From positions 966,675-1,030,674 of the forward strand of contig OZ240664.1 of the NCBI GenBank assembly GCA_965198435.1: a DNA stretch of 64,000 nt. Direction: 5' to 3'. This document shows, one piece after another, positions 1-64,000 of this stretch. Under the pieces are notes generated by a model. The model was not told where the DNA came from and did no database searches. It saw nothing but the letters and a program-made list of their open reading frames with translations. Within the stretch, counting starts at the first letter, position 1. Each line of letters starts with the position of its first letter. The position numbers were made by a program, and so were the translations under genes. This DNA comes from an uncultured Pseudohongiella sp. Lineage in GTDB: Bacteria > Pseudomonadota > Gammaproteobacteria > Pseudomonadales > Pseudohongiellaceae.

Positions 1-23
1 ACATTAATGCATGTATTTCTTTG

Positions 24-311
24 CTAGTCGTGAGTCAATGGCCTGGTGGTAAACAGAAAATCCTTAAGTTCCTTATTAAATGTTGAATCCTGACGTCGTA
101 TCCATTCCAGAACCATAGCCGCATGCTCTTTTTCTTCATCACGATTGTGCTCAAGAATAGATTTGAGCTCGGGGTTCTTACAAGCATCGACACGCTGGTT
201 GTACCAGTCTACTGCTTCCAGTTCTTCCATCAGTGAGGTAATGGCGCGATGCATATCCCGTGTTTCATCGCTGAGTTCTTCGATTGGTTCGTGATAGCCT
301 TCATTTGCCAT
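24..311 (-). CDS. encapsulated-ferritin (EncFtn)-like ferritin-like protein
   Basis: 95-aa ORF. HEPIEEL..MEELEAVDWYNQRVDA..HNRDEEKEHAAMVLEWIRR closely matches the EncFtn family as I recall it from Rhodospirillum rubrum. AAGGAG lies 6 nt upstream of the ATG (318-323, minus strand). Confidence 0.7.
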   Translation of the reverse strand: MANEGYHEPIEELSDETRDMHRAITSLMEELEAVDWYNQRVDACKNPELKSILEHNRDEEKEHAAMVLEWIRRQDSTFNKELKDFLFTTRPLTHD

Positions 312-331
312 ATGCTACTCCTTTTTCTTAG

Positions 332-471
332 GGAACCTCTGGTTAATTACCTACGTTGTTATTGCTGCGTTAAAAATCAGCTCAAAATGCGCATTTATGA
401 CCTATAAGCTGCGCTTTTTCGCTGACTTTTGCCTTGCACTAACTGCCTCGCAAACATTAATCAGAGGCTCC
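332..471 (+). mobile_element. MITE-A copy A1 (140 bp, orientation F)
   Basis: GGAACCTCTG..CAGAGGCTCC with a flanking TTAG/TTAG direct repeat. Lies 21 bp upstream of the EncFtn-like start codon. Confidence 0.9.
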
Positions 472-512
472 TTAGTCTGTTTTTAGCATTCTAATCCACA
501 GCAACTCGAACT

Positions 513-734
513 TTAACTGGAAAGCAGCGGGTAGCTTGCAAGCACGTCTCGAAATGTGCGCCTGAACTGAATTTTAGCACTTTCCTCATGCACATATTCA
601 CCAGGCACAACTTGATAAACACGGCTTATTATTCTTCGCCAGATTTCACTGCCAGACTCAGTTTCAGAAATGAGTATGTCGATGATGGCAGCATAGTTTA
701 TCTTAATCTCAGTTGTCATGCTTTCAATTCGCAT
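513..734 (-). CDS. hypothetical small protein (weak)
   Basis: ORF only. No family recognised and the surrounding 472-1130 region looks decayed. Confidence 0.2.
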   Translation of the reverse strand: MRIESMTTEIKINYAAIIDILISETESGSEIWRRIISRVYQVVPGEYVHEESAKIQFRRTFRDVLASYPLLSS

Positions 735-1130
735 AAACGGATCGATGTCTTACTGATCACTGCACAAATTCACAGGGTTGTAATTCAGCATCACTGGAAT
801 ATCGTTGGTTTTATCATTTCGCGTAACACTCTTCTCCAGGAAAGCAGCATCAAATTTGGCAACGAGATAATCCTCGAGAGAATTAGGACTATCGTTCGCG
901 GTAAGCCTGTAGCTTGTGTAGGAAGCATAGCTCTCCGGACAACAAAGAAGTTAGATCAGCACTGATCCGGCCTGCATTTGTATTACAAGCAGCTATAGAA
1001 AAATAAGCCTGATAAAAGTAATAAGCGACCTTTCAATAGGGCACCTCTGTATCTGATGTATCTGAAAATATGTGCTCCCTTATTACATTCTAAAGTGAGG
1101 CGATATTTACATATTGACCCAGCTTAAACA

Positions 1131-1715
1131 TTAACGACCTATCGTTTTGCGCATTTGTTCAGCCAATTCTGGATTACTGCCCTGGGCGAGCTGATCAATG
1201 ACGTTTAATCGGTCTGCAAGTGGCCGATTTTGGCTTAGTTTATATTTACACTGAATACTATCGACTTCAATCTCTACCCCAACGATTGCACTCAACATTT
1301 TTAAATCGAATTCACTATCCCATGAGGGGCTGCGCCCTTGTTCATAATTTGAGCTAAGGGTTTTCACCAGCTCCAGCAACCGATCTTTTTCTGTAAAGCA
1401 GCGCGCAACACCTGATATGTGTACTGCTTGATAGTTCCAGGTGGGAACGCCTGGGTTTTCATACCAGGTTGGACTTATATAGCTATGATTTCCAGGAAGA
1501 ACAATTAAGACTTTCTGCCCGTCCAGGTTCTGCCATTGCGGATTAGCTTTCGCCAGGTGCGCTTGAATCAGATTTTCAGAGGCGCGATTGAATGGCAGAT
1601 GCGTAGCAAAGGGTAAGCCATTTACTTGTGAAATAAGGATGCCGAAATCGTTTCTCTGGATAAACTCATCAATTTCAGCGGTGTCATTAACCGCGAAATG
1701 GTGGGGGACAAACAT
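1131..1715 (-). CDS. PaiB-family FMN-binding negative transcriptional regulator
   Basis: 194 aa. The N-terminus MFVPHHFAVNDTAEIDEFIQRNDFGILIS is typical of the PaiB family. Confidence 0.7.
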   Translation of the reverse strand: MFVPHHFAVNDTAEIDEFIQRNDFGILISQVNGLPFATHLPFNRASENLIQAHLAKANPQWQNLDGQKVLIVLPGNHSYISPTWYENPGVPTWNYQAVHISGVARCFTEKDRLLELVKTLSSNYEQGRSPSWDSEFDLKMLSAIVGVEIEVDSIQCKYKLSQNRPLADRLNVIDQLAQGSNPELAEQMRKTIGR

Positions 1716-1766
1716 ATCATATTCCGAATACTGTGATTGGGTTGCTGCTTCGTTGCTGTGACTGCG

Positions 1767-2540
1767 TCATTTCACAAACTCAAAGAAGCGGTTCGTCGTT
1801 GCGCTGCCATCTGCATCGAAATTCTGTTCATTGAATCGTACTCTTCCAGACGATTCCATAATAACCGCAGTGGAGCAACGGGTACCATACTCTCTCCGGG
1901 TGTTATGTATGAATGCTGCGGATAGTTCACGTTCCAGTTCCATAGGCACTCCTGTCTGCGGCAGTTCTGCATCTTGCGCTTGCTGGGTATCACCCATCAT
2001 CGCGATAAGAGCGTCTGTGCTTAATTGCTCCGGTGATTGAACCAGCGTTTCCAGTTTCAATCGGCTACGCACTACTTTGGGCCAATCGTTGTTCAGTAGA
2101 CCATTAGACAATCCATAAATCCCTGGCTCCAGTTGCCGCGTGACAGCCTCGAAGTTATTCACGTAGTACATCGATTCACTGTCGCTAACGATCAAATTGA
2201 ACCCAGCGAATTGATCTAGCTTTAGACTTTCTGCATAGTCTGCAGCCGATTGCCCTGATTGTAAGAAATCCAAGGTCAATTCTCCTCGTGAACGGGGTTT
2301 CTGTTCGGGTTGAGATGGATCTCGGATATTGGTTACTGCGGCAAATCTCCCGGCGCGATTGATACCAAGCCAGGTACCACCAGCCTGCAAATCCTTGCCT
2401 GCCAATACCTGCGTGGTGCCAGCATTGTCAGCCCAGAAATCTGCATGTTGGGTAGGTCGGGGGAAGAATTCGTCCCGATTTGCTGCCAGCACCAGTGGAT
2501 AAGCAGTTACAGCCTGATGGGCGAAAACGATAAGACACAT
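1767..2540 (-). CDS. NRDE (TANGO2/DUF833) family protein
   Basis: 257 aa. Has the MCLIVFA N-terminus and the AANRDEF motif characteristic of the NRDE family. Confidence 0.75.
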   Translation of the reverse strand: MCLIVFAHQAVTAYPLVLAANRDEFFPRPTQHADFWADNAGTTQVLAGKDLQAGGTWLGINRAGRFAAVTNIRDPSQPEQKPRSRGELTLDFLQSGQSAADYAESLKLDQFAGFNLIVSDSESMYYVNNFEAVTRQLEPGIYGLSNGLLNNDWPKVVRSRLKLETLVQSPEQLSTDALIAMMGDTQQAQDAELPQTGVPMELERELSAAFIHNTRREYGTRCSTAVIMESSGRVRFNEQNFDADGSATTNRFFEFVK

Positions 2541-2541
2541 T

Positions 2542-2778
2542 AGGGCCTGTTCACACTAATTGAGTGGCCTCTGCTAGAGGGCATTTTTGCGTTCAGCAAG
2601 GCAGAAAGAGTGCCGTATATAAATATATAAACGATTGATAACGAAGCTGGGCGCAAAAAAGCGCCACTTGTCGTTGCTCGTCGCTCATTCGGAATCACCA
2701 AACTACGCCCCTCGCCGCGCCTCAATTGGCGCTTTTTTAGTCTCAACAGAGATCACTCCATTAGTGTGAACAGGCCCT
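2542..2778 (+). mobile_element. MITE-B copy B1 (237 bp)
   Basis: Terminal inverted repeats AGGGCCTGTTCACACTAAT / ATTAGTGTGAACAGGCCCT (19 bp perfect, about 36 bp imperfect). The left end abuts the ATG of the NRDE gene. Confidence 0.85.
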
Positions 2779-2902
2779 GGTTAAATGGTAGCGGTTAATT
2801 TCCTGCGGTTGAAGCAAACTTGATATACTGGACGGAAATTTTAAACCATTATTGAGCCTTTATCGTGTTCCTGGCACGCTCTTTAGCCCAGCCAATCAGT
2901 TG

Positions 2903-3703
2903 ATGCTGACCTATCCTCAATTTGATCCCGTCGCATTATCACTCGGACCAATAAACATTCATTGGTACGGGATCATGTATATCATCGCTTTTGGCGGTGC
3001 CTGGGTATTGGCATCCTATAGAGCCAAAAGAGTTGAAGAATCCTGGACCTCTGAACAAATCTCCGATCTCGTGTTCTATGGCGCTTTGGGAGCAGTGCTT
3101 GGAGGACGACTAGGATCAGTCTTTTTTTATAACTTTGGTCAGTTTCTCAACGATCCCCTGTGGTTGTTTCGTGTCTGGGAAGGTGGGATGTCTTTTCATG
3201 GGGGCTTTCTGGGTGTTCTGGTCGCACTCTACTTTTACACCTGCAGTATCAATAAAGATTACTGGCGCACAATTGATTTTATTGCGCCACTCGTACCGTT
3301 CGGTTTAGGTGCGGGTCGTTTAGGTAACTTTATAGGCGGAGAGCTTTGGGGTAAGCCAACCGAAGTAGCGTGGGGCATGGTTTTTCCCCATGTTGACCAA
3401 CTGCCGCGTCACCCTTCACAGTTGTATGAAGCTGCCTTTGAAGGTGTGGCTCTTTTTATCATTGTGTGGTGGTTTTCATCAAAGCCCAGACCAAGATTGG
3501 CAGTTTCAGGTGTGTTCGCTGTGGGTTATGGGTGTTTCAGATTTCTTATTGAATTCTTCCGCGAGCCGGATGGTCATATCGGCTATATCGCTTTCGATTG
3601 GTTAACTATGGGCCAGGTGCTTTCTGCACCGCTCATAATTGTGGGTGTAGTGTTTCTGCTCTTGGCTTATCAACAGCCGGATTCGGTTGCTGACACCCGG
3701 TAA
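2903..3703 (+). CDS. lgt: prolipoprotein diacylglyceryl transferase
   Basis: MLTYPQFDPVALSLGPINIHWYGIMY resembles the E. coli Lgt N-terminus. I chose the ATG at 2903 over the TTG at 2852 used by the ORF track. Confidence 0.9.
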   Translation: MLTYPQFDPVALSLGPINIHWYGIMYIIAFGGAWVLASYRAKRVEESWTSEQISDLVFYGALGAVLGGRLGSVFFYNFGQFLNDPLWLFRVWEGGMSFHGGFLGVLVALYFYTCSINKDYWRTIDFIAPLVPFGLGAGRLGNFIGGELWGKPTEVAWGMVFPHVDQLPRHPSQLYEAAFEGVALFIIVWWFSSKPRPRLAVSGVFAVGYGCFRFLIEFFREPDGHIGYIAFDWLTMGQVLSAPLIIVGVVFLLLAYQQPDSVADTR

Positions 3704-3731
3704 TACAAACAGTTAAATTCCATCAACTTTA

Positions 3732-3871
3732 GGAGCCTCTGATTAATGTTTGCGAGGCAGTTAGTGCAAAGCAAAAATCAGCGAAAAAGCGCAGTTTATA
3801 GGTCATAAATGCGCATTTTGAGCTGATTTTTAACGCAGCAATAACAACGTAGGTAATTAATCAGAGGTTCC
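3732..3871 (-). mobile_element. MITE-A copy A2 (140 bp, orientation R)
   Basis: GGAGCCTCTG..CAGAGGTTCC with TTTA/TTTA flanks. Lies between lgt and thyA, both on the plus strand. Confidence 0.9.
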
Positions 3872-3896
3872 TTTATTTAGTTTTAGATAGGGTTTC

Positions 3897-4748
3897 ATGT
3901 ATCAATATCTGGCTCTCTGTCAGCGCATAGTTAACGAAGGCGTCTGGGTTGAAAACGAACGAACTGGTAAGAAATGTCTGACAGTTGTTAATGCTGATCT
4001 GACTTATGACGTTGCCAATAATCAGTTTCCAATAATTACAACTCGCAAGAGCTATTGGAAAGCGGCTATAGCCGAACTATTGGGTTACTTGCGAGGCTAT
4101 GACAATGCAGCTGATTTTCGTGAACTTGGCACCAGATCCTGGGATGCTAACGCTAATCAAAATGAAGCCTGGTTAAAAAATCCTGTGCGTAAAGGTGATG
4201 ACGATATGGGCCGAGTCTATGGTGTGCAGGGAAGGAGTTGGCAAAAGCCCGATGGATCTACTATCGATCAGTTACAAAAAATTGTCGATAACCTGCAGCG
4301 TGGTATTGATGACCGCGGAGAAATATTAACATTTTATAACCCCGGGGAATTCGATCTAGGCTGCCTCAGGCCATGTATGCACACCCATAATTTCTCTTTG
4401 CTGGGAGACACGCTGTTCTTGACCAGTTATCAGCGCTCCTGTGATGTGCCTTTGGGACTGAACTTCAACCAAATACAGGTCTTTACATTGTTGGCTTTGA
4501 TGGCGCAGATTATCGGTAAAAAACCAGGCATGGCTTATCACAAGATCGTGAATGCCCACATCTACGAAGATCAACTGGCGTTAATGGAAGCCGTGCAACT
4601 CAAGCGTGAGCCTTTTGATCCACCGCAACTGCATATCAATCCAGATATAAAATCATTGGAAGACTTGGAGATCTGGGTAACTCTGGATGATTTTAGTGTT
4701 GAAGATTATCAACACCACGACCCTATCGCTTACCCGTTTTCTGTTTAA
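3897..4748 (+). CDS. thyA: thymidylate synthase
   Basis: 283 aa with conserved ThyA motifs (RSx[12 protein letters not shown]-type active-site Cys region). Confidence 0.95.
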
Positions 4749-4772
4749 TGTAATTATGAACAAAGAAGCAAT

Positions 4773-5330
4773 ATGAATCTATCGCTCATCTGTGCCATGG
4801 CTGAGAATCGAGTTATTGGCAAGAACAATAGCTTACCGTGGCATCTACCGCAGGACCTCAGGTACTTCAAAGCAACAACTATGGGGCATTGCATAATTAT
4901 GGGTCGAAAAACCTGGGAATCTATCGGCCGAGCCTTACCAGGTCGAACAAGTATCGTGGTCACGAATCAAGAAGACTATGAAGCGGAAGGCGCGAAAGTA
5001 GTCCACTCATTACCCGATGCTATTCGACTTGCTGAAAGCATCGCTATAATTGACGGCTCTGAGGAAGCATTCGTGATTGGTGGAGCAGGTTTGTATGCAG
5101 CAGCGATTCCTTATGCACAGCGCTTTCACTTAACCCGGATACATGCGGTGGTAGAGGGAGATACTCAGCTTCAAAAATTCGATGAGACTGAATGGACTGA
5201 ACTGAGCAATGAGTATTTCGAAAAAGATGAAGCCAATCCATTTGATTACAGTATCTGCGTACTTGAGCGTCGTCAGCAGCTACAACAGAGCTATAACAGT
5301 GGCGATTCAACCAGTGTTAACAGGCTCTAG
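4773..5330 (+). CDS. folA: dihydrofolate reductase
   Basis: MNLSLICAMAENRVIGKNNSLPWHLPQDLRYFK is a DHFR signature. The short C-terminal extension overlaps the argA stop. Confidence 0.9.
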   Translation: MNLSLICAMAENRVIGKNNSLPWHLPQDLRYFKATTMGHCIIMGRKTWESIGRALPGRTSIVVTNQEDYEAEGAKVVHSLPDAIRLAESIAIIDGSEEAFVIGGAGLYAAAIPYAQRFHLTRIHAVVEGDTQLQKFDETEWTELSNEYFEKDEANPFDYSICVLERRQQLQQSYNSGDSTSVNRL

Positions 5331-6661
5331 CCTAATGCCTTCAGCATTACCTTTGACTTACGCTGTAAGTTGTAAAGCTGCTGCCTGGCCTGCGGCAATG
5401 CATCCACGCTGGATTCCTGATACGCATTTTCCAGGAAGAAATGAGACGCCTCAGTCGTTAGACTGAACAGTCTAGTCAGGCCTTGTCCTTTGGCGGTTTG
5501 CTCCAGGCTTTCCAGCAGTCGTTTACCTAAACCCTTATTTCGATATTCTGGATGGATCGCAATACAGGCTATTTCGCCACTATCTTCGGCAGCGGGATAG
5601 AGTGCCGCGCAGGCGATTACAGTATCTTCCAGCTCTATCACCTGAAAATTTTCAATTTCAGTTTCCAATAACTCGCGTGAGCGTGTAACCAGGGTTCCGG
5701 ATTCTTCCAATGGTTTGATCAGCGCAAGAATTCCACCCACATCTTCTATATTGGCGCTACGCAGGTGATCAATGCTGTCGCTACTGAGTAAGCTTCCTCT
5801 GCCATCCCTGGTGAATAATTCCAGCAACATCGCACCGTTTTCCTTATAGCTAATCAGGTGAGTGCGATGCACGGCACTGGCATTGGCTTTGATGGCGGCA
5901 GCTAAAGCCTTGGCAGTGAACTGTGAATCAGAATCGTGACCAGCCTGCAGCAGATCTAAATAGTGTTGGGCAGTCTGTTCAGTTAGCGCGCTAATCAATG
6001 ATCCGTCTGTATCTGGCACTCCTGTAGTGGGGACCATCAAGATTAACTTATCTGCTTCCAGTGCTATCGCTGCTTCGGTAGCCACTTCGTCTGCGGAAAG
6101 ATTAAATACTTCACCGGTCACTGAGTAACCGAGGTTTGATAACAGCACTATATTACCCGCATCCAGTTGTTGATCGATGGCATCCTTCTGGATCTTTCTC
6201 ACTTTCCCGGTGTAATGAAAATCCGTTCCATCGCGTACGCCAACCGGTTTGCTCATTATAAAATTGCCCCGGCATACATTGATGTTGGAGCCATGCATAG
6301 GTGAATCTCGCAAACCTTTAGAAAACAGTGCTTCGAGTTTGGCACTTAATGCACCTGAAGTGGCAGTAATGGTTTGCATCGCGCTGGCTTCAGTAACACG
6401 CAAGTCCTGACTAAATTCTGTGAACAGGCCAGCCGCTTCCAATGCCACAGAAATTTGGGGGCGCGCACCATGCACAATGACCAGGCGGACTCCCAGGCTT
6501 TGCAACAGGCTGAGGTCAAAAACAATATTGGGAAGGTTATCATCAGCCATGGCTTCACCACTGAGAAATACCACAAAGGTTTTTCCACGATGTGCGTTGA
6601 TATAGGCCGTGGAAGCTCTAAACCAATCAACTATTTGCCTGTCCTGTTTATCGTTTGCCAT
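5327..6661 (-). CDS. argA: amino-acid N-acetyltransferase (N-acetylglutamate synthase)
   Basis: 444 aa with an amino-acid-kinase-like N-domain plus a GNAT C-domain, which is the typical ArgA architecture. Confidence 0.9.
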   Translation of the reverse strand: MANDKQDRQIVDWFRASTAYINAHRGKTFVVFLSGEAMADDNLPNIVFDLSLLQSLGVRLVIVHGARPQISVALEAAGLFTEFSQDLRVTEASAMQTITATSGALSAKLEALFSKGLRDSPMHGSNINVCRGNFIMSKPVGVRDGTDFHYTGKVRKIQKDAIDQQLDAGNIVLLSNLGYSVTGEVFNLSADEVATEAAIALEADKLILMVPTTGVPDTDGSLISALTEQTAQHYLDLLQAGHDSDSQFTAKALAAAIKANASAVHRTHLISYKENGAMLLELFTRDGRGSLLSSDSIDHLRSANIEDVGGILALIKPLEESGTLVTRSRELLETEIENFQVIELEDTVIACAALYPAAEDSGEIACIAIHPEYRNKGLGKRLLESLEQTAKGQGLTRLFSLTTEASHFFLENAYQESSVDALPQARQQLYNLQRKSKVMLKALG

Positions 6662-6677
6662 TTTTTAAATTACTTAA

Positions 6678-6817
6678 GGAACCTCTGATTAATTACCTAC
6701 GTTGTTATTGCTGCGTTAAAAATCAGCTCAAAATGCGCATTTATGACCTATAAACTGCGCTTTTTCGCTGATTTTTGCCTTGCACTAACTGCCTCGCAAA
6801 CATTAATCAGAGGCTCC
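6678..6817 (+). mobile_element. MITE-A copy A3 (140 bp, F)
   Basis: TTAA/TTAA flanks. Lies 16 bp upstream of the argA ATG and 9 bp downstream of the argE stop. Confidence 0.9.
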
Positions 6818-6826
6818 TTAATGCGC

Positions 6827-7981
6827 TTATCGTTCGATACAATTTCGAATGATTAGCTGTTTAACTATACCCACTGCTGGTTTGAGTATATCCAATGAAA
6901 GGTATTCATCCGGTTGATGAGCCTGCTCAATGTGGCCTGGGCCCATAATGATGGTGTCCATTCCAAGCTCTTGCAGATAAGGCCCTTCGGTTCCAAATGC
7001 CACACTGATGCCGCTATGGCCTGTCAGTTCTTCAGCAGTTTTCAGTAACTCACTATTCTCATTAGCAAAGAAAGCTGGCACACCGGTAAATTTCTTTACC
7101 AGTTCAAATTTCAATCCCAGCGGTTTTGCAATTGTTTCAACTCTTTTTTCGATATCGTTGCGCACTGTATCCAGATGCATGCCCGGCATCAACCTGATAT
7201 CAAACTGCAATTCGCAATGCCCACAGATTCGATTGGGGTTATCACCCCCATGAATACTACCCAGGTTAAGGGTAGGGTAGGGAATCTCAAATAGTGGGTT
7301 TTGGTACTTCTGTTTCAACTCTTCTCTGTAAATCATTAGCTCTGAAATGACTGTGTGCATTCCTTCCAATGCATTGCGACCCAGGCTCGGATCAGATGAA
7401 TGTCCACTCTGTCCTGATAATTTTATGGCATCCATCAAAATGCCTTTGTGGGTTTGTACCGGCTTAAGACCTGTAGGTTCACCTATTAGTGCTGCTCTGG
7501 CACGAGGCTTACCCATTTCTGCCAAAGTCTTTGCGCCCTCCATGGAAGTCTCTTCATCTGCGGTAGCAAGAATGATCAGTGGTTCTTTATAGTCTGCTTC
7601 ACCAATTTCTTTGATGGCTTCCATAACAATAGCAAAGAAGCCTTTCATGTCTGTTATGCCGAGGCCCAATAGCTTTCCATCTTGTTCCGTGACGCTAAAT
7701 GGATCAGTAGCCCAAAGATCATTATCGAAAGGCACAGTGTCAGTATGACCAGCCAGTACTAATCCACCCGGGCCACTACCCTTTGTTGCAATCAGATTTA
7801 CTTTTCCTTCAGAAGCGCAAGGGACGACCTCATTGCTAAAGCTCAGGGTCTCAAGTTTTTCGGCGAGGTGTTCGACGATCGACAAGTTACTCATGTCCAA
7901 TTCCGAATTGGTAGAACTCACGCTCGGAATCTGAACGACTTGTTGAAGTCCGCTTATTAAGTCAGGAAACGACTGTAACAT
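6827..7981 (-). CDS. argE: acetylornithine deacetylase
   Basis: 384-aa M20 peptidase-family protein with an ArgE-like sequence (LAGHTDTVP, GEPT). Confidence 0.85.
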   Translation of the reverse strand: MLQSFPDLISGLQQVVQIPSVSSTNSELDMSNLSIVEHLAEKLETLSFSNEVVPCASEGKVNLIATKGSGPGGLVLAGHTDTVPFDNDLWATDPFSVTEQDGKLLGLGITDMKGFFAIVMEAIKEIGEADYKEPLIILATADEETSMEGAKTLAEMGKPRARAALIGEPTGLKPVQTHKGILMDAIKLSGQSGHSSDPSLGRNALEGMHTVISELMIYREELKQKYQNPLFEIPYPTLNLGSIHGGDNPNRICGHCELQFDIRLMPGMHLDTVRNDIEKRVETIAKPLGLKFELVKKFTGVPAFFANENSELLKTAEELTGHSGISVAFGTEGPYLQELGMDTIIMGPGHIEQAHQPDEYLSLDILKPAVGIVKQLIIRNCIER

Positions 7982-8034
7982 TAGAAAAGCCTGTGAATTG
8001 AAAGAAGCAACAGGGAGCCTTTTAGTTGACCTAG

Positions 8035-8174
8035 GGAACCTCTGATTAATTACCTACGTTGTTATTGCTGCGTTAAAAATCAGCTCAAAATGCGCATTTA
8101 TGAGCTATAAACTGCGCTTTTTCGCTGATTTTTGCCTTGCACTAACTGCCTCGCAAACATTAATCAGAGGCTCC
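8035..8174 (+). mobile_element. MITE-A copy A4 (140 bp, F)
   Basis: Flanks are CTAG/CTGG (1 mismatch). Lies downstream of the phhB-like gene. Confidence 0.9.
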
Positions 8175-8207
8175 CTGGGAATCTGGTTGGTGCTGTCAGG
8201 AAAAATC

Positions 8208-8570
8208 CTAAGCGGGTGCAGACAGTTTTGCAATCATGTCGGTTTTGGCGGCCATAATAAAATCATTCACATGAAGGCCATTGATTCGATGCGTCCACCA
8301 GTAGACAGTGACCTTTCCCCATTCTGTGAGGATACCTGGGTGATGATCTTCTCGATCGGCAAGATTAGCGATCTTGTAAGTAAAATTGAAGGCATCTTTA
8401 AATTCCACAAAATGGAATTCACGAATCAGCTTTTCCACGCCGTCGTGAAACTCCCGTTTCCATGCAGGCACTGCTGGAAGAAGTTGATTAGCTTCTTCTT
8501 TTGTCACCACGGGAGCACCTAATCCACAGGGCTCGCAGCGACGCTTATACAATTGTTCTGCATTACTCAA
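8208..8570 (-). CDS. phhB: pterin-4a-carbinolamine dehydratase
   Basis: DHHPGILTEWGKVTVYWWTHRINGLHVNDFIMAAKTD is the PCD signature. The only in-frame start is the TTG at 8570, immediately after an in-frame TAA. Confidence 0.8.
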   Translation of the reverse strand: MSNAEQLYKRRCEPCGLGAPVVTKEEANQLLPAVPAWKREFHDGVEKLIREFHFVEFKDAFNFTYKIANLADREDHHPGILTEWGKVTVYWWTHRINGLHVNDFIMAAKTDMIAKLSAPA

Positions 8571-8574
8571 TTAA

Positions 8575-8714
8575 GGAACCTCTGATTAATTACCTACGTT
8601 GTTATTACTGTGTTAAAAATCAGCTCAAAATGCGCATTTATGCCCTATAAACTGCGCTTTTTCACTGGTTTTTGCCTTGCACTAACTGCCTTGCAAACAT
8701 TAATCAGAGGCTCC
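8575..8714 (+). mobile_element. MITE-A copy A5 (140 bp, F)
   Basis: TTAA/TTAA flanks. The element end is 4 bp upstream of the phhB TTG start. Confidence 0.9.
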
Positions 8715-8781
8715 TTAAGTTAAACGCCTCATATGTTTAGCTGTTCCATCCAGCTTGCAACTCGATACCAATTCATGATGT

Positions 8782-9930
8782 TTACAGAAACTCTTCGAGT
8801 AAGCTGTTGAGTACGCTATATCCATGCTTACTCGTCGTGATACGACCATCTTTTGACAGCAACAGATTTTTGGCAGACAGGTATTCTACCTGCTTTGCTA
8901 TCATGGAAAAAGTGACGCCAGTCCGCTTTTCAAAATCTTGTTGAGTAAAACCTTCTCGCAGTCTAAGTACATTCATTAAGTATTCAAATGGCCTTTCACG
9001 TTGTGATACTTCGGTGCGAGCTGCTTCTCTATTCAAACCGGCAGCCATGTAATGTTCTGGTTGTTTGGTCTTCCTGTTTCTAACAATGCCATTTACCATG
9101 GAATGTGAAAGTTTGCCATGCGCTCCTGCGCCCACACCCAAATAGTCACCAAAGCGCCAGTAATTGAGGTTGTGTTTAGAACTTTTCCTGTCTTTGCAGT
9201 AAGCCGATACTTCATAACGGCTATACCCAGCGTCATTCAAAATCTGAATGCCTTTTTCAATCATATCCCATGTCTCAGAATCGTCTGGTAATTTTGGCGG
9301 CCTACTATAGAAAGCAGTGTTCGGCTCAATAGTGAGCTGGTACCAACTGAGATGTGCCGCTCCCATCTCGGTCGCACTTCGTAAATCAGCCAGGGCTTCA
9401 TCTACACTTTGATCAGGCAATCCATACATCAAGTCCAGATTGAAGTTGTGAAAGCCTGCTCGCTCACAAAAACTAATGGCACTTACTGCTTCCTCACTTG
9501 TATGAATGCGACCCAAAGCGCGAAGCATCGAATCCTGGAAACTCTGAACACCAATAGAAAGGCGATTGACTCCGCTGCTTTTATAATCTTTGAATCGTTC
9601 AGCTTCGGCTGTACCAGGATTCACTTCTAAAGTAATTTCAATATCGTTCACGAACCCGAAGATATTTTCAGCTTGTTCCAAAATTCTGCTAATGGAATTG
9701 GCGGTAAATAAACTGGGTGTTCCACCGCCGATAAAAATGGATTGCAGAGATCTTAAGTCATTCGAATCCAATCTTTCTGATTCGAATTGCAAGTCGTTAG
9801 CCACTGCAGAAACATACTCCTCTTCCGGCAGAGTTGCGTTTGCTTGATGAGAATTAAAATCGCAATAAGGGCATTTGCGAACACACCAGGGAATGTGTAT
9901 GTATAGGCTTAGTGGTGGAAGTTCCAGCAT
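8782..9930 (-). CDS. hemW: radical SAM family heme chaperone HemW (HemN-like)
   Basis: 382 aa with the CxxxCxxC motif (CVRKCPYCDF) and YggW/HemW-like length. Confidence 0.85.
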   Translation of the reverse strand: MLELPPLSLYIHIPWCVRKCPYCDFNSHQANATLPEEEYVSAVANDLQFESERLDSNDLRSLQSIFIGGGTPSLFTANSISRILEQAENIFGFVNDIEITLEVNPGTAEAERFKDYKSSGVNRLSIGVQSFQDSMLRALGRIHTSEEAVSAISFCERAGFHNFNLDLMYGLPDQSVDEALADLRSATEMGAAHLSWYQLTIEPNTAFYSRPPKLPDDSETWDMIEKGIQILNDAGYSRYEVSAYCKDRKSSKHNLNYWRFGDYLGVGAGAHGKLSHSMVNGIVRNRKTKQPEHYMAAGLNREAARTEVSQRERPFEYLMNVLRLREGFTQQDFEKRTGVTFSMIAKQVEYLSAKNLLLSKDGRITTSKHGYSVLNSLLEEFL

Positions 9931-10511
9931 TCTAATAAGTTGCGTAAGGCCTGACCACGATGGCTGAGCTTATTCTTTATATCTGCAGGCAATTCGGCCG
10001 ATGTACAATCATGGGCAGGTACATAAAATAGAGGGTCATAACCAAAGCCATTCTCACCTTGTTCCTCAAATAAAATCCTTCCTTCCCAGGTGCCTTGGCA
10101 AATCAGTGGCATGGGGTCTTTGGCATGTCGAAGATAAACAATGACGCATTGGAACCTTGCTGTTCTATCTGGCTCCACAATTTGTTCTAACTCTGCTAAG
10201 AGCCTGTTGTTATTAGCCTGGTCTGCACTCGCTCCCTGCTGGCCAGCATAGCGGGCGGAGTAAATACCGGGCGCGCCATTCAGGGCATCTACTTCAATGC
10301 CGGAATCATCAGCGATACTTGGGAGTCCGGTAGCTTGGCAGGCATTGCGCGCTTTGATGAGTGCATTTTCTACGAAGCTGAGCCCGGTTTCTGGTACCTC
10401 GCTGACGCCTAACTTAGATTGTGGAACAAGTTCAACTTCTTCCACTGACAGTATATCCTGCAGCTCTCGCAGCTTTCCTTTATTGCCGCTGGCTAAAACA
10501 ACTTTTGTCAT
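9909..10511 (-). CDS. rdgB: dITP/XTP pyrophosphatase
   Basis: 200 aa. ASGNKGKLRE..FGYDP.F are Ham1/RdgB motifs. Confidence 0.9.
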   Translation of the reverse strand: MTKVVLASGNKGKLRELQDILSVEEVELVPQSKLGVSEVPETGLSFVENALIKARNACQATGLPSIADDSGIEVDALNGAPGIYSARYAGQQGASADQANNNRLLAELEQIVEPDRTARFQCVIVYLRHAKDPMPLICQGTWEGRILFEEQGENGFGYDPLFYVPAHDCTSAELPADIKNKLSHRGQALRNLLECWNFHH

Positions 10512-10516
10512 GCCGG

Positions 10517-11116
10517 TCAGCCTCTGGTGATGTGATAGATCGCAATTTCGCCTAACAGGTTAGGCCAGTACTTCATTGCCCAGCTTCCCTGGTGCTGAGA
10601 ATCCACTACTGTACGCGTTAGCACTCGAATATCCATGTTTTTACAAAGCGCATCGAAATCCTTCACCGTACAAAAGTGAATGTTCGGTGTGTTGTACCAT
10701 TGATGGGGCATAAATTTACTAACAGGCATACGGCCTTTGGAGGCTAAATAGAGGCGACTCTTCCAGTTGCCGAAATTCGGAAACGTCACAATGCCATTTT
10801 TGCCAATGCGCAGCATTTCTTTCACCAGTTCCTGCGGGTTGCTCAGTGCCTGAAGTGTTTGCGTCAGCAACACGGTATCAAAACTATTGGATTGAAAGTT
10901 ATCCAATCCATTGTCGAGGTTTTGCTCGATAACATTGACGCCGTTGTCAATACATTGCTCAATGTTCGCCGCATCGATTTCGAGGCCAATGGACTTCACT
11001 TCCTTAGTCTCATTTAGAAAATGTAATAAGCTACCATCACCGCAGCCCAGATCGAGCACACGGCCATTCGGCTCAATCCATTGTTGGATAATTTCGAGGT
11101 CAGGGCGCATCTTCAC
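10517..11116 (-). CDS. metW: methionine biosynthesis protein MetW
   Basis: 199 aa with a VLDLGCGDG methyltransferase-like fold. Overlaps metX as in metXW operons. Confidence 0.9.
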
Positions 11117-12299
11117 AAACCTCGCGAAACACTCGATTCATGTAGGCGGAAAACGCATCTAAGTAACGCGGAATCGGCAACAAGAATGCATCATGCCCTT
11201 CGTCAGCATCGATCTCCACATAGGAAACTTCACGGTCTGCTTTTAACAGATCGGTCACCAGCTCCCTCGAGCGCTCTGGCGGAAAACGCCAATCTGTACT
11301 GAATGACATCAACATAAACTTGCAATCGCCATTAGTGAATGCCTTGCTTAAGTCACCGTCGAAATCTACGGATGGATCAAAATAATCCAATGCTTTTGTC
11401 ATCAGCAAATACGTGTTCGCATCAAAGTTTTCAGAAAACCGCTCACCTTGATAATGCAAATAACTTTCAACCTGAAAGTCCACGTTAAATCCAAAACTTA
11501 GTTTACCGCTTCTCAAGTCGCGGCCAAAATTGGATCCAGTTGATTCAAAATCGTCAACAGTTTTGCCGAACTTGGCGCGCATGGCACTATCGGATAAATA
11601 AGTGATATGCCCCACCATGCGAGCCAGCATCAAACCTTGCCTGGGTGATGTCTCTTTATCCAGATAGCGGCCTTCGTGAAAATTTGGATCGCTGATAATC
11701 GAGTGCCGTGCAACTTCATTGAAAGCGATATTTTGCGCCGAGAGTTTGGGCGCCGCAGCAATACACACGGCATGCTGTAGTCGCTCAGGGTAGCTTATAG
11801 CCCAGCGAATGACTTGCATACCACCCAGGCTTCCACCAATAACCGCAGCCCATCGCTCGATGTCCAGATGTTCCATCAGCAGCACCTGGCTCTTGACCCA
11901 GTCGCGCACAGTGACTACTGGAAAGTCAGGCCCATAGTACTTACCAGTGGCGGGGTTGATGGAAGTGGGTCCGGTACTACCTGCACATCCACCAAGGTTA
12001 TTCAGTGAAACCACATAAAACTTATTTGTGTCGATTGGTTTTCCAGGGCCGATGCAGACATCCCACCAGCCAGGCTTTCTATCTTTCTCGCTATGGTAGC
12101 CGGCCGCATGGTGATCACCACTGAGTGCGTGACAAATCAATACGGCATTAGATTTATCGGCATTCAAACTGCCATAGGTTTCCACCATTAGATCAAAACC
12201 ATTCAGGACTTTTCCGCTGCGCAGCACTAATTCTTCATCAAAATGAATACACTGCGGAGTTACTACTCCAACTGAATTTTGAGACGATGCAGTTTCCAT
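11100..12299 (-). CDS. metX: homoserine O-acyltransferase MetX
   Basis: 399-aa alpha/beta hydrolase with GGSLGGMQ and a typical MetX N-terminus. Confidence 0.9.
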
Positions 12300-12308
12300 T
12301 TCTTTTAG

Positions 12309-12448
12309 GGAGCCTCTGATTAATTACCTACGTTGTTATTGCTGCGTTAAAAATCAGCTCAAAATGCGCATTTATGCCCTATAAACTGCGCTTTTTCGCT
12401 GATTTTTACCTTGCACTAACTGCCTCGCAAACATTAATCAGAGGCTCC
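12309..12448 (+). mobile_element. MITE-A copy A6 (140 bp, F)
   Basis: TTAG/TTAG flanks. The left end reads GGAGCC, giving perfect TIRs. Lies 9 bp upstream of the metX ATG. Confidence 0.9.
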
Positions 12449-12476
12449 TTAGCTTAAAGCCTGGTGGGGCCTGCTT

Positions 12477-13076
12477 TTAGATGCCGATTACAACTGCGGC
12501 GATCTGTTCAGTAACTCTGAAAGATTGGAGTAACAGATTTCGAATCAATCCGATTCCGATGAAAATAAATATTGGAGAAAAATCCAGTCCGCCCATCGGT
12601 GGTAACACTTTCCGAACAGGTGCCATTACTGGTTCAGTGAGTTGCCAAATAAGTCTCAATAACGGATGAGGATTCATATTGCCTGAAAACAACATCACAA
12701 ATGACATGATAATTGACCCAATAATGGCGTAGTAGTAAATCATTACTATGAAATAAATCACGCCGACGAAAGCATAGGTCACTACGAATCCAATCGAAGG
12801 AATTGCGAATCCATATAGTAATAGCAGGATGCAGATTGCAACGCCCTCTACCACAAGCGCAAGTATAAAGCTGGAGAAATCTATTCCTTTGTATCCGGGA
12901 ATAAAACTTCTAAATACCCGGACCATGGGATCAGTGATTCTTACTATGGCCTGTGATACAGGATTGTAAAAATCCGCACGTGCAATTTGCAGTAGAAATC
13001 GTAAAAGAACTGCAAGCAAATACAATCCGCCGAGTGCGTTGAAAATCAGTGCGGCTGAACTACCCAATACTCCCAT
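12477..13076 (-). CDS. yggT: YggT family membrane protein
   Basis: 199-aa polytopic membrane protein next to proC, as in the yggS-proC-yggT cluster. Confidence 0.8.
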   Translation of the reverse strand: MGVLGSSAALIFNALGGLYLLAVLLRFLLQIARADFYNPVSQAIVRITDPMVRVFRSFIPGYKGIDFSSFILALVVEGVAICILLLLYGFAIPSIGFVVTYAFVGVIYFIVMIYYYAIIGSIIMSFVMLFSGNMNPHPLLRLIWQLTEPVMAPVRKVLPPMGGLDFSPIFIFIGIGLIRNLLLQSFRVTEQIAAVVIGI

Positions 13077-13122
13077 CTCAAAATCTCATTTATCGCTATA
13101 TTAAAACTCCAGCTAATCACAC

Positions 13123-13941
13123 TTAGCTGTCACCTGTACGTTTTGCTAACTCTTCCGATCTTAGTTTCGCTGCTTGCATGGACTTGGTCACCAGATCCCG
13201 TAAGCCGCCAGTTTCAAATACTTCCAATGCCCGTTCTGTGGTGCCACCTGGGGAAGTCACTTTGCGTCGTAATTCCACAACATCGTCTTCGCCCTGCAAT
13301 GCTAATTCAGCAGCGCCAAGCGCGGTTTGTATACTTAGTTTGTCCGCTGTGTCCTTACTTAAGCCTAACTCAACTGCAGCATCTTGCATGGCTTCAAGAA
13401 ACAGAAAAAAGTAAGCAGGGCCACTTCCAGACAATGCAGTCACCGTATCTATTGCATCTTCGGAGTCTACCCAAACACTTAAGCCCACGGCTTGCATTAG
13501 CTTGCTGGCTAAACCGCGCTGTTCCTGGGATGTGTTGTCATTAGCAAATAAGCCACTTGCACCCTTTCCCACCAATGCGGGTGTATTCGGCATGCAGCGG
13601 GTAACCGACGTGGTTGATCCCAACCAACTCTCTATATTTTCGATTGTGATTCCTGCTGCAACCGACACAACCAATGGTGATTGATCACCCAGAGAAATCT
13701 TTCTGCAAACGGTTTGCATTACCTGTGGCTTGACCGCTAACACAATGACATCTGCTGAATCAGCGATAGTCTGATTGTTTCCAGTTCTGATACCGTATTC
13801 AAGCTTGAGTGCTGCAAGCCTCTCCGCGTCTATATCAGCAACCACGATGGCATTCGGGTTCACGCCATCGGTCAATAACCCCCGTATCAGGCTACTTGCC
13901 ATGTTTCCGGCACCAATGAAGCCAAGTGACAGGTTATCCAA
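13123..13941 (-). CDS. proC: pyrroline-5-carboxylate reductase
   Basis: 272 aa. Has the GFIGAGNMA Rossmann motif and the TSPGGTT motif. Confidence 0.9.
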   Translation of the reverse strand: MDNLSLGFIGAGNMASSLIRGLLTDGVNPNAIVVADIDAERLAALKLEYGIRTGNNQTIADSADVIVLAVKPQVMQTVCRKISLGDQSPLVVSVAAGITIENIESWLGSTTSVTRCMPNTPALVGKGASGLFANDNTSQEQRGLASKLMQAVGLSVWVDSEDAIDTVTALSGSGPAYFFLFLEAMQDAAVELGLSKDTADKLSIQTALGAAELALQGEDDVVELRRKVTSPGGTTERALEVFETGGLRDLVTKSMQAAKLRSEELAKRTGDS

Positions 13942-14089
13942 AAAGCATCTCCCTGCAGAAATTCTGTTGAGATCGATCGATTTCGAGGATCAATTGAAGC
14001 CAGTTGTGCTGGCTGGCTATTCTAGCGTATTCCCCAATTGTGGGATAAGGGTATTCTGATAATTGCTGATGAAGGTGATTTGCTGGAAT

Positions 14090-14773
14090 TTACTCTCTTG
14101 GGCCAAATATGGCGGTGCCCAAACGAATTATGGTGGAACCTGCAGCGATTGCTGCTGGATAATCATTGGTCATTCCCATAGATAACGTATCCATATTTAC
14201 ACAGGAACTTTGCACTCTGCAATACAAAGCATTGAGTTCTGCAAAACAGGCTTGCTGCGCATCAAATCCTTCCAGTGGAGCAGGTATTGCCATTAATCCG
14301 CGTAAAACCAGCCGAGGCATTGTTGCAATTTGTTCGCAAAGTGATCCAGCAGCATCCAATGTTATTCCAGATTTGCTGAGTTCGTTGGACAGGTTTATCT
14401 GTACACAGACATTTAAAGGTGGCAGATCAGCAGGTCGCTGGTCAGACAGTCGCTGGGCAATTTTCAATTTGTCAATGCTGTGAACCCAGTGAAAATGTTC
14501 AGCGATACCTCGAGTCTTATTGGATTGAATGGGGCCAATAAAATGCCAGCGTAGATCAAGATCTTGCAATTGTTCGATCTTATCCAAACCTTCTTGCAGG
14601 TAATTCTCGCCAAAATCTCTTATGCCAGATGCAGCTGCTTCACGAATCTTCTCTGCGCTATGTTTTTTGCTAGCAGCCAACAGCTTCACAGCGCCGGACT
14701 GTCTGGAGTACTTTTTCTCAAGCTCACGTATTTCAGCGTCTAGGCTGTTAATTCTTTCTGCTATGTTGGTCAT
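14090..14773 (-). CDS. yggS: YggS family pyridoxal phosphate homeostasis protein
   Basis: The family match starts at MTNIAERI. I trimmed the ORF-track start (15034) to the ATG at 14773, because the extension overlaps pilT. Confidence 0.85.
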   Translation of the reverse strand: MTNIAERINSLDAEIRELEKKYSRQSGAVKLLAASKKHSAEKIREAAASGIRDFGENYLQEGLDKIEQLQDLDLRWHFIGPIQSNKTRGIAEHFHWVHSIDKLKIAQRLSDQRPADLPPLNVCVQINLSNELSKSGITLDAAGSLCEQIATMPRLVLRGLMAIPAPLEGFDAQQACFAELNALYCRVQSSCVNMDTLSMGMTNDYPAAIAAGSTIIRLGTAIFGPRE

Positions 14774-14890
14774 GTTTTGCCCGGGGCTTTCCCTGATCCG
14801 GCTCTGGGATATTCTGAGAAAGAGGGATACTATAGGTGGCACAGAGCTTAATAACCAGAACATTAATAACGGCTGTTGTAGATACGGGCT

Positions 14891-15925
14891 ATGAACATTA
14901 CAGAACTTTTGGAATTCAGTGTGGAGCAGGGTGCATCGGACTTGCACATTACCGCTGGCATGCCTCCACTGATTCGCGTTGATGGTGATATTCGACGCAT
15001 CAACGTGCCTGAAATGGATCATAAGGAAGTGCACTCGTTGATTTACGAGGTTATAAACGATAAGCAGCGAAAGGACTATGAAGAATTCCTGGAGATCGAC
15101 TTCTCTTTAGAAGTTCCAAACCTGGCGCGATTTCGTGGTAATGCTTTTATTCAACATCGTGGTGCCGCAGCAGCATTTCGTACCATTCCATCGAAAGTGC
15201 TTTCAATGGAACAACTTGATATGGGCGACGTATTCCGAAAAATATCAGATATGCCTCGTGGCCTGATCTGCGTAACAGGACCAACGGGTTCGGGAAAGAG
15301 TACAACGCTTGCCGCCATGATAGATTATATTAATGACACCAGGTATGAGCACATTCTCACGATTGAGGATCCGATCGAATTTGTACACCATAGTAAAAAG
15401 TGTCTGGTGAATCAGCGTGAAGTGTATAGAGATACACATGGCTTTAATGAGGCACTGCGTTCAGCACTTCGTGAAGACCCAGATATCATTCTCGTTGGTG
15501 AGCTTCGTGACCTGGAGACGATTCGTCTTGCGCTAACGGCTGCAGAAACCGGCCACCTGGTTTTGGCCACATTACATACCACTTCAGCTGCCGAGAGTAT
15601 TGACCGTGTAATCGATGTATTTCCAGCCGCAGAAAAAAACGTGGTACGGTCCATGTTGTCGGAATCACTGCAAGCGGTAATTTCACAAACGCTAATGAAG
15701 AAACCCGGCGGTGGTCGAGTCGCAGCCCGTGAAATTATGATTGGTACGGCTGCGATTCGAAATCTGATTCGAGAAGACAAAGTGGCGCAGATGTATTCAG
15801 CTATTCAGACTGGTGCATCAGTGGGCATGCAGACTTTGGACCAGTGTTTGAAGGATTTATTGATGAAGGGCCTTATTACGAGGGAAGATGCAAGGTCCAA
15901 GGCCAAGATGCCCGAAAACTTCTAG
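14891..15925 (+). CDS. pilT: type IV pilus twitching motility ATPase PilT
   Basis: 344 aa with Walker A GPTGSGKST and the PilT signature. Divergent from yggS, as in Pseudomonas. Confidence 0.9.
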   Translation: MNITELLEFSVEQGASDLHITAGMPPLIRVDGDIRRINVPEMDHKEVHSLIYEVINDKQRKDYEEFLEIDFSLEVPNLARFRGNAFIQHRGAAAAFRTIPSKVLSMEQLDMGDVFRKISDMPRGLICVTGPTGSGKSTTLAAMIDYINDTRYEHILTIEDPIEFVHHSKKCLVNQREVYRDTHGFNEALRSALREDPDIILVGELRDLETIRLALTAAETGHLVLATLHTTSAAESIDRVIDVFPAAEKNVVRSMLSESLQAVISQTLMKKPGGGRVAAREIMIGTAAIRNLIREDKVAQMYSAIQTGASVGMQTLDQCLKDLLMKGLITREDARSKAKMPENF

Positions 15926-16185
15926 GGCCTGTTCACACTAATTAAGTGGTCTTTGCTAGAGAGCATTTTTGCGCTCAGCAAGGCAGAAAGAGTGCCGTAT
16001 ATAACTATATATAAACTATTGATAACGAAGCTGGGCGCAAAGATGCGCCTAGCCCTTCGGGGGTTGTGGCTAAAAAAGCGCCACTTGTCGTTGCTCGTCG
16101 CTCATTTGGAATCACCAAACTACGCTCCTCAATTGGCGCTTTTGTAGTCACAACAGAGATCACTTAATGAGTGTGAACAGGCCCT
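15924..16185 (+). mobile_element. MITE-B copy B2 (262 bp)
   Basis: Same termini as B1, with TA on both flanks. The pilT TAG stop overlaps the left junction. Confidence 0.85.
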
Positions 16186-16189
16186 AATT

Positions 16190-17439
16190 TGTAGAAGTTT
16201 AGACCTGATCTGACAGTTACCCGTTTATCTGTGGTGTCTCTCCGGTGAAGTCCAGGTTACACACTTTTCCATCCAGATTTGTTTTCCACCGATGAGTGTC
16301 TCCATCGGCGTTCTCCCGCAGCACATTTTGCTTTGGTGAGTGCGTTGAGTAGTGTATTTAGCCAACCAGTGGTCAAGGTCCTTTTGTAAGTCCTCCAACT
16401 GATCGTAAATCTTTTTACGTAAAGCAATCCTGTAAAACTCATCCTTCACCGTCTTAATGGAACCGCTCGCAGATGCCATGGGTTTGTGGTGACTTGACCT
16501 TGGTCCTGGTGTGCTCAATCTCGTTGAGCGATAAAGACAGCGGATCATCATGCTGTTCAGCTTTGCCACAATACGCCGTCCCACGATCCGTCAAAATACG
16601 CAACACAGGAAGCTCTTGCTCTTCGTAGAACGGCAAGACACGATCATTGCATTAAGAGTAAATCCACTGCGTTCATCGGTCCTTTTTTTGGGGGGTATGA
16701 CGCTTCACCTGAGCCACGTTGGTAGTTGCTACGCGTATCGACGTAGGTTGCAGGTTTGCGGATATAACCAGCCTATGCTTTTGAACGTGCCTGCTAAACG
16801 TGCCCACATAGTCCGTATCCTGAGAACCCAGATAGCCCGGGTGGGCTGTTTCAATCTCGCTTGCGGCCACATCGTCTTGTTGTTTGCGTTCCATCGCCGC
16901 CACCTGAGACTCGGTGAGAATAGGGCCCTCTTGAGCCACCAAGGCGTCCAGCACCTTGAGACGGTCTTTGAAGCACGCCAAGTGATGGCGTAACCAAGAT
17001 ACCCCGAATACCACTGAGTGAGACAAAGGTGCCTCGCTTACGCCGTTCATTGCTGGTGCGCGTTTGTCCATGAGCAGGTTCTTCAACCGCGTACTTAACC
17101 ACCGATTCAACGGCAGGATCAATCCGATTTTTCAGATTGGGCTGGCGACGATTGCTGTCAAACAGAGTATCAACGCCGCCTTCCTCTGTGGCTGACTTGT
17201 CACGATAAAACGTATCGCGTGACAGCCCCATCATTTTGCAGGCTTTGGATACATTGCCCGGCTCTTCGGCCAGATTGGGCAGGCCGATTTTGTGTTTAAT
17301 AACTTTTTCCGTAGATATGGATCATGAGAGTGACCTCTTTGTTTTGATTTAGGGTGTGGTAACCACATCAAAACGGGCAACTTTCTTGCGGGCATTCCTT
17401 TCGAACTACCAACTGTTAGATCAGGTCTAAACTTCTACA
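16190..17439 (-). mobile_element. IS481-family insertion sequence, degenerate (1250 bp)
   Basis: 29-bp inverted repeats at 16190-16218 (TGTAGAAGTTTAGACCTGATCTGACAGTT) and 17411-17439, matching 28 of 29. Flanking direct repeat CCTAATT at 16183-16189 and 17440-17446. Confidence 0.85.
16225..17325 (-). pseudogene. IS481-family DDE transposase, multiple frameshifts
   Basis: Transposase-like peptides are scattered over three frames: MMGLSRDTFYR, ETAHPGYLGSQDT, LRILTDRGTAYCGK..HTRTKVKSPQTHGICERFH, and MCCGRTPMETL. The first frameshift is within 5 codons of the ATG at 17325. Confidence 0.8.
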
Positions 17440-17676
17440 CCTAATTAGAGGGTTTTAGGCTTGCAGTGCTTCGTTGTATCCTCGCTCGCTCCCGGGTACC
17501 TCGCGCTGCATCGTCTGCATTCTCTCTATAACTTCGCTGACGTTTTTGGGCATGTCGCACTCAATTCCTGGAATACTTTTACTCTAGGATAAGGCTTCTC
17601 AGTTCGGTCTTGCGTTGCATTGCCTAAAATTCTTCGACTCTTTCATTTCAGGTCAGGTCATATACGTTAAGTCCAG

Positions 17677-17827
17677 GGAACCTCTGATTAATTACCTATT
17701 AATTACCTACGTTGTTATTGCAGCGTTAAAAATCATCTCAAAATGCGCATTTATGACCTGTAAACTGCGCTTTTTCGCTGATTTTTGCCTTGCACTAACT
17801 GCCTCGCAAACATTAATCAGAGGCTCC
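17677..17827 (+). mobile_element. MITE-A copy A7 (151 bp, F)
   Basis: Carries one extra subterminal 11-mer (ATTAATTACCT x2). Flanks CCAG/TTAA do not match. Contains the last 3 codons and the TGA stop of ruvX. Confidence 0.9.
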
Positions 17828-18266
17828 TTAAATCGTTGAACCAGTTTCGCAAGATAATTTGAGCTGCAATATCGTCGATGGCAGATTTTTTGTTGATGTT
17901 ACCTTCTTCAATAGCTTGCTCTATAGCTGCTTTCGAAGACAAACGTTCATCCATTCCGAAACTTGGCATGTTAAAGCGACCATTTAGACGATTCCCAAAC
18001 TTTACTGCTCTAGGCAGAAGCTCACTGTCAGAGCCATCCAGATTATAGGGCAGGCCAACCACGAATACGTCCGGCCGCCAATCCTCGATCAATTTTTCAA
18101 TCTGATCCCAATCGGGGATGCCGTCTTTTGCCTTTAATACACATATGGCCTGCGCTGTTCCCGTGATGCTTTGGCCAAATGCTACACCAATTCGCTGAGT
18201 CCCATAATCGAATGCCAGCGCAGCTATAGGTTTCGATCTATCGTTTGGAAAATTTTGCAGGCTCAT
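17817..18266 (-). CDS. ruvX: Holliday junction resolvase-like protein RuvX/YqgF
   Basis: 149 aa with the YqgF family N-terminus (ALAFDYGTQRIGVA). The C-terminal RSL-stop is encoded by MITE A7. Confidence 0.85.
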   Translation of the reverse strand: MSLQNFPNDRSKPIAALAFDYGTQRIGVAFGQSITGTAQAICVLKAKDGIPDWDQIEKLIEDWRPDVFVVGLPYNLDGSDSELLPRAVKFGNRLNGRFNMPSFGMDERLSSKAAIEQAIEEGNINKKSAIDDIAAQIILRNWFNDLRSL

Positions 18267-18290
18267 GCAGCGGACATTAGGTGTTAGATG

Positions 18291-18881
18291 CTAGGAATGT
18301 CCCGCCTCAGGCGATAGCTGGTCAAGATGGATACCCAATAGTGCGGCGGCATCTTTGGATTTTTCCGCATAGTCGTGAGAAAACAGCAGCTCTGTATTAG
18401 TCGGCACCGTCAGCCAGGCATTTTCAGTAATCTCTCGCTCCAGTTGCCCGGCCTTCCAGCCAGCGCAGCCTAGTGCTACCAAATAATTTGGTGGACCATG
18501 TCCCTGTGCGATATCTTGCAGAATAGTTTTTGACGTACAGACTGAAATATTATCTGTAATGACAATGGATGATTCCCACTGTGCTCCGGCGTCATGAATG
18601 ATGAAACCTTTATCCCGTTCTACCGGCCCGCCTGCGAGAACGTGTTGATGTTGCAGTTCCTGCTCGCTAATTGAACACTGGATATCCAATTCGTCGAAAA
18701 TATCAGTGACCTTTGCTTGCAGGGGCTTGTTGATCACAATGCCGACAGCCCCCTCTTGGTTGTGTCGCCACAAGTAGGTTACTGTATTGGCGAAATAGGG
18801 GTCTATGAGCTGTGGCATGGCTACTAGAAACTGGTTTTCTAAATAGCTTTCAAAATAGCTTTCAAATTCAAGTTTAGGCAT
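18291..18881 (-). CDS. yqgE: YqgE/AlgH family protein
   Basis: FLVAMPQLIDPYFANTVTYLWRHNQEGAVGIVINKPL is the UPF0301 signature. Confidence 0.85.
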   Translation of the reverse strand: MPKLEFESYFESYLENQFLVAMPQLIDPYFANTVTYLWRHNQEGAVGIVINKPLQAKVTDIFDELDIQCSISEQELQHQHVLAGGPVERDKGFIIHDAGAQWESSIVITDNISVCTSKTILQDIAQGHGPPNYLVALGCAGWKAGQLEREITENAWLTVPTNTELLFSHDYAEKSKDAAALLGIHLDQLSPEAGHS

Positions 18882-18895
18882 GGCGGGCTACTGAA

Positions 18896-19771
18896 TTAGT
18901 AGCTGGTGAGCTCATTCCCCTCGTGAAACCGGAATGTTCGAATGATTTCAAGTATATCAACTTCTGCCCGCATTTCATCAGGAAAGGGTTCAAAAGGAGC
19001 TGCCATATTGATGATGTTTACTGCTGCTTGATCTAAAACTGTTTGCCCGGATGACTGCAGAATTCGAACCTCTTCGATTCTACCTGTAGGCCTTAGTGCT
19101 ACAAGCATCCTCACATTGCCATAAATCTGCTGTTGGCGCGCTGCTGCGGGATAGTTTACATTACCTACAGCTTCGATGCGCCGCCGCCAGTTGTCCAAAT
19201 ACTGTGCGTCCTGACCTTTTCTTGTGGACACCGAGGAGATTGTATACTTCCTGGGTCTGCGCGCGTAGGCCTGGCGCTGGCGATCAAGTTGAACCTGCAA
19301 GCTGGCAATAGCTAGACTTAGATTATCTGGACTAACTTCATCAATGGCAGGTTGTTGATTTTCTGGTTCAGGTTTTTCCAGTTGTTGTCTTACATCTGTG
19401 TGATTGCTAATCGCAGTGACGACAGTAACGTCCCGGGCTGACTGTTCGTTAACTATTTGCGGTGCTTGCGGAATCGGAGAAACTTCTTGAATCTGGTCTG
19501 CGTTGAAATCTGACTCGAAAGGTGTCGCAGGAGCAGCGGCTTGATCAAGAGTACCGCTGCCTGTTTGATTTTCCTGTGCAAGAAAATCTGGATTGTCCGG
19601 TGCAATGTTACTTCTATATTGTGCCATTGTAATCTCAAGGGCTGGCTCACTATTTAACTCCTCAAGATAAGTAAAGCCCAATCCGAAAACAATGATAGCG
19701 TGGACGCATGCTGACAAAAAGACAGTAAAGCCGAATCGTTCTTTCGATAACTCTTCGTCTTCGATAGTCAT
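18896..19771 (-). CDS. TonB-family energy transducer
   Basis: N-terminal TM segment and a C-terminal TonB_C-like region (YPAAARQQQIYGNVRMLVAL). Its position between yqgE and gshB matches Pseudomonas tonB3. Confidence 0.7.
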   Translation of the reverse strand: MTIEDEELSKERFGFTVFLSACVHAIIVFGLGFTYLEELNSEPALEITMAQYRSNIAPDNPDFLAQENQTGSGTLDQAAAPATPFESDFNADQIQEVSPIPQAPQIVNEQSARDVTVVTAISNHTDVRQQLEKPEPENQQPAIDEVSPDNLSLAIASLQVQLDRQRQAYARRPRKYTISSVSTRKGQDAQYLDNWRRRIEAVGNVNYPAAARQQQIYGNVRMLVALRPTGRIEEVRILQSSGQTVLDQAAVNIINMAAPFEPFPDEMRAEVDILEIIRTFRFHEGNELTSY

Positions 19772-19794
19772 AGGGGTTCCTGCTGCATTGCTGC

Positions 19795-20751
19795 TTAGGC
19801 TTTTTGGGCAAGCCTTTCCTGGATACTTTCCATGAGGTCGCCTGCAATGTCAGTTCCTTTAGCGGCGTCGATTTCTCTAACGCAGGTCGGGCTTGTCACA
19901 TTGATCTCGGTTAGGTAGTCACCTATTATGTCCAGTCCGACGAAGAGTAGCCCCTTGGCCTTTAAGGTGGCGCTGACCTGACCACATATCCAACGATCTC
20001 TATCGCTCAATTCCTGTGCAATGCCTTTACCCCCAGCCGCTAGATTGCCCCGGCTTTCACCTGATGCGGGTACACGGGCGAGAGCATAATCAACTGGCTT
20101 CCCGTCGATTAGTAAAATACGTTTATCACCAGCGCTGATATCCGGCAGGTATTTCTGCGCCATGATCTGGCGCTTACCGCTTAAGGTCAGCGTTTCCAGT
20201 ATCACGCTGAGATTTGGATCATCTGGTTTTACACGAAAAATCGATGTTCCACCCATGCCATCCAGTGGTTTGTAAATCACATCTGCATGGGTGTCATGAA
20301 ATCCTTTGAGAATGGATTCTGAACTGGAAACCAGAAATTCAGGGCAACATTGCGGAAACTGCGTAGCGAACATCTTTTCATTGCAATCACGTAAGCTTTG
20401 TGGATCATTGATGATTAATGTACCGGACTTTTGTGCTTCCTCAAGCAAATATGTCGAATAGATAAAATCCATATCGAATGGCGGATCTTTCCGCATAAGA
20501 ATCACATCTAAATCGCCCAGGGCCTGATCTGATTCTTCGCCAAATCCAAACCAGTTTTCCGGGTTATCCTTTACTTGTAACTCACGCATCCTGGCTCTGC
20601 TGACACCCTGATCAGAATACAGATCGGTTTGCAGCATATACTGGATTTTCCAGCTACGTTTCTGAGCAGCCAGCAGCATCGCGAGTGTGGTGTCCTTATA
20701 AACAGCAATGGACTCAATCGGGTCCATCACTACTCCCAGTGTTACAGTCAT
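19795..20751 (-). CDS. gshB: glutathione synthetase
   Basis: 318-aa ATP-grasp protein with prokaryotic GshB motifs. Confidence 0.9.
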   Translation of the reverse strand: MTVTLGVVMDPIESIAVYKDTTLAMLLAAQKRSWKIQYMLQTDLYSDQGVSRARMRELQVKDNPENWFGFGEESDQALGDLDVILMRKDPPFDMDFIYSTYLLEEAQKSGTLIINDPQSLRDCNEKMFATQFPQCCPEFLVSSSESILKGFHDTHADVIYKPLDGMGGTSIFRVKPDDPNLSVILETLTLSGKRQIMAQKYLPDISAGDKRILLIDGKPVDYALARVPASGESRGNLAAGGKGIAQELSDRDRWICGQVSATLKAKGLLFVGLDIIGDYLTEINVTSPTCVREIDAAKGTDIAGDLMESIQERLAQKA

Positions 20752-20926
20752 TTGGTTTCTCTCGACAAATTGCAGAAGAACAGGATTTTCATTGGTTGAT
20801 GCGCGGGAAAATCATATCCCACTTTCTTCAATGAAGCGAAAATGAAGCACAGTGATCTTAGTCCGTATTCATGGAATCAGTCTATAATGGGGCTTTCTAA
20901 GCGATATACCTGATTCGGATTATCCA

Positions 20927-21436
20927 GTGCGATCGATCGGCTATACCTGGGGCATTGGCGGGGTACTGCTTTTGCTTGTTTTTGCAATATGTCGGTTGGC
21001 TCCGATGGCTTTTGCCCTGCAAGAGGTAAACCTTTCTTTTTTGCACTGGACGTCATTGATTTTCAGTGTTTGTTATATGGCCTATGCCGAGGGTTATAAA
21101 GGCTTTCATCTGGGGTTTGCGCCAAGAGTTGTATCCCGCGCAACTTACCTGTTTCAGAATCCAAGGCTGAGTCACATGTTATTGGCACCATTGTTTTGTA
21201 TGGGCTATTTCCATACAACCAGAAAGCGTCAGTTGCTATCGATTGGGCTCACCATAATGATTGTGTGTTTTATCGCCATCGCTCGACAACTACCGCAGCC
21301 TTGGCGTGGCATACTTGATGCCGGGGTAGTTGTTGGCCTGGGAATCGGCATCTCGTCTATTGGGTACTTTCTGATGCGTTCCGTATTCGACCCCGCCTAT
21401 AATCCTGTGTCAGCAGAACTGCCTGTAGATCGTTAG
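20927..21436 (+). CDS. hypothetical polytopic membrane protein
   Basis: 169 aa with 4-5 hydrophobic segments and a GTG start. It is the first gene of the glycosyltransferase island. Confidence 0.45.
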   Translation: MRSIGYTWGIGGVLLLLVFAICRLAPMAFALQEVNLSFLHWTSLIFSVCYMAYAEGYKGFHLGFAPRVVSRATYLFQNPRLSHMLLAPLFCMGYFHTTRKRQLLSIGLTIMIVCFIAIARQLPQPWRGILDAGVVVGLGIGISSIGYFLMRSVFDPAYNPVSAELPVDR

Positions 21437-21445
21437 ACATACATC

Positions 21446-22357
21446 ATGAACTCCGAGCAGATACAACTGAATACTTTTGCGATTGTTGTAACCTACAACC
21501 CCGACATTACCGCGTTGTTAAAGCTATTGGGCCAGCTAAACAAGGAAACGGACTTTATCGTAATTGACAACGGATCGCCTGAAATCGGGAACATTGCTGA
21601 ATCAGTTACTGTCTATGAACGATGCACCGAGCTTCTAAGACTTAGTGAAAACCGGGGACTCGCAAGTGCACTCAATATTGGTATCGAGAAAGCTCTGGAG
21701 CGATATGCTGATTACATATTTCTATTAGATCAAGATAGCAGCTTGTGTGATTTGTTTGTCGAAAGGATGGTCGGTGCATACATGGATGCTGAGCGATACT
21801 CTAGTAAGGGGATTGCAGCAGTTGGTCCACGCATCATTAACCCACAAACTATGCGACAAACGCCGTTTAAATTGTTCAATCATTTTGTCCTGCGTTCTGA
21901 TCAACATTATGCGCAGACTCAATCTCATTTTCTCGCTGATTTTCTTATCACTTCAGGCACATTGCTTGTGGCTAAACATGTGCGTGAAATAGGCATGATG
22001 AAAGAAAGCTATTTCATCGATAACGTTGATCTGGAGTGGTGCTTTCGGGCCAAATCTATGGCTTACGAGTTAGTGGGCACCGATGCAGCAGTTCTCTATC
22101 ATGCCATTGGCGAGCGTAGCATGAATCCATTAGTGCGTGCTGGGATAATGGCACAGCACAATCCATCCAGAACCTATTATTCCAGCAGAAATCGCACGCA
22201 CTTATACAGTCTGAGCTACTCGCCATTAGGCTGGAAAATAAGAGATCGAATTCGATTTTTTATTAAAGCGAGCTGGCTCATCCTTTCTTCGCAGGATCGT
22301 AAACAATATTGGCATAACATTCGTTCCGGGATACGTGATGCCAAATCGCTTAGTTAG
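21446..22357 (+). CDS. family 2 glycosyltransferase (rhamnosyltransferase-like)
   Basis: 303 aa with the GT2 N-terminal pattern (FAIVVTYNPD, NGS) and an LLDQDS DxD-like motif. Confidence 0.75.
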   Translation: MNSEQIQLNTFAIVVTYNPDITALLKLLGQLNKETDFIVIDNGSPEIGNIAESVTVYERCTELLRLSENRGLASALNIGIEKALERYADYIFLLDQDSSLCDLFVERMVGAYMDAERYSSKGIAAVGPRIINPQTMRQTPFKLFNHFVLRSDQHYAQTQSHFLADFLITSGTLLVAKHVREIGMMKESYFIDNVDLEWCFRAKSMAYELVGTDAAVLYHAIGERSMNPLVRAGIMAQHNPSRTYYSSRNRTHLYSLSYSPLGWKIRDRIRFFIKASWLILSSQDRKQYWHNIRSGIRDAKSLS

Positions 22358-22544
22358 GGAGCCTCTGATTAATGTTTGCGAGGCAGTTAGTGCAAGGCAA
22401 AAATCAGCGAAAAAGCGCAGTTTATAGGCCATAAATGCGCATTTTGAGCGGATTTTTAACGCAGCAATAACAACGTAGGTAATTATTAATAGGTAATTAA
22501 TAGGTAATTAATAGGTAATTAATAGGTAATTAATCAGAGGTTCC
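22358..22544 (-). mobile_element. MITE-A copy A8 (187 bp, R) with expanded subterminal repeat
   Basis: Starts directly after the TAG stop of the upstream GT. Holds a 58-bp array of the AGGTAATTAAT subterminal 11-mer. Confidence 0.9.
22477..22534. repeat. tandem array of the MITE-A subterminal 11-mer
   Basis: AGGTAATTATTAAT (14 nt) followed by 4 x AGGTAATTAAT. Canonical copies have a single unit. Confidence 0.9.
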
Positions 22545-22555
22545 TTTAGTTAAAT

Positions 22556-23488
22556 ATGACAACATCAACCCGTGTGGCAATCTTGCTCTCTACTTACAAT
22601 GGAGAAAAATTCCTTTGCGAACAACTGGATTCATTGTTAACGCAAAGCCACGACAATTTCATTTTGGTTGCGAGAGATGATGGATCGTCAGACGAAACCT
22701 GGAATATTCTGCAGGACTACCAGGGCAGATACTCGCAGAAGATTTACCTTGCGGAAGGTGACATAACTAATCTCGGTGCCAGAGATAGTTTTGCCTATCT
22801 GATAGACTATGCCTTGCGTTACAAGCAAAAACTAGAACTGGAAGATGCCTATATGTTGTTTTGTGATCAGGATGATGTATGGTTTCCGAACAAGATCGAA
22901 ACGCAACTCAACGCCATGTTGAAATGCGAAGCTGGCAACCCTGGGGCCCCGGTGCTCGTTTACAGTGATCTGGAAGTCGTATCAGAGTCTTTGAAAGTAG
23001 TCGCACCTTCGCTGGCACGTTACCAGGGATTGGAAACCCACCGAAATAGTTTCAATCAAATGGTTATCAGCAACCTGGTCACCGGTTGTACAGCCATGCT
23101 TAATGAGGCATTAGCCAGCAAGTGCCTGCCTGTTTCGAAGAATGCCATTATGCATGACTGGTGGCTGGCGCTGGTGGCATCAGCATTTGGTAAGGTGGTC
23201 TATCTTGATCAAGCGCTCGTCCACTATCGTCAACATGGCAGCAATGCGATAGGAGCGAAGGAGCACAAGCAGGCTGTTGTCACTCGACCTGGATTCTGGA
23301 GCAGGCTGTCTAGTCTGCAACCTGATGACCATCTGTTGGAGGTGGCGGTGCAGGCTAGAGATTTCGCCGATCAGTTCGGTGCTTATCTGTCGGAACATCA
23401 GCGTGCTGGTTTGAAGTTAGCAGGTAAGATGGAGGCCACAACAGGAATTTTGCAGCGCATTTATTACAGAAGAGCACGGCGCTACTAG
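22556..23488 (+). CDS. family 2 glycosyltransferase
   Basis: 310 aa. VAILLSTYNGEKFL..ARDDGSSD..FCDQDDVW is the classic GT2 pattern. Confidence 0.75.
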   Translation: MTTSTRVAILLSTYNGEKFLCEQLDSLLTQSHDNFILVARDDGSSDETWNILQDYQGRYSQKIYLAEGDITNLGARDSFAYLIDYALRYKQKLELEDAYMLFCDQDDVWFPNKIETQLNAMLKCEAGNPGAPVLVYSDLEVVSESLKVVAPSLARYQGLETHRNSFNQMVISNLVTGCTAMLNEALASKCLPVSKNAIMHDWWLALVASAFGKVVYLDQALVHYRQHGSNAIGAKEHKQAVVTRPGFWSRLSSLQPDDHLLEVAVQARDFADQFGAYLSEHQRAGLKLAGKMEATTGILQRIYYRRARRY

Positions 23489-23762
23489 GGCCTGTTCACA
23501 CTAATTGAGTGGCCTCTGCTAGAGAGGATTTTTGCGTCCAGTGAGGCAGAAAGAGTGCCTTATATAAATATATATAAACGATTGATAACAAAGCTGGGCG
23601 CAAAAATGACCCTGGCCCTTCGGGTTGCGGCTAAAGCGGCTAAAAAAACGCCACTTGTCGTTGCTCGTCGCTCATTTGGAACAACCAAACTACGTTCCTC
23701 GCGCCTCAATTCGCGCTTTTTTAGTCACAACAGAGGCCACTCAATTAGTGTGAACAGGCCCT
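23487..23762 (+). mobile_element. MITE-B copy B3 (276 bp)
   Basis: Same termini as B1 and B2. Overlaps the TAG stop of the upstream GT and ends 3 bp from the stop of the 1406-aa gene. Confidence 0.85.
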
Positions 23763-23765
23763 GGT

Positions 23766-26700
23766 TCAAGGAGCGAGCGGCTTTTCAGCTTTTCTAATTT
23801 CACTTAATCTCTCCAGGATTTGTTTGCCAATCGCGGCAGGAGAGAAATTGGTGTCAATAAAGTTTTTCGCACTATCTCCAATGCGTTTAGCGAGTTGAGG
23901 ATTATCAACCAGTTTTTTCATATACTCGCTTGCTTGTTGCACATCGGCGTCAGCCCAACGCTGTCCAGCATTGTACGGTCCGTAGTCAACTTCCAGGTTT
24001 ACTAATTCGTAGTCTACCGCCAGGCAATTATCTTCCGTCATGTAGTCCGTGTTTCCTGACCAGTTGGTTAAGATACAGGGCTTGCCGACTGACATGGCCT
24101 CAGCAGGACCTAGTCCAAATCCTTCAGATCGATGCAGTGATACATAACAATCAGTGCAGTTAATCAGGCTATCGATCTCGTTACGGCTATGGTGTCGGTC
24201 CAGAATAAAAATATTTGACCAACCTTCCAGATTCTTTTGTAATGCCGCCAGGTCTGTTTTTGCCGGGTTGTTCATTTTCAACACCAGACAAACTGACTTG
24301 TCCAAGGCAGAAAAAGCACGCTGAAATGCTTGAACCGTCGCTTTCGTATTCTTCCTTTCAGCAATGCTTCGCGTATCGTACATTGCAAGGAATACAAAAG
24401 CGGATTGTGGGATACCGAAGTTATCACGACCGATCTCACTATCTGGGCTAAGCGCTACATTGTGCCCTATGACGGTGACGGGCAGTTGGGTTTCCTTCGC
24501 TACCGCGTCTTTTACAAATTCAGATGGCACCCAAATCTCATCCAGGAACTCTAACGAACCCAGCCAGTGCTGCGGGAGCGTTTCCAATTCCCAGGCCCAG
24601 AAAGCAATATTGTAACGCGCTTGAAAAAAGTAGCTTGGAAGTTCTGAATACATCAAGGGAATAAAATCACCATTGATATGAATCAGGTTTATATCGTAAT
24701 CAGGTCGCGACGATTCAAAATCCAGCCAATCATAGTTGGTCATGCTCGCTGGATTCCCGTGCTCAAAATTGATGATACCGAAATCTATATTCGCTGCTTT
24801 TAAGGCCCTGGCATCAGCACGTGCCGCTTCTCCTAATCCCATATTGGCTCGAATATAGCCAATGAGATTTACACCGTTTCGAGGTATGAGGGGTTTATTG
24901 GAATAATCAGCCTTTAAATCTTCGGGGATTGCGGCAATGAGTTCTTTCACAGGTACGTCAAAAATGAGCGAACAGTTAACAGTGTGAAGTGATAGATTTG
25001 GGTTGTAATGTGGATCTCCACTTTCGAACAACCAGCGCCATCGTTTCCATAAATAGTTCTCATCTGCATCATTTCCTCTTGGCTCGCGGCTGATGCTTTC
25101 ATGATGGATCAATGTACAGCGGCTGGTCCAAAGATTGCGCAAGCCGTTTTTTCTCAAACGCAGGCAAAAATCTATGTCGTTGCCAACTATTTTTAGTTCC
25201 TCATCGAAACCATCTATCCCATCGAATTTCTTTCTGGACACCATCAAGCAGGCACCGGTGTTGGCGGATACTTCTCGTACCCGCTGGTCCAACTCCATGT
25301 AATGTCCGTCTTTCGGCTTTAACTTATGAAAAAGATGAAGCCCACCGCCGCCGTAGTTGATAAGGAAAATACCGGCATGTTGCAAGGCACCAGCAGGATA
25401 AAGTAGCTTACACCCAATTGCGCCTGTCTCTTTACGTTGGGACAGACTTACAAGTTCCTGCAGCCAGTCTTCCTGAATGATTTCAATGTCATCGTTCAGA
25501 AAGAGCAGATGCTCACCCTTGGCATGTTGCGCACCAATATTGTTAAGTCGGGCCCAGTTAAAGGGCTCATCGCATTCCACGATTTTGAAGTTTTGCTTGG
25601 CAAGATAGTCGAAACCATCCTGGTTTTCGCCGCGACCATTATTGAGGATTATGACTTCAAAATTCTTATAAGTAGTTAAAGTCTGCAGAGATTCGATACA
25701 GGGTTTGAGCAGGCTCAGCTTGCCGAGGGTTGGCATTATTATGGACACAAGCGGGTTTCCTTGAAGCTCCCACTTCAAAGATCGAATGCCATCCTGTTCC
25801 GACGCCTTAGCTGGCAGCGAATTACTATCGAGAAATTGCCTGATTACTTCAAACTCCTGTCGAGCATAGCCACGATTTTCAGAAAGTTCTGGCTCAGACC
25901 ACAATATATTGGGAATACGTTCGATTCGTGCTGCTTCCAGGCTTAGCCTGAGCAAGATTGCGTAACGCAGGGCGCAAAAGTTTTCCTTAGCCCAATCCAG
26001 TTGAAGAAACATCGACTGTTTTCCAAGATAAACACCGCCGACATAGTTGACCGAATAAAGCAAATCAGGAGACCAACTCCAGGTAAAAACAGGATTACTA
26101 TGATGTCCATCACTGTCGACCTGGTCATGGTCACTATAGACTAGCTGCGAACCACTCTCGAGTGCTCTCAGGTATAGCATCTGCAGCGCATAAGGCTGTA
26201 AGGTTTCACCAGCGTTCAAGGCCAGGGCATAGGATTGCTTTTCTGGATCAGGTGGTGCGTCGTCGAGGACAGTGATGCGCGACGCTAGCTTCGGGTACTT
26301 CCGTATCAGCTTTTCAGCAAACTCTCCATTCGCATTGAGTGTTACCAGATGAAATTCATCCCAGCTCTGTTGTGCCAGTGCGCTGAGGCTTTTGGTAAGT
26401 TTTTCTTTGTCTGTCCCACAGTTGAGTATGATTGTAATCGGATGCTTTGAGAGGCAGGCCAGCTTGCGCACGCTCCGGTTTTTATCCCGCGATTGTTCAG
26501 CGAAATGAAACCTGGACCAGGCATTAAACATATGGTTAGCACTAAGCTTATAAAACGTTGTCGATTCACTGACTTTGCCTGATGATTCTGTGCTAAAACT
26601 GACTTCAACCCGATGTTTACCTGCATTGAGACTGGCAAGATCAATACCCTCGTCAAAACCCGCATACATTGAGTGCTCAAGATGTCGATTCTTGCGATAA

Positions 26701-27986
26701 ACATCTGGTCGATATTTCGACGTCCTGGAAGATTTGAAGAGCAGACCATCGATATGCACATCGAAGCTGACAGGTCCCGAATCAGAAATTGCCCAACCTT
26801 GGATCAACAGCTCTTCGACACAAAGAATCTTGCCGTTGCTAAAGCTGTCCAGCTCGAATTTGATATTGGGAGAGGATGAGTTGTTCTGGTTTGCCTCGAA
26901 ACCTTGAGTAAACTTTCCTTTAAGTTTTTTTTTTGAGCCTCCAGGGAGATGTTGGCGGACCTTTCGGCTAACAAACCGCAATGGGCCAGTGATTCTCCAT
27001 GAAGTAGAATTCAGCATACGTCTCACAGCGTTGTCCAGGTCCTCGTGCAGCGCAATGAGTTTTTGATATTCATCATTTTTTAGAGCAAGCTGATTTTGCA
27101 AAGTTTCCTGGGTACGGCTTCTTTTATCAATATCACTGTTCAGCAGGATCATTTGGCGCTGTAAGTTTGAAATATCACTGTTCATCAATATCACTTGGCG
27201 CTGTAAGTTTGAAATCTCACTAAATATCTCTCCGAGCATCTGGTTGTACTCGTTCCCAGTCCAGATGCCCAACCACTTCTCAAACAATTTCGCTCTGCCA
27301 GCAGCAGTAGCTTTATCGGGTAAATATTTATCTTCATCATTGCTTGTGGCAGTGGTTGAACCTCCGCCTTGTCGATAGAAGGCTGTTGTTATGTTCAGAT
27401 GCAGAAAGTCTGTATGTCGGGCAAGTTGCAGCCAGAAATCCCAGTCTTCAAAATCGTCAAAATTTTCATCAAAACGGCAACCCTTGTTAAGAATAGAGCG
27501 GCGAAACAGCAATGAGTGAATGGCGATATAGTTGTCATGCATCAAAACTCGTCTGTCAAAATCTTGAGCAAATACTGTGTTGAGCAATTTGCCGTCTGCC
27601 GTTGTCAGTTGCGTATTTGAATAGGTCGCATCGATATCTGGATTTGATTCGAGTTCAGACAGCAGGGATGCAATGTGTTCCGATGCTATCCAGTCATCTT
27701 CATCCAAAAAAATTATGTACTCGCCTTGTGCTGCATCCAGTCCGGCATTGGCCGCTTTAGCTCGTGGCAATGGATTGCCTGGCGAAACGATTTTGCACTG
27801 AACAGGACCACTCCATGTAGATGCTTCATTTAAATCTTTGCAGGCAGCATCGACCAGAAGGAGTTCGAGATTGGGGTGGGTTTGGCAGGCGACCGATTGC
27901 AGCGCTTCCTGGAGTTCTCTGCGACCAGTAGTTCGGCAAATTATAGAAACCAGAGAGTTGGAACCGGGCACGGTATCAGTAGACAT
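23766..27986 (-). CDS. 1406-aa multi-domain glycosyltransferase (GT2 - coiled coil - GT2-like - GT2 - GT4/GT1)
   Basis: N-terminal GT2 (VSIICRTTGR, FLDEDDW). Coiled coil with the duplicated SDISNLQRQ segment and NSTSWRITGPLRF. Central GT2 (VSIIMPTLGK, FLNDDIEI). C-terminal GT4-like region (SLHRSEGFGLGPAEAMSVGKP). Confidence 0.8.
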   Translation of the reverse strand: MSTDTVPGSNSLVSIICRTTGRRELQEALQSVACQTHPNLELLLVDAACKDLNEASTWSGPVQCKIVSPGNPLPRAKAANAGLDAAQGEYIIFLDEDDWIASEHIASLLSELESNPDIDATYSNTQLTTADGKLLNTVFAQDFDRRVLMHDNYIAIHSLLFRRSILNKGCRFDENFDDFEDWDFWLQLARHTDFLHLNITTAFYRQGGGSTTATSNDEDKYLPDKATAAGRAKLFEKWLGIWTGNEYNQMLGEIFSEISNLQRQVILMNSDISNLQRQMILLNSDIDKRSRTQETLQNQLALKNDEYQKLIALHEDLDNAVRRMLNSTSWRITGPLRFVSRKVRQHLPGGSKKKLKGKFTQGFEANQNNSSSPNIKFELDSFSNGKILCVEELLIQGWAISDSGPVSFDVHIDGLLFKSSRTSKYRPDVYRKNRHLEHSMYAGFDEGIDLASLNAGKHRVEVSFSTESSGKVSESTTFYKLSANHMFNAWSRFHFAEQSRDKNRSVRKLACLSKHPITIILNCGTDKEKLTKSLSALAQQSWDEFHLVTLNANGEFAEKLIRKYPKLASRITVLDDAPPDPEKQSYALALNAGETLQPYALQMLYLRALESGSQLVYSDHDQVDSDGHHSNPVFTWSWSPDLLYSVNYVGGVYLGKQSMFLQLDWAKENFCALRYAILLRLSLEAARIERIPNILWSEPELSENRGYARQEFEVIRQFLDSNSLPAKASEQDGIRSLKWELQGNPLVSIIMPTLGKLSLLKPCIESLQTLTTYKNFEVIILNNGRGENQDGFDYLAKQNFKIVECDEPFNWARLNNIGAQHAKGEHLLFLNDDIEIIQEDWLQELVSLSQRKETGAIGCKLLYPAGALQHAGIFLINYGGGGLHLFHKLKPKDGHYMELDQRVREVSANTGACLMVSRKKFDGIDGFDEELKIVGNDIDFCLRLRKNGLRNLWTSRCTLIHHESISREPRGNDADENYLWKRWRWLFESGDPHYNPNLSLHTVNCSLIFDVPVKELIAAIPEDLKADYSNKPLIPRNGVNLIGYIRANMGLGEAARADARALKAANIDFGIINFEHGNPASMTNYDWLDFESSRPDYDINLIHINGDFIPLMYSELPSYFFQARYNIAFWAWELETLPQHWLGSLEFLDEIWVPSEFVKDAVAKETQLPVTVIGHNVALSPDSEIGRDNFGIPQSAFVFLAMYDTRSIAERKNTKATVQAFQRAFSALDKSVCLVLKMNNPAKTDLAALQKNLEGWSNIFILDRHHSRNEIDSLINCTDCYVSLHRSEGFGLGPAEAMSVGKPCILTNWSGNTDYMTEDNCLAVDYELVNLEVDYGPYNAGQRWADADVQQASEYMKKLVDNPQLAKRIGDSAKNFIDTNFSPAAIGKQILERLSEIRKAEKPLAP
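27130..27213. repeat. 2 x 42-bp tandem repeat inside the coiled-coil coding region
   Basis: Units at 27130-27171 and 27172-27213 differ at a few positions. Each encodes one 14-residue segment, giving (E/D)ISNLQRQVILMNSDISNLQRQMILLNSDI. Confidence 0.85.
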
Positions 27987-28048
27987 ACTCGCAACTGTAT
28001 TAAGATATTCAGGAGCGCAGTATATACACTTTCATCTATGGACGCAGT

Positions 28049-28774
28049 TCAGGGTTGGGTGTCAGCGAATAACTGCCGCTCTAATACAGCACCGACAACG
28101 TGACCTATGAAATCAAGAAATAGTGTGTCCAGATTGACGTTGAAGTAGTTTTCAGCATAATTGCCAAGAGCCAGTAATGCCAGCACTTTTCCATTGCTGA
28201 TCACTGGACACAGGGCCGTGGATTTAACAGATTCGGTATTATTGAACAACCAATCAACATGTTCTCCTTTCAGCGCCCCACAATGAGTACGCTTAAGTCT
28301 CAATACATCACCAAAACGGTGTTTTAGTGATGCCAATGAATCAGTTCGAACAGAATTGGCCACTTGCAAATCAGTATGCTCAATTAAAATGATTTCACAG
28401 GCATCAATGCTGTCATGACTGGATAGTTGATCAACTGCGACATTGGTAATCTCAGTAACATTCTTAGCTCTCAGAAGCGCCAGCACCAGGTTTCGGGTTG
28501 TATCGAATAGCTGGTCGTTATTACGAGCATTCTTTAATAGATTATTTAGCTTCTGCCGTGCTTCGATCTCACGTTCACGGAATATTGTTACCTGACGTTC
28601 GAGTAAAGAAATAGCATTGCCACTTGCATGGGGTAATGAAAGTTCGGCCAGCAAATCATCTTGTTGAAGAAAAAATTCGGGATGGGCTCGTAAGTAGGCG
28701 GCTACATCATCGGCATGCAGTTCATCAACACTATCAGTGTCTACTGCTTCCGCAACAGAGGTTTCATTGTTCAT
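28049..28774 (-). CDS. DUF484 (YigA-like) protein
   Basis: 241 aa. VAAYLRAHPEFFLQQDDLLAELSLPH is the typical DUF484 N-terminus. Lies downstream of dapF, as in E. coli and Pseudomonas. Confidence 0.75.
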   Translation of the reverse strand: MNNETSVAEAVDTDSVDELHADDVAAYLRAHPEFFLQQDDLLAELSLPHASGNAISLLERQVTIFREREIEARQKLNNLLKNARNNDQLFDTTRNLVLALLRAKNVTEITNVAVDQLSSHDSIDACEIILIEHTDLQVANSVRTDSLASLKHRFGDVLRLKRTHCGALKGEHVDWLFNNTESVKSTALCPVISNGKVLALLALGNYAENYFNVNLDTLFLDFIGHVVGAVLERQLFADTQP

Positions 28775-29613
28775 AATTTCAGAGTTCCTTCATACACTGT
28801 GGTAGCTGGTCCTGACATTAACACTGAGGATTCATTACCAGACCATGCTATGTTCAATGTTCCGCCCGCTAACTTGACACTTACCCGGGTTCCCAGCAGC
28901 CCCAGGGACTGGCCTGCGACGACCGCAGCACATGCACCTGTTCCGCAGGCTAAGGTTTCTCCGGTTCCGCGCTCATATACCCGCAGTTTTATCTGCTCAG
29001 GGCTGACAATCTGCATGAAGCCAACATTGACGCCTTCAGGAAAATCGGGATGCGAACCTATTGCTCCCCCGATATCTTTTACGGCTGTCTTCGCCAGGTC
29101 TTCAACGATAATGACGGCATGTGGGTTTCCCATGGATACGGTGCTGAACTCAATCGTCGTCGATTCTCCATTTAAATCAATTTGACGCTGATATGTGGTG
29201 TTCTGCATAGGAGCCGAGAAGGGTATTTTTCCCGGTTGCAGCTCTGGTGCACCCATGTCGACTGTTATATTGCCAGCCTGGTCAGTTTCCAGCATCAGTA
29301 TTCTATTGAGTGTCTTCACGGCAACAGGGTTCTTAGTGCTTAACCCTTTTTCCCTGACAAACACCGCAAAACAACGTGCGCCGTTTCCACAGTGTTCCAC
29401 TTCACTGCCATCTACATTAAAGATTCGGTAATCAAAGTCAGCCTCTGGAGAACTGGGAGGTTCAACTAGAAGTAGTTGGTCAAAGCCAATACCGAAGCGC
29501 CGATCAGCGAGTGACTTAACTCTTTCCGGATCAATGCTGACTGGCTGAGTCACACCGTCGATCACGATAAAATCGTTGCCGAGGCCATGCATTTTGGTAA
29601 AAGGAATTTCCAT
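28771..29613 (-). CDS. dapF: diaminopimelate epimerase
   Basis: FTKMHGLGNDFIVID and the two active-site Cys regions are present. I chose the ATG at 29613 over 29631. Confidence 0.9.
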   Translation of the reverse strand: MEIPFTKMHGLGNDFIVIDGVTQPVSIDPERVKSLADRRFGIGFDQLLLVEPPSSPEADFDYRIFNVDGSEVEHCGNGARCFAVFVREKGLSTKNPVAVKTLNRILMLETDQAGNITVDMGAPELQPGKIPFSAPMQNTTYQRQIDLNGESTTIEFSTVSMGNPHAVIIVEDLAKTAVKDIGGAIGSHPDFPEGVNVGFMQIVSPEQIKLRVYERGTGETLACGTGACAAVVAGQSLGLLGTRVSVKLAGGTLNIAWSGNESSVLMSGPATTVYEGTLKL

Positions 29614-29644
29614 GGGTAACAAAATTAACAATCGCTTTGATTAG

Positions 29645-29784
29645 GCAACCTCTGATTAATTACCTACGTTGCTATTGCTGCGTTAAAAATCAGCTCAAAA
29701 TGTGCATTTATGACCTATAAACTGCACTTTTTCACTGATTTTTGCCTTGCACTCACTGCCTCGCAAACATTAATCAGAGGCTCC
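29645..29784 (+). mobile_element. MITE-A copy A9 (140 bp, F)
   Basis: TTAG/TTAG flanks. The left end is the variant GCAACC. Lies between the lysA stop (12 bp) and the dapF start (31 bp). Confidence 0.9.
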
Positions 29785-29796
29785 TTAGAGTTTAAC

Positions 29797-31056
29797 TTAT
29801 TCGGGCAGACAGCTCTCTGCTGCCAACAGTTCAGTAACTTCTTCACGCTTTCGCACCAGGTAATGATTCTCTCCATCAACCATAATCTCAGGAGCACGGC
29901 CACGGGTGTTGTAATTGGAACTCATAACAAACCCATAGGCACCTGCAGACCTGACTGCCAATAGATCACCTGCACTAACGACAAGTTCTCTTTCCTTGCC
30001 CAGAAAATCTGCTGACTCACACACAGGGCCTACAACGTCATAGATCTGCGGTTCCCCCTCTCTTCTTTCAACCGGCACTATATCTTGCCATGCACCATAG
30101 AGTGCCGGGCGGAGTAGATCATTCATTGCACCATCTACGATAATGAAGTTCTTATGCTCATTGCATTTTATATATTCGATTTTTGTTACAAATAAACCCG
30201 CATTTGCTGCAATAGATCTGCCTGGCTCTAACAATAATGTTAGCTCTCTTTGTTCGAATCTGTCGCGTACTGCATGAATCAGGTCTGACGGTTGAGGAGG
30301 TTTTTCGTCTCCATAGGTGACGCCAAGTCCACCTCCCATATCGAAGTGCTGCAATGTGATGCCACGTGAGGCCAGCTCATCAACCATGGCCAGCAATCGA
30401 TCGATTGCATCCAGAAACGGCTCAGTGCTGGTAAGCTGGGAACCGATATGGCAATCAATTCCTGTCAGTTCAATGCCACCCATCTCTGCTGCATCACTAT
30501 AGCCTTGTAAGGCTTCATCACTGGCAATTCCAAACTTGTTTTCTTTCAACCCGGTGGAAATATAAGGGTGGGTCCCTGCATCAACATCGGGGTTCACACG
30601 CAGAGAGACAGGCGCCCGCACGCCATGACTGGATGCTATTTCATTAATTCGATTTAGTTCTGCCATCGACTCGACGTTAAAACAATGGATATTGCATTCC
30701 AAAGCACGCTCAATTTCCTGATAAGTTTTACCGAGCCCGGAAAAGATAACTTTTGAGGTGTCACCGCCAGCCGCTAACACCCGTTCCAGCTCGCCGCCAG
30801 AAACAATATCGAATCCTGATCCCAGTCTTGCGAGTAAATTCAAAACCGCCAGATTAGAATTCGCTTTCACGGCATAGCAAATTAAGTGGGGCAGCTCGCC
30901 CAAGGCTTGCTGATAAATCCGATAGTGCCTTTCTAAAGTCGCTCTGGAATATATGAAACAGGGAGTGCCATAGACACGAGCCAACTCTGTAACTGGCACG
31001 TCTTCTGTAAAAAGTGCCTCTGATGCCCCGTTGGGCCGAAAATTAAAATGATCCAT
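29797..31056 (-). CDS. lysA: diaminopimelate decarboxylase
   Basis: 419-aa PLP-dependent group IV decarboxylase with LysA motifs (YAVKAN, GGGLG). Confidence 0.9.
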   Translation of the reverse strand: MDHFNFRPNGASEALFTEDVPVTELARVYGTPCFIYSRATLERHYRIYQQALGELPHLICYAVKANSNLAVLNLLARLGSGFDIVSGGELERVLAAGGDTSKVIFSGLGKTYQEIERALECNIHCFNVESMAELNRINEIASSHGVRAPVSLRVNPDVDAGTHPYISTGLKENKFGIASDEALQGYSDAAEMGGIELTGIDCHIGSQLTSTEPFLDAIDRLLAMVDELASRGITLQHFDMGGGLGVTYGDEKPPQPSDLIHAVRDRFEQRELTLLLEPGRSIAANAGLFVTKIEYIKCNEHKNFIIVDGAMNDLLRPALYGAWQDIVPVERREGEPQIYDVVGPVCESADFLGKERELVVSAGDLLAVRSAGAYGFVMSSNYNTRGRAPEIMVDGENHYLVRKREEVTELLAAESCLPE

Positions 31057-31092
31057 GGATGGTCGGTCTGATTTGTGGGTATCGAAAGAGTA

Positions 31093-31224
31093 CTAGTAGC
31101 GTTGGAAATTCGCTGTAGAGACTTGTTCTGGCCGAGTCAGGCCGCCTTTCTGGCCGCATGCGCCAAGCATCAGCATCAGGCTGGCCAGGCATACAATTCC
31201 AATCGTTGTTGACGTGCGCTTCAT
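31093..31224 (-). CDS. lptM: LptM/YifL-like small lipoprotein (43 aa)
   Basis: My translation is MKRTSTTIGIVCLASLMLMLGACGQKGGLTRPEQVSTANFQRY. It has the lipobox LGAC followed by GQKGGL and lies directly upstream of lysA. It is below the ORF-track length cutoff. Confidence 0.6.
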   Translation of the reverse strand: MKRTSTTIGIVCLASLMLMLGACGQKGGLTRPEQVSTANFQRY

Positions 31225-31496
31225 CGCTATTATTGAGGGTCAGGTACAAAGAACTGGAGATTATACCGCCAGCATGTCCATAAACACAGGTTGTTCTCAA
31301 TTGCTGGCACCAGATAGAAATGCCTTTAGAATATTGATTTTCTTAGCAATTCCGTTTGTCTCAACTGGTCTTGAAAATTGCCTTTTTGATCTCTATATTT
31401 GCCAACTCTTTTAAATTAGATAATTAAGCAAAAAGACAAATTGAGCCCGAAAAAGTGACTCAAATACTCTGCCCAATTCAATTTGACAAATACTAA

Positions 31497-31636
31497 GGAA
31501 CCTCTGATTAATTACCTACGTTGTTATTGCTGCGTTAAAAATCAGCTCAAAATGCGCATTTATGACCTATAAACTGCGCTTTTTCGCTGATTTTTGCCTT
31601 GCACTAACTGCCTCGCAAACATTAACCAGAGGCTCC
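31497..31636 (+). mobile_element. MITE-A copy A10 (140 bp, F)
   Basis: CTAA/CTAA flanks. Sits in the divergent lptM / ABC-transporter spacer, 24 bp upstream of the ABC ATPase ATG. Confidence 0.9.
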
Positions 31637-31659
31637 CTAATACAATATAGTCTTTAACC

Positions 31660-32592
31660 ATGATTGAAATTCAGAATCTGACAAAAAAATTCGAGCAATT
31701 TATTGCGATCGACAACCTAAGCTTCAATGTGCAGGAAGGTGAAGTCCTGGGTTTTCTGGGCCCTAATGGCGCTGGCAAGTCCACCACTATGAAAGTAATT
31801 ACCGGATTCCTGTCACCAACCAGCGGTAGCGTATCAATCGATGGCTTTGATATTGCTGACAACCCTATCGATGCCAAATCTCTAATCGGATATCTACCGG
31901 AGGGTGCACCTTCTTACGGTGATATGACCACCGTGGAATTTTTACGCTTTATTGCACGAGTACGTGGATTCAAAGGTGAGGAAGCGGAGCGAAAGATTGA
32001 GCAGGTTGTAAGAGAAGTAGCGTTGGAGTCTGTGCGCGAGCAGAGAATTGAAACGCTCTCCAAGGGTTTTAAACGTCGAGTTGGCTTGGCACAAGCCATA
32101 ATGCATGATCCCAAAGTACTCATTCTTGATGAGCCAACAGATGGTTTGGACCCGAATCAAAAACACCATGTGCGTGAACTCATTAAAAATCTGGCCAGAG
32201 ACAAAATTGTCATCATCTCCACTCATATCCTGGAAGAGGTAACGGCTGTTTGTAGTAGAGCAATCATTATTGCTAATGGCAGCATTGTTGCTGATGGCAC
32301 GCCCGCCGAATTGGAATCGCAATCACGATATCACCAGGCAGTGAGCGTAAGATTAAGCAAAGACTATGATCTTGCTGCGGACCTTTCCGGAGTATCAGAA
32401 GTCAGCGCAGTTGAAAAAGTCGAAGATGAGGAACTGACTTATACCATCCTTGCCAGCGATAGTGCTTCAATTTTTTCTCAAGTCTCTGAAATTGCGCAGA
32501 ACAATCATTGGCCGGTAACTGAGTTCCATGTTGAACGCGGACAGCTTGAAGATGTGTTTCGCACAGTCACTCAAGCCGGGGAAGGAGTATAA
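31660..32592 (+). CDS. ABC transporter ATP-binding protein (ABC-2 type)
   Basis: Walker A GPNGAGKST, signature LSKGFKRR, Walker B LILDEPT. Confidence 0.85.
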   Translation: MIEIQNLTKKFEQFIAIDNLSFNVQEGEVLGFLGPNGAGKSTTMKVITGFLSPTSGSVSIDGFDIADNPIDAKSLIGYLPEGAPSYGDMTTVEFLRFIARVRGFKGEEAERKIEQVVREVALESVREQRIETLSKGFKRRVGLAQAIMHDPKVLILDEPTDGLDPNQKHHVRELIKNLARDKIVIISTHILEEVTAVCSRAIIIANGSIVADGTPAELESQSRYHQAVSVRLSKDYDLAADLSGVSEVSAVEKVEDEELTYTILASDSASIFSQVSEIAQNNHWPVTEFHVERGQLEDVFRTVTQAGEGV

Positions 32593-32594
32593 TC

Positions 32595-33329
32595 ATGGGG
32601 CATATTACTACCATCTTTAGACGTGAACTTTTGAGTTATTTTGCAACTCCTTTAGCATATATCTTTGTTGTAATTTTTCTCATCACAAATGGAATCTTTA
32701 CCTTTGATATGGGAGGATTCTACATCCGTGGACAAGCTGATTTACTGCCTTTCTTTGGCTTCCATCCATGGCTATATCTTTTTATGGTGCCCGCAATAGC
32801 AATGACCCTTTGGGCTGATGAGCGTAAAACCGGCACCATCGAGCTTCTACTTACCTTGCCAGTTCGTTTGTCAGATGCAGTGCTGGGAAAGTTTCTGGCG
32901 GCATGGGTACTAACTGGCATTGCGTTGCTGCTAACTTTTCCCATCTGGATTACTGTCAACTATTTAGGTGATCCTGATAATGGAGTGATTCTGGCTGCAT
33001 ACATCGGTAGTTGGTTTATGGCCGGTGGCTTTCTTGCAATTGGTTCGTGCATGTCGGCCTGCACCAGGAACTCTGTGATTGCATTTATTCTTACAGTGTC
33101 TATTTGTTTCATATTTGTGATCCTGGGTTCTCCCATATTGCTCAATGCCTTTCCTGCCTGGGTGCCACAGGTGTTAGTCGATGCCTTCGCAGCAATGGGC
33201 TTCCTCACACACTTTGATTCGATCTCAAAAGGTGTGCTGGATATTCGCGATTTCCTTTTCTTCGCAGTCTTCATTGCAGGATGGCTACTGGCCAGCGCTG
33301 TAGTGATCGAAATGAAGAAAGCCAACTAA
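32595..33329 (+). CDS. ABC-2 family transporter permease
   Basis: 244 aa with about 6 TM segments. Probably translationally coupled to the ATPase gene. Confidence 0.75.
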   Translation: MGHITTIFRRELLSYFATPLAYIFVVIFLITNGIFTFDMGGFYIRGQADLLPFFGFHPWLYLFMVPAIAMTLWADERKTGTIELLLTLPVRLSDAVLGKFLAAWVLTGIALLLTFPIWITVNYLGDPDNGVILAAYIGSWFMAGGFLAIGSCMSACTRNSVIAFILTVSICFIFVILGSPILLNAFPAWVPQVLVDAFAAMGFLTHFDSISKGVLDIRDFLFFAVFIAGWLLASAVVIEMKKAN

Positions 33330-33345
33330 AGAGAGAGAAGAGCAG

Positions 33346-35361
33346 ATGAGTAAGAAATTTTTGTTTTCTCCTACAGGTTTGGCTGCCATCGCTGTGGCAT
33401 TGGTTATCAGTGTCGCTGTGATTAGTGTATTCCCCAGCCTGCGAATCGACTTAACTGAGGATCAGCTATACACCCTTTCAGATGGTAGTCGGAACATCGT
33501 TACAAACCTTGATCAGCCAATCGAGCTGATGTTTTTCTATTCAGAGAGTGGGACTGAAGATCAGCCTCAGATTCGCGCCTATGGCACTCGGGTCCAGGAA
33601 TTGTTGCAAGAGATAGTCATCGCGAGTGAAGGCAGCCTGAATCTGAACGTGATTGATCCTGAGCCATTTTCCGAGGATGAAGATTTGGCCCGTCAGTACG
33701 GGATTCAGGCTGTTCCGGTAAGCCAGGGTGGTGAAGAAATCTATTTTGGACTGGCGGTCACACCGGACATAGCGCCTGAAGATGTGAATCCACTAATACC
33801 TCCAGCCATTGAGACTATGCCATTAGTGCGACCAGATCAGGAACAATTCCTTGAATACGAATTCATGAAGATGATCACTACTGTAGCGAATCCAGATCGT
33901 ACAGTGGTAGGACTTATCACGGAGCTTTCAATTGATGGCGGGTTTGATCCGCAATCCGGTCAGGTAACACCTCCATGGTTTGTTATGGAATTTATTCGTC
34001 AGTTGTATGAGGTACAGCGCATCCCGGTAAGCGCTACTGAAATTGATGAAGAGGTTGATATCTTGATGGTAGTGCATCCACAGGACTTGTCGGAGCAACT
34101 GCTTTATGCCATTGATCAGCATGTGATGCGCGGCGGAGAGACATTGGTATTTCTCGATCCTAACGCTGACTCGATGGTATCGTTATCACCACAAGGCGCG
34201 CTGATTCCTGCTGGTATGAGTTCTGATTTACCGGGCTTATTGGAAAGCTGGGGAATTGAATATGCCAACGATCGAGTGCTGACAGACAACGAACTGGCGT
34301 TGCGCGTAAGAATGAGTCAGACAGAACGGCCAATACCACATCTTGGTATGCTGGGTGTGCAGCGGCAGTATTTGACCCGGCATGACATCATTACAAGTCA
34401 GCTGGAAACCATAAACCTGTCTTCGACCGGTGTTATCTCGCAGGCTGAAAACGCTCGTACCACATTTGAGCCATTAATCGTTTCTTCAAGCGACACCATG
34501 TTAATGGACCGAGTATTGTTAGAGAGTGTTACTGATCCTTCGGCGCTGTTCGATGAATTCGAATCAACAAACGAAAGTCATACCATTGCTGCCAGAGTGA
34601 CTGGCATGATTAACAGTGCTTTCCCCAATGGGCGCCCAATGGTAGAAGAAGAGGAACCTGAAACTGGTACGGAAGCTGAAGAGGCAGAGGAGGGGGCAGA
34701 AGCGGCCGCCGACATGTCCAATAATCCAGCCGAACCCGCCGAAGAGCCAGCCGCTGAAGAATCAGTGGTAGAAGAAGCTGCGGAACATATCGCCAGTTCC
34801 AATGGCTCGGTAAACATCGTGATTTATGCAGATTCAGATATGTTAATGGATCGGCTCTGGGTCCAGGTCGCACAATTTCTGGGGCAACGCATTCCACAGC
34901 CATTTGCCAACAATGGGGATCTGTTGATCAACACGCTGGATAATTTAAGCGGGGGCGCTGATCTGGTAAGTATTCGCAGCCGCGGGACTTATTCACGCCC
35001 ATTCACTCGGGTTGTTGATTTGCAGCGGCAGGCAGATGATCGACTGCGAATTGAGGAAGCCGAGTTATTAGATCGCTTGGCAGAAACGGAGGAGTCGCTT
35101 GCTCAACTTAGTCAAGATGGGGAAGGTAATCCGATTGGCCAGATTACGCCAGAGATACAGGCTGAAATTGATCGCTTCAATGAAGAGCTGTTGGACACTC
35201 GCAGACGCTTGCGTGATGTTCAGTTTCAACTGACAGAAGATATAGATCGCTTAGGCAGTTATCTCAAAGCTATCAATACCGCGCTTATTCCCATACTGCT
35301 GACGGTATTGGCTTTATTGGCACATTTTGCTCGGGTTCGCCGCAGAAGCGCTGCACGTTAG
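33346..35361 (+). CDS. GldG-family ABC-transport auxiliary protein
   Basis: 671 aa with N- and C-terminal TM anchors. Its position after the ABC-2 pair fits the GldG-like layout. Has an acidic low-complexity insert (EEEEPETGTEAEEAEEGAE). Confidence 0.65.
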   Translation: MSKKFLFSPTGLAAIAVALVISVAVISVFPSLRIDLTEDQLYTLSDGSRNIVTNLDQPIELMFFYSESGTEDQPQIRAYGTRVQELLQEIVIASEGSLNLNVIDPEPFSEDEDLARQYGIQAVPVSQGGEEIYFGLAVTPDIAPEDVNPLIPPAIETMPLVRPDQEQFLEYEFMKMITTVANPDRTVVGLITELSIDGGFDPQSGQVTPPWFVMEFIRQLYEVQRIPVSATEIDEEVDILMVVHPQDLSEQLLYAIDQHVMRGGETLVFLDPNADSMVSLSPQGALIPAGMSSDLPGLLESWGIEYANDRVLTDNELALRVRMSQTERPIPHLGMLGVQRQYLTRHDIITSQLETINLSSTGVISQAENARTTFEPLIVSSSDTMLMDRVLLESVTDPSALFDEFESTNESHTIAARVTGMINSAFPNGRPMVEEEEPETGTEAEEAEEGAEAAADMSNNPAEPAEEPAAEESVVEEAAEHIASSNGSVNIVIYADSDMLMDRLWVQVAQFLGQRIPQPFANNGDLLINTLDNLSGGADLVSIRSRGTYSRPFTRVVDLQRQADDRLRIEEAELLDRLAETEESLAQLSQDGEGNPIGQITPEIQAEIDRFNEELLDTRRRLRDVQFQLTEDIDRLGSYLKAINTALIPILLTVLALLAHFARVRRRSAAR

Positions 35362-36689
35362 ATAACGCGCTCTGCATCCTCTGGGGTGCGCACTGGAATG
35401 CGCACCCTGATATGAGTGCCTTCCCCTGGCTCGCTGCTGATCTGTAGTTCTCCCCCGTGGGCCTCCGCAATCAGGCGACTCAAGTAGAGTCCCAGGCCGA
35501 AGCCGCCTGTATTGCGCTGGCGGGAACTGTCTGCTCGATAGAAGGGTTCGCTGATGTGGGGCAAGTGCTCTTCTGCGATGCCTTCGCCTTGATCGATTAC
35601 TTCGATAGCAGCATCCTCTTCCACCCAACTAAGTTTGACCTGGATAGGATTGGATTCACCATGACGAATGGCGTTATTTACTAGATTGGTAAGCAGCAGC
35701 CGTATTCGTAAACGGTCTATGAGGATTTCTTGGTCATTATCAGGTACATCAACTTCGATGCCCCCCTCGTAGCTTTCGAATTGATCGGCCATCCCCGTGA
35801 TGAATTCGGCCATATAAACAGGTTCTTCAGAAAGCAAAGCGTGATCATCATTGAGCCGTTCTGCCTCAATCCAGTCTGAGATCAGTAGATCAATTTCATT
35901 GATATCTTCCCGTAGCTGCTCTTTCTCGGTACTGGAAGGCATAAACTCCAATCGCAGTTTAGCTTTGGTTATCGGTGTGCGTAACTCATGGCTTATAGCT
36001 AATAGAAGCTGTCGTTTTGCTTCCAGCATAGACTGCAATGAATCAGCCATATGGTTAATACTTTCTGTGAGTTCTCCCAATTCATCCTGGCGATTACTTT
36101 CTACTCTGTACCCCAAATCACCTTTCTCGATTCGTTCGGCCCCACGGCGCAGCATTCTTACCGGTGCCAGCAATCGATTTACCATAATGTAGTTCAGAAA
36201 CAGGACGAGTATTGCCAGCGCAGAACCTACATACAAAACAAAAACATTAATGCGGTTCTCGCTTTGAAAACGTGGGTATAGAAAGAACTCATACCCACCT
36301 CGATTAGCATGAATGATCCCCTCGTTATTCACTGTTCTTACTTCTGCATCTGAAGAAAGAGTACGGTCAAAGGTGGAGTCGTCAACATTCAAACGATTAT
36401 CGGGATCTGAACTCCAACGCATGATTGGATTGCGAATATTGATTGTCCAATTCAACTCGCCTGCGAGGCGCATTGCATTACTTAAGTTTGGCGGCGTACC
36501 AATGTCTTTAATAATCGATTCAATATTACGTGTGAAGAAGTCTGGAATTGTATCAATTGAATTTTCGTTTTGATTTATTGCTCGCAACGAGAACGAAACA
36601 ATTATGAAGAAACTGACGACGGTAAATCCGAAGATAAACAGCAATCGCAGAAACAACGATTTTTTGACTTGATCGACAAGGGTGGTCAT
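35358..36689 (-). CDS. sensor histidine kinase (HAMP-HisKA-HATPase)
   Basis: H-box SHELRTPIT, N-box NLVNNAIRH, G-box GGFGLGLYL. Confidence 0.85.
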   Translation of the reverse strand: MTTLVDQVKKSLFLRLLFIFGFTVVSFFIIVSFSLRAINQNENSIDTIPDFFTRNIESIIKDIGTPPNLSNAMRLAGELNWTINIRNPIMRWSSDPDNRLNVDDSTFDRTLSSDAEVRTVNNEGIIHANRGGYEFFLYPRFQSENRINVFVLYVGSALAILVLFLNYIMVNRLLAPVRMLRRGAERIEKGDLGYRVESNRQDELGELTESINHMADSLQSMLEAKRQLLLAISHELRTPITKAKLRLEFMPSSTEKEQLREDINEIDLLISDWIEAERLNDDHALLSEEPVYMAEFITGMADQFESYEGGIEVDVPDNDQEILIDRLRIRLLLTNLVNNAIRHGESNPIQVKLSWVEEDAAIEVIDQGEGIAEEHLPHISEPFYRADSSRQRNTGGFGLGLYLSRLIAEAHGGELQISSEPGEGTHIRVRIPVRTPEDAERVI

Positions 36690-37384
36690 ATCTGCTCACC
36701 GACAAAAGTGTAGCCACGTCCCCAAACCGTTTTAATGAAACGGGGTGTTTTAGAAGTGTCTTTTAACTTATGTCGGAGGCGGCTTACCAATGTGTCCACA
36801 GCTCGAGAGAAAAGTTCTGCATCGATACCGCGTAATCGATTCATCAACTCATCGCGGGTAAAAGTTTTATTTGGAAACTGCATAAAGAGAATGAGTAGCT
36901 CATACTCCATGGTAGTCAGTTCCAGCACATCACCATCGAGTTTTACTTCTCTGCGGGAGACATCAACTTCCAACCCATTGATAGGTTTGATAGACCGTAC
37001 GCCATTATCATCGCTGCTACGGCGCAGAATATTGTGAATACGAGCAACAAGTTCTCTTGGTTCGAATGGTTTGGGCAAATAGTCATCAGCGCCAAGCTCC
37101 AGTCCGACGATTCGGTCGGTTACTTCGGCATGGGCCGTGAGCATGAGTATCGGAAGCTGGCCATAGATTGAAGACTTGGCACGAATCTCCCGGCAAATTT
37201 CAAACCCATCTTTTTCTGGCAACATGACATCCAGAATCAAGAGATCAGGTTTTACTTTTTTTATGAGCTCGAAGCCTTTGCCTGGCGCAAGAGCGACGCG
37301 TACCTTCATATCATAACGTTCGAGATACTGAGTGAGAAGCTCGCCCAGTTTTTCGTCGTCATCAATAATCAGTATTTGTTTCAT
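36686..37384 (-). CDS. OmpR-family response regulator
   Basis: Starts MKQILIIDDD and has a winged-helix C-terminus (RGYTF). I preferred the ATG at 37384 to the upstream TTG at 37417. Confidence 0.85.
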   Translation of the reverse strand: MKQILIIDDDEKLGELLTQYLERYDMKVRVALAPGKGFELIKKVKPDLLILDVMLPEKDGFEICREIRAKSSIYGQLPILMLTAHAEVTDRIVGLELGADDYLPKPFEPRELVARIHNILRRSSDDNGVRSIKPINGLEVDVSRREVKLDGDVLELTTMEYELLILFMQFPNKTFTRDELMNRLRGIDAELFSRAVDTLVSRLRHKLKDTSKTPRFIKTVWGRGYTFVGEQI

Positions 37385-37493
37385 TTTATTACTATTGTTG
37401 GATAGACAGCCTGGCAATAGTACGAATTCGCTCTATCGAAAGCAAATATCCAGGTACCTTCCCATCGACTGAACAGGTATGTTTTTGCGCAAT

Positions 37494-38434
37494 TTATCCG
37501 CAGAAAAAACAGCCTTGATCATACACTTCTTGCTTGAGTAGATGTCCGTGCTTGTTAACCCAACTCCCATCCTTTAGGTCGCTCGCAAGTGCTTGTAATC
37601 CATTGTGTAAATCGTGTTCGTCTAATTTGTTTTGTGAAAGGTTGAAATTCCATTAAGATGACCTTCTTTGAGGTAGTTCTCCGGCTGCACCCAATACGCC
37701 ATCGCAGAATGATCCTGCAAATCTTTGGGCAATGGAAAGAGTTCCTGGGAAGAGCACTTATTTAACTCGCTCTCTGCGTAATTTCTTAGGGAACCTCTGA
37801 TTAATTACCTAGGTTGTTATTGCTGTGTTAAAAATCAGCTCAAAATGCGCATTTATGACCTATAAACTGCGCTTTTTCGCTGATCTTTGCCTTGCACTAA
37901 CTGCCTCGCAAACATTAATCAGAGGCTCCTTGGTTGATGTACGGAAAGGCTCAGGACTTTATCACTATCCTTAAACTGAGGAATGTAATCAAATAACTGG
38001 AAGCTGGCTTGGAATTCGATATCAAAGGCAAACATCACTAAAAGTCCATTGCTGATGACTCGAATTGCTTCCATTATCCCTTTTTGCCAATCCTGGAAGT
38101 GATGGGTACACAAGGTCATGACTGCTGCATCGAAGCGGTCATTACTGAAAAGAAGATTTTCAGCAATGCCATCATGACAACAGAGAGTTAGATGCTGTTT
38201 CGCCTGTCCACGCATAACAGAGGAAGGTTATACTGCGTTCACTTTCAGACCCAAACCCAAACCCCAACCCAGGCTCGGCGAGTCCACAACTGCAGTTTCC
38301 TGTTCCAGCTCCGATGTCATAAGTGAAGAGCCTTTACGTATAGCGCATAAATCGCTTAAGCGAGTGGCAATTCGAGGATGCGCTGCGCGAGTTGAGAAAC
38401 AGGTCTTACCAATCTGGTTGTAGCGGGCTGGCAT
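37494..38434 (-). pseudogene. class I SAM-dependent methyltransferase, disrupted by MITE A11, frameshifts and a nonsense codon
   Basis: The N-terminus YNQIGKTCFSTR..GSSL is in one frame and motif I DIGAGTGN is shifted. There is an in-frame TAA in VNAV*PSSVM. MITE A11 lies inside the gene, and the C-terminal part (AMAYWVQPENYL .. DLKDGSWV) continues beyond it. Confidence 0.8.
37790..37929 (+). mobile_element. MITE-A copy A11 (140 bp, F) inserted in a coding sequence
   Basis: Flanks TTAG/TTGG (1 mismatch). Gene-derived sequence lies on both sides. Confidence 0.9.
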
Positions 38435-38576
38435 AGCTTAGAAGCAGCTTAGCATGGTCGGTTTCTTAAAAACTGATTCAACAAATTATTGGCTTGAATC
38501 TTGTGGAAAGATGCCCATAAATAGGGTCTACAATAGTGAAAATGTGCTCTTGACTCATCGTCATGGATATCGATCA

Positions 38577-39647
38577 ATGAAAGGTTTCTATTCAGCGCTA
38601 CTGGGCGGCACCCTTGCCTTGATACTGTCGGGCCTTGTGGCAGCTCAAACTCAGCCGTATTCAGAGTTCGCAACCAACGACGAGGCCAACAATATTGAGG
38701 TGTTTAAACGCACCAGCCCTTCAGTTGTGAATATTACCAATGCCAGATTGGTGCGCTCGTTTTACTCACTCAATCCCCAGGAGGTTCCACAGGGTAGCGG
38801 TACAGGATTTGTTTGGGACAAGGGGGGTCATATCGTGACTAATTATCATGTGGTTCAACAGGCAGACAGGGTGCTGGTAACGATGCAGGATGGCACCACC
38901 TATGCTGCCCGCGCAGTGGGATTGGACCCGAGTCGTGACCTTGCAGTATTAAAAATCGATGCCGATCAGGAGCTGATTCCAGTGATTCCTGGAGATTCTT
39001 CTTTATTGGAAGTGGGCCGCAAAGTAATCGCCATCGGCAACCCCTTTGGTCTCGATACCACAATGACCGTTGGCGTGGTGAGCGCGCTGGGACGGGAAAT
39101 TGATTCTGTTAATCGGCGTACGATCCGCGATGTCATTCAAACTGATGCCGCAATCAACCCAGGCAATTCAGGCGGCCCGCTTTTAAATTCTCTTGGACAG
39201 CTTATTGGGGTTAACACAGCCATCTATAGCCCAAGTGGTGGCAGTTCAGGTATTGGTTTTGCTATTCCGGTGAACACGGTTAGCAGTGTGGTTCCACAGC
39301 TCATTCAATATGGCAGAGTGCAGACCCCTATCTTGGGTGTGACTCGAATACCTCAGCCTGATTACTATCGGCGGTTGTGGGGTATTGAAGGTGTCATTGT
39401 GATGGATACAGTGGAAGGCACAGATCCTGAGCGCCTGGGCATGCGTGGACTTGCCCGTTCCGAGCGAGGGAGGATCGTTTTGGGAGACGTGATCGTTGAA
39501 GTGGACGGTGAACCTGTCCGTAATGAGAACGACCTGGCTGGCATTATTGAGCAAAAACAACCCGGCGATACTGTGAGAGTTCTCACGCAGCGTGACAATA
39601 ACGTATTAAGTTATGAGATCAAGTTGCAGGCACCGCCCAATCCTTAA
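38577..39647 (+). CDS. HtrA/DegP-family periplasmic serine protease with one PDZ domain
   Basis: Signal peptide [23 protein letters not shown]. Catalytic motifs TNYHVV, DLAVLKI and GNSGGPL. The start was trimmed to the ATG at 38577. Confidence 0.85.
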
Positions 39648-41041
39648 CGGGTTTGCAATTTTTTCCGAGCAGAATCTGCTGCTCGCTTGACTTGTTCAGG
39701 TGCAGTCGCGCCAAAGTGGTTTCTCGCGGCAAGAGAACCTTCAAGAGTGAGAACCTCGAACACATCTTCAGTAATTACATCACTACACGATTGCAGTTGA
39801 CTTAATTCAAGCTCAGAAAGATCCAGCCCAAGCTCAATACCTGATTTTACGGCATTGCCAACCACTTCATGAGCATCGCGAAAAGGGAGTCCTTTCTTCA
39901 CCAGATAATCAGCCAGGTCTGTTGCAGTTGCATAACCCAGCCTGGTCGACTGTAACATAGCTTCCTTATTGCAAACTATGGCAGGTACCATGCTCGCATA
40001 AGCGTAAAGACAATCTTCCAGGGTATCCAATAAATCAAACAATGGCTCTTTGTCTTCTTGATTATCTTTGTTGTAGGCTAAAGGCTGTGACTTCATCAGT
40101 GTTAGCAAAGACATCAGGTGGCCAGTTACACGACCAGTTTTACCTCGAATCAGTTCAGGTACGTCGGGATTTTTCTTTTGCGGCATTATCGAAGAGCCAG
40201 TACAGAATCGATCAGGCAATTCTATAAAGTTAAATTGCGCGGAAGTCCACAGCACCAGCTCTTCAGAAAAACGAGATAGATGAGTCATGATAAGACTGCC
40301 AGCGGCTGCCAACTCGATAGCGAAATCTCGATCGCTCACTGAATCCAGAGAATTATTGCTAGGGGCATCGAAACCCAGTAACTCCGCAGTGTAGTTTCTG
40401 TCGATTGGGAAAGTCGTTCCCGCAAGTGCAGCTGCACCCAGTGGCGAAACATTCACCCGTTTACGACAGTCTTGCAGCCTGCTGAAATCGCGATCCAGCA
40501 TTTCGAACCAGGCCAGCATATGATGGCCGAAACTAACCGGTTGTGCAGTTTGCAAATGGGTGAAACCAGGCATTATTGTTTCTGCTTCACGCTCAGCTAA
40601 GTCAACCAGATTGGTTTGAAGTTGACTGAGTAAACCACTTAGCGCATCAATTCTATCTCTGACATAGAGGCGAATATCTGTGGCCACCTGGTCGTTGCGC
40701 GACCTTCCGGTGTGTAGTTTTTTACCTGCTTCACCTATGCGATTGCTAAGTGCAGCTTCGATGTTCATGTGAACATCTTCCAGCTCAACAGACCACTCAA
40801 ACCGATTTGCGGCAATATCTTCTCGAATAGCAATCAATCCGGATTCGATTTGTTGATACTCTTCTGCGGTCAAAACACCAACTTTGTTTAACATACCCGC
40901 ATGAGCAATTGAGCTTTCGATATCATATTCATAAAGCCGCTGATCGAATTGCACGGAGGCCGTAAATTGCTCGACGAACTCGTCAGTGGCTTCACTGAAC
41001 CTTCCGCCCCACAATTTGTCGGTTTTCTTATTCTCGCCCAT
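39644..41041 (-). CDS. argH: argininosuccinate lyase
   Basis: WGGRFSE .. [12 protein letters not shown] signature. I chose the ATG at 41041. The GTG at 41062 used by the ORF track is an alternative. Confidence 0.9.
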
Positions 41042-41224
41042 GGCTCTGTCGGTGTTTAACACATGTGAAAAGGGCAGGTGAGTATACAGGAAGCCTGATA
41101 AATGAAGAAGCTGTCAACGATTTGGTGAATTTCGGCCTCAGACAAAGTCAGTGCAATGCCGTAGAATACCGGCCTCGGCTACTGGAGAAGGACTATGTGA
41201 GCCGAATCATTACACGAGAAATCC

Positions 41225-42154
41225 ATGAATCGACTTCGCATTGCAACTCGAGAAAGCCCACTGGCCCTTTGGCAAGCTCACTATGTAAAGACAGCTTTAC
41301 AGGCGCAGCATAAAGAGCTAGCTGTGGAGTTAGTACCCATGACAACCCGAGGAGATCAGATACTGGATTCTCCTTTGGCCAAAGTTGGCGGCAAAGGCTT
41401 GTTCGTTAAGGAACTTGAATGTGCAATGTTGGCTGATGAAGCTGACATCGCTGTGCATTCGATGAAAGATGTACCTATGGAGTTTCCTGATGGTTTGGGT
41501 TTGGCTGTAATTTGCGAACGCGAAGACCCGAGCGATGCCTTAGTTTCCAATCAATATCAGAGCCTGGATGCTTTGCCTGAAGGTGCCAGAGTCGGAACAT
41601 CCAGTTTTCGGCGACAATGCCAACTTAAACGGCTGCGTCCTGACCTTACAATTCTGGATTTACGTGGCAATGTCGGCACTCGTTTATCAAAACTGGATGC
41701 CGGTGATTATGATGCAATCATCCTTGCCGCCGCTGGCTTATTACGATTGGAGTTATCTGACCGAATTGTGCAACGTCTGGATAGTGATCTTGTATTGCCT
41801 GCAGGTGGGCAGGGAGCAATTGGCATCGAGTGTCGTACAGAAGACATTAAAATACTGCAGTTAGTGGATTGCCTTCATCACGGTGGAACCGCGTCTCGGG
41901 TAACCGCCGAACGTGCCGTGAATGCTAAACTGCAAGGAGGCTGTCAGGTACCTATTGCCAGTTTTGCTGAATTAAGGGGGGACAATTTGTATCTTCGTGC
42001 ATTAGTAGGGTCTTTGGATGGAAGTCAGATTTTACGTACGGAGCGATTAGGTAACATGCATGATGCTGAACAGCTTGGCATTCAAGCTGCTGAAGACTTG
42101 TTAGCACAGGGAGCCGGTAAGATTCTTGAATCAATCTCAGCACCGGCTGATTAA
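41225..42154 (+). CDS. hemC: hydroxymethylbilane synthase (porphobilinogen deaminase)
   Basis: [15 protein letters not shown] .. GNVGTRL signature, 309 aa. Confidence 0.9.
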
Positions 42155-42966
42155 TGGCAATGGCAAAAAGAGAAACAGGCATTGGTGAGTTATCCGCACT
42201 AACGGTGCTTGTAACACGGCCAGCCCATCAACAAGAAAGTCTTGTTCATTCAATAGAAAATCTAGGTGGTAAAACCATCAGTATGCCGCTTATTGATATC
42301 TTTCCTTTGTCTGAAGATGAAATCATAAGGACCTCATCGAATGCCATTAAGAATCTCGATCAGTTCGAGACACTCATTTTTGTAAGCAGCAATGCGGCGC
42401 GCATTGGTGGTGAAATGATCGACGCCTACTGGCCACAATTTCCAGCAGGCATTACTGTCATTGGTATTGGCCAAACTACATCGCGTGCTACCGTGGAGTG
42501 GCTGAATTGTTCTGTGGTAACGCCAGATCAGGGAAATGATAGTGAAGCGGTGCTGGCACTCCCTGAACTGCAAGAGGTTGCCGAGAAACGGATAGGAATA
42601 GTATGTGGAATAGGCGGTAGAGAATTACTCGCCAATGAACTATCCAGGCGCGGTGCAATAGTTGAAATCATCGAGGTATATTGCCGGGAGTCTCGTCATT
42701 ACAATCCAGAACAAGTCAATGAGTTACTTATGGATTCTGCTTGTAATTCAATAACCGTTCATAGCGGCGAGTCATTGCAACAGTTGATCGCATTGAGTGG
42801 AAATAACATAAGCCGGATCTCTCTGTTACCATTAGTGGTGCCATCCGCCAGAGTGCAAAATCACGCTCAAGAGGCTGGCTTCTCAAGAGTTATTAATGCT
42901 GTGGGCGCTGATGATCGGGCAATGACTCAAGCTCTGCAGCAAATTGCTGCAGACCGTGTTTTATAG
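42154..42966 (+). CDS. hemD: uroporphyrinogen-III synthase
   Basis: 270 aa overlapping the hemC stop. HemD-like (VLVTRP) and in the hemCDXY context. Confidence 0.8.
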   Translation: MAMAKRETGIGELSALTVLVTRPAHQQESLVHSIENLGGKTISMPLIDIFPLSEDEIIRTSSNAIKNLDQFETLIFVSSNAARIGGEMIDAYWPQFPAGITVIGIGQTTSRATVEWLNCSVVTPDQGNDSEAVLALPELQEVAEKRIGIVCGIGGRELLANELSRRGAIVEIIEVYCRESRHYNPEQVNELLMDSACNSITVHSGESLQQLIALSGNNISRISLLPLVVPSARVQNHAQEAGFSRVINAVGADDRAMTQALQQIAADRVL

Positions 42967-42980
42967 AGCCGACAAGCTAA

Positions 42981-43194
42981 GGAAGCTCTGATTAATGTTG
43001 GCGAGGCAGTCGGTGCACCAAAAGTAGCCGCTTCAGGCGAGGCAAAAATCGGCGAGCCGAAGTGTAGCGAAAACGGCACCCGCAAGGTGAGCAGCTTTAG
43101 CTGCGTAAAAAGCGCAGCTAATAACGCATAAATACGCACTTTGAGCTGATTTTTAACGCAGTAATGGCAACGCAGATAATTAATCAGAGGTTCC
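42981..43194 (-). mobile_element. MITE-A copy A12, divergent long variant (214 bp, R)
   Basis: Canonical ends (GGAAGCTCTGATTAAT .. ATTAATCAGAGGTTCC) with CTAA/CTAA flanks. About 74 bp of extra G+C-richer internal sequence includes a second GCGAGGCA segment. Confidence 0.8.
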
Positions 43195-43233
43195 CTAAGT
43201 AAGTGCAATAATCTATTTTAAAAGAGATTAACT

Positions 43234-44343
43234 GTGGCAGATAAACCGGAAACGCCAAAAATTCTTGAAGAAATATCTAAGGGAACCAATCCTAAATCTA
43301 GCGGAGGAAGTTCCCGTTCGCAAAAAAATGCCCGTCGTCGGTTTCTGATAATCCTGTTGTTGTTTCTACCTCTTGTGGCAGGTATGGCCTATTTAGGTTA
43401 TACCCAATTTAATTTACTCACAGAGCTGGCAGACCTGCAGCAGCAAAATGCTACCCTCAATGAGTCTGTGGCCGGGTATCAAACAGAACTTACTTCACTG
43501 CGCTCTCAAATAAATAGTATGCCTGAGCAAGTTACCGTAGACACAGGAGCTATAGATGCCTTGTCTTCCAGACTCGGCACAGATATTGACATGCTTGCTC
43601 AAGAAATTGTCCGGCTTGATGCTCAGCAATCAAAGATTGCGACGCCGCAAAATAGCCAATGGAAAATCTTTGAAGCAAACTATTTTGTTCAGTTGGCTAA
43701 TCGTAAACTGCAATTAGAAGGTGATTCGCTATCAGCCATTGAGTTGTTAGAGAAAGCAGATGCCGCATTATTGGAATCGGGATCCAACGCCGTGTTGCGA
43801 GCACGGCAGGCATTAGCCGACGACATTGCCATGTTAAGAGTTTTGGAACTGCTCGATAGGGAAGGCTTATTCATTCGAATTGATAATTTGAGTGATCAGA
43901 TTAGCGGGATTGATCTGTTAACTTCCATGCGTGAAAGGTTGCAAAATCGATCTGAGTCAACTGATCAGCAATCAGACTCTGAGACTTCAGGATTTATCGA
44001 TAGCAGTATGGCGTTTCTTAGCAGTGTGTTTGTGTGGCGAACCTGGGAAGACTCGCCAGAAGCAATGTTGGCGTCAGGCCAGGAAGCAATCATACAGCAG
44101 CGCGTTCAGTTATCAGTGGAGCAGGCTAAAGTCGCCTTACTCAATAGCAACGCCGCACTTTATCAACGCAGCCTGGGTGACATTTCTGACTGGATTCGGC
44201 AATACGCGACTTCTGACTCTGTTGCCGGGCAGCAAGTGTTAGCTGAACTGGCAGAACTGATGCAGATTGAAATCGATTCAGCATTGCCAGAACTCAGCCA
44301 ATCAATGGCTTCCTTGCAACAACTCACGGCGACACTGCAATAA
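43234..44343 (+). CDS. hemX: HemX family protein (uroporphyrinogen-III C-methyltransferase-annotated)
   Basis: 369 aa with an N-terminal TM segment and a coiled-coil-rich body. Position after hemD. Confidence 0.75.
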   Translation: MADKPETPKILEEISKGTNPKSSGGSSRSQKNARRRFLIILLLFLPLVAGMAYLGYTQFNLLTELADLQQQNATLNESVAGYQTELTSLRSQINSMPEQVTVDTGAIDALSSRLGTDIDMLAQEIVRLDAQQSKIATPQNSQWKIFEANYFVQLANRKLQLEGDSLSAIELLEKADAALLESGSNAVLRARQALADDIAMLRVLELLDREGLFIRIDNLSDQISGIDLLTSMRERLQNRSESTDQQSDSETSGFIDSSMAFLSSVFVWRTWEDSPEAMLASGQEAIIQQRVQLSVEQAKVALLNSNAALYQRSLGDISDWIRQYATSDSVAGQQVLAELAELMQIEIDSALPELSQSMASLQQLTATLQ

Positions 44344-44349
44344 GGAATT

Positions 44350-45606
44350 ATGATTAGGCTGTTCATACTCAGTTTACTTGCTATCGTACTTGCGCTTTGG
44401 GTAACGCTTTATGTTGGCTTCCCAACTGATCCTGGTTATCTCCTGATCGCTTTCGGTAATGTCACATTTGAAACCAGTTTGTTTGCGTTATTGGTGGCAG
44501 CCGTCGTGCTTTATGCCACCGCTAGAATTCTGTTACTCGTTCTGCACTGGGTCAATCCGATGAAGTTGTTGGCAGTTGGGCGCGAGTTGAATTCGCAGCG
44601 CAAGGCCAGGGCACGAAGTAATACTACAGAAGGTTTACTGGCCTTAGCACGTGGAAACTGGCAGGCGAGCCTTAAGTTCTTACAAAAAGGCATCACGGAA
44701 AAGGACGCGACTGTTGTAAACAACCTGGCTGCTGCCTATGCCGCGCATCAATTAGGTCACCGAGACACCTGGGTTGAACTGTTAGAATCGGCTGAAGTTA
44801 ATTACCCTACTGCCCGCTCAACCATCAATTATGTGAAGGCACAACTACATTTTAAATCTGGTCAACTGGAACAAAGTCTTGCAGTTCTTGAAGAACTGAA
44901 AAAAAATGCCCTGAACGATGGCAATTTGCTTGGCCTGTTAAAAGAAGTATATGTGCAACTTGATGACTGGCAGCACCTGGAGGGGTTACTGCCAAGTCTG
45001 GAGAAGAGCAAGTTACTGGACAGTGAAGACCTCGTTCGTATTCAGAAACGCATCTTCATGGAAAAACTGTATGCATGCTTTAATACTGTCAATGGCGGTG
45101 ATAGCAACGCGTTAGGAGAAATGAAAACGCTCTGGAAAAAAGCGCCGACCAGTTTTCAAAAAGACGGGAAGGTTGTTTCCCATTATGCTGATCTGCTCAT
45201 TCAGTTAGGGGAAAAACAAGACGCAGCGAAAACCATAGAAACGGCTTTGAGTAGAATCTGGGATTCTAACCTGGTTCAGTTGTACGGCGCTAAGGAATAT
45301 GGGATCAGTGCGCAACAGCTATTGGTAGCCGAGAATTGGTTAAAAGCGAATCCTGCTGATGCGGCGCTATTGCTGAGTTTGGGGCGTATCAGTATGCGCA
45401 ACCAATTGTGGGGAAAGGCAAAAGAGTACTATGAAGCGAGTATTAAAATTACTCCATCCGCTGAAGCCTACGGCGAACTCGGCCGTCTCATGAAACATCT
45501 AGGCGATATTGAAGCGAGTGAAGCGTATTTAAAAAACTATGGAGACTTGATGGGGTCTTCTCTTCCAGAGTTGCCGATGCCTAATCCAGATCAGGTAACT
45601 CATTAG
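44350..45606 (+). CDS. hemY: HemY family protein
   Basis: 418 aa with two N-terminal TM segments plus TPR-like repeats. Position after hemX. Confidence 0.8.
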   Translation: MIRLFILSLLAIVLALWVTLYVGFPTDPGYLLIAFGNVTFETSLFALLVAAVVLYATARILLLVLHWVNPMKLLAVGRELNSQRKARARSNTTEGLLALARGNWQASLKFLQKGITEKDATVVNNLAAAYAAHQLGHRDTWVELLESAEVNYPTARSTINYVKAQLHFKSGQLEQSLAVLEELKKNALNDGNLLGLLKEVYVQLDDWQHLEGLLPSLEKSKLLDSEDLVRIQKRIFMEKLYACFNTVNGGDSNALGEMKTLWKKAPTSFQKDGKVVSHYADLLIQLGEKQDAAKTIETALSRIWDSNLVQLYGAKEYGISAQQLLVAENWLKANPADAALLLSLGRISMRNQLWGKAKEYYEASIKITPSAEAYGELGRLMKHLGDIEASEAYLKNYGDLMGSSLPELPMPNPDQVTH

Positions 45607-45629
45607 CTCTTTGGCTCACTAGAAAGTAG

Positions 45630-45770
45630 GGAGCCTCTGATTAATGTTTGCGAGGCAGTTAGTGCAAGGCAAAAATCAGCGAAAAAGCGCAGTTTATAGG
45701 TCATAAATGCGCATTTTGAGCTGATTTTTAACGCAGCAATAACCAACGTAGGTAATTAATCAGAGGTTCC
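45630..45770 (-). mobile_element. MITE-A copy A13 (141 bp, R)
   Basis: Flanks GTAG/TTAG (1 mismatch). The ubiD stop codon (TAA, 45771-45773) directly abuts the element. Confidence 0.9.
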
Positions 45771-47243
45771 TTAGTCTTTATCGATTCCCAGCTCTTCCCA
45801 TAGTTCATCAACGCGGGCTTTTACTTCATCACTCATGGTAATGGGTTTGCCCCATTCTCGTTCTGTCTCAGCAGGCCATTTATTGGTGGCATCCAATCCC
45901 ATCTTGGAGCCTAGTCCAGCCACCGGTGAAGCGAAATCAAGATAATCTATCGGGGTATTGTCGATCATAACGGTATCGCGAATTGGATCCATTCGGGTTG
46001 TGATTGCCCAGATGACATCTTCCCATTGTCGAATATCCACATCATCATCAGCGACAATGATAAATTTTGTATACATGAACTGTCGTAAAAAAGACCACAC
46101 GCCCATCATGACCCGCTTGGCATGACCGGGATACTGTTTCTTCATACTCACAATTGCGAGTCTGTAGGAACAGCCTTCAGGAGGCAGATAGAAATCGACA
46201 ATCTCTGTAAACTGTTTTTGTAATAAAGGCACGAATACTTCATTTAACGCGACCCCCAGCATTGCAGGCTCATCTGGCGGACGACCGGTGTAGGTACTGT
46301 GATAGATAGGATCTTTGCGATGGGTTATTCGAGTTACCGTAAATACTGGAAACTGTTCAGTTTCATTATAGTAACCAGTATGGTCACCATAGGGTCCTTC
46401 TTCAGCAGCCTCATCTGGATGAATAACACCTTCCAGCACAAACTCCGCACTTGCCGGTACTTGCAAGTCATTAGTTTGTGATTGCACTACTTCTGATTTG
46501 CTGTTTCTCAATAAGCCCGCGAAGGCATATTCAGACAAAGTGTCCGGTACCGGTGTCACTGTGGCGAGAATCGTCGCCGGGTCAGCACCTATTGCGATAG
46601 AAACAGGAAATGGTTCGCCGGGATGCTGCAGTTGCCAGTCACGGAAATCCAATGCACCACCACGGTGGGATAGCCAACGCATGATCAGCTTATTCTTCCC
46701 AAGCAGCTGCATGCGGTAGATACCGAGATTCTGCCGTTCTTTTTCAGGCCCTTTAGTAATGACCAACGGCCACGTCACCAGCGGCGCCACATCGCCAGGC
46801 CAACAGGTTTGAATAGGCAGCTGAGTGAGATCAATTGCATTGCCCTCGACTACGATCTCCTGACACGGTGCAGACTTTTTTACTGCAGGAGAAATGTTTA
46901 AAACATTTTTATAGCTCGGCAGACTTTGCCAGAGATCTTTCCAGCCGGAAGGGGGCGAGGGCTCCTTTAAGAAAGCTAATAATTTGCCAACGTCTCTTAA
47001 TCCTTCCAGATTTTCTTGCCCCATTGCCAGTGCGATACGGCGAGTATTGCCAAACAAGTTCGCAAGCAGAGGAATTGATGACCCTTTGGGATTTTCAAAT
47101 AACAATGCAGGGCCACCAGACCGCAAAGTACGGTCTGATATTTCAGTAATTTCGAGGTAAGGATCAACTTCAGCAGAAATGCGTTTAAGTTCGCCTTCCT
47201 GCTCCAGAAGTTCGATGAAGTCGCGCAGATCTTTGAATGCCAT
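45771..47243 (-). CDS. ubiD: 4-hydroxy-3-polyprenylbenzoate decarboxylase
   Basis: 490-aa UbiD-family sequence throughout. Downstream of rho, as in E. coli. Confidence 0.9.
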
Positions 47244-47294
47244 TATGCGATTCTTGATATTTGCGTTAAGTGCTTTGGCAGCTAAGCGGCGGTA

Positions 47295-48554
47295 TTACTT
47301 GCGCTTCATTGCGTTGAAAAATTCATCATTGGTTTTAGTATCTTTGAGTTTATCGAGTATGAATTCGGTAGCTTGCACGTCTTCCATTGAACTTAATAGC
47401 TTGCGCAAAATCCACATGCGTTGCAGTTCTTCTTCCGTGGTCAGTAAATCTTCGCGACGTGTGCCGGAGCGACGAACATTAATAGCTGGATAAACACGTC
47501 TCTCTGCAATCTTACGGTCCAGGTGAAGTTCCATGTTACCAGTGCCCTTAAATTCCTCGTAGATGACTTCATCCATCTTTGACCCTGTTTCAATCAAAGC
47601 AGTGGCAACAATACTCAGGCTACCTCCCTCTTCGAGATTTCGAGCAGCACCGAAGAAACGCTTGGGACGCTCTAACGCATGAGCGTCAACACCACCGGTG
47701 AGTACTTTGCCAGATGAAGGCACGATTGTGTTGTAAGCACGGGCCAGTCGGGTAATCGAATCGAGAAGAATCACAACATCTTCTTTGTGCTCCACCAAAC
47801 GCTTGGCCTTTTCAATTACCATCTCCGCAACTTGAACATGACGTGAAGGTGGTTCATCAAAAGTACTCGCAACGACTTCTCCACGAACAGAGCGTTGCAT
47901 CTCTGTGACTTCTTCCGGGCGCTCATCAATCAGCAGCACTATCAATCGGCACTCTGGGTTATTGCGCGTTATTGATTGTGCGATGTTTTGCAGAATGAGT
48001 GTTTTACCAGCCTTGGGAGGAGAGACAATCAAGCCTCTCTGGCCCTTACCAATTGGAGAAGTCAGGTCTATTACTCTTGCGCTTAGATCTTCTGTGCTGC
48101 CGTTGCCAACTTGAAGTTCGAGACGGTCTTGTGGGAAAAGTGGGGTAAGGTTTTCGAAAAGTATCTTGTTTTTTGAGGCTTCTGGTTTGTTGAAGTTGAT
48201 TTCTGAAATCTTCAACAGAGCAAAATATCTTTCACCGTCTTTTGGAGGTCTGATCTTACCAGCAACGGTATCACCCGTCCGTAAATTGAATCTTCGTATC
48301 TGGCTAGGTGAGACATAAATATCGTCTGGGCCTGCCAAATAAGATGAGTCGGCTGATCGTAAAAATCCGAATCCATCTTGCAGTATTTCAAGTACGCCAT
48401 CGCCATAGATGTCTTCGCCATTCTTGGCATGTTTCTTAAGAATGACAAAGATGATGTCTTGTTTGCGAGTTCGGGACACATTGTCCAAACCCATTTCATG
48501 GGCTGTTTTGATTAATTCAGCAATTGGTTTTTGCTTGAGTTCGGTCAGGTTCAT
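47295..48554 (-). CDS. rho: transcription termination factor Rho
   Basis: 419 aa. MNLTELK.., Walker A PPKAGKT and the RNA-binding domain are all highly conserved. Confidence 0.95.
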
Positions 48555-48672
48555 AGTTGAAGATCTTTCAGAAAGTGTAAAAGAGTAATTCGGCGATTCG
48601 TCATCGCGTATTGCGAATGCATCTACATTGAAGTGTCATAACTCATACGATAAAAACTTTAGATAAAGCTAA

Positions 48673-48825
48673 AGAACCTCTGATTAATTACCTACGTTGT
48701 TATTGCTGCATTAAAATGCTGCATTAAAAATCAGCTCAAAATGCGCATTTATTAGCTATAAACTGCGCTTTTTCGCTGATTTTTGCCTTGCACTAACTGC
48801 CTCGCAAACATTAATCAGAGGCTCC
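48673..48825 (+). mobile_element. MITE-A copy A14 (153 bp, F)
   Basis: CTAA/CTAA flanks. Has a 13-bp internal duplication (GCTGCATTAAAAT) and the left-end variant AGAACC. Lies 118 bp upstream of the rho ATG. Confidence 0.9.
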
Positions 48826-49017
48826 CTAAGGGTAAATTAAGAAAAATTTGTGTGATTAAAAAAAGAAGTTATTGCTGAAACTGCTTAATAATTCTGTAGA
48901 CATTTACTTGAACCTTGTTTGGGCTATTGGTTCTTCTACGGCAGTGCTTTAATTTTTAATGCACTGGTACATTGCTGGATTCGAATTTTCTAATTCTTAT
49001 TAGTTTTTAGTGTCTAC

Positions 49018-49044
49018 TTAATCGTGTTAATCGTGTTAATCGTG
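49018..49044. repeat. 3 x 9-bp tandem repeat TTAATCGTG
   Basis: Perfect triplication in the trxA-rho spacer. Confidence 0.9.
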
Positions 49045-49118
49045 CCGCTGATCTTTTGTTTTCTAATCTTATAATCTACCGCTTACAAACTTTATGTTCC
49101 ATCAGCTCGAATATGGCA

Positions 49119-49153
49119 CTTTTTTCTTTTCTTTTTTTCTTTCTTTCCTTTTC
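49119..49153. repeat. 35-nt polypyrimidine (plus strand) / polypurine (minus strand) tract
   Basis: CTTTTTTCTTTTCTTTTTTTCTTTCTTTCCTTTTC contains only C and T. Confidence 0.9.
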
Positions 49154-49494
49154 GGGCTATTCCGACGAATCGAATCAATGCACAAATTCTATTTCAACAG
49201 ATTTCGACTGCCTAGAGTTAAATTTTATCTACTGTGTATATTCGCCGGACAATGCGAACTCAACAGGAATTTACGGTGTATGGCCAGGGTTTCTGTTCTG
49301 GTTTTGGTGGAAGTTAAGAGAGAATTTCGCTAAAAATTCAGGCACTTCCACTTCTTTTTGGTGTCCCGCAGGTAGCGATACACTGCCATTAAACGCAATT
49401 TAGTAATCGCTGTCAATAAATCCTGGGGCTGGAATTCATGGCCCTGACCTATTTTTTCAGTACCGATTCCAGCCTTTGATGCAGCGTTAAGTCT

Positions 49495-49845
49495 CTAGGC
49501 ATCGGGGGCTGCATCCAGGGGCAGCACACTGTCAATAAATGCAGACAGTTGAGATTTAGAAAGAGCACCGACTTTTTCGCCGACTTTTTCACCGCCGTTA
49601 AAGACGATTAATGTAGGAATTCCGCGAATGCCATATTTTGGTGCAGTCTCCGTGTTGGCATCGACGTCCATCTTGCAAACCTTCAATTTGCCATCGTACT
49701 CAACGGCTATCTCTTCCAATACAGGCGCGATCATTTTGCAGGGGCCGCACCACTCAGCCCAAAAATCAACAATTACGGGGCCTTCAGCTTGCAATACGTC
49801 TTGTTCAAAACGACTATCTGAGGTGTGAACGATATTGTCGCTCAT
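49495..49845 (-). CDS. trxA: thioredoxin
   Basis: 116 aa with the WAEWCGPCK active site. Confidence 0.9.
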
Positions 49846-50048
49846 GCGTCACTTCCTTTCCTATGGGATTAAATTAACGGGGTAACCAAGGCTGATTGGC
49901 CAGGCGTTTTGTACTATATCCTTTATCCTTTGTAATCAATCTGTTGCTGGCCCGAATTGATAACTGGTCATTAATAATAAGGGCATATTCGGAGGATTCA
50001 AGGGCTGGTGGAGTACACTCAATAGACCGAATAAATCAGACTATTTAA

Positions 50049-50188
50049 GGAACCTCTGATTAATTACCTACGTTGTTATTGCTGCGTTAAAAATCAGCTC
50101 AAAATGCGCATTTATGACCTATAAACTGCGCTTTTTCGCTGATTTTTGCCTTGCACTAACTGCCTCGTAAACATTAATCAGAGGCTCC
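50049..50188 (+). mobile_element. MITE-A copy A15 (140 bp, F)
   Basis: TTAA/TTAA flanks. Lies 13 bp downstream of the hemB stop. Confidence 0.9.
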
Positions 50189-50201
50189 TTAACAACTATT
50201 T

Positions 50202-51269
<1,068 letters not shown>

Positions 51270-51412
51270 TTATAAGCCAAGGTGGAGCTGCTCGCGAGTT
51301 GCTGAAAACGACGCTGGCGACAGGAATGTAGATCACTAAGCCTAGTGGGGTCGTCAGAAAACCAGACTTTGAGAGTTTTGAGAGTCAGGGCGTAGAACCA
51401 GGCAAAAAACAG

Positions 51413-53560
51413 GTGCATTTGGTGGGTAAAACAAAAACTTTTATAGTTGCAGTGATTGCTTCGGCAATTGTCAGTTATTTCATCTTTGATCTGGGTCGCT
51501 TTCTCACTCTTGAATATGCGCAATCCCAGATATCGACGATTCAAGATTTCCGTGATGAAAATTTTGTTCTCACCGTGTTTAGCTATTTCTTACTTTACGT
51601 CGCAGTTACGGCCCTATCTATACCTGGTGCTCTTATTGTCACCTTGATTGGTGGTGCCATATTTGGCTTGTTATGGGGAACACTGATTGTTTCGTTCGCC
51701 AGCTCGATTGGTGCCACATTGGCGTTTCTTGTTTCTCGCACCCTGTTGCGTGATTGGGTGGAATCTCGATTCGGTGATTACCTGGCACCAATAAATCGAG
51801 GAATTGAGAAAGACGGCAATTTCTATCTGTTTAGCATTCGTATGGTTCCTTTGTTTCCATTTTTCATGGTGAATCTGCTAATGGGTCTTACGGCCATTCG
51901 CGCACCATCCTTCTATATAGTCAGTCAAATCGGGATGCTTATGGGGACGGCTGTTTACGTAAACGCAGGATCTGAATTGGCGCAGATCACTTCACTGTCT
52001 GGACTGGTAAGTGGCAGAGTGATTCTCTCACTGGTACTGCTGGGCCTATTTCCACTTACAGGCCGACTTATTGTGAATACCCTGCAAAAGAACAAGATCA
52101 TGAAAAGATTTACCAAACCCAAAAGCTTCGACGCCAACGTAGTTGTTATTGGCGGAGGATCAGCAGGCTTAGTGGCTTCGATAATTGCTGTGGGCGCAAA
52201 AGCCAAAACAGTGCTTATCGAAAAGCATAAAATGGGTGGTGATTGCCTCAATACAGGTTGTGTGCCCAGCAAAGCGCTACTGCGCAGTAGTCGCATCATG
52301 TCCTATATTCGTCGTGGAAAAGAATACGGCATAGACAACGCGGTGGGTGAAGTAAATTTTGCGGACGTCATGGAGCGTGTACAGGGAGTAATAAAAACAA
52401 TAGAGCCCCATGACTCTGTCGAGCGATTTACCTCTCTGGGTGTGGAGTGTATCCAGGGCGATGCGTGCATTACTTCTCCATATACAGTTGAAGTTGATGG
52501 GCGCACTATCAATACGCGTTCAATTATTGTTGCGTCTGGTGCAAGACCATTGGTACCGCCAATCCCTGGACTGGATGAAATCAATTATCTGACTTCAGAT
52601 ACGGTATGGTCCTTGCGTGAGTTGCCGAAACGTCTGCTTGTTATTGGAGGTGGTCCAATTGGGTGTGAACTCGCACAAGCATTTAATAATCTCGGGGCTA
52701 AAGTTACCCAGGTTGATATGGCACCTCGCATAATGCCCCGTGAAGACCTTGAAGTTTCCGCTGTGGTGATGGATCGATTCGTGCAAGACGGAATTCAGGT
52801 ACTCACTGATCATCGGCTCGTAAAATTTTCTGCTACTGATGGTGTTTACGCCATGGAAGCTGAACATGAGGGTAAAGCTGTTCGGGTAGAGTTCGACAAG
52901 GTTCTGCTTGCTATTGGGCGCAAAGCCAATGTTGAAGGTTTTGGGTTGGAGGAACTCGAAATGCCGCTGACTCCTCAAGGCACGATCGAAGTAAACAACG
53001 CGATGCAGACAGCCTACCCTAATATCTTCGCGTGTGGAGACGTTGCGGGCCCTTATCAATTTACCCATATGGCCTCATTTCAGGCGTTTTTTGCAAGTAT
53101 CAATTCATTACTGGGAGGATGGTGGCGACTAAAAGCGGACTATCGTGTAGTGCCGTGGGCTACCTTTACAAACCCTGAAGTGGCGCGGGTTGGCTTGAGT
53201 GAAACCGAGGCTCAGCAACAAGGGATTACCTATGAGGTCACCCGCTACGATATGGACCATCTTGATCGTGCATTGGCTGATGGCGAAGCCCATGGTTTTA
53301 TCAAAGTGCTGACTGTGCCTGGAAAAGACAAAATTCTGGGGGTTACCATGGTGGGTTATCACGCCGGAGAATTGATTGGTGAGTTTGTGTTTGCCATGAC
53401 ACACAACATGGGCCTGAGAAAAATCGCCGCAGTTACTCATATTTATCCGACCTTATTGGAAGCAAACAAATTTTCAGCTAATGCGTGGCGGAATGCACGC
53501 TTACCTGAAAAATACTTTCCCTGGATGGAAAAATTCTTTGCCTGGCAAAGGAAAAGCTAA
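51413..53560 (+). CDS. fusion protein: TVP38/TMEM64 (DedA superfamily) membrane domain + class I FAD-dependent pyridine nucleotide-disulfide oxidoreductase
   Basis: About 230 aa of polytopic N-terminus. Then VVVIGGGSAG and the redox-active GGDCLNTGCVPSK, plus a C-terminal dimerisation domain. GTG start. Confidence 0.8.
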   Translation: MHLVGKTKTFIVAVIASAIVSYFIFDLGRFLTLEYAQSQISTIQDFRDENFVLTVFSYFLLYVAVTALSIPGALIVTLIGGAIFGLLWGTLIVSFASSIGATLAFLVSRTLLRDWVESRFGDYLAPINRGIEKDGNFYLFSIRMVPLFPFFMVNLLMGLTAIRAPSFYIVSQIGMLMGTAVYVNAGSELAQITSLSGLVSGRVILSLVLLGLFPLTGRLIVNTLQKNKIMKRFTKPKSFDANVVVIGGGSAGLVASIIAVGAKAKTVLIEKHKMGGDCLNTGCVPSKALLRSSRIMSYIRRGKEYGIDNAVGEVNFADVMERVQGVIKTIEPHDSVERFTSLGVECIQGDACITSPYTVEVDGRTINTRSIIVASGARPLVPPIPGLDEINYLTSDTVWSLRELPKRLLVIGGGPIGCELAQAFNNLGAKVTQVDMAPRIMPREDLEVSAVVMDRFVQDGIQVLTDHRLVKFSATDGVYAMEAEHEGKAVRVEFDKVLLAIGRKANVEGFGLEELEMPLTPQGTIEVNNAMQTAYPNIFACGDVAGPYQFTHMASFQAFFASINSLLGGWWRLKADYRVVPWATFTNPEVARVGLSETEAQQQGITYEVTRYDMDHLDRALADGEAHGFIKVLTVPGKDKILGVTMVGYHAGELIGEFVFAMTHNMGLRKIAAVTHIYPTLLEANKFSANAWRNARLPEKYFPWMEKFFAWQRKS

Positions 53561-53624
53561 TCGAACATAGCAAAGAAGAATCTATCGAGACAGATCTTAA
53601 AGGAACAGGATCAGTTGCATTGAT

Positions 53625-55223
53625 TTACTGTGCGTTCCAATCAGCGAGGAATTCATCAAAGCTTTGCTTGTCAGCGGCTTCGACATTTTTCTGATCCATT
53701 AATGATTTGGCAGCCGCTTCTTCAAATTCTTGTTGAATAGTCACGCTGAGACTTTCTCCCTGTAAGCTGTCTTTCGCTGCACGTGAACGAGCCATTGAGA
53801 ATTCAAAGAAAGAAAGCCTGTTATTCTGCATATCCTCCAGCATTTTTCCTGAAGGGGTGAGTTTATCGTCAGTAACTTTTGCCTGCTGTTGATTTGTCGC
53901 TTCACTATGAGCGGTTGATCCGCTGGATTGATCCAGCAGAGCAGCGCTGTGGGCAATATCATTGACCAATTTTTCAGCCCATTCACGCAAACAAATTGCG
54001 CTACCTGCTTCTGACAGAACCAGTTCCGGATCACGCCCATTTTCAACAACTTTTGCCAGGTTTTCCGCCACTTCAAAAAATTCTCTCTCATCGCATGCGG
54101 GTGAGTCTGCCAGCAAGCAATGCAGCAAAAAACTATCCAGGAAACGCACTGCTTCCGCATCAATTCCTAAAGAAAGGTAGGGATTCAGATCCAGGGCACG
54201 GACTTCAACATATTCGATACCGCCATTGATTAGCGCATCCAGAGGTCGCTCTCCACTTTGTACATTTCGTTTGGGTCTAATGGTGCTATAGAATTCGTTC
54301 TCTAACTGCAATAGATTAGTATTGATTTGCAGATATTCACCCTCTTTTTTCTGCCCGATTTTTTCATACTCATCATAGGGCTCGTGCATTGCATTGAGTA
54401 AACAATCTACATAAGTCTGTAGTTCGTTGTAGCAAACGAAAAGAGATTTTTGTGCTTCACTTTTGTATCCCAGGTTGCCCATTCGTAAGCAAGTAGCATT
54501 AGGCAGATAAAGACTGTAATCATCGAATTCCTCAAGCCCGTGATCTCGTCCTTGCACGAAGCACTTACAAGCAGCTGGTGAGGCACCAAACAGATAGATA
54601 AGCAACCAGGAAAAGCGATGAAAATTTCTGATCAAATGCAAATATTTTTCTGTGCGGAATTCCTGAAGAGATTGGGTATTGCCGCACTGGGTTTGGTAAG
54701 GGACCCAGAATTCTTCGGGCATTGAAAAATTGTAGTGCAGCCCCGCTATCACTTGCATCAAACTGCCGTATCGGTTGTGTAAGCCACGGCGATAGAGGGT
54801 TTTCATGCGTCCGATATTCGAAACACCGTATTCAGCAATACGAATGTCTGCATTCGCTGAAAGCGGGCAGGGCATGCTCGAGACCCACAACAACTCATCA
54901 TTCTCAAGATTCTGTAACGAAAACCGGTGAATGTTTTCCAAAACACCCAGGCATTCTTCAATATCCGTGTAAGCAGGCGTAATAAACTCCAGCAATGCTT
55001 CGGCGAAATCTGTGGTGATGAAAGGGTTGGTTAATGCAGAACCAAGTACTTGCGGATGTGAGGCAAGAGAAATATGACCATCAGGAGAAATACGCAGACT
55101 CTCCTTCTCGATTCCTCTTAGAATCTTGCCCCAGCTACTATCAAATCCAGCTAGACCGTAGCGCTGTAGGCTTTCGCGGAATTGTTTGGTCAACGTTACT
55201 CCCGGTTTAGTGTTGACTCGCAC
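53625..55223 (-). CDS. gshA: glutamate-cysteine ligase
   Basis: 532 aa with proteobacterial GshA-type sequence (GIEKESLR, YRRGL, IRPKR). Confidence 0.9.
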   Translation of the reverse strand: MRVNTKPGVTLTKQFRESLQRYGLAGFDSSWGKILRGIEKESLRISPDGHISLASHPQVLGSALTNPFITTDFAEALLEFITPAYTDIEECLGVLENIHRFSLQNLENDELLWVSSMPCPLSANADIRIAEYGVSNIGRMKTLYRRGLHNRYGSLMQVIAGLHYNFSMPEEFWVPYQTQCGNTQSLQEFRTEKYLHLIRNFHRFSWLLIYLFGASPAACKCFVQGRDHGLEEFDDYSLYLPNATCLRMGNLGYKSEAQKSLFVCYNELQTYVDCLLNAMHEPYDEYEKIGQKKEGEYLQINTNLLQLENEFYSTIRPKRNVQSGERPLDALINGGIEYVEVRALDLNPYLSLGIDAEAVRFLDSFLLHCLLADSPACDEREFFEVAENLAKVVENGRDPELVLSEAGSAICLREWAEKLVNDIAHSAALLDQSSGSTAHSEATNQQQAKVTDDKLTPSGKMLEDMQNNRLSFFEFSMARSRAAKDSLQGESLSVTIQQEFEEAAAKSLMDQKNVEAADKQSFDEFLADWNAQ

Positions 55224-55285
55224 GGCAGGGCATTATGTCAGATTCAAACCGTGGCTGTGAACACCGGATTTTATTGCTTACGCAG

Positions 55286-55726
55286 CTAGTTATCGGCATT
55301 GTTAGAAATCCTTTGTTTGAGTTGTGTGATCAGTCGGCGTTGTTTCTTATTGGGTCGAGTTGCTGATGGCCAATGCCTGGGCTGAGCGTGTCTTTGTTCT
55401 ATTAGCAGCTTACGCTGCTTGATGCTCTCAGTAGTTTCTTCATAGAGAAGCTGTGCTTCTGGAGCGCCACGTCTCTGATCACTCAATGCTCTAACGATGA
55501 CGGTTTTGTCATCAAAACCTTGTCTCAACCGCAACACCATGCCGATTTCCAAGTCTTTACTGGGTTTTACCCGAGCACCCTCGCAATGCACTTTGCCGCC
55601 TTCGATGGCTTGTTTGGCCAGTGCTCGAGTTTTGAAAAATCGGGCTGCCCAAAGCCATTTGTCGATACGCACCTTCTCAATGCGTAGCTTCGGGGAGGAA
55701 TTTAGGTCTGTTTTTTTGGCCGCCAT
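55286..55726 (-). CDS. hslR: ribosome-associated heat shock protein Hsp15
   Basis: 146 aa with the S4-like motif RIDKWLWAARFFKTRALA. Confidence 0.85.
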   Translation of the reverse strand: MAAKKTDLNSSPKLRIEKVRIDKWLWAARFFKTRALAKQAIEGGKVHCEGARVKPSKDLEIGMVLRLRQGFDDKTVIVRALSDQRRGAPEAQLLYEETTESIKQRKLLIEQRHAQPRHWPSATRPNKKQRRLITQLKQRISNNADN

Positions 55727-55731
55727 GTGTC

Positions 55732-56397
55732 CTAACTGTTTTTCACATCGGGCATGATGTGATCAAAATCGATAACTTGGGAGAATTCTTCGGCCACGAC
55801 TGGGTCTTGTTGACTGTCAGGTTTATGAATTGCCCATAGATGGGCAATGCCTTCGCGCTGTGCTCGTCTTAGCACACGGAGAGAATCATCGAACAATACA
55901 GTCCTTGCAGGGTCGTAGGTTTCCAATTCTTGCAGTGATGTCCAGAATCCTTCATTTTCTTTGGCCAGGTTTAGAGTGTGAGAACTAATTCGTTGATGGA
56001 AGTAATTGGCAATCCCTGTGTGCGACATTTTCAGGTTTAAACTTACAGGATGGGCATTTGTAATAAGCAGGACACGTTTACGTGTTTTTCTTAGTGCTTG
56101 CAATAATTGTTCAACATTTGGTCGAACAGTAATTTTGTGTATAACGCTGCGCTTTATTGCTGGCATATCAAGCTGTAGTTCGTCTTGCCAATAGTCGATG
56201 CAATACCAGTTCAGGGTGCCAAACACGGCTTCATACTTGTCCTTTATTATTTCCAGTGCATCTGATTCGCTCACATCATGTTTTGCGCTGTAATGTTTAG
56301 GGACCAGCTGCAGCCAAAAATAGTTATCGAAATGCAGGTCCAGCAGCGTACCGTCCATGTCAAACATCACAGTATCAATTTCAGACCAGGGCAGCAT
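55732..56397 (-). CDS. yrfG: HAD-family hydrolase (YrfG-like GMP/IMP nucleotidase)
   Basis: DTVMFDMDGTLLDLHFDNYFW motif. Adjacent to hslR, as in E. coli. Confidence 0.7.
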   Translation of the reverse strand: MLPWSEIDTVMFDMDGTLLDLHFDNYFWLQLVPKHYSAKHDVSESDALEIIKDKYEAVFGTLNWYCIDYWQDELQLDMPAIKRSVIHKITVRPNVEQLLQALRKTRKRVLLITNAHPVSLNLKMSHTGIANYFHQRISSHTLNLAKENEGFWTSLQELETYDPARTVLFDDSLRVLRRAQREGIAHLWAIHKPDSQQDPVVAEEFSQVIDFDHIMPDVKNS

Positions 56398-56468
56398 CGG
56401 GGCATCTCTTCTAGTGTATGATAGATAATCTACGAAACAGGAAAGCTTAAGATCGATTGTAACAGCTC

Positions 56469-57293
56469 ATGTCAGAAATACTCGACTCAGTCACTGCGAT
56501 TGCTGAAGTTGCAGGCAAAGAAATTCTGTTGGTTTACAATGATAGCCGATCTATCGATGTCACAATCAAGCACGATCAATCGCCCCTGACTATCGCCGAC
56601 AGAAGGGCGAATGCAGTAATAGTAGATCGCCTTCTAGCCCTTGATAGTTCCATTCCTGTGCTCAGCGAAGAGTTAGATCAACCCCCGTTCTCGATCCGCT
56701 CCAAATGGTCAAAGTACTGGCTGGTTGACCCACTGGATGGTACGAAGGAATTCATTAATCGCAATGGTGAATTCACTGTCAATATCGCATTAATTGAGTC
56801 CGGAATACCCACCCTGGGGGTAGTGCATGTTCCGGTTTCAAATGTTAGCTATTTTGGAGGCACATCGGTGGGTGGTGCCTGGAAGTACAGTTCTCAAACA
56901 AAGCAAGCGCTTGCAGTTAACAGTGGCCTGGAGAACGCCAAGGTACTACGCATTGTGGCAAGTCGTTCCCATCGCGGTGCGGCAATAGACCGTCTCATCA
57001 AGCGGCTGGAAACGCAATTTGAATCTGTCGATGTTGTCAGCATGGGCAGCTCGTTGAAAATTTGTCTATTAGCTGAAGCTAGTGCTGATCTTTATCCACG
57101 CCTGACACCGACCAGTGAATGGGATACCGCAGCCGCTCACGCTGTATTGCTGGCAGCCGGTGGCGAAATACTCACGGATCAATTCGTGCCACTTCGCTAC
57201 AACCAGAAAGACAACATTCTCAATTCTCACTTTCTTGCACTGGGTGATGGCAGCTTCAATTGGCAGCAGCTCTTAAAGGCAGTGATGCCCTAG
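56469..57293 (+). CDS. cysQ: 3'(2'),5'-bisphosphate nucleotidase
   Basis: 274 aa. WLVDPLDGTKEF and WDTAA are inositol-monophosphatase-family motifs in a CysQ-like arrangement. Confidence 0.85.
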   Translation: MSEILDSVTAIAEVAGKEILLVYNDSRSIDVTIKHDQSPLTIADRRANAVIVDRLLALDSSIPVLSEELDQPPFSIRSKWSKYWLVDPLDGTKEFINRNGEFTVNIALIESGIPTLGVVHVPVSNVSYFGGTSVGGAWKYSSQTKQALAVNSGLENAKVLRIVASRSHRGAAIDRLIKRLETQFESVDVVSMGSSLKICLLAEASADLYPRLTPTSEWDTAAAHAVLLAAGGEILTDQFVPLRYNQKDNILNSHFLALGDGSFNWQQLLKAVMP

Positions 57294-57380
57294 TCCACGG
57301 TTCATCCAGGTTTATCCACATTCGGCAATACTCGGCTGGACAGGCTCGGATAAAACACCTTAGCGTGCAGAACTATTAAG

Positions 57381-58526
57381 TTGCCAGAATTCAACAGGTC
57401 GAATCAGAGGCTCCTTAATTTGGTTATGGATTCTTTACCCTATTCCTGGCCCGTTTCGGGGAGCACGACGCTTGAAACCTTCCGCCAACACTTCGATGGG
57501 ATTGTGGCCAAATACGGCTGGGACTACCACGGCGGACGCAACTGGCGCAGCCGCGTGATCTATGACACCAACCTGCGCACCAGCTACGCCGCCGGACGCT
57601 ACCAGCAAATGAAAGCCGTAGCCCAGTCCCGCCCCTTCTGGCACTACCGCCACAGCCATGCCTCCGCCGAACCACGCCAGCAACACCTGCACTGGGACGG
57701 CCTGATCCTTAACCACAACGACCCCTTCTGGAACACCCACTATCCACCCAATGGCTGGGGCTGCAAGTGCTACGTGGAAACCCTCAGCCAACGTGACCTG
57801 GACAGACTCGGCAAACCCACCCCGGATACCACCCCACCCATCACCACCCGCGACTGGGTCAATAAATCCACCGGACAAATCCATCAAGTCCCCTCCGGCA
57901 TTGACCCCGGCTGGGCCCATGCCCCAGGACGTACATCACAACTCGGCGAAGCGGTACAACACCGCATCAGGCAGAGCACTAAACAATCAGTCGCCATTGC
58001 CTCACGGGGTGTAGAGCAAATGCTAAATCAACCTCGCACCCTCAGCGCCCTCACCACTCAGTGGCAACACTGGCGCAAACAGGGTGAGCCTGTGCTCAGA
58101 GACGCTCTCGAAGTCGGTGCCTTGAAGCCAGGCATCATCACCACGATGAATAAGACCAACACCACCATCACCAGCGCCGCTATCACCATCACCCGCAGCG
58201 ACCTCGCTCACCTGATTCGCGACAGCAAGAAAAGACGCAGCCAGGCCCTTGATGAGGATGACCTCGACCGGTTACCAGAGGGTCTTGCACATCCTGAGGC
58301 AGTGCTGCTGGACACAGAAGACCAAGCCCTGCTCTATGTGTTCACCCCAGCAAACGACAATACCCGCAAGGGTAAGGTGGTTATCCGGGTGAATTATAAG
58401 CAGAAAATGAATACCGGGCGCAGCAAACAGACCCAGGTAACACATTCAATCCGCACCGCAGGGTATGTGAGTAAGCGGGACTTGAACAACCCCCGCTATC
58501 AGGTGATTGAAGGTGAGATCAAGTGA
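57381..58526 (+). CDS. phage Mu F-like (SPP1 gp7 family) head morphogenesis protein, probably an N-terminally truncated remnant
   Basis: RTSYAAGRYQQM .. DPFWNTHYPPNGWGCKCYV is the Mu_F domain signature. The first ~13 codons come from flank and the MITE fragment, so the true N-terminus is probably lost. Confidence 0.6.
   Translation: MPEFNRSNQRLLNLVMDSLPYSWPVSGSTTLETFRQHFDGIVAKYGWDYHGGRNWRSRVIYDTNLRTSYAAGRYQQMKAVAQSRPFWHYRHSHASAEPRQQHLHWDGLILNHNDPFWNTHYPPNGWGCKCYVETLSQRDLDRLGKPTPDTTPPITTRDWVNKSTGQIHQVPSGIDPGWAHAPGRTSQLGEAVQHRIRQSTKQSVAIASRGVEQMLNQPRTLSALTTQWQHWRKQGEPVLRDALEVGALKPGIITTMNKTNTTITSAAITITRSDLAHLIRDSKKRRSQALDEDDLDRLPEGLAHPEAVLLDTEDQALLYVFTPANDNTRKGKVVIRVNYKQKMNTGRSKQTQVTHSIRTAGYVSKRDLNNPRYQVIEGEIK
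57402..57414 (+). mobile_element. MITE-A right-end fragment (13 nt)
   Basis: AATCAGAGGCTCC followed by TTAA. No MITE sequence lies to its left. It marks the left edge of the G+C-rich phage-derived block. Confidence 0.6.
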
Positions 58527-58754
58527 GACGACCAGTGAGAAGGGCATGGAAAGCGTAAACAGTGCCGCCAGGACGAGACGCCACCCTCGATGCAGTACGA
58601 CGGCCGTCATCCGAAGAAAACGGCGCTCCATCTACCGGGAGAGCGGTCTGACGAATGTCAATTACCCGGCCTACCCGGCGGCACACGGTAATGTGCCATA
58701 AGCACCCATCTTAAATCCAGCTAAACTCGTTATGAAATTCAGAAGTACGCGATT

Positions 58755-58952
58755 ATGAGCAAAATTGAGTGGACCAAGCAGACTTGGGTCCCCTTCACCA
58801 GATGTGTAAAAGCCTCACCAGGGTGCAAGTACTGCTATGCCGAAACGCAGAAACTACCAAATTACAGATCGTGGATTCCCGGAATCTATACGGCAACGGT
58901 CGGCTTGCTCTTAATAGCGGGAAGTATGAAACCTAATGAAAATCCACATTGA
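58755..58952 (+). pseudogene. phage Gp37/Gp68 (DUF5131) family protein, N-terminal fragment only
   Basis: [30 protein letters not shown] matches the family N-terminus. At 65 aa it is far short of the roughly 250 aa I expect. Confidence 0.5.
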
Positions 58953-59421
58953 ACTGGATACGACCGAAGCCCGCGCCGCCATTCAGCGGCTGATCCGCCT
59001 CAGCACCGACCTCACCCCCCTGATGCAGGATGTCGGGGAGCAACTGCTGAACTCCACCCGCCAACGCTTTCGCCACGAACAAGCCCCCGACAGCACCCCC
59101 TGGGCACCATTGTCCGACACCACCAAACGACGCAAAACAAAAAACCACGACAAAATCCTCACCGAAGACGGCCTGCTGGGCAGCCAGATCGTCTATCACG
59201 CTACCCCCAACAGCCTGGAAATTGGCAGTAACCGAATCTATGCCAGCACCCACCAGTTCGGAGCCAGCAAGGGCCAGTACGGAAATACCACCAAAGGCTC
59301 ACCCATACCCTGGGGCAATATCCCGACTAGACCCTTTCTCGGACTTTCCCCCCAAGACACAACCTCGATTCATGAAACCTTCAACCACCACCTGCAAACA
59401 CGCTGGGCTAATCCCACCTGA
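58936..59421 (+). CDS. phage virion morphogenesis protein (Mu G-like)
   Basis: 161 aa. [33 protein letters not shown] is typical of the virion morphogenesis family. Confidence 0.65.
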
Positions 59422-59760
59422 TCAAAACCGTCATCACACCCTCCTCTATCAGAGGTAAATGCCAAACCAAAACCGGTTTGACATAGTCAACATTCATTGG
59501 ATTTTTGAGCAGCTATGAGCGCTTATGAGCGGCTAATGCACAGAACTTTTCGCATGAATAAGCGACTACTTTTCGCATCACTCCACACACTGACCCAACC
59601 GCATCGTACTCTTGTTACCATTCCTCGCCTGCTCATTTACCGGCATCTTTTTCCTGGTTCGGCCTGGACATGACCCAGCTTACGAAAGAGTTCCTGTCAA
59701 GCAGTATACGATGCCCTCTTCCATCACTGTTGCCCAAATCCAAACTGGAAAGAAATAAGA

Positions 59761-59985
59761 TTGTTTCGCTCTATTTTTGATGACCATCCGATTTTTCAGG
59801 ACAGCTCAGGCTGGCGTCATCTGAAAGCCAATGCTTCAGACAATTGGCCGCTTCCTGGAGACGATGATGCTGGTCGATTACTCGAAGATGCATTGCAGTT
59901 TAATCCGGACCGCTATGGCAGGCTGGTTTCTGTTTCGGGTAGCACCGTCAGAACTGACACCGGAGTTGAACTAAGGAACCTCTGA
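59761..59985 (+). CDS. hypothetical ORF or gene fragment terminating inside MITE A16
   Basis: ORF only. The last 3 codons and the TGA come from the MITE left end. Confidence 0.15.
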   Translation: MFRSIFDDHPIFQDSSGWRHLKANASDNWPLPGDDDAGRLLEDALQFNPDRYGRLVSVSGSTVRTDTGVELRNL

Positions 59986-60114
59986 TTAATTACCTACGTT
60001 GTTATTGCTGCGTTAAAAATCAGCTCAAAATGCGCATTTATGACCTATAAACTGCGCTTTTTCGCTGATTTTTGCCTTGCACTAACTGCCTTGCAAACAT
60101 TAATCAGAGGCTCC
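59975..60114 (+). mobile_element. MITE-A copy A16 (140 bp, F)
   Basis: Flanks CTAA/CTAG (1 mismatch). Lies 6 bp downstream of the D-aminoacylase stop and forms the right edge of the phage-remnant block. Confidence 0.9.
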
Positions 60115-60120
60115 CTAGAG

Positions 60121-61719
60121 CTAGTTACCGGTGTAACCTGGTCCATAAAGGACGCGCCCAGGACGAGCACCGGCATGGCTGCCATCTTCTACAACTACCT
60201 CGCCGTTGACTAACACGTACCTCATGCCAATCGCATATTGATGGGGATCTTCAAACGTGGCTTTGTCAGTTATTTGATTGGCATCGAAAACTGCAATGTC
60301 AGCGAAGTAGCCACTGGTAATTAATCCGCGATCATGAATATTCAATCGACGCGCAGACTGGCTACTCATTTTCTTAACGGCTTCTTCCAACGTGATAACT
60401 CCACGCTCACGGACGAAGTGTCCGAGTACCCGTGCAAACGTACCATACTGTCTCGGATGAGGGGCGCCTTCACCAAAAATACCCACGGGCCCGTCGGAAC
60501 CGATTGATGTCGCAGGATGTTGCATAATGCGAACCACATCATCTGGACCAATAGCATGATAAACTGCGGTAGCGCCCCCACCCTGAATAATGTCGAATAC
60601 AACATCCGCCGCATTTTCAGGCGTCGGATCCATATTGGCCTCTTTGGTCAGCTCTGCGAGATTTTTCCCCGCCATTGCCGGATTCCAGCTATTGCGGGAA
60701 ATAAATATATTCTTGGGATCACCTCCACCTCGATCATAGAGAATCAAATTAACGACTTCGTTCTTGATGGCAGGCCGAGTCTCCTGACTCATGATTCTGG
60801 AGAGCAATTGTTCGCGACCGCCTTCCTGAGCCCATTGTGGAATCAAAGCATTAATGCTGGTCTGGGAAGCTGTGTAAGGATACTGGTCGATGGTGATATC
60901 TACACCGCGCGCTCTTGCCTCATCCACCAAACGAAGACTTTCAACAGAAGCCCCCCAGTTCTGCACACCAATTACTTTGTGATGCGTCATTTGCACAGGA
61001 ATATTGGCTTCTTCCCCAATTCGGATGGTTTCATTGACTGAGTCTAAAAGCGCAAACGCTTCATTGCGCATATGAGAGATATAGATTCCGCCATACTCAG
61101 ACGCAACTTTTGAAAGCTCTATGACCTCTTCTGTAGGCGTAAAGCTGCCAGGCACATAAAACAAACCCGTAGAAATACCCAAGGCACCTTGCTCCATGGC
61201 TTCCTTGACCATTTGCTTCATGCGTTCCATTTCAGCGGGGGTGGCTTCACGATCTTCCGCACCGATAACAGCGCTGCGGATGGTGCCCTGGCCGACAAAA
61301 ACAGCCCAGTTGGGACTTATCTGAAGATCTTCGATTGCGCGGTAATGTTCGTCGATGGGAAAAGGTGAGGATCCATCATTACCTTCCGTAAGGGTCGTAA
61401 CCCCCTGCAACAGAGCACTTTCCGCATTGGGCACGTCAAAGATGCCTTGCAGTGCATGGGTATGAGGGTCGATAAAGCCGGGCGATACCACCAGACCAGT
61501 TGCATCGATAATTCGTGATGCATTGGCATCGCCAAGATTGCCTATGGCTACGATGCGGTCATCATTAACGGCGACATCGGCGTGGTACCAAGGCGTGCCG
61601 GTCCCGTCAACTACACGACCACCACGGATTATTATGTCGAATGAATCCTGCCCGAGAACCGGTGTTAGTGTGAAGGCTGTATAAAAGCTTACAAATAGAA
61701 TGAGTAATTTATTCTTCAT
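60121..61719 (-). CDS. N-acyl-D-amino-acid deacylase (D-aminoacylase) family amidohydrolase, secreted
   Basis: 532 aa with a signal peptide. GFIDPHTH metal-binding motif and amidohydrolase fold. Confidence 0.8.
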   Translation of the reverse strand: MKNKLLILFVSFYTAFTLTPVLGQDSFDIIIRGGRVVDGTGTPWYHADVAVNDDRIVAIGNLGDANASRIIDATGLVVSPGFIDPHTHALQGIFDVPNAESALLQGVTTLTEGNDGSSPFPIDEHYRAIEDLQISPNWAVFVGQGTIRSAVIGAEDREATPAEMERMKQMVKEAMEQGALGISTGLFYVPGSFTPTEEVIELSKVASEYGGIYISHMRNEAFALLDSVNETIRIGEEANIPVQMTHHKVIGVQNWGASVESLRLVDEARARGVDITIDQYPYTASQTSINALIPQWAQEGGREQLLSRIMSQETRPAIKNEVVNLILYDRGGGDPKNIFISRNSWNPAMAGKNLAELTKEANMDPTPENAADVVFDIIQGGGATAVYHAIGPDDVVRIMQHPATSIGSDGPVGIFGEGAPHPRQYGTFARVLGHFVRERGVITLEEAVKKMSSQSARRLNIHDRGLITSGYFADIAVFDANQITDKATFEDPHQYAIGMRYVLVNGEVVVEDGSHAGARPGRVLYGPGYTGN

Positions 61720-61825
61720 TATTTTTACTCTTTGTTATTGGAATTGTTATTGGAAGTTGAGAAGGTTTGCTCAGGTACCTGAAAGTCTTAGCAGTCCTGA
61801 AAGACAGACGCCTGAGATATCTGGA

Positions 61826-63955
61826 TTACCAAATGCGAATGCGTTGCTCCGGTGGCAGATAAAGCTCATCTTCCGGTTGCACATCGAAAGCTTCATACCA
61901 CTCATCAAAATTGCGGACTACTCCGTTTACCCGAAACTGTGATGGCGAGTGTGGGTCAGTAGTCAGTCTTTGGATCAGAGCATCCTGACGGTACTTCCTT
62001 TGCCACACCTGCGCCCAGGCCATAAAGAATCGTTGGTCGCCAGTAAGGCCATCTATTACAGGTGCTTCCTCGCCGTTCAAAGCCATCTTGTAGGCACGGT
62101 AGGCCAGCGAGAGTCCACCGACATCTCCAATGTTCTCGCCAAGCGTAAATCTGCCATCAATAAAGTAACCTGGGACTGGTTGAAATCGACTGTACTGCTC
62201 AGCCAACGCATTAGCCTGTTCTTCAAACCGTGAGCGGTCATCATCTGTCCACCAGTTGCGTTGCACGCCAGCCCAGTCTGATTTCGAGCCCTGGTCGTCA
62301 AAACCATGGCCCATCTCATGGCCAATAACAGCACCAATACCGCCATAGTTTACTGCCATATCAGCAGCCGGATCAAAGAAAGGTGGCTGCAAGATGCCAG
62401 CCGGGAAAACAATTTCATTAAATGAAGAGTTGTAGTAGGCGTTAACTGTCTGTGGTGTCATACCCCATTCATCACGATCGGTTGGCTTCCCTAAACGGCT
62501 GATTTCATCTGCGTAGTTAAACTCTCTGAGCCGCTGGACGTTGCCAAACAAGTCGTCATGGCGCATCTCTAAATCAGAAAAGTCTTTCCACTTGTCCGGA
62601 TACGCAATCTTGGGACGGAAAGATTCCAGTTTACGATAGGCCTCGGCTTTGGTTTCCTCACCCATCCAGTTATTTTGAGTGATGCTTTGGCGCAATGCTT
62701 CACGCAGATTTTCAACCAATTCTTCCATCTGCTGCTTAGCAGATTCTGGAAAATGACGTTCAACATAAACCTGTCCGAGTGCCTCACCTAATCCTGCCAA
62801 GGAACCAACGCGCAATACCCCGCGTTCCCATCGTTCACGCTGCTCTGGAACGCCATTCAATATTGTGGAATAAAAATGGAATGCTTCCCGATCCAGTTCT
62901 TCTGATAGCACGTTGGCACTGTCTACAATGAAGCGATAGGTCATATAGCTGCGCCAATCTTCTACTGGCAGTGTATTAACCAAATCGATAATAGGAAGCA
63001 TGGCACTCGGATAGAAAACATTCAAATCTGTTAAATCAGCTATTCCTGCTGCGGTGAAGTACGCATCCCAATCCAAGCCAGAATATTCTGCCTTGAAGTC
63101 TTCATAACTCATTGGGTTGTAGGTTAGGTCGCGGTTGCGACGCTGAGAGCGAGGCCATGTATGCTCTGCGACCTGAGTTTCTAGCGCCAGAATGGCTTCT
63201 GCTTGTTCAGCGCTATTTTCAATGTTGACAAAATCAAAAATGCGTGTGATGTGAGCTATGTATTCTTCTCTTACTGATAAAAACTCTTCCGTGTCTTCCA
63301 GATAATAGTCGCGATCTGGCAGCCCCAATCCGCCGATCGACAAATTGAGTTGATGCCGGTCGGGGTCAGAACGATCAGCGCCAACATAGAAGCCGAATAC
63401 ACTGGCTGTGTTGTCAATTTGAGCACGTCCGAATGCTGCAATGAGTTCTTCTCGTGTATCGGTCTCGCTCAATGCAGATAAACCTTGTTCTAAAGGACTT
63501 ATGCCAAGTTCATTTAGTGTCTCCACATCCATATAGCTTAGATAGTAGTCACTAATCTTCTGCTCAATTGATCCTGCGGCTGGTTCCATGGAGGGCAGAT
63601 CGTCAATGATGGTGCGGACACGCTGGTCAGAGCGGTCGCTGAGAACCGTAAAGGATCCGTAGTTGCTGCGGCTGGCGGGCAGCTCGAAAGTATCCAGCCA
63701 CTTGCCATTGGTGTAACGGAAGAAATCATCACCCGGACGCACGCTGGGGTCCTGATGGCTAAGATCAATGCCAAATGAGCCGAGTTCCGGAGTAGCGGGC
63801 GCGCCAGCCGAGGCGTCTAATGCTGCATTGTCCGCAACAACAGAACCGGGGGTTATCGCTGTACTCTGTCCATTATCTTTTGAATCACAAGCGAACAGAA
63901 ACGCACAAAAAGTGGCTATCAGGAATCTGGTTGACGATGGCATAATGGCCTCCAA
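61826..63955 (-). CDS. M13-family zinc metallopeptidase (PepO / endothelin-converting-enzyme-like), probable lipoprotein
   Basis: HEMGHGFD zinc motif and a downstream ENIGD motif. The N-terminus has the lipobox-like FLFAC. Confidence 0.85.
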   Translation of the reverse strand: MEAIMPSSTRFLIATFCAFLFACDSKDNGQSTAITPGSVVADNAALDASAGAPATPELGSFGIDLSHQDPSVRPGDDFFRYTNGKWLDTFELPASRSNYGSFTVLSDRSDQRVRTIIDDLPSMEPAAGSIEQKISDYYLSYMDVETLNELGISPLEQGLSALSETDTREELIAAFGRAQIDNTASVFGFYVGADRSDPDRHQLNLSIGGLGLPDRDYYLEDTEEFLSVREEYIAHITRIFDFVNIENSAEQAEAILALETQVAEHTWPRSQRRNRDLTYNPMSYEDFKAEYSGLDWDAYFTAAGIADLTDLNVFYPSAMLPIIDLVNTLPVEDWRSYMTYRFIVDSANVLSEELDREAFHFYSTILNGVPEQRERWERGVLRVGSLAGLGEALGQVYVERHFPESAKQQMEELVENLREALRQSITQNNWMGEETKAEAYRKLESFRPKIAYPDKWKDFSDLEMRHDDLFGNVQRLREFNYADEISRLGKPTDRDEWGMTPQTVNAYYNSSFNEIVFPAGILQPPFFDPAADMAVNYGGIGAVIGHEMGHGFDDQGSKSDWAGVQRNWWTDDDRSRFEEQANALAEQYSRFQPVPGYFIDGRFTLGENIGDVGGLSLAYRAYKMALNGEEAPVIDGLTGDQRFFMAWAQVWQRKYRQDALIQRLTTDPHSPSQFRVNGVVRNFDEWYEAFDVQPEDELYLPPEQRIRIW

Positions 63956-64000
63956 TTATCTTTAGGTTGAGCAGAACGGGAGTATACCTGAAATTACAGC

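Follow-up and report, generated by a model that had tools for sequence, protein, structure and literature searches.

The 64-kb stretch of DNA analysed here (the window), from a gammaproteobacterial chromosome of marine type, carries a short repeat, MITE-A, in 16 copies. A further 13-nt sequence is a relic of the MITE-A right end. Copies were located by BLAST with the consensus, extracted, and are listed in Table 1. The density is one copy per 4 kb, or ~3.7% of the window; extended to the entire genome, as an earlier annotation proposed, it would amount to hundreds to about a thousand copies. Fifteen of the 16 copies are intergenic and the other lies in a decayed methyltransferase pseudogene. 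Copies range in size from 140 to 214 bp and 11 of them are exactly 140 bp long. The mean pairwise identity of these 140-bp copies is 96.7%. An 11-bp subterminal unit, TTAATTACCTA, is expanded in copies 7 and 8. The former also contains the end of an ORF (17817–18266, minus strand). There is a single divergent long form. This has the same termini as the other copies, a diverged core and an extra module of ~74 bp following ...GCGCTTTTT. A covariance model finds all 16 copies; 15 score 92–109 bits and the long form 31.8 bits. By our own estimate, ~0.002 matches to the end relic are expected by chance.

Table 1. MITE-A copies and end relic in the window. Flanking repeats are given as left/right; L083 is a syntenic relative described in the text.
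Feature	Position	Strand	Length	Flanking repeat	Context and remarks
Copy 1	332..471	+	140 bp	TTAG/TTAG	
Copy 2	3732..3871	-	140 bp	TAAA/TAAA	Two flanking genes both +; stop codon 28 bp before
Copy 3	6678..6817	+	140 bp	TTAA/TTAA	Identical to consensus; stop codon 9 bp before; longest-ORF argA start 16 bp downstream
Copy 4	8035..8174	+	140 bp	CTAG/CTGG	One mismatch in repeat
Copy 5	8575..8714	+	140 bp	TTAA/TTAA	
Copy 6	12309..12448	+	140 bp	TTAG/TTAG	GGAGCC at both ends
Copy 7	17677..17827	+	151 bp	CCAG/TTAA	TTAATTACCTA present twice; left flank repeat lost
Copy 8	22358..22544	-	187 bp		~5 copies of 11-bp subterminal unit; adjoins stop codon of upstream gene (gap 0)
Copy 9	29645..29784	+	140 bp	TTAG/TTAG	Co-directional genes; spacer ~25 bp
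Copy 10	31497..31636	+	140 bp	CTAA/CTAA	Sole copy between divergent genes
Copy 11	37790..37929	+	140 bp	TTAG/TTGG	Decayed methyltransferase pseudogene, between codons 161/162; L083 empty site is a single TTAG
Long form	42981..43194	-	214 bp	TTAG/TTAG	hemD-hemX spacer; L083 site empty
Copy 13	45630..45770	-	141 bp	CTAA/CTAC	Convergent hemY/ubiD; ubiD stop codon within duplicated tetranucleotide; L083 empty site is a single TTAG
Copy 14	48673..48825	+	153 bp	CTAA/CTAA	13-bp internal duplication; upstream of rho; L083 empty site is a single TTAA
Copy 15	50049..50188	+	140 bp	TTAA/TTAA	hemB stop codon 13 bp before; L083 site empty
Copy 16	59975..60114	+	140 bp	CTAA/CTAG	Stop codon 6 bp before
Right-end relic	57402..57414	+	13 nt		AATCAGAGGCTCC, then TTAA

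The MITE-A termini are GGAACCTCTGATTAAT and, as the reverse complement, GGAGCCTCTGATTAAT. These agree at 15 of 16 positions and the A/G difference is at position 4. No ORF is found within the element. Furthermore, a search of the window with 120 query proteins detected no remnant of an IS5-type transposase (E≤0.01). A first-pass annotation, made from the letters of the window, had described 16 copies and a 13-nt fragment, each in an intergenic spacer or a pseudogene. It had also described 16-bp inverted ends with this same asymmetry, and an apparently non-autonomous element without a full-length IS of the same ends in the window. All of this was borne out, and copy 3 is an exact match to the consensus given there. 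Comparison with Rfam had also been proposed. In covariance-model searches, the window had no match at the gathering threshold. At E≤1, there was no relevant match for the window copies or for ten related metagenome members. Hence, MITE-A corresponds to no catalogued Rfam family.

Direct repeats of 4 bp flank most copies. The repeat is perfect in ten cases, has one mismatch in four and has been lost in two. At MITE-A spacing in the window, a perfect 4-bp match would arise by chance with a probability of 0.0056 per site. Read in element orientation, the perfect repeats are TTAG (four copies), TTAA (three), CTAA (two) and TAAA (one). The annotation had the same numbers of perfect and single-mismatch repeats but divided the tetranucleotides differently, with three each of TTAG and CTAA. 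The TTTA repeat that it listed is TAAA read on the plus strand. Overall, the duplicated targets are TTAG, TTAA, CTAA, CTAG and TAAA. These are TA-centred and mostly fit YTAR.

The closest syntenic relative found was L083, an ENA contig (UbiD 96% alike in amino acids; nucleotide identity to the window ~85%). Across the 22 kb that L083 has in common with the window, all five MITE-A sites are empty. At each empty site there is one tetranucleotide where the window has two flanking the element. The difference is thus exactly the element plus 4 bp, the outcome on which the annotation had staked its reading. Neither a MITE-A copy nor such an end was found in relatives L079–L085. We conclude that transposition with a 4-bp duplication is supported for MITE-A. 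The burst in this lineage was recent: copies are ~97% alike and the relatives, at ~85% nucleotide identity, have none.

These observations bear on whether MITE-A is a transposon at all. In enterobacteria, ERIC/IRU and REP/BIME sequences are imperfect intergenic palindromes, co-transcribed at the 3' ends of genes. Like REP and ERIC, MITE-A is an imperfect palindrome in intergenic spacers near gene 3' ends. It could then be a repeat of that kind, a site resembling integron attC or a family of small RNA genes, in which case recombination or a tyrosine/HUH enzyme would have spread it. However, the exact 4-bp duplications and precise empty sites argue against this, as do the absence of an Rfam family and inverted ends that are those of a DDE IS (see below). 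Direct reading of the sequence found neither the GTAG-type REP motif nor the attC R-box layout. In addition, ERIC/IRU and REP/BIME lack both the IS-type inverted ends and the regular 4-bp duplication of MITE-A, and there is no sequence similarity. We regard a non-transposon origin as extremely improbable.

The annotation had anticipated a DDE IS5-family IS with MITE-A ends elsewhere in the genome. A full-length IS5-family IS with a matching left end was found in other bacteria. In assembly GCA_963853275.1, an IS of 1193 bp is present in four copies; its left end is GGAACCTCTGATTAATTC and its right end ...TTTTTCAGAGGTTCC. These copies are flanked by TAAA/TAAA, TATA/TATA, TTAA/TTAA and TTAA/CTAA, and the 4-bp TA-centred duplications are TAAA, TATA and TTAA. 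A further copy, which is frameshifted, resides on plasmid pUP202 of Methylomonas sp. UP202, where its annotation is IS5 family transposase (WP_281023545.1). Once reconstructed, the transposase of pUP202 reached 283 bits against NCBIfam NF033581 'IS5 family transposase', for which the cut-off is 140. Close homologues of this protein contain Pfam PF01609 and PF05598. The ISs resemble MITE-A in their TA-centred 4-bp duplication and in their left end, the first 16–18 nt of which equal both MITE-A ends. Unlike MITE-A, they are 1193 bp long, code for a 332-aa DDE transposase and are known from other organisms. The right end of the IS differs from the left at positions 11–16 (AAAAAC vs ATTAAT), whereas MITE-A has the left-end type at both ends. 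Past ~18 nt, no similarity was detected between the MITE-A interior and the ends of the full-length IS. Hence, MITE-A did not arise from those 1193-bp elements by simple deletion. Among the best 120 of 8000 homologues of the pUP202 transposase, none was traced to the source genome, which is weak evidence against a partner IS there. In other Gammaproteobacteria, ends of the MITE-A type, flanked by YTAR, are found around at least eight unrelated interiors, as would be expected of a transposase that recognises the ends alone.

The best explanation is that MITE-A is a non-autonomous MITE that depends for its movement on a DDE transposase from the IS5 group of the IS5 family, supplied in trans. We place the probability of this at about 0.88. 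The transposase would bind the 16-bp inverted ends, GGA(A/G)CCTCTGATTAAT. Insertion would target TA-centred tetranucleotides, mostly YTAR, and 4 bp would be duplicated. The source of transposase in this genome would be an IS5-family IS of the type described above, either still present or lately lost. As for a MITE, the element is short (below ~300 bp) and without transposase, has inverted ends and a duplication of fixed length, and occupies sites seen both filled and empty. As for the IS5 group, the duplication is a 4-bp YTAR and the end is the left end of an NF033581-positive IS. A transposase from outside the IS5 group that recognises similar ends (IS1182, another IS5 subgroup or an IS630-type enzyme) would be another candidate. 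No partner IS was identified for MITE-A in the window. Moreover, sister elements that share the MITE-A interior have ends flanked by TA (15 of 15 cases) or by 3-bp TNA duplications, which points to transposases of other types. Even so, a bona fide IS5-family IS has a left end that coincides with the MITE-A end over 16 bp, and its duplications are 4 bp long and TA-centred. The repeat seen at 14 of the 16 window copies is also one of 4 bp, rather than 2, 3 or 9 bp. Hence, we consider a mover from outside the IS5 group improbable.

As a kind of element MITE-A is ordinary, and its mechanism has a proven precedent in MITEPsy1. This 100-nt element of Pseudomonas syringae pv. phaseolicola has ends GGAAGGTCTGAAAAAGCC and duplicates 4 nt at CTAG/YTAA sites (Bardaji et al. 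2011, PMC3189936). It has been attributed to ISPsy2, an IS5-family element of ~1.19 kb, and its transposition was trapped in vivo (PMC3189936). MITEPsy1 and ISPsy2 are the closest experimentally proven analogue of MITE-A. Both MITEs are small and transposase-less, with IS5-type ends (GGAAGGTCTGAAAAAGCC vs GGAACCTCTGATTAAT) and a 4-nt duplication. Insertion is intergenic and occasionally genic (PMC3189936). The two differ in length (100 nt vs 140 for MITE-A) and in abundance (6 copies per genome vs 16 per 64 kb). The mobility of MITEPsy1 was shown by experiment, whereas that of MITE-A is supported by sequence comparison. We rejected the possibility that MITE-A is MITEPsy1 itself; the end type alone is similar and the published MITEPsy1 interior is unrelated (PMC3189936). 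What is unusual in MITE-A is its density, its strict orientation relative to genes, and an interior common to a very widespread and apparently undescribed group.

The MITE-A interior, a hairpin of ~100 bp, was found again in at least 120 metagenome contigs. Elements with this interior are 140–143 bp long, with long forms of 210–211 bp. They have four end types and their duplications are TA, TNA or YTAR. The interior of the group is an asymmetric hairpin with a covarying stem and invariant unpaired motifs (GCGTT ... CTCRAAATGCKCATTTAY-N6-RTAAACTSCGCTTTTTCG ... GCCTTG), although members were retrieved by requiring 32 core bases and invariance of the core is thus partly circular. Three motifs outside the search pattern (GCGTT, GCCTTG and TCG) show conservation of at least 90%; the arms are ~50–60% alike. 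The 8-bp stem adjoining the core covaries, with 208 double-change cells compared to 57.6 ± 6.7 in shuffles. The covariation score is 0.348 and does not exceed 0.091 for slid partners. Few one-sided G-U changes occur in this stem, a pattern more in keeping with a DNA palindrome than with RNA. The folding energy of the MITE-A hairpin is -48.5 kcal/mol, with a z-score of -8.6, and the whole element is an imperfect palindrome. The interior consensus had no match among 5,426 E. coli genomes. A tentative reading, to which we give less than even odds, is that MITE-A represents a single lineage within a very widespread Proteobacteria group, uncatalogued so far as we found. The interior would be a selected module, kept while IS5-type end classes and duplication lengths changed.

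Correia elements (CREE/NEMIS) are dense MITEs of Neisseria, ~107–157 bp in size, that form long hairpins in mRNAs. To our knowledge, their transposase has never been identified. They too occur in short and long forms set apart by an internal block. In real Correia copies the left arm contains ACGGCGTT and the right arm GCCTTGTCCTG, and both motifs are found in the matching arms of many members of the interior group. Conversely, Correia elements have a 26-bp inverted repeat (TATAGTGGATTAAC...) and a TA duplication, while MITE-A has other ends and a 4-bp duplication. Correia copies were not matched by the profile HMM (nhmmer), and the best covariance-model match was 15 bits (E=0.91). With two short motifs in common only, homology between the MITE-A interior and Correia elements is unsupported. 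The resemblance is no more than a lead.

We also considered MITE-A insertions with respect to adjacent genes. Nearly all surviving copies are in short spacers immediately 3' of stop codons, and a stop codon is within 33 bp of 11 of the 16 copies. Of the 14 copies between co-directional genes, all 14 have the consensus orientation antisense to transcription (binomial p=1.2e-4; our Fisher test, 0.003). Such strict orientation is not predicted by plain transposition and so counts against our best explanation. Fixed orientation may reflect selection against the polar (terminating) orientation in operon-like spacers. This terminator explanation is unproven; a simple terminator scan did not flag the MITE-A core. 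In related metagenome elements, orientation relative to genes is inconsistent.

A variant of our best explanation retains MITE-A as a MITE and makes the conserved interior hairpin functional. It could be a cis-acting transposition enhancer, a host-factor site, or an RNA or DNA hairpin that regulates the adjacent genes, for example as an orientation-dependent terminator or a stabiliser of mRNA 3' ends. The copies would then be more than junk, and selection on the interior would explain both the deep conservation and the fixed orientation. Consistent with this are the near-constant length across the metagenome contigs and four end and duplication classes, the conserved motifs, the covarying stem and the stability of the fold, together with the orientation of the window copies. 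The partial circularity of core invariance weakens the case, and the scarcity of one-sided G-U changes favours a DNA palindrome over an RNA. The negative Rfam and terminator searches, and the inconsistent gene orientation in the wider group, also count against it. On balance, we view a functional interior as possible but doubtful. The preferred reading is that of a MITE moved by an IS5-group transposase.

MITE-A has implications for genome annotation and evolution. It accounts for many inflated intergenic spacers, and for at least one change to a gene end, in this genome. The recent burst, with clean empty sites in a sister species, is datable and allows the rules of insertion to be read directly. 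In very short co-directional spacers, MITE-A provides a natural experiment on how a 140-bp hairpin affects read-through within operons. In some plant MITEs, selection on the interior has been shown to act through transposition competence or host function. The same ends with many interiors, and the same interior with at least four end classes, make it testable whether MITE interiors are selected or are passengers. If the interior is indeed a selected module, this would account for the uniform orientation of MITE-A in this genome and the interior group may take in Correia elements.

The window is chromosomal DNA of a gammaproteobacterium with 46% G+C. Genes present include argA, argH, ubiD, rho, hemBCDXY and gshA. 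The nearest named relatives of the encoded UbiD belong to Pseudohongiella and Pseudohongiellaceae, at approximately 87% identity. In agreement with the first-pass annotation, the 140-bp consensus of MITE-A, a transposase-less repeat family, matches 16 places in the window, and a 13-nt relic of the right end is also present. Copies are named by their start coordinate. Eleven of the 16 are exactly 140 bp, with a mean pairwise identity of 96.7%, and copy 6678 is the consensus itself. One copy is a diverged long form, and small duplications inside the element make three others slightly longer than 140 bp. Two of the three have 2 and approximately 5 copies, respectively, of the 11-bp subterminal unit TTAATTACCTA. 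This tandem expansion, just inside the left end, is a small minisatellite born within the MITE. Coordinates are collected in the table.

The terminal inverted repeats, GGAACCTCTGATTAAT and ATTAATCAGAGGCTCC, agree at 15 of 16 positions as described; we write the MITE-A-type end pair as GGAACCTCTGA...TCAGAGGTTCC. Flanking 4-bp direct repeats are perfect for ten copies (TTAG, TTAA, CTAA, TAAA) and have one mismatch for four more. A perfect 4-bp match is expected by chance at 0.56% of random positions. The earlier observations on MITE-A were accurate in all particulars except the split of the perfect ten repeats: we counted TTAG four times and CTAA twice, in place of three each.

Other repeats occur in the window. 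A second family, unrelated to MITE-A, has inverted ends GGGCCTGTTCACACTAATTGAGTGG...CCACTCAATTAGTGTGAACAGGCCC and an internal terminator-like sequence, GCGCCTCAATTGGCGC followed by TTTTTT. A block of approximately 40 bp is missing from one copy. No clear target duplication was found at its three window copies; the family looks like another MITE. Separately, a 42-nt unit (90% identical between repeats) is tandemly duplicated within an ORF encoding a 1406-aa multidomain glycosyltransferase. The duplication is in frame and adds 14 codons.

Syntenic contigs of relatives were reached through UbiD homologues. The closest is L083, in which UbiD is 96% identical and nucleotide identity is approximately 85%. 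The L083 alignment covers 35.2–57.4 kb of the window and is interrupted exactly at the five MITE-A copies of that stretch. At each break, L083 has a single tetranucleotide, while the corresponding window tetranucleotide is found on both sides of MITE-A. Hence, all five sites show loss or gain of exactly the element plus 4 bp, and the interpretation survives the comparison that the first-pass annotation had named as able to refute it. No MITE-A copy was found in the relatives L079, L083 and L084, and no MITE-A end in the seven related loci L079–L085. Copy 37790 sits within a class I methyltransferase gene, which three relatives have in intact form. In the window this gene is a decayed pseudogene: aligned identity is 54%, and besides the MITE insertion there are a frameshift and several in-frame stops.

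Features of the window and of related loci (window coordinates unless a locus from another genome, plasmid or metagenome, L-number, is given)
Feature	Location	Length	Sequence, flank or remark
MITE-A right-end relic	57402	13 nt	
MITE-A tandem expansions	17677-17720; 22497-22544		unit TTAATTACCTA
MITE-A diverged long form	42981-43194	214 bp	
Long forms of the wider group	window 42981-43194; L137, L142, L152, L158, L165, L168, L173, L148, L193		
Second repeat family	2537-2785; 15919-16192; 23482-23769	about 240-290 bp	three copies
Tandem duplication in glycosyltransferase ORF	27129-27212		
Methyltransferase pseudogene	37503-38434 (- strand)		
L083 empty site	opposite copy 37790		TTAG
L083 empty site	opposite copy 42981		CGAA (window: CTAA)
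L083 empty site	opposite copy 45630		TTAG
L083 empty site	opposite copy 48673		TTAA (window: CTAA)
L083 empty site	opposite copy 50049		CTGA (window: TTAA)
pUP202 transposase gene	L086 3078-4077		
Decayed ORF, Pseudomonas veronii plasmid	L002 3160-3310		
Wider-group end class			GAACCTATCTC; flank TA (15/15)
Wider-group end class			GAAGCTGTTTTAAAAC; flank 3-bp TNA
Wider-group end class			CAGGCTGTTGAAAAAC; flank YTAR
Wider-group end class			GGAACCTCTGATTAA; flank YTAR

MITE-A was described as non-autonomous, and no relic of an IS5-type transposase was found in the window. A plasmid search with the MITE-A left end identified a 1.2-kb element, annotated as an IS5 family transposase, on plasmid pUP202 of Methylomonas sp. 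UP202. The element starts TTAA followed by GGAACCTCTGATTAATTCC. The reconstructed 332-aa transposase reaches 283 bits on NCBIfam NF033581, where the cut-off is 140; the IS5-family assignment rests on this score, and a comparison with an IS5 protein sequence served as a lead only. At a TTTTTATAAAG stretch, the pUP202 gene breaks into two overlapping frames. Its homologues are single 332-aa ORFs, and so a frameshift mutation in this copy is probable. One homologue, 86% identical, is encoded at four places in GCA_963853275.1, each a 1193-bp IS. The left end is GGAACCTCTGATTAATTC and the right end, as reverse complement, is GGAACCTCTGAAAAACAA. Flanks of the four copies are TAAA/TAAA, TATA/TATA, TTAA/TTAA and TTAA/CTAA. 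Hence, a genuine IS5-family IS uses the end of MITE-A and duplicates its target in like manner, in keeping with the type of transposase proposed earlier from the 4-bp YTAR repeats. The non-YTAR duplication TAAA is common to this IS and MITE-A copy 3732.

No IS5 transposase was found in 945 kb of loci around approximately 150 related elements, and plasmid searches for ISs with the other two end classes yielded none. A Manganitrophus plasmid match for another end class is not an IS. An end pair 2656 bp apart in locus L048 was also rejected as an IS; it encloses ordinary genes. Approximately 40 bp downstream of a group member on a P. veronii plasmid is a short decayed ORF starting MLRLLLSDEHWSK. 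We take this start to resemble the N-terminus of IS5-family (IS427-type) transposases, and the ORF may be the remnant of an adjacent IS.

A published pair, MITEPsy1 and ISPsy2, shows the same behaviour. MITEPsy1, of the IS5 family, measures 100 nt, has ends GGAAGGTCTGAAAAAGCC, duplicates 4 nt (CTAG/YTAA) and has been caught transposing (PMC3189936). The interiors of MITEPsy1 and MITE-A are unrelated and so MITE-A is not MITEPsy1. REP/BIME, ERIC and attC were rejected as identities. We conclude that MITE-A works like, and qualifies as, an IS5-group MITE.

The ends and the interior of MITE-A are separable. The merged end pattern was found in at least 37 stretches of the genome collection, those listed being from other species. 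Among the matches listed are Microbulbifer, Spongiibacter, Methylomonas, Thiotrichaceae, Woeseiaceae, Sulfurifustaceae and many uncultured Gammaproteobacteria; at least 14 of these are complete elements of 133–300 bp with mostly YTAR flanks. Together with MITE-A, the complete elements form at least eight interior clusters without mutual similarity.

Conversely, relatives of the MITE-A interior occur under other ends. A relative on a Halomonas chromid has MITE-A ends and TTAA flanks. In relatives on Pseudomonas plasmids, the ends are CAGGCTGTTGAAGAAC or GCTCTGTACGTAAAG. This wider group was retrieved from at least 120 metagenome contigs with a degenerate pattern covering the central 38 nt. Elements are 140–143 bp, with long forms of 210–211 bp and two nested forms of 283–291 bp. 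Part of the core invariance comes from the retrieval itself, which demanded an exact pattern. Outside the pattern, conservation is 90% or higher at GCGTT, GCCTTG and TCG, and the arms vary far more. The 8-bp stem beside the core covaries strongly: it has 208 double-change cells, and shuffles give 57.6 ± 6.7. Its covariation score is 0.348, compared to at most 0.091 for slid partners. One-sided G-U changes in this stem are rare. Hence, a palindrome at the DNA level fits better than an RNA. We consider a reading in which selection maintains the interior as a module rather unlikely.

With a covariance model built on the wider-group alignment, every window copy was recovered, as were the members from Halomonas, Pseudomonas and Spongiibacter. 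A MITE-A-specific 24-mer had zero matches in metagenomes, and 5,426 E. coli genomes contain no member of the group. Rfam returned nothing relevant at the gathering threshold or at E ≤ 1. We found no description of the group in literature searched by end and core sequences, MITE reviews and surveys; ISfinder and the cMITE catalogue lay outside this comparison. In Correia elements (Neisseria-type; L229, L237), ACGGCGTT lies in the left arm and GCCTTGTCCTG in the right. Many wider-group members (alignment A1) have this non-complementary motif pair at the corresponding places in their arms. Homology is not supported: neither a profile search (nhmmer) nor the covariance model connects the two, and the likeness is a lead.

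In long forms (210–214 bp), an extra module of approximately 70 bp is inserted at one fixed point, directly after ...CGCTTTTT of the core. The module occurs under at least three end classes. AGCTAAAGCTG-like and CCTKCGGG-like motifs are common to these modules, and two loci have further nested inserts. In the window long form, the two motifs seem to be in opposite order or orientation.

Gene contexts of MITE-A copies were obtained with a simple gene caller. Fourteen copies lie between co-directional genes, one between convergent and one between divergent genes. Eleven of the 16 are at most 33 bp from a stop codon, and for two the stop codon is inside the duplicated tetranucleotide. Several pre-insertion spacers, such as hemD-hemX, were only approximately 25–55 bp and look operon-like. 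In all 14 co-directional contexts, the consensus orientation runs antisense to its neighbouring genes (binomial p = 1.2 × 10^-4). Eleven + copies are among - genes and three - copies among + genes (Fisher p = 0.003). The four reversed copies lie precisely where the genes change direction, and so it is transcription, not replication, that the bias tracks. Orientation cannot be read from the duplicated tetranucleotides, since CTAA and TTAG occur equally often. Hence, selection is the likely cause of the bias.

As a working idea, the consensus sense would provide a hairpin followed by UUUUU, and would be polar inside operons. A simple intrinsic-terminator scan did not flag the MITE-A core. RNA folding gave -58.5 kcal/mol for the reverse sense and -48.5 kcal/mol for the consensus sense. 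G-U pairs are a weak mark of the transcribed strand; counts were only 4 versus 3, despite the reverse-strand fold being better by 10 kcal/mol. At metagenome loci, a crude gene caller revealed no consistent orientation of wider-group elements relative to genes.

The overall reading of the first-pass annotation is right: MITE-A is an IS5-type MITE that is non-autonomous, amplified recently and has 4-bp YTAR duplications. Three features go beyond the ordinary: its density, the strict orientation seen in tiny spacers between co-directional genes, and its membership of a broad group in which a conserved, structured interior is found under interchangeable ends.

Follow-up and report, generated by a model that had tools for sequence, protein, structure and literature searches.

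A MITEPsy1-like element found in one orientation relative to gene direction in a 64-kb window of a bacterial genome

Identity and abundance of MITE-A

Why should the copies of a mobile element lie one way round relative to the genes beside them? The question is raised by MITE-A, which occurs 16 times in the 64-kb window (the whole stretch of DNA analysed, 1.8% of the 3,515,178-bp host genome), or about once per 4 kb, where chance predicts 0 matches. The copies are 96-100% identical, typically ~140 bp long, non-coding with stops in all six frames, and fold as one long hairpin. Every copy carries TIRs of 16 bp (GGAGCCTCTGATTAAT ... ATTAATCAGAGGTTCC). The two ends are unlike (GGAGCC versus GGAACC) and the subterminal sequences differ too. 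We call the strand carrying GGAGCCTCTGATTAATG... sense. The 4-bp YTAR target duplication (TTAA, CTAA, TTAG, CTAG) differs from copy to copy, and its two sides match in most of 26 copies. No extended or asymmetric target motif was seen around 26 MITE-A insertion sites. In element-sense orientation CTAA and TTAG are about equally frequent, so the target sequence is not what sets the orientation of MITE-A.

The element had initially been left unrecognised. Judged from its sequence, MITE-A is a non-autonomous IS5-type MITE with a 4-bp YTAR duplication, a further element of the already-known MITEPsy1 kind. The inverted repeat of IS5 itself is GGAAGGTGCGAATAAG. MITEPsy1 of Pseudomonas syringae is a non-coding element of 100 nt with 6 copies per genome; it duplicates 4 nt (CTAG or YTAA) at its target and is attributed to an IS5-family transposase, its transposition was shown experimentally using a sacB trap, and similar sequences were noted in other gammaproteobacteria (Bardaji et al. 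2011, PMC3189936). Set against that description (PMC3189936), the likeness of MITE-A rests on the TIR, compared by eye (GGAAGGTCTGAAAAAGCC in MITEPsy1, GGAGCCTCTGATTAAT in MITE-A and GGAACCTCTGAAAAAGG in superfamily members), and on the CTAG/YTAR-type 4-bp duplication. The two elements differ in length (100 nt versus 140 nt) and abundance (6 copies per genome versus ~1 per 4 kb), and an orientation bias is not reported for MITEPsy1, while MITE-A is one-way at 13/13 sites. One P. syringae plasmid copy, one of several core-only matches, lacks the MITEPsy1 TIR as printed. No autonomous IS with TIRs matching MITE-A was found in the window or in the retrieved related loci. Rfam 15 gave no match to MITE-A in the window at gathering thresholds, and a permissive search gave only chance-level matches (E>2).

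Copies in the window

The flanking genes were verified with NCBIfam/Pfam and a codon-model gene caller. The copies are as follows.

A1, 332-471, minus strand: 140 bp, TSD CTAA; 3′ end 20 nt upstream of an encapsulin-associated ferritin-like gene (24-311, minus); the next verified gene upstream, PaiB-like FMN-binding (1131-1715, minus), is 660 nt distant
A2, 3732-3871, plus strand: between lgt (2852-3703, plus) and thyA (3897-4748, plus), gaps 28 and 25 nt; TSD TTTA
A3, 6678-6817, minus strand: between argE (6827-7981, minus) and argA (5327-6661, minus), gaps 9 and 16 nt; TSD TTAA; sequence exactly the consensus
A4, 8035-8174, minus strand: between phhB (8208-8570, minus) and argE (minus); flanks CCAG and CTAG
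A5, 8575-8714, minus strand: between hemW (8782-9930, minus) and phhB (minus); TSD TTAA
A6, 12309-12448, minus strand: between yggT (12477-13076, minus) and metX (11100-12299, minus), ending only 9 nt from the metX ATG; TSD CTAA
A7, 17677-17827, minus strand: 151 bp with one additional 11-bp TAGGTAATTAA unit; supplies the final three codons and TGA stop of ruvX (17817-18266, minus); IS481 remnant downstream on the same strand
A8, 22358-22544, plus strand: 187 bp with ~5 repeats of the 11-bp unit; preceded by a rhamnosyltransferase gene (21446-22357, plus), whose TAG stop lies within the A8 TSD, and followed by another glycosyltransferase gene (22556-23488, plus)
A9, 29645-29784, minus strand: between lysA (29797-31056, minus) and dapF (28771-29631, minus); TSD CTAA; in the inner stem a C-G pair is replaced by U-A, a compensatory change
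A10, 31497-31636, minus strand: divergent spacer between the lysA side (minus) and an ABC-transporter ATPase gene (31660-32592, plus), 5′ end 23 nt from the start codon of the latter
A11, 37790-37929, minus strand: splits a UbiE-like methyltransferase gene (remnants 37503-38434, minus) and is oriented sense to it; an ompR-like regulator (36686-37417, minus) lies downstream
A12, 42981-43194, plus strand: 214-bp divergent composite variant with nested additional hairpin modules; between hemD (42154-42966, plus) and hemX (43234-44343, plus); TSD CTAA
A13, 45630-45770, plus strand: 141 bp; between convergent hemY (44350-45606, plus) and ubiD (45771-47243, minus), whose stop codon lies within the A13 TSD
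A14, 48673-48825, minus strand: 153 bp with an internal 13-bp duplication; lies 118 nt before the start of rho (47295-48554, minus), in the trxA-rho spacer, which is long and conserved
A15, 50049-50188, minus strand: between hemB (50202-51212, minus) and trxA (49495-49845, minus); TSD TTAA
A16, 59975-60114, minus strand: 6 nt past the stop codon of a D-aminoacylase-like amidohydrolase gene (60121-61719, minus), facing a convergent phage virion-morphogenesis gene (58936-59421, plus); at a synteny break relative to the related species

Several details of the initial annotation changed in the course of this verification. The range of copies had been ended at 50188, which excludes A16, and A16 had been placed in the 3′ end of the D-aminoacylase gene, whereas it starts after the stop codon. 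A11 had been counted as intergenic; its orientation agrees with that of the surrounding genes, but it interrupts a gene of which the related species has an intact version. At A1 and A14 the upstream flanking gene is ~660-670 nt off. For A10 and A13 the gene layout, divergent and convergent respectively, confirmed that neither is informative. With the ABC-transporter start codon at 23 nt, the mRNA of that gene must cross A10 or start in it, in either case antisense.

Orientation relative to flanking genes

The GGAGCC... strand was the mRNA-sense strand at 12/12 informative copies (two-sided binomial p=4.9e-4, equal to the 1/2048 first calculated), as had been claimed, and at 13/13 when A7 is counted (p=2.4e-4). 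Agreement of A7 with ruvX, also part of the claim, was borne out by the TGA stop inside the element and by the IS481 remnant downstream on the same strand. Fisher's exact test of element strand against gene strand, which also controls for a one-strand or replication bias, gave p=0.0035 (3 plus, 10 minus, 0 discordant). The 4 plus-strand copies are interspersed among the 12 minus-strand copies and adjoin plus-strand genes, while the cumulative GC skew is negative throughout the window; as first proposed, orientation tracks gene direction and not replication. At 8 of the 13 agreeing sites the spacer is <=86 nt once the element is removed. Tight operon spacers with a copy include lgt-thyA, argE-argA, lysA-dapF, hemD-hemX and that between the two glycosyltransferase genes.

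L130, a locus of a related species, is syntenic and collinear with part of the window at ~85% identity. All five sites testable there (A11-A15) are empty, and what interrupts the alignment is precisely the element together with 4 bp. These empty sites show that the MITE-A insertions are recent and independent. The best explanation is that MITE-A amplified recently and massively in the host lineage, with many copies in very short spacers inside housekeeping operons.

Orientation in other genomes

The orientation had been described as locked to transcription. Outside the host this does not hold. Near-identical copies in related metagenome contigs agreed with gene direction in 6 cases and disagreed in 3 (2:2 counting only non-index copies); antisense copies were met, for instance, downstream of pepN and amid hypothetical genes. 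One Halomonas copy is likewise reversed, and copies with identical TIRs were found in both orientations in related genomes. The wider superfamily, over 120 metagenome loci sharing the same core with covarying arms and several TIR types, gave 22 agreements and 17 disagreements, with spacers of antisense copies as tight as those of sense copies. The host differs from the superfamily (13:0 versus 22:17, Fisher p=0.0045). Both orientations of MITE-A can exist, and the one-way orientation is not a property of the element itself. Density was ~1 copy per 115 kb for the superfamily, ~1 per 19 kb in the related contigs and 1 per 4 kb in the host.

Predicted RNA folds

Both RNA strands were modelled, as the initial annotation had proposed. 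The predicted MFE was -58.5 kcal/mol for sense and -48.5 kcal/mol for antisense RNA. A host-specific A-to-C change gives a perfect inner stem, GCGCA/UGCGC. On antisense RNA the inner hairpin of this variant has a predicted stability of -7.9 kcal/mol and is directly followed by UUUUU (T score 3.93), compared with -2.1 kcal/mol in relatives, which carry TGAGC; on sense RNA it is AUUUUGAG that comes after the inner hairpin. The sense strand is also G-rich and C-poor and opens with UAAGGAG-N10-AUG and a mini-ORF of 20 codons.

MITE-A did not score as a Rho-independent terminator on either strand. All d'Aubenton-Carafa d scores were <0, with no hairpin of d>0 on either strand (best antisense -13.6 to -16, sense -14.7), and a consensus terminator scan found no terminator inside any window element. 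In the superfamily, terminator-likeness did not differ between the transcribed and the other strand. Since neither strand scores as a canonical terminator, the specific mechanism proposed in cis gains little support.

Explanations for the one-way orientation

We tentatively put first selection after insertion against antisense copies in co-transcribed spacers. Insertion would probably be orientation-blind, and the one-way pattern would be a survivorship filter: an antisense strand within a polycistronic mRNA would damage expression of the flanking genes and the copy would be lost, while sense copies would be nearly neutral and hence retained. Because the same element family follows no such rule in other bacteria, wrong-way insertions have probably been weeded out. 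We infer both the filter and the reason for the harm, which by preference would be the terminator-like antisense hairpin formed by the host A-to-C inner stem and U5. The filter would be tied to the host-specific variant, with its strengthened inner stem and U5 on antisense RNA, and possibly to the extreme copy number. Counter-selection of the other orientation, one of two options offered by the initial annotation, thus stands as the best available explanation, but its terminator version is weak, no d score being positive. Further observations speak against the filter. A10 and a copy at locus L001 lie antisense 23-30 nt upstream of a start codon, so antisense placement is not an absolute block. 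A purge of half of the co-directional insertions predicts their depletion, while 13 of 16 window copies are co-directional. The G>C skew and purine richness are family-wide and common to superfamily members without orientation bias, in which antisense copies also occupy equally tight spacers. The host tally, moreover, covers 64 kb of a 3.5-Mb genome.

It is unlikely that orientation is instead fixed at insertion, the transposase of this host, or a host factor used by it, always placing the element one way round with respect to RNA polymerase as it transcribes. R-loops, supercoiling domains or the slight difference between the left and right ends could, for instance, bring this about. The 13/13 agreement with zero exceptions in 64 kb, the undepleted co-directional spacers and the differing terminal and subterminal sequences fit such a bias. 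However, copies with identical TIRs point both ways in related genomes, the superfamily is mixed, CTAA and TTAG targets are used equally, and the combination of TIR and palindromic YTAR duplication typifies DDE cut-and-paste transposition, for which we know of no transcription-oriented precedent.

A window that is uniform by chance, within a genome whose real bias is much weaker, seems rather improbable. The window is a small part of the genome and related genomes are mixed in orientation, but the binomial (p=2.4e-4) and Fisher (p=0.0035) tests, with both gene strands represented, argue against sampling.

The superfamily suggests a further reading. Its conserved core, CGAAAAAGCG-S-AGTTTA-N7-TAAATGAGCATTTTGAG, is bordered by AAGGC and AAC, and the enclosing helices covary among >100 metagenome contigs that are unrelated and have terminal repeats of several types. 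The core might be a structured RNA or ssDNA module, specific to one strand and carried by IS5-type MITEs throughout Proteobacteria, the host variant being compatible with operons only in sense, for instance via a relay mini-ORF or an anti-polarity effect. We consider this quite unlikely. If true, sense-only compatibility would allow near-saturation of intergenic spacers, and the RNA fold, not just the DNA ends, would decide where a mobile element can live.

Copy-number-dependent avoidance of RNA pairing is very doubtful. Hundreds of sense hairpins in the transcriptome would target an mRNA with an antisense hairpin, whose loop is fully complementary and which has 140-nt duplex potential, for degradation in the manner of an antisense-RNA substrate, and the minority orientation would be purged once the family was abundant. 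The densities given above do show a dose-like trend, with bias absent at ~1/115 kb, partial at ~1/19 kb and complete at 1/4 kb, but this trend is confounded with sequence variant and comes from small samples. Moreover, the intramolecular fold should outcompete pairing in trans, and REP, ERIC and Correia, other abundant hairpin repeats, lie both ways round and are not known to show such coherence.

It is likewise very unlikely that a useful sense RNA is kept by positive selection; the functional sense RNA that the initial annotation had offered as its other option was not supported. Between cistrons such an RNA could stabilise 3′ ends or be processed; or else ribosomes could be relayed through the hairpin by the SD-AUG mini-ORF, which would keep coupling and prevent Rho polarity. 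In favour are the sense 5′ junction, UAAGGAG-N10-AUG, whose 20-codon mini-ORF terminates within the apical loop; the sense 3′ end (TAGGTAATTAA), with a stop in each of the three frames; the additional 10 kcal/mol of stability of the sense fold; and the excess of G.U pairs over A.C (50 to 19) on the sense strand of the variable inner helices of the superfamily. Against this, the mini-ORF is not conserved in Halomonas and P. veronii relatives and shortened in long variants, relatives with the same SD-AUG and triple stop still have antisense copies, the superfamily has no orientation preference, and 96-100% identity with empty sites in a relative looks like a burst and not gene-by-gene recruitment.

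Comparison with other repeats

ERIC duplicates TA at its target and is inserted in both orientations. MITE-A was rejected as an ERIC/IRU element because its duplication is a 4-bp YTAR; to our knowledge its sequence is unlike ERIC as well. ERIC is not an Rfam family, so the Rfam result is silent on it. ERIC/IRU is a ~127-bp hairpin MITE co-transcribed with flanking genes, and how it affects the stability of upstream mRNA varies with the way the element is turned (De Gregorio et al. 2005, Yersinia, via PMC2229807). ERIC thus resembles the orientation-biased MITE-A as a co-transcribed hairpin MITE with an orientation-dependent effect, the effect being that of ERIC, but a one-way genomic distribution is not described for it in the literature covered.

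Mycobacterial MIRUs, as Supply and co-workers are said to have described in 1997, lie in operons, are oriented with the operon and have small ORFs that overlap adjacent stop and start codons. MITE-A shares with them its place as an operon-oriented intergenic repeat. MIRUs are tandem direct repeats and not transposons, and they have neither the inverted termini nor the target duplications of MITE-A.

Correia and BOX/RUP/SPRITE repeats differ from MITE-A in termini, target duplications and transposase families, and host MITE-A fills operon spacers one-way and is not confined to convergent spacers. These repeats of Neisseria (Correia) and pneumococcus (BOX/RUP/SPRITE) are abundant, MITE-like hairpins transcribed into mRNAs, and the pneumococcal ones are enriched between convergent genes (PMC3049150). 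The MITE-A superfamily shows the same enrichment between convergent genes (37% versus 14%).

Orientation of MITE-A relative to flanking genes

A pattern scan of the 64-kb window found the 26-mer quoted in the initial annotation at 16 sites against 0 expected by chance, and the quoted 3′ motif is the partner of each 26-mer site, 140-214 bp away. These sites are the 16 window copies, A1-A16, of the hairpin element MITE-A. Flanking genes were assigned by NCBIfam and Pfam scans of ORFs, together with gene calls from a codon model that had been validated on the window.

Flanking genes of MITE-A copies at the 13 co-directional sites
A1: PaiB-like gene > encapsulin ferritin-like gene
A2: lgt > thyA
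A3: argE > argA
A4: phhB > argE
A5: hemW > phhB
A6: yggT > metX
A7: 3′ end of ruvX, with the stop codon provided by A7
A8: glycosyltransferase > glycosyltransferase
A9: lysA > dapF
A11: within a methyltransferase pseudogene, upstream of an ompR-like gene
A12: hemD > hemX
A14: trxA > rho
A15: hemB > trxA

At all 13 of these sites the GGAGCC... strand of the element is the mRNA-sense strand (two-sided p = 2.4e-4). The remaining copies occupy a divergent spacer (A10) and convergent spacers (A13 and A16). Fisher's exact test of element strand against gene strand gave p = 0.0035. The initial annotation had described orientation as following the direction of the flanking genes, and this was borne out; its site descriptions needed only small corrections, for A11, A16, A1 and A14. 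Two unannotated plus-strand ORFs (588-965 and 49056-49403) that might have spoiled the assignments of A1 and A14 had no family hit and failed the coding score, and the trxA-rho spacer is conserved in a related species, there too as non-coding sequence. The orientation bias is real and statistically sound within the 64 kb. A rule based on replication direction fails, as the initial annotation had argued, since the four copies on the plus strand lie scattered among those on the minus strand.

Both divergent spacers seen, that of A10 (31497-31636) and that of a copy on a related contig (L001 17548-17800), have the 5′ end of the element 23-30 nt upstream of a gene start on the opposite strand, those of an ABC ATPase gene and gdhA, respectively. 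The mRNAs of these two genes must therefore cross or start in the element, antisense. A13, with ubiD, and A16 are further copies transcribed naturally in antisense. A1 lies 20 nt upstream of the start of the encapsulin-associated ferritin-like cargo gene (24-311, at the window edge).

Structure and classification of MITE-A

Copies extracted with their flanks showed an element of ~140 bp with 16-bp terminal inverted repeats, GGAGCCTCTGATTAAT ... ATTAATCAGAGGTTCC. Copies match the consensus at 96-100% identity, with the exception of the composite A12, and stop codons interrupt every one of the six reading frames. In 26 copies from the window and related contigs, a 4-bp direct duplication flanks the element, varying by copy and always YTAR (TTAA, CTAA, TTAG or CTAG); no extended or asymmetric target motif was found around them, and CTAA and TTAG are used about equally in the element-sense orientation. 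A consensus scan revealed no promoter inside MITE-A, Rfam returned no match, and the 5′-end pattern had none in scans of metagenome and viral contigs. Modelling of both RNA strands, which the initial annotation had proposed, predicted one long hairpin for each, with the sense fold (−58.5 kcal/mol) 10 kcal/mol stronger than the antisense fold (−48.5 kcal/mol) and z about −8.6 for both.

Because of the YTAR duplication and the termini, MITE-A appears to be a new and hyper-abundant IS5-type MITE, and so to belong to a kind already known. The closest described relative is MITEPsy1 of P. syringae, which has the terminal repeat GGAAGGTCTGAAAAAGCC and a 4-nt duplication of CTAG or YTAA, and is shorter (100 nt); its mobility was shown by experiment, and its authors noted similar sequences in other gammaproteobacteria (PMC3189936).

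Several copies carry internal changes. An 11-bp unit, TAGGTAATTAA, with stop codons in all three frames, is tandemly duplicated, occurring twice in A7 (17677-17827) and about five times in A8 (22358-22544), and A14 (48673-48825) contains a 13-bp duplication (TTTTAATGCAGCA). The inner stem of A9 (29645-29784) has changed from GCGCA to GTGCA and from TGCGC to TGCAC, a compensatory C-G to U-A replacement within one copy. Composite variants of 214-275 bp (A12, 42981-43194; L001 15858-16074, 17548-17800 and 19798-20050; L004 18441-18715) have one to three extra hairpin modules nested in the arms.

Copies outside the window

We searched for proteins ending in the frame-2 translation of MITE-A in either orientation. 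Only short, probably spurious ORFs were found, which gave no orientation count but led to related contigs. On six contigs from a single ENA metagenome assembly MITE-A recurs at 97-99% identity, together with composite variants of 217-275 bp. At their co-directional sites, based on called genes, six copies are sense (e.g. dnaK > dnaJ and lptD > surA) and three antisense, one after pepN and two among hypothetical genes; without the search-bait copies the ratio is 2:2. BLAST against plasmids identified two distant homologues, one on a Halomonas megaplasmid, antisense between two long ORFs, and one on a P. veronii plasmid, sense, with different terminal repeats and the same interior.

Antisense MITE-A interrupts IS1595-family transposase genes in the host genome (P0004/P0006) and on a related contig (L005 11152-12088), and at least two of these copies share one junction. 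Another contig encodes a type II CRISPR-Cas system with cas9, cas1, cas2 and an array (L006 7044-12738), with MITE-A about 900 bp upstream of cas9.

A superfamily with a conserved core

The interior of the P. veronii copy led to a core, CGAAAAAGCG-S-AGTTTA-N7-TAAATGAGCATTTTGAG, whose pattern matches at least 120 contigs in one metagenome scan (loci L009-L128, e.g. L103 5047-5087 and L014 3069-3109). Members are about 140 bp long and share this central core, variable yet complementary arms and YTAR duplications; their terminal repeats are of at least four kinds, for example CAGGCCGTTGAAAAAC, GGGTACCTCTGAATAAT and GGAAGCGCTGAATAAT. A literature search by sequence strings found no paper containing the core, and a window copy has no Rfam match. 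The analysis adds a widespread MITE superfamily with a covarying conserved core and an enrichment between convergent genes.

Among the matches listed, core orientation agreed with co-directional called genes in 22 cases and disagreed in 17 (p = 0.52), and antisense copies had spacers as tight as those of sense copies. Again among the matches listed, convergent spacers hold 27 of 73 copies (37%), compared with 14% of other spacers on the same contigs (chi-square p = 1e-7). The window ratio of 13:0 differs from this 22:17 (p = 0.0045). The 'locked' orientation described in the initial annotation is therefore no general trait of the element, given the 6:3 ratio in relatives, the antisense Halomonas copy and the superfamily ratio. 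The one-way rule is specific to the host or the variant and not intrinsic to the family.

Covariation was examined in an alignment of 62 diverse members. Paired cells made up 94%, compared with 78% after shuffling and 33-41% after sliding the partner column, and both-side changes numbered 280 cells against 86 expected. The hairpin of the superfamily is, to judge from this alignment, maintained by compensatory changes. Almost no variation is seen at unpaired AAGGC and AAC, positions left free by the search pattern. A count on alifold-defined pairs of the sense strand gave 50 G.U against 19 A.C (28 versus 8 sequences) in the variable inner helices (columns 53-60/145-152 and 79-87/129-138). The G.U excess and the near-invariant AAGGC and AAC hint at selection on the fold of one strand, though the family is randomly oriented with respect to genes. 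The core signal could stem from constraints on RNA, on ssDNA or on DNA bending. The sense strand has G>C in every member.

Recency of the insertions and the host lineage

Window proteins were found on one 3,515,178-bp NCBI/ENA contig. Close relatives of two of them occur on ENA contigs from a different assembly, at a locus (L130) collinear with window positions 33967-56260 at about 83-88% nucleotide identity. MITE-A is absent from this locus. The alignment breaks exactly at A11, A12, A13, A14 and A15, each of which corresponds to a single target copy in the relative, and a UbiE-like methyltransferase gene that is intact there is split by A11 in the window. The comparison indicates that the MITE-A insertions are recent and independent.

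When about 15 billion proteins are clustered at 90% identity, Rho (47295-48554), ThyA, UbiD, ArgA, ArgE and LysA each stand alone, which marks the host as an isolated lineage. The window has a GC content of 45% and a gene order matching that of Pseudomonas PA0386-PA0407. Synteny with the related genome (L131) stops exactly at the amidohydrolase stop codon adjoining A16.

Possible causes of the one-way orientation

Both orientations occur with identical termini and a symmetric target, so insertion is most simply regarded as orientation-blind and the pattern as a filter. Insertion would be indifferent to gene direction, and antisense copies in co-transcribed spacers would be selected against afterwards. 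We favour post-insertion selection of this kind tentatively, with slightly more doubt than confidence. Counter-selection of the other orientation, offered in the initial annotation, thus remains the preferred reading, consistent with the existence of both orientations elsewhere; its terminator version is weak.

One feature that sets the host variant apart from unbiased relatives is a single A-to-C change that makes the inner stem perfect. Its antisense RNA would form a −7.9 kcal/mol hairpin with UUUUU directly after it (−2.1 kcal/mol in relatives); on the sense strand the same inner hairpin is followed by AUUUUGAG. The related genomes behind ERZ25067590 and ERZ26052130 have the TGAGC variant and a lower copy density. 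d'Aubenton-Carafa scores were negative throughout and, across the superfamily, did not depend on which strand is transcribed, a consensus terminator scan found nothing inside MITE-A copies, and A10 and one related copy lie antisense 23-30 nt before a start codon. We therefore rejected a general terminator hypothesis and keep termination only as a weak idea specific to the host variant.

Four explanations rank below selection. The first is a bias at the time of insertion. Avoidance of pairing between sense and antisense RNA once copies are numerous would fit a copy density in the host about 30 times above that of typical carriers, but this effect is confounded with the sequence variant, and the window alone cannot part the A-to-C change from density as the cause. 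Positive selection for the sense RNA could draw on sense-specific features, namely UAAGGAG-N10-AUG opening an ORF of 20 codons that runs as far as the apical loop, stops in all three frames at the 3′ end and the stronger fold; however, the ORF and the stops are also present in relatives with antisense exceptions. The fourth is sampling. The equal use of CTAA and TTAG led us to reject an orientation set by the target sequence, and we rejected an effect of Rho or C-richness because the skew is common to family members without orientation bias.

If a genome-wide count confirms the pattern, the host would provide a natural experiment with hundreds of recent, independent, one-orientation insertions of a single 140-nt hairpin in operon spacers, by a family that is orientation-neutral elsewhere. 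The harm of a transcribed hairpin insertion would then be directly testable, because strand is all that separates the two orientations and very few bases separate the host variant from its neutral relatives. Such harm might come from termination, Rho polarity, RNase processing or translational coupling.

Other features of the window

A phage-like region at about 56400-59500 has a GC content of 0.51 compared with 0.45 and includes a virion-morphogenesis gene of the Mu gpS type (58936-59421, plus strand). The window also holds three copies (2541-2785, 15919-16185 and 23482-23769) of a MITE-like family unrelated to MITE-A, about 245-290 bp long and ending in inverted repeats of about 35 bp; all three are on the plus strand, one in a divergent and two in convergent spacers. 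A degenerate IS481-family element spans 16184-17448, with inverted repeats at 16184-16218 and 17411-17448 and transposase fragments at 16673-17234.

Follow-up and report, generated by a model that had tools for sequence, protein, structure and literature searches.

RUP of Streptococcus pneumoniae is a non-coding repeat of 107 bp, linked to the IS630 family, that occurs in about 100 copies, carries terminal inverted repeats (TIRs) matching those of an insertion sequence (IS), uses TA as its target and is often found inserted in IS elements (PMC2229807). The Correia/NEMIS elements of Neisseria, of about 107-155 bp, are TA-flanked and TIR-bounded, lie near gene ends, would form long hairpins if transcribed and contain an IHF site (PMC2229807). 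The IS427 group of the IS5 family, represented by IS1248, ISPpa2 and ISPaes1 of Paracoccus, combines two overlapping ORFs and a slippery A-run with DUF4096 and DDE domains, short TIRs and a 2-bp duplication (PMC3281130); the captured ISs of this group measured 832-865 bp and had 2-bp direct repeats (PMC3281130, Table 2).

The repeat family described here, MITE-B, is like RUP non-coding, present in about 100 copies, provided with IS-matching TIRs, targeted to TA and inserted in other elements, namely copies of its partner IS and an IS1016-like copy; it differs in its length of about 265 bp, its link to IS5/IS427 and its two-module hairpins. It shares with the Correia elements the TA flanks, the TIRs, the predicted hairpins and the position near gene ends, whereas its sequence is unrelated and its length is greater. 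The partner IS resembles the IS427-group ISs in all the features listed above, whereas MITE-B has no transposase and only the outer 17-20 bp in common with that IS. MITEPsy1 of Pseudomonas syringae is reportedly an IS5-family MITE that prefers YTAR targets and, belonging to the IS5 group, duplicates all 4 bp. A second family of the present genome, MITE-A, is also IS5-type and prefers YTAR like MITE-B; it duplicates the 4 bp of YTAR, in contrast to the central TA alone in MITE-B. Tourist MITEs and PIF-Harbinger elements of eukaryotes use transposases akin to those of IS5-family elements in bacteria and make short T/A-rich duplications, as MITE-B does, but they duplicate 3 bp (TAA/TTA), have eukaryotic hosts and show no sequence kinship with MITE-B. 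MITE-B is of an ordinary kind as such elements go, with hairpins whose architecture is conserved to an unusual degree.

The window, that is, the whole 64-kb stretch of DNA analysed, contains three copies of MITE-B (B1, B2 and B3) on one strand, each bounded by GGGCCTGTTCACAC termini and alignable end to end, with a mean column identity of 86%. The exact terminus GGGCCTGTTCACACT occurs six times in the window, at the three left and three right ends, against a chance expectation of 0.1; a partner repeat was sought for a further terminus with two mismatches at 5313-5327, and none was found. Element boundaries were set as GGGCC..GGCCC, the coordinates of an earlier note on this DNA having included one flank base too many per side. 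The features are as follows.

2543-2777, plus strand: B1, 235 bp, without the central hairpin segment of about 40 bp, 3.0% from the family consensus
2543-2573 and 2747-2777, plus strand: B1 TIRs
2614-2633, plus strand: B1 AT-rich core
2683-2703, plus strand: B1 conserved right-module core
2717-2738, plus strand: B1 terminator-like GCGCC-TCAATT-GGCGC-T6
2541-2542: B1 left TA, abutting the minus-strand gene 1767-2540 at its conserved ATG (2540-2538)
2778-2779: B1 right flank, TA copy now TG, attributed to the T-to-C hotspot
15925-16184, plus strand: B2, 260 bp, fold z-scores -10.4 and -9.1
15925-15955 and 16154-16184, plus strand: B2 TIRs
15956-15979 and 16030-16052, plus strand: B2 left-module arms
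15996-16016, plus strand: B2 AT-rich core
16053-16062, plus strand: B2 central hairpin
16063-16083 and 16134-16154, plus strand: B2 right-module arms
16100-16120, plus strand: B2 conserved core
15923-15924: B2 left TA, completed by the element's first G to TAG, the stop codon of the pilT-family gene 14891-15925
16185-16186: B2 right TA, part of CCTAATT, the 7-bp duplication of the adjoining IS481-family element
23488-23761, plus strand: B3, 274 bp
within 23488-23518 and 23731-23761, plus strand: B3 TIRs, 30-bp perfect
23559-23580, plus strand: B3 AT-rich core
23616-23624, plus strand: B3 central hairpin
23670-23690, plus strand: B3 conserved core
23486-23487: B3 left TA, which with G forms the TAG stop of the glycosyltransferase gene 22556-23488
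23762-23763: B3 right flank, TA copy now TG, 3 bp short of the stop codon at which the convergent gene 23766-27986 ends

The earlier note had described three plus-strand copies with conserved blocks, a centre of variable length, short GC stems flanked by A or T runs, TA on the left of every copy and TG (B1), TA (B2) and TG (B3) on the right, and all of these were found, the copies aligning over their full length. Its 19-bp perfect TIR holds for B1 and is surpassed in B3, but is interrupted in B2 by a mismatch at position 17. The start codon of the minus-strand gene next to B1 is kept in six congeners, and congener orthologues of the pilT-family gene can be aligned as far as the B2 junction.

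Across the 3.5-Mb genome, 274 termini were matched with at most two mismatches, a few of them being spurious coding matches, and these yielded 102 copies with paired ends, 100-700 bp in length, mode and median both being 265 bp. BLAST detected 133 loci (98 of at least 200 bp), which together occupy 29.9 kb, 0.85% of the genome. The consensus contains no transposase ORF; five of its six frames have stops, and the remaining one is open at chance-level odds. MITE-B thus displays each of the properties by which MITEs are recognised (length below about 500 bp, no coding sequence, TIRs, target site duplication (TSD) with an empty site, many dispersed copies), bearing out the proposal that it is a non-coding mobile repeat. 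Nothing in the window matched an Rfam model at the gathering threshold, and B2 gave only chance-level matches below threshold; MITE-B thus belongs to no known family of structured RNAs. A comparison with 41 relatives and all the species representatives placed MITE-B proper in this genome alone, while related elements occur in congeners and metagenomes. Scans of the species-representative genomes with an IS5 protein fragment and with the 24-nt terminus gave no match for either, and a literature search for the terminus string found no occurrence. Since the median pairwise identity of copies is 90% (nearest neighbour, 95%) and every cognate IS copy has stops or frameshifts, the family is old; from the same divergence, together with the lack of an intact cognate transposase, we infer that MITE-B is now immobile in this genome.

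The flank logo over the 274 termini showed A at -1 in 247, T at -2 in 214 and a pyrimidine at -3 in 265, and 58 of the 102 copies were flanked by TA on both sides; no direct repeat of 2-9 bp other than TA emerged when the boundaries were shifted by anything from -4 to +4. One clean empty site, a paralogous one, was available: the copy at C1:3376170-3376435 interrupts an IS1016-like element, and paralogues of the latter without an insertion have CACTTATC-TA-GGACAG, so that C-TA-G has become C-TA-[element]-TA-G. TA is a 2-bp target duplication within a YTAR context, as the flank logo, the direct repeats and this empty site together bear out. Comparison with relatives was less productive: among 30 congeners, all at least 20% diverged, no clean orthologous empty site was found, and B1 alone could be compared, weakly, its flanks aligning without gaps to the orthologous spacer of G003 once the element and one dinucleotide were removed. 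The predicted empty site of B3 had no match in metagenomes.

Non-TA flanks, CA on the left or TG on the right, occur in 35 of the 102 copies. MITE-A, present in 608 copies with a 4-bp TSD, provides an independent record of how such flanks arise, in that one TSD copy stays YTAR while the copy adjacent to GG is YCAG. At its forward ends CCAG replaces CTAG in 27 of 71 cases (38%), and the commonest TSD pairs differing by one base are CTAG to CCAG (11 left, 7 right) and TTAG to TCAG (10 left, 12 right). MITE-B termini have a like bias, CTA/GG having become CCA at 37 of 156 and TTA/GG having become TCA at 9 of 86. The MITE-A TSDs thus demonstrate independently that YTAGG is a hotspot of T-to-C change throughout the genome. 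The TG on the right of B1 and of B3 arose at this hotspot after insertion and does not reflect another target. Vsr-mediated very-short-patch repair was considered as the cause, and its context specificity fits, yet PF03852 had no match in the genome; C5-methyltransferases are encoded. A strong YTAGG-to-YCAGG mutational hotspot with no detected Vsr endonuclease is a by-product that specialists may find more interesting than the MITE.

A search for ISs with GGGCCTGTTCACAC ends, as the earlier note had proposed, led to IS5-family, IS427-group elements alone. In this genome (G000), copies at C1:169057-169909, 47793-48796, 2093353-2095478 and elsewhere have TA flanks and the outer 17-20 bp in common with MITE-B (17-20 of the outer 20 bases being identical). 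All of them have stops or frameshifts, and MITE-B insertions disrupt every copy; rebuilt from flanks, the partner IS measures 914 bp. The congener G001 carries an intact 854-bp IS (L063:1482-2335), 16-17 bases of which are common to the MITE-B terminus, with TA/TA flanks and overlapping ORFA (DUF4096, 1.3e-25) and ORFB (DDE_Tnp_1, 6.4e-13) joined at an A8 slippery run. Its fused ORFAB scored 249.8 bits against NF033580 (cut-off 110), and the IS427-group label of this NF033580-matching IS derives from size, frameshift and 2-bp direct repeat; the 800-1000 bp, ORFA/ORFB frameshift and IS5-type DDE of that group are all present. IS copies flanked by TA/TA give the same duplication length, 2 bp, as MITE-B, and G001, G045 and G064 each contain both the IS and MITEs of about 265 bp with the same termini. 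Because the interior of MITE-B has no match to the IS, the link draws on the 17-20 shared terminal bases and on co-occurrence rather than on a deletion series.

From these sequence comparisons, MITE-B is a non-autonomous transposon of about 265 bp, most likely mobilised by an IS5-family, IS427-group transposase with duplication of TA at YTAR (probability about 0.85). A DDE transposase of this group, the family being what we infer, would recognise the GGGCCTGTTCACACT termini common to MITE-B and the IS and mobilise MITE-B in trans. Insertion occurs at YTAR sites with duplication of the central TA, some flanks have subsequently changed from T to C at the YTAGG hotspot, giving CA on the left and TG on the right, and copies build up in intergenic DNA, strikingly often at the TA of a stop codon, where a TAG stop is regenerated.

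The earlier note had attributed the TA flanks to an IS630/Tc1-mariner-type transposase. Such enzymes also target TA, often within CTAG, which agrees with the observed context and duplication, and RUP, of all TA-type MITEs in bacteria the best documented, has been linked to IS630-Spn1 (PMC2229807). However, the IS630-family profile NF033545 matched nothing in the genome above its cut-off (best 35.9 bits against 100, weak N-terminal HTH matches), the weak matches adjoining B2 come from a defunct IS481-family element whose ends are unrelated, and the termini match IS427-group elements, encoding IS5-type proteins, in this genome and congeners. This attribution is highly improbable, and TA flanks alone do not point to IS630/mariner because IS427-group elements duplicate TA too. 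Derivation by internal deletion from an IS1595-family (IS1016-group) element was at first convincing, since the 983-bp element at C1:1155473-1156455 has an intact 218-aa IS1595 transposase ORF (PF12762, 5.9e-28; NF033547, 151.7 bits) between perfect MITE-B ends, and two diverged relatives (C1:2925899 and C1:2093761) are arranged alike. Nine other copies, 98-99% identical, match this element at positions ~177-900 alone and possess their own TIRs (GGGGCTGTACCAGATAAC; GGGGCTGTACC) and AT-rich duplications of 8 bp, for example TAGTTTTG, TTGTATTC and TATATTTA. The 983-bp element is, on this evidence, an IS1016-group IS inserted in the TATATA core of a MITE-B copy, and with MITE ends unlike those of the IS and TA instead of an 8-bp TSD, this parentage was ruled out and is given virtually no weight. 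The reverse nesting is seen in the IS1016-like copy that supplied the empty site. A transposase gene between MITE ends may hence be a passenger and not the parent, and for annotation about 100 intergenic 265-bp blocks, many stop codons and several seemingly complete ISs, which are nested composites, are explained together.

The duplication itself has a competitor, in which an element beginning with A and ending with T would be placed bluntly between Y and R, the flanking T/C and A/G being target bases. Wherever both flanks are TA, this is formally indistinguishable from TA duplication, and the flank combinations (TA/TA 58, CA/TA 21, TA/TG 14, CA/TG 1) are compatible with independent choices of Y and R. 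Flank state shows no significant link to copy divergence or age (p = 0.38), and two diverged empty sites (C1:2620446; B1 against G003) have CG where the filled site has TA..TG, favouring the blunt model by one mismatch. Against it, 2 bp is the duplication length produced by IS427-group DDE transposases (PMC3281130), the 4-bp TSDs of MITE-A directly show post-insertion T-to-C change at YTAGG with context-dependent rates equal to those of MITE-B flanks, and congener copies are almost all TA/TA; blunt insertion is very unlikely. A separate proposal, which we regard as unlikely, is that co-option by the host as a structured RNA or terminator at gene 3' ends explains, beyond transposition history, the conservation and the stop-codon position. 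Adjacent gene 3' ends stop at TA plus the element's G in 26 of 86 cases (29%, against an expected 8.9%; p = 4e-8; gene calls being crude longest-ORF calls), the fold is strong, compensatory pairs span species, a terminator-like GCGCC-loop-GGCGC-T run is found in 42 of 89 copies, and the core is conserved in metagenomic elements, including one with unrelated termini (L098). Yet orientation shows no bias: elements point the same way as the gene that reads into them in 12 cases and the opposite way in 14, the counts for co-directional neighbours are 19 and 33, and a terminator function was rejected on this ground; the terminator-like sites are missing in B2 and congener versions, palindrome arms can co-evolve via templated repair with no need of selection, and stop codons are no more than neutral YTAR sites.

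The MITE-B interior consists of two inverted, paralogous hairpin modules flanking a small central hairpin, and in the cross-species fold the terminal helix has 27 predicted pairs. Across species, 95.7% of alignment cells are paired in the predicted fold, and 38 of 90 predicted pairs show double-sided change, against 7-11 in shifted controls; compensatory changes maintain the fold. A conserved core of about 50 nt, GCGTTGCTCGTCGCTCATTTGGAATCACCAAAC..CTCCTCGCGCC, lies within a stem of freely covarying arms. That the two-module interior is selected cargo (a structured RNA/DNA motif or protein-binding site) riding on MITEs, and not filler, is doubtful. Besides congeners, a second family of the order and 14 contigs from metagenomes contain this core, L098 among these contigs having unrelated terminal repeats and L099 strongly diverged ones. 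This conserved, covarying architecture, common to related MITEs across species and metagenomes, is a by-product that for specialists may outweigh the MITE in interest.

The three same-strand copies of MITE-B, a non-coding repeat family of about 265 bp, that the earlier note had described were present in the window, both on reading the sequence and in alignment (86% mean column identity), and so were the traits claimed for them, a centre that varies between copies and small GC stems next to A/T runs. With the element taken as GGGCC..GGCCC, the copies lie as follows.

B1: 2543-2777, plus strand, MITE-B copy
B2: 15925-16184, plus strand, MITE-B copy
B3: 23488-23761, plus strand, MITE-B copy

Each copy has GGGCCTGTTCACACT at one end and its reverse complement at the other; this terminus has six exact matches in the window, all of them ends of B1-B3, where 0.1 would be expected by chance. 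The flanks also read as described, with TA on the left of all three and TG, TA and TG on the right of B1, B2 and B3, respectively. A known structured RNA gene would have been an alternative identity for the repeat; Rfam scans of the whole window at gathering thresholds and of B2 at permissive thresholds matched no family.

The window sits in a single contig of the source genome (C1; 3,515,178 bp, 47.9% G+C), in which the MITE-B terminus was matched 274 times with at most two mismatches, a few of these being chance matches within an IS1595-subfamily coding region. The genome-wide catalogue and flank logo proposed in the earlier note gave 102 paired copies (plus/minus terminus pairs 100-700 bp apart, modal length 265 bp) at a TA-centred target. 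A BLAST search with the MITE-B consensus found 133 loci, which together cover 29.9 kb (0.85% of the genome); 98 of these loci measure 200 bp or more. Outward from the 274 termini, A occupied position -1 in 247; at position -2, 214 had T and 50 had C, and at -3 a pyrimidine was present in 265; the MITE-B target is therefore YTAR. The flanks of the 102 paired copies were TA/TA in 58, CA/TA in 21 and TA/TG in 14, and direct repeats at MITE-B ends did not exceed 2 bp at any boundary offset examined. The search for paralogous empty sites gave one clean case: the MITE-B copy at C1:3376170-3376435 lies inside an IS1016-like element; uninterrupted paralogues of this element have the sequence CACTTATC-TA-GGACAG, and the filled site reads ..C-TA-[MITE]-TA-G... 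Orthologous empty sites were poor because the congeners are at least 20% diverged; the flanks of B1, joined with one dinucleotide, aligned without gaps to a spacer of comparison genome G003. The previously inferred TA target duplication is thus upheld by the logo, the 2-bp-only repeats and the paralogous empty site C-TA-G.

The accompanying attribution to an IS630/Tc1-mariner-type transposase did not hold. A profile search of the genome found no IS630-family transposase above the cut-off of 100 (best, 35.9 bits), and the termini match those of IS5-family ISs. The weak IS630 matches adjoining B2 lie in a dead element of the IS481 family (about 16190-17439), inserted at the right-hand border of B2 and flanked by a 7-bp CCTAATT duplication at 16183-16189 and about 17440-17446; since this duplication takes in the last CC of B2 and its TA, the IS481-family element arrived after B2. 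When ISs with MITE-B ends were sought, only IS5-family elements were found in the source genome, having just the outer 17-20 bp in common with MITE-B, and every copy examined contained stops, frameshifts or truncations. Each larger copy is interrupted at an identical internal site by MITE-B, alone or with an IS1016-like element nested in it; as MITE-B occupies this site in all three larger IS427-like copies, the interrupted IS was copied afterwards. In the congener G001 such an IS is intact (854 bp, L063:1482-2335, flanks TA/TA). It encodes ORFA (DUF4096) and ORFB (DDE) and contains an A8 slippery run; its fused ORFAB product scores 249.8 bits against NF033580 (cut-off 110). The comparison genomes G001, G045 and G064 each have an IS of this type alongside MITEs of about 265 bp whose termini are the same and whose flanks read YTA..TAR. 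According to PMC3281130 (Table 2), captured elements of the IS427 group have lengths of 832-865 bp and duplicate 2 bp of the target. The MITE-B partner is best assigned to the IS427-group (IS5-family) ISs, and MITE-B is probably now immobile in the source genome.

One candidate parent of MITE-B, a 983-bp element (C1:1155473-1156455) in which MITE-B ends enclose an intact ORF of the IS1595 family, was rejected as an IS nested in MITE-B. Nine other IS1016-group copies, 98-99% identical to it, match just its inner ~720 bp, and the IS1016-group IS itself is ~718 bp long with the TIR GGGGCTGTACCAGATAAC and an 8-bp AT-rich TSD. This IS1016-group (IS1595-family) IS is young, its ten copies in the source genome being 98-100% identical; they include the following.

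C1:965352-966227, IS1016-group copy just left of the window
C1:1155473-1156455, IS1016-group copy within the 983-bp element
C1:3495104-3495849, IS1016-group copy

For three of the ten the insertion point is the TATATA core of a MITE-B copy, and the same holds for members of a diverged subfamily (~60% amino-acid identity), and such composites mimic an autonomous parent element. We also observed a triple nesting at C1:2093353-2095478, with an IS1016-like element inside MITE-B inside an IS427-like element.

Almost all non-TA flanks of MITE-B are T-to-C changes at -2, and these depend on context: before the element's GG, CTA had become CCA at 37 of 156 termini and TTA had become TCA at 9 of 86. 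MITE-A, a separate MITE family of the source genome, provides an internal control because of its 608 paired copies and 4-bp YTAR duplication. It is far commoner than MITE-B (~700 termini genome-wide, with many copies in the window too), and its pairs mostly span 132 bp when measured from outer end to outer end of the search motif, with the whole element at ~140 bp. Identical 4-bp YTAR duplications are kept in 383 copies; where the two differ, one keeps YTAR and the one adjoining the element's GG is changed. CCAG replaces CTAG at 27 of 71 forward ends (38%). Among pairs with a single-base difference, the change from CTAG to CCAG was counted in 11 left and 7 right copies and that from TTAG to TCAG in 10 left and 12 right ones; eight further pairs were altered on both sides. 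TAAGG contexts were altered less often, and one class on the right side is equivalent to CTAAGG changing to CCAAGG (n = 9). These mismatches therefore identify YTAGG to YCAGG as a post-insertion hotspot in the source genome, with CTAGG to CCAGG as its most frequent change, and this hotspot accounts for the TG right flanks of B1 (2778-2779) and B3 (23762-23763). Its specificity resembles that of very-short-patch repair; a profile search of the genome for Vsr (PF03852) gave no match, C5-methyltransferases are present, and CTAG is depleted genome-wide (observed/expected 0.43).

By crude ORF calls, MITE-B copies are overwhelmingly intergenic, and in 26 of the 86 gene 3' ends adjoining them the stop codon consists of TA and the element's first G, whereas random hits on neutral YTAR sites would give 8.9% (p = 4e-8). 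Such sites are harmless, since a TAG stop results whether the element enters a TAA or a TAG. The stops of the pilT-family gene at B2 (14891-15925) and of the GT2 glycosyltransferase gene at B3 (22556-23488) are formed in this way, and congener orthologues of the former align right up to the junction. No orientation bias of MITE-B relative to the gene reading in was detected (12 vs 14). B1 is an unusual case: its TA lies immediately next to the ATG of the gene at 1767-2540 (minus strand; ATG and TA at 2538-2542), a start codon conserved in six congeners. The sequence upstream of this gene is now a MITE-B terminus, in which AGG lies 5 nt ahead of the start codon; the gene's ribosome-binding site and promoter must accordingly be located in B1 or beyond it.

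The predicted fold of B2 was far stronger than that of shuffled controls (z = -10.4 and -9.1 for the two strands). In a 23-row structure alignment of copies from the source genome (G000) and from G001, G045 and G038, the consensus has four parts: 27 predicted pairs form the terminal stem, and inside it lie a left and a right hairpin module separated by a small GCCCTTCGGG hairpin. Overall, 95.7% of cells pair, and double-sided changes occur in 38 of 90 pairs; in controls that displaced the partner by 1-3 columns, the figure was 7-11. The congener MITEs have a left module that is paralogous to the right one in inverted orientation, and in eight copies of the source genome the right module, or just its loop, is reversed between its own inverted arms; these include the following.

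C1:721271-721533, flipped copy
C1:172768-173031, flipped copy
C1:148464-148728, flipped copy
C1:2203244-2203508, flipped copy
C1:2481837-2482101, flipped copy

This flip-flop suggests recombination or template switching between internal inverted repeats. In metagenomes, a scan with the right module's 21-nt core picked out 14 contigs, every one of which has an element of the same size and plan, in most cases with GGGCCTGTTAACAC-type ends, TA flanks and freely covarying arms; the invariance of the core follows from the search itself, while conservation of the neighbouring bases does not. Two of these metagenome loci share the two-module interior and conserved core, one (L098) with unrelated terminal repeats, GAACCCATCTCAATAATCC, and the other (L099) with diverged ones, GGGGGCGTTAACAATC, which suggests module exchange between MITE families.

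By their divergence, the MITE-B copies are old (median pairwise identity 90%, nearest-neighbour 95%, a single pair reaching 98%). A literature search for the terminus string found no description of MITE-B, and the family was not found in other species-representative genomes. MITE-B is a true MITE of an ordinary kind. Of the six frames of its 265-bp consensus, one is stop-free (88 codons; chance probability ~9% over six frames), and six copies lie mostly within crude ORFs. On the minus strand at 5313-5329, CTA followed by GAGCCTGTTAACACT forms a two-mismatch MITE-B terminus with the usual CTA flank, its TA and G being the stop codon of the ORF at 5327-6661; no partner repeat lies nearby, and this may be either a remnant with a solo terminus or a match by chance. 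Mini-palindromes of 34-62 bp, consisting of two MITE-B terminal repeats alone with the YTA/CA flanks kept, are extreme internal-deletion derivatives of MITE-B and were observed at the following sites.

C1:2888669-2888703, mini-palindrome
C1:2947154-2947187, mini-palindrome
C1:1397897-~1397960, mini-palindrome
C1:2285614-~2285673, mini-palindrome

Follow-up and report, generated by a model that had tools for sequence, protein, structure and literature searches.

Layout of the glycosyltransferase locus

Four genes lie between gshB and the DUF484 gene in the window analysed here, a 64,000-nt stretch of the genome of an uncultured Pseudohongiella (Table 1). They encode a small polytopic membrane protein (memb169), two soluble GT2 glycosyltransferases (GT2a and GT2b), and a giant multi-module glycosyltransferase (giant GT). 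Open reading frames and Pfam/NCBIfam profile matches agree with the gene content and glycosyltransferase domains reported in a preliminary description of this DNA. The two repeats, A8 and B3, that it placed at two internal gene junctions are likewise confirmed. Beyond gshB, the left flank carries tonB, yqgE/algH, and ruvX; on the other side, dapF and then lysA lie upstream of DUF484. The memb169 gene ends 9 nt upstream of GT2a, and the giant GT gene begins 62 nt downstream of DUF484 on the same strand, as previously noted. No terminator-like site was found in this 62-nt gap, and relatives mostly have ~20-145 nt between DUF484 and the slot gene, L107 being an exception at 9 nt. The giant GT gene may be co-transcribed with lysA-dapF-DUF484. 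None of the four genes encodes sugar-nucleotide, flippase, or transporter functions, again as described before, and we agree that the acceptor is not deducible from the locus. The ABC genes beyond lysA are unsupported as an exporter; they match GldA/F/G-like gliding-type ABC-2/GldG models, not Wzm/Wzt.

Table 1. Features of the locus and its borders, in window coordinates.
Feature	Coordinates	Strand or position	Basis and remarks
gshB (glutathione synthetase)	19795..20751	(-)	Pfam GSH-S_ATP and GSH-S_N; conserved left flank
memb169, 169-aa polytopic membrane protein of a family without a name	20927..21436	(+)	hydrophobic segments
GT2a, soluble rhamnosyltransferase-like GT2 (marginal)	21446..22357	(+)	PF00535, TIGR01556
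MITE-A copy A8	22354..22550	GT2a-GT2b junction	repeat match, hairpin fold
Variable cassette region (GT2b and slot)	22358..28048		limits are the GT2a and DUF484 stop codons
GT2b, soluble GT2, member of the variable segment	22556..23488	(+)	PF00535
MITE-B copy B3	23482..23769	where the 3' ends of GT2b and giant GT converge	hairpin fold
Giant multi-module glycosyltransferase, 1406 aa	23766..27986	(-)	Pfam GT2, GT2, and GT1/4 domains
C-terminal GT-B (GT4) module	23769..24899	(-)	residues ~1030-1406; Pfam, model, Foldseek
Second GT2 module	25020..25748	(-)	residues ~747-989; Pfam and model
Cryptic GT-A-like domain	25770..26540	(-)	residues ~483-739; invariant Y-S-D-H-D motif
All-beta domain	26547..26864	(-)	residues ~375-480; secondary structure of model
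Single long helix, candidate coiled-coil ruler	27006..27257	(-)	residues 244-327; AlphaFold model
Module 1, N-terminal GT2	27282..27959	(-)	residues ~10-235; motif LDEDD
DUF484 (YigA-like)	28049..28774	(-)	Pfam PF04340; right flank, conserved together with dapF and lysA

The three glycosyltransferases score above the PF00535 cut-off of 23.3 bits (GT2a, 45.7; GT2b, 55.3; giant GT, 107.7), and their alignments show the DxD-type motifs LDQD, DQDD, DEDD, and NDD. No hydrophobic or transmembrane segment was detected in any of them. Sequence searches against the PDB returned generic glycosyltransferase matches only. GT2a exceeds the cut-off of the rhamnosyltransferase model TIGR01556 by a narrow margin (203.8 against 200.55 bits), marginally suggesting a rhamnosyltransferase-like enzyme; it is not a WbbL orthologue, as it shows no significant similarity to E. 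coli K-12 WbbL. Nor is it GtrB/ArnC-like, because it lacks C-terminal transmembrane segments. The memb169 protein has about four hydrophobic segments, including those at residues 3-34, 100-124, and 128-150, and matches nothing in Pfam or NCBIfam; a Pfam domain is present in none of the 1919 homologues found. Its gene occurs in 47 of the 301 genomes of the order, and outside Pseudohongiellaceae it has no conserved neighbours and no glycosyltransferase neighbour. The idea that memb169 is a GtrA-like flippase acting together with GT2a was therefore rejected, given the missing family match, the absence of C-terminal transmembrane segments from GT2a, and the lack of a glycosyltransferase neighbour outside the family; any functional link of memb169 to the glycosyltransferases is tentative.

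A conserved gene order with an exchanged cassette

The gene order lysA-dapF-DUF484-[slot]-GT2b-GT2a-memb169<>gshB is found in ~35 Pseudohongiella genomes, that is, in essentially every one with enough flanking sequence, as well as in at least three further Pseudohongiellaceae genera. The genes memb169, GT2a, and GT2b keep their position in almost every locus whose flanks are long enough to judge, and the left flank is kept at 69-85% amino acid identity across related loci. GC content is 0.43-0.49 over 21-28 kb and 0.45-0.48 in the flanks, and no integrase or recombinase, tRNA, or flanking direct repeats were found at the borders formed by gshB and DUF484; the sole repeats are MITEs inside the block. 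The four-gene block is thus a vertically inherited, family-wide locus and not a recently acquired island. The preliminary description had proposed an island and suggested comparing genomes for its presence or absence; the comparison revealed the same order throughout the family, which by its own account means that the block is not an island. What survives of this proposal concerns GT2b and the giant GT alone, as a replaceable cassette.

The slot next to DUF484 is empty in four loci and otherwise encodes proteins of ~1050 aa, ~370+1050 aa, ~1170 aa, or ~1400-1490 aa, all of which combine GT2 modules and in most cases end in a GT4 module, variously split or fused. On a 33-taxon tree of the flanks, the state of the slot switches at least 10 times, the 1400-aa type having arisen four separate times, and the content of the cassette does not follow the species tree. 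Between the window and its nearest relative (L013), the flanks share 85% amino acid identity, compared with ~40% for the giant GT and 56% for GT2b. In agreement, blastn aligns 17830-22358 and 28073-29613 with only 336 nt in between, and collinearity stops exactly at 22358 and 28073. GT2b is 46-74% identical to its relatives, with its closest match coming from a non-sister genome; GT2a identity across the genus is 55-81%, mostly above 70%. Hence, GT2b and the slot genes form a cassette that has been repeatedly exchanged or lost among lineages, and GT2a, which belongs to the conserved part of the locus, is proposed to be an adaptor or primer transferase.

This organization resembles O-antigen and capsule loci, in which conserved flanks enclose a divergent interior and cassette types are incongruent with the species tree; the E. 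coli rfb locus between galF and gnd, for example, is a serotype-variable locus held by conserved flanks. Unlike rfb-type loci, the present one is bordered by the housekeeping genes DUF484 and dapF on one side and by GT2a and gshB on the other, and its cassette comprises just one to three genes, without transporter or precursor genes.

The repeats at the junctions belong to two families that are short, non-coding, bounded by terminal inverted repeats, and present in many near-identical copies, as expected of MITEs. Genome-wide there are ~650 copies of MITE-A (~147 nt) and ~115 of MITE-B (~270 nt), together ~765, with 15 full MITE-A and three MITE-B copies in the window. A8 carries a 4.5-fold expansion of an 11-mer and is predicted to fold into a hairpin of -59.6 kcal/mol (z = -6.2); for B3 the values are -133.9 kcal/mol and z = -12. 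Neither MITE has a single copy in 42 related loci. In relatives, the MITE-free GT2a-GT2b junction measures 7-116 nt, with the single exception of L034 (265 nt). In the window, MITEs occupy 18 of the 59 gaps between open reading frames, and the probability of finding them in at least two of three junctions is ~0.22. The MITEs are bystanders at the locus, derived from a burst specific to the source genome, and are uninformative about the locus because of this genome-specific origin and their absence from the 42 related loci.

The giant glycosyltransferase and a proposed polysaccharide pathway

Domain matches and an AlphaFold model of residues 230-1406 (mean pLDDT 83.8) place the modules of the giant GT in the order GT2, 84-residue helix, beta-sandwich, cryptic GT-A, GT2, and GT4. 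Module 1 is the part that differs least from one slot protein to another, at 35-46% identity (61% for L028), and its best PDB match by sequence is PglI, an undecaprenyl-PP-glycan glucosyltransferase (E 3.7e-14). The long helix that follows is a candidate coiled-coil ruler, as judged from a model of the monomer. Its coding region contains a 42-nt tandem duplication (27129-27221), a conserved SWRxTxP motif comes after it, and the spacing of the motifs flanking it varies from 73 to 150 aa among 36 homologues. A Pfam search with the middle 416 residues, which cover the all-beta and cryptic GT-A domains, gave no match; the all-beta domain possibly binds carbohydrate. By Foldseek, the protein resembles PmHS2 and K4CP, both polymerases with tandem GT-A domains, as well as GT4 enzymes. 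The cryptic GT-A and second GT2 modules superpose on K4CP (2Z86) and PmHS2 (8VH7/8VH8) over ~520-605 columns (E 1e-13 to 1e-15) at ~12% sequence identity. These two enzymes make glycosaminoglycan capsules; unlike them, the giant GT has two further catalytic modules.

We propose that the locus belongs to a polysaccharide pathway that depends on an ABC transporter, has its genes scattered over the chromosome, and includes a replaceable polymerase cassette, a reading to which we give a probability of roughly 0.6. Given the solubility of all three enzymes, GT2a, GT2b, and the giant GT are proposed to act on the cytoplasmic side, where a WecA-like enzyme would supply their polyprenyl-PP-linked primer. 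Adaptor sugars would be attached by GT2a and GT2b, with dTDP-rhamnose coming from the unlinked rmlACDB genes; the giant GT would polymerise the repeat and may also cap the chain and gauge its length; and an unlinked Wzm/Wzt pair would export the finished chain. The acceptor and the sugars assumed in this scheme, like the link to Wzm/Wzt and the roles as ruler and terminator, are predictions.

Candidates for the other components are encoded elsewhere in the source genome (G000). Of its two PF00953 genes, one is MraY-like (1.59 Mb) and the second (346 aa, 1.94 Mb) is WecA-like. The rmlACDB genes form a stand-alone operon, so that we rejected their neighbourhood as an O-antigen cluster. ABC2_membrane (269 aa) and ABC_tran (408 aa) genes at 413.3-415.4 kb correspond to wzm and wzt; the C-terminal tail of Wzt scores 29.9 bits against PF14524 (Wzt_C), just below the cut-off of 30.4, and Wzt is kept in 52 of 61 family genomes, although one genus lacks it. 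Distant homologues of the giant GT have neighbours that include ABC2_membrane+ABC_tran pairs, RmlC, Poly_export, and KpsC/S-type genes, which favours the proposed pathway. The link between wzm/wzt and the glycosyltransferases is circumstantial, because the two loci lie 575 kb apart and genomes whose slot is empty have the transporter genes too. A correlation between the empty slot and the absence of Wzm proved uninformative: of the four genomes with an empty slot, three have Wzm-like genes and the other is an incomplete MAG. A six-frame genome search detected no WaaL/Wzy_C-type ligase (PF04932, E <= 0.01), so that nothing supports attachment to lipid A-core.

The closest architectural parallels are the O12 (WbbB), O4, and O7 systems of Klebsiella pneumoniae (PMC11231755), in which multi-module polymerase/terminator proteins with a coiled-coil ruler build O-polysaccharides for export by an ABC transporter. 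Common to them and the present case are soluble multi-module glycosyltransferases whose modules reside on a single chain or on several, a long helix that sets one module apart from the rest, a separate small rhamnosyltransferase-type adaptor enzyme, and a genome-encoded Wzm/Wzt pair. The likeness to WbbB is one of architecture. The combinations seen among slot proteins also match the variable distribution of polymerase modules in Klebsiella O-polysaccharide systems (PMC11231755). Unlike in Klebsiella, the genes are dispersed over the chromosome and form no single cluster, WaaL was undetected, and no terminator of the kinase, methyltransferase, or Kdo transferase kind was identified in the source-genome copy. 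Putative chain-length control by a coiled coil on a catalytic module recalls, in concept, the polymerase WbdA and the terminator/ruler WbdD of E. coli O9a, where the C-terminal domain of Wzt reads the chain end (PMC3482155). However, WbdA is made up of GT4 mannosyltransferases and WbdD combines kinase and methyltransferase functions, whereas the helix of the giant GT is joined to a GT2 module.

Other routes for the product have to be weighed against this pathway. The enzymes might instead make a capsule or exopolysaccharide, or glycosylate pilin or another surface protein, with export or transfer independent of Wzm/Wzt. We consider this rather unlikely, although one distant giant-GT homologue resides in a KpsMT/KpsD/KpsC-type capsule cluster, the genome search revealed no ligase, and pilT is 5 kb from the locus. 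Poly_export, KpsC/S, and oligosaccharyltransferase genes were not found in a search of the locus and its surroundings, and beyond this it is only the presence of Wzm/Wzt that weakens the idea. Decoration of the LPS core, with the giant GT adding a strain-specific oligosaccharide cap to an extended outer core and no polymer being made, is an unlikely alternative in our view. It would fit the undetected WaaL, as in rough or LOS-type LPS, the waaA/C/F/G genes encoded elsewhere in the genome, and those distant giant-GT homologues that carry a fused GT9 heptosyltransferase domain or lie among GT9 genes. Yet the waa genes are not near the locus, the combination of four catalytic modules, a long helix, and a tandem GT-A arrangement like that of PmHS2/K4CP is typical of a polymerase, and the retained wzm/wzt genes would otherwise be without partner glycosyltransferases.

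The original proposal of a horizontally acquired glycosyltransferase island, its assembly marked or mediated by MITEs and xerC and pilG displaced in the process, appears highly improbable. In its favour, horizontal exchange does fit the behaviour of the cassette formed by GT2b and the giant GT, and A8 sits exactly on its left boundary in the source genome. However, relatives are equally diverse in their cassettes yet MITE-free, and MITE density makes a coincidence likely. Synteny across the family refutes the whole-block version, base composition is ordinary, and there is no displacement, since the xer and pil-chp genes are missing genome-wide (see below).

If the scattered ABC-type pathway is correct, marine OM182/Pseudohongiella would have a defined hot spot of surface-glycan diversity in which conserved adaptor enzymes stand beside a swappable multi-module polymerase; such variation is expected under grazer and phage pressure. 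It would also imply that the genes of an ABC-type polysaccharide pathway can lie wholly dispersed within one genome. The natural fusions and splits of the slot proteins (370+1050 versus 1400 aa; LmbE or methyltransferase add-ons) may be useful for studying how polymerases and terminators are assembled.

Missing xerC and pilG, and a predicted XerL/dif system

The gene neighbours named in the preliminary description do occur elsewhere: xerC follows yigA (DUF484) in E. coli K-12 and Thiopseudomonas, and in the latter pilG-pilH-pilI-pilJ-pilK-chpA is divergent from gshB. Both xerC and pilG are locally absent, as it stated, and they have not moved away. Canonical XerC/XerD are absent from the source genome, none of the 61 family genomes has a protein above the XerD cut-off, and the pilGHIJK-chpA cluster is entirely absent from the source genome. 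The absence of xerC beside DUF484 should therefore not be read as displacement.

The source genome encodes a 400-aa recombinase that is 55% identical over 399 residues (E 9e-167) to XerL of Aquicella lusitana, the reference sequence taken from Table S3 of PMC9765430, with a conserved C-terminal catalytic-tyrosine region (...HWLRHTGISEDVK.RPREHVRDDAGH.SSAITD.YID). Its gene is located at the GC-skew terminus (maximum at ~2.21 Mb), adjoining a 30-bp palindrome at 2,206,989-2,207,018 that is still unique when 6 mismatches are allowed. K-mer sharing with the source genome found no dif-like motif flanking the recombinase; the palindrome was revealed by inspecting the regions upstream of the recombinase gene in relatives. 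This candidate dif, TATTTCCGGTAAT-CTTT-ATTACCGGAAATA, is conserved across families and occurs in one copy in each of 19 genomes (control matches, 0), usually linked to the XerL gene at less than 5 kb.

A single-recombinase XerL/dif system for chromosome dimer resolution has been described as restricted to Legionellales (PMC9765430). As in that order, we find a 400-aa recombinase, no XerC/XerD, and a unique ~30-bp palindromic site at the terminus. The differences are the presence of the system in Pseudohongiellaceae and other GTDB Pseudomonadales families, the usual linkage of gene and site, and a role that is predicted. Judging from sequence, Pseudohongiellaceae and several further GTDB Pseudomonadales families without XerC/XerD probably resolve chromosome dimers via an XerL-type recombinase, in an order-level replacement. 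The use of this single recombinase is the predicted reason why xerC is missing beside DUF484. If so, the published Legionellales-only range of XerL would be contradicted and DUF484/YigA would persist without XerC; in Pseudohongiellaceae it is followed by a swappable putative glycan polymerase, probably on the same transcript. For genome biology, this result outweighs that on the locus, as the XerL orthologue and dif offer a concrete candidate for dimer resolution in a large XerCD-less gammaproteobacterial group. The long-puzzling Saccharophagus degradans probably belongs to this XerL-using group.

Conserved gene order and a replaceable cassette

ORF and domain analysis recovered the genes named in the preliminary description, from gshB through a 169-aa membrane protein (memb169), two small GT2 enzymes (GT2a and GT2b) and a 1406-aa multi-module glycosyltransferase (giant GT) to DUF484, and placed the repeats A8 and B3 at two junctions of this block, as described. 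No terminator-like site lies in the 62 nt that separate DUF484 from the giant GT gene. The block had been proposed to be an island, with a universal gene order named as evidence against this reading. We mapped the window proteins onto 42 loci fetched around DUF484 homologues and found the order orf671-orf244-ABC<>lysA-dapF-DUF484-[slot]-GT2b-GT2a-memb169<>gshB-tonB-yqgE-ruvX, in which the slot is the place held here by the giant GT, in essentially every sufficiently flanked Pseudohongiella locus. It recurs in three further Pseudohongiellaceae genera and in a further member of the family (L107). Because of this recurrent order, the island reading fails: the block, whose GC content is ordinary, is not an island.

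The varying portion of the locus comprises the slot and GT2b. Four genomes have an empty slot; in the others it encodes a protein of ~1050 aa, a pair of ~370 and 1050 aa, a protein of ~1170 aa or a single one of ~1400-1490 aa. Every slot protein consists of GT2 modules, in most cases followed by a GT4 module at the C-terminus, and the proteins differ in how these are fused or split. A 33-taxon tree inferred from eight concatenated flanking proteins shows at least ten changes of slot state, with the 1400-aa type appearing on four separate occasions. A sister genome (L013) shares 85% identity in the flanks, but identity drops to ~40% for the giant GT and 56% for GT2b; its blastn collinearity with the window ends at 22358 and restarts at 28073. 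Thus, 22358-28048 is a replaceable cassette within a conserved locus. The slot protein of L107 has 1735 aa and carries an N-terminal LmbE/PIG-L deacetylase.

The two repeat families in the block, MITE-A and MITE-B, have about 650 and 115 copies in the source genome, evenly distributed along the chromosome and amounting to roughly 3.5% of it; none occurs in the 42 related loci (about 800 kb of Pseudohongiella DNA). The burst is very recent and specific to this lineage. MITEs occupy 18 of the 59 inter-ORF gaps of the window, giving a probability of about 0.22 for finding them at two or more of three junctions. Since relatives that lack these elements show equal cassette diversity, MITEs are bystanders at this locus. 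A8 adds a strong hairpin to the GT2a-GT2b spacer and lengthens it to 198 nt, compared with 7-116 nt in all relatives except L034 (265 nt); this predicted hairpin may influence GT2b expression.

The memb169 family comprises 1919 homologues of ~170 aa with about four transmembrane segments; it bears no family name, and none of its members matches a Pfam domain. Of 301 Pseudomonadales genomes, 47 carry a member, in contexts unrelated to one another. The membership of memb169 in the glycosyltransferase system is doubtful, as it has neither conserved neighbours nor an adjacent glycosyltransferase outside Pseudohongiellaceae.

Features of the window (G000:C1:966675-1030674; G000, source genome; C1, its complete chromosome, 3.52 Mb), of the giant GT (residues; AlphaFold model) and of other regions of C1, with equivalents in fetched loci (L)
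Feature	Coordinates	Strand	Remarks
pilT	14891-15925		window
gshB	19795-20751	-	
memb169	20927-21436	+	no family match
GT2a	21446-22357	+	slightly above TIGR01556 rhamnosyltransferase cut-off
A8 (MITE-A)	22354-22550		between GT2a and GT2b; 4.5-fold 11-mer expansion
GT2b	22556-23488	+	
B3 (MITE-B)	23482-23769		between convergent ends of GT2b and giant GT
Giant GT	23766-27986	-	GT2/GT2/GT4
DUF484	28049-28774	-	then dapF, lysA
Long helix	residues 244-327		84 residues; contains 42-nt tandem duplication
Short helix	after long helix		conserved SWRxTxP motif
All-beta domain	residues 375-480		
GT-A-like domain	residues 483-739		undetected by Pfam; invariant YSDHD
Pfam GT2 domain	residues 747-989		
GT-B/GT4 domain	residues 1030-1406		
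waaA/C/F/G	C1, 244-257 kb		
wzm + wzt	G000:C1:413,295-415,353; L102:11293-13354		269 and 408 aa
rmlACDB	C1, 489-493 kb		stand-alone operon
GT2 (324 aa) + 562-aa protein	G000:C1:498,303-500,944; L099:4303-6944		overlapping genes
Second PF00953 (WecA-type) gene	C1, 1.94 Mb		
Palindrome, 30 bp	G000:C1:2,206,989-2,207,018; L101:3990-4019		
Third half-site	C1, 2,208,229		72 nt ahead of recombinase start codon
Tyrosine recombinase, 400 aa	G000:C1:2,208,301-2,209,500; L101:5302-6504	+	outside window

The giant GT and a putative dispersed pathway

An AlphaFold model built from an alignment of 50 homologues covers residues 230-1406 of the giant GT (mean pLDDT 83.8). Including the N-terminal GT2 domain, the enzyme is predicted to contain four catalytic modules. 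In Foldseek comparisons, the tandem GT-A polymerases PmHS2 and K4CP rank first among its multi-domain matches, its C-terminus matches GT4 enzymes, and the closest solved relative of the N-terminal module is PglI, which acts on undecaprenyl-PP-glycan. Across the helix, 36 homologues show a spacing of between 73 and 150 residues. Neither GT2a, GT2b nor the giant GT contains a hydrophobic segment.

Candidate partners are encoded elsewhere on the chromosome (see table). The orphan wzm/wzt pair has no glycosyltransferase genes nearby and is flanked by type II secretion genes on one side and type I secretion genes (TolC/HlyD/ABC) on the other. The Wzt tail resembles Wzt_C (score 29.9 bits; cut-off 30.4), and of 61 family genomes, 52 encode a full-length Wzt orthologue. 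Downstream of the rml operon, about 5.5 kb away, a GT2 gene overlaps one for a protein without a Pfam match; the two may form another glycan-modifying pair.

Distant giant GT homologues adjoin an ABC2_membrane and ABC_tran pair, RmlC and two small GT2 genes (L109) or a KpsMT/KpsD/KpsC-type set (L110), and further homologues carry fused methyltransferase, LmbE, GT9 or WsaF modules. These neighbours and fusions agree with ABC-dependent glycan assembly, in which polymerase modules are variably spread over single- and multi-module proteins and the terminator protein bears a coiled-coil ruler (PMC11231755). We thus favour, with a probability of about 0.6, a dispersed ABC-transporter-dependent polysaccharide pathway formed by the locus and unlinked genes, in which the sugars, the acceptor, the link to the transporter, the ruler and co-transcription are all presumed. 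Synthesis would be primed by a WecA-like enzyme, GT2a and GT2b would add adaptor sugars, the slot enzyme would polymerise and possibly cap the chain, and Wzm/Wzt would export it. The model names no final anchor because no ligase was found (no Wzy_C/WaaL match in the source genome).

Missing neighbours, a XerL orthologue and a candidate dif site

The preliminary description had expected pilG and xerC at this locus, and the arrangements it named are accurate: in Thiopseudomonas, gshB and pilGHIJK-chpA are oriented divergently and xerC follows DUF484, as it also does in E. coli. In the source genome, PilI, PilJ and PilK have no match, PilG and PilH find only generic receiver-domain matches, and ChpA is matched only through its receiver domain. 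The whole pilG-pilH-pilI-pilJ-pilK-chpA chemosensory cluster is thus undetectable in this genome; pilT is present. In L107, the interval from gshB to the memb169 homologue contains three genes (17703-21634), which encode a response regulator of 186 aa, a protein of 136 aa and an Hpt/HATPase kinase of 999 aa. This set may be what is left, in reduced form, of the Pil-Chp cluster, which is divergent from gshB in Pseudomonadaceae.

E. coli XerC likewise finds no match in the source genome, where PF00589 yields weak matches only. None of the 61 sampled family genomes reaches the XerD cut-off, and canonical XerC/XerD are absent from all of them; a XerD-type match is missing in 77 of the 301 genomes of the order. 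We found a 400-aa tyrosine recombinase, 78-95% identical across the family, that shares 55% identity over its full length (E 9e-167) with Aquicella lusitana XerL (sequence from Table S3 of PMC9765430). The XerL study searched Legionellales alone and stated a restriction to that order (PMC9765430). Homologues occur in at least 95 of the 301 genomes, namely, among the matches listed, in 67 of the 77 XerD-less and 28 of the 224 XerD-positive ones. Saccharophagus degradans has been listed as lacking dif/Xer (Carnoy and Roten, PMC2731167).

The recombinase gene lies where the cumulative GC skew peaks (about 2.21 Mb). The palindrome TATTTCCGGTAAT-AAAG-ATTACCGGAAATT, located 1.3 kb upstream of it, is single in the genome even when six mismatches are allowed. 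Its pattern occurs exactly once per genome in 19 genomes of the order (8/8 Pseudohongiellaceae and 11 from three other families); in 11 of the 19 it precedes the recombinase gene by less than 5 kb. A reversed control pattern gave no matches. Between families, both arms differ (CCGG to CCTG/CAGG). The palindrome is a candidate dif site. Given the genome-wide absence of XerC/XerD, the XerL orthologue and this candidate site, xerC has not been displaced from the glycosyltransferase locus; judging from sequence, the lineage probably uses XerL instead. A third half-site ahead of the recombinase gene may serve autoregulation.
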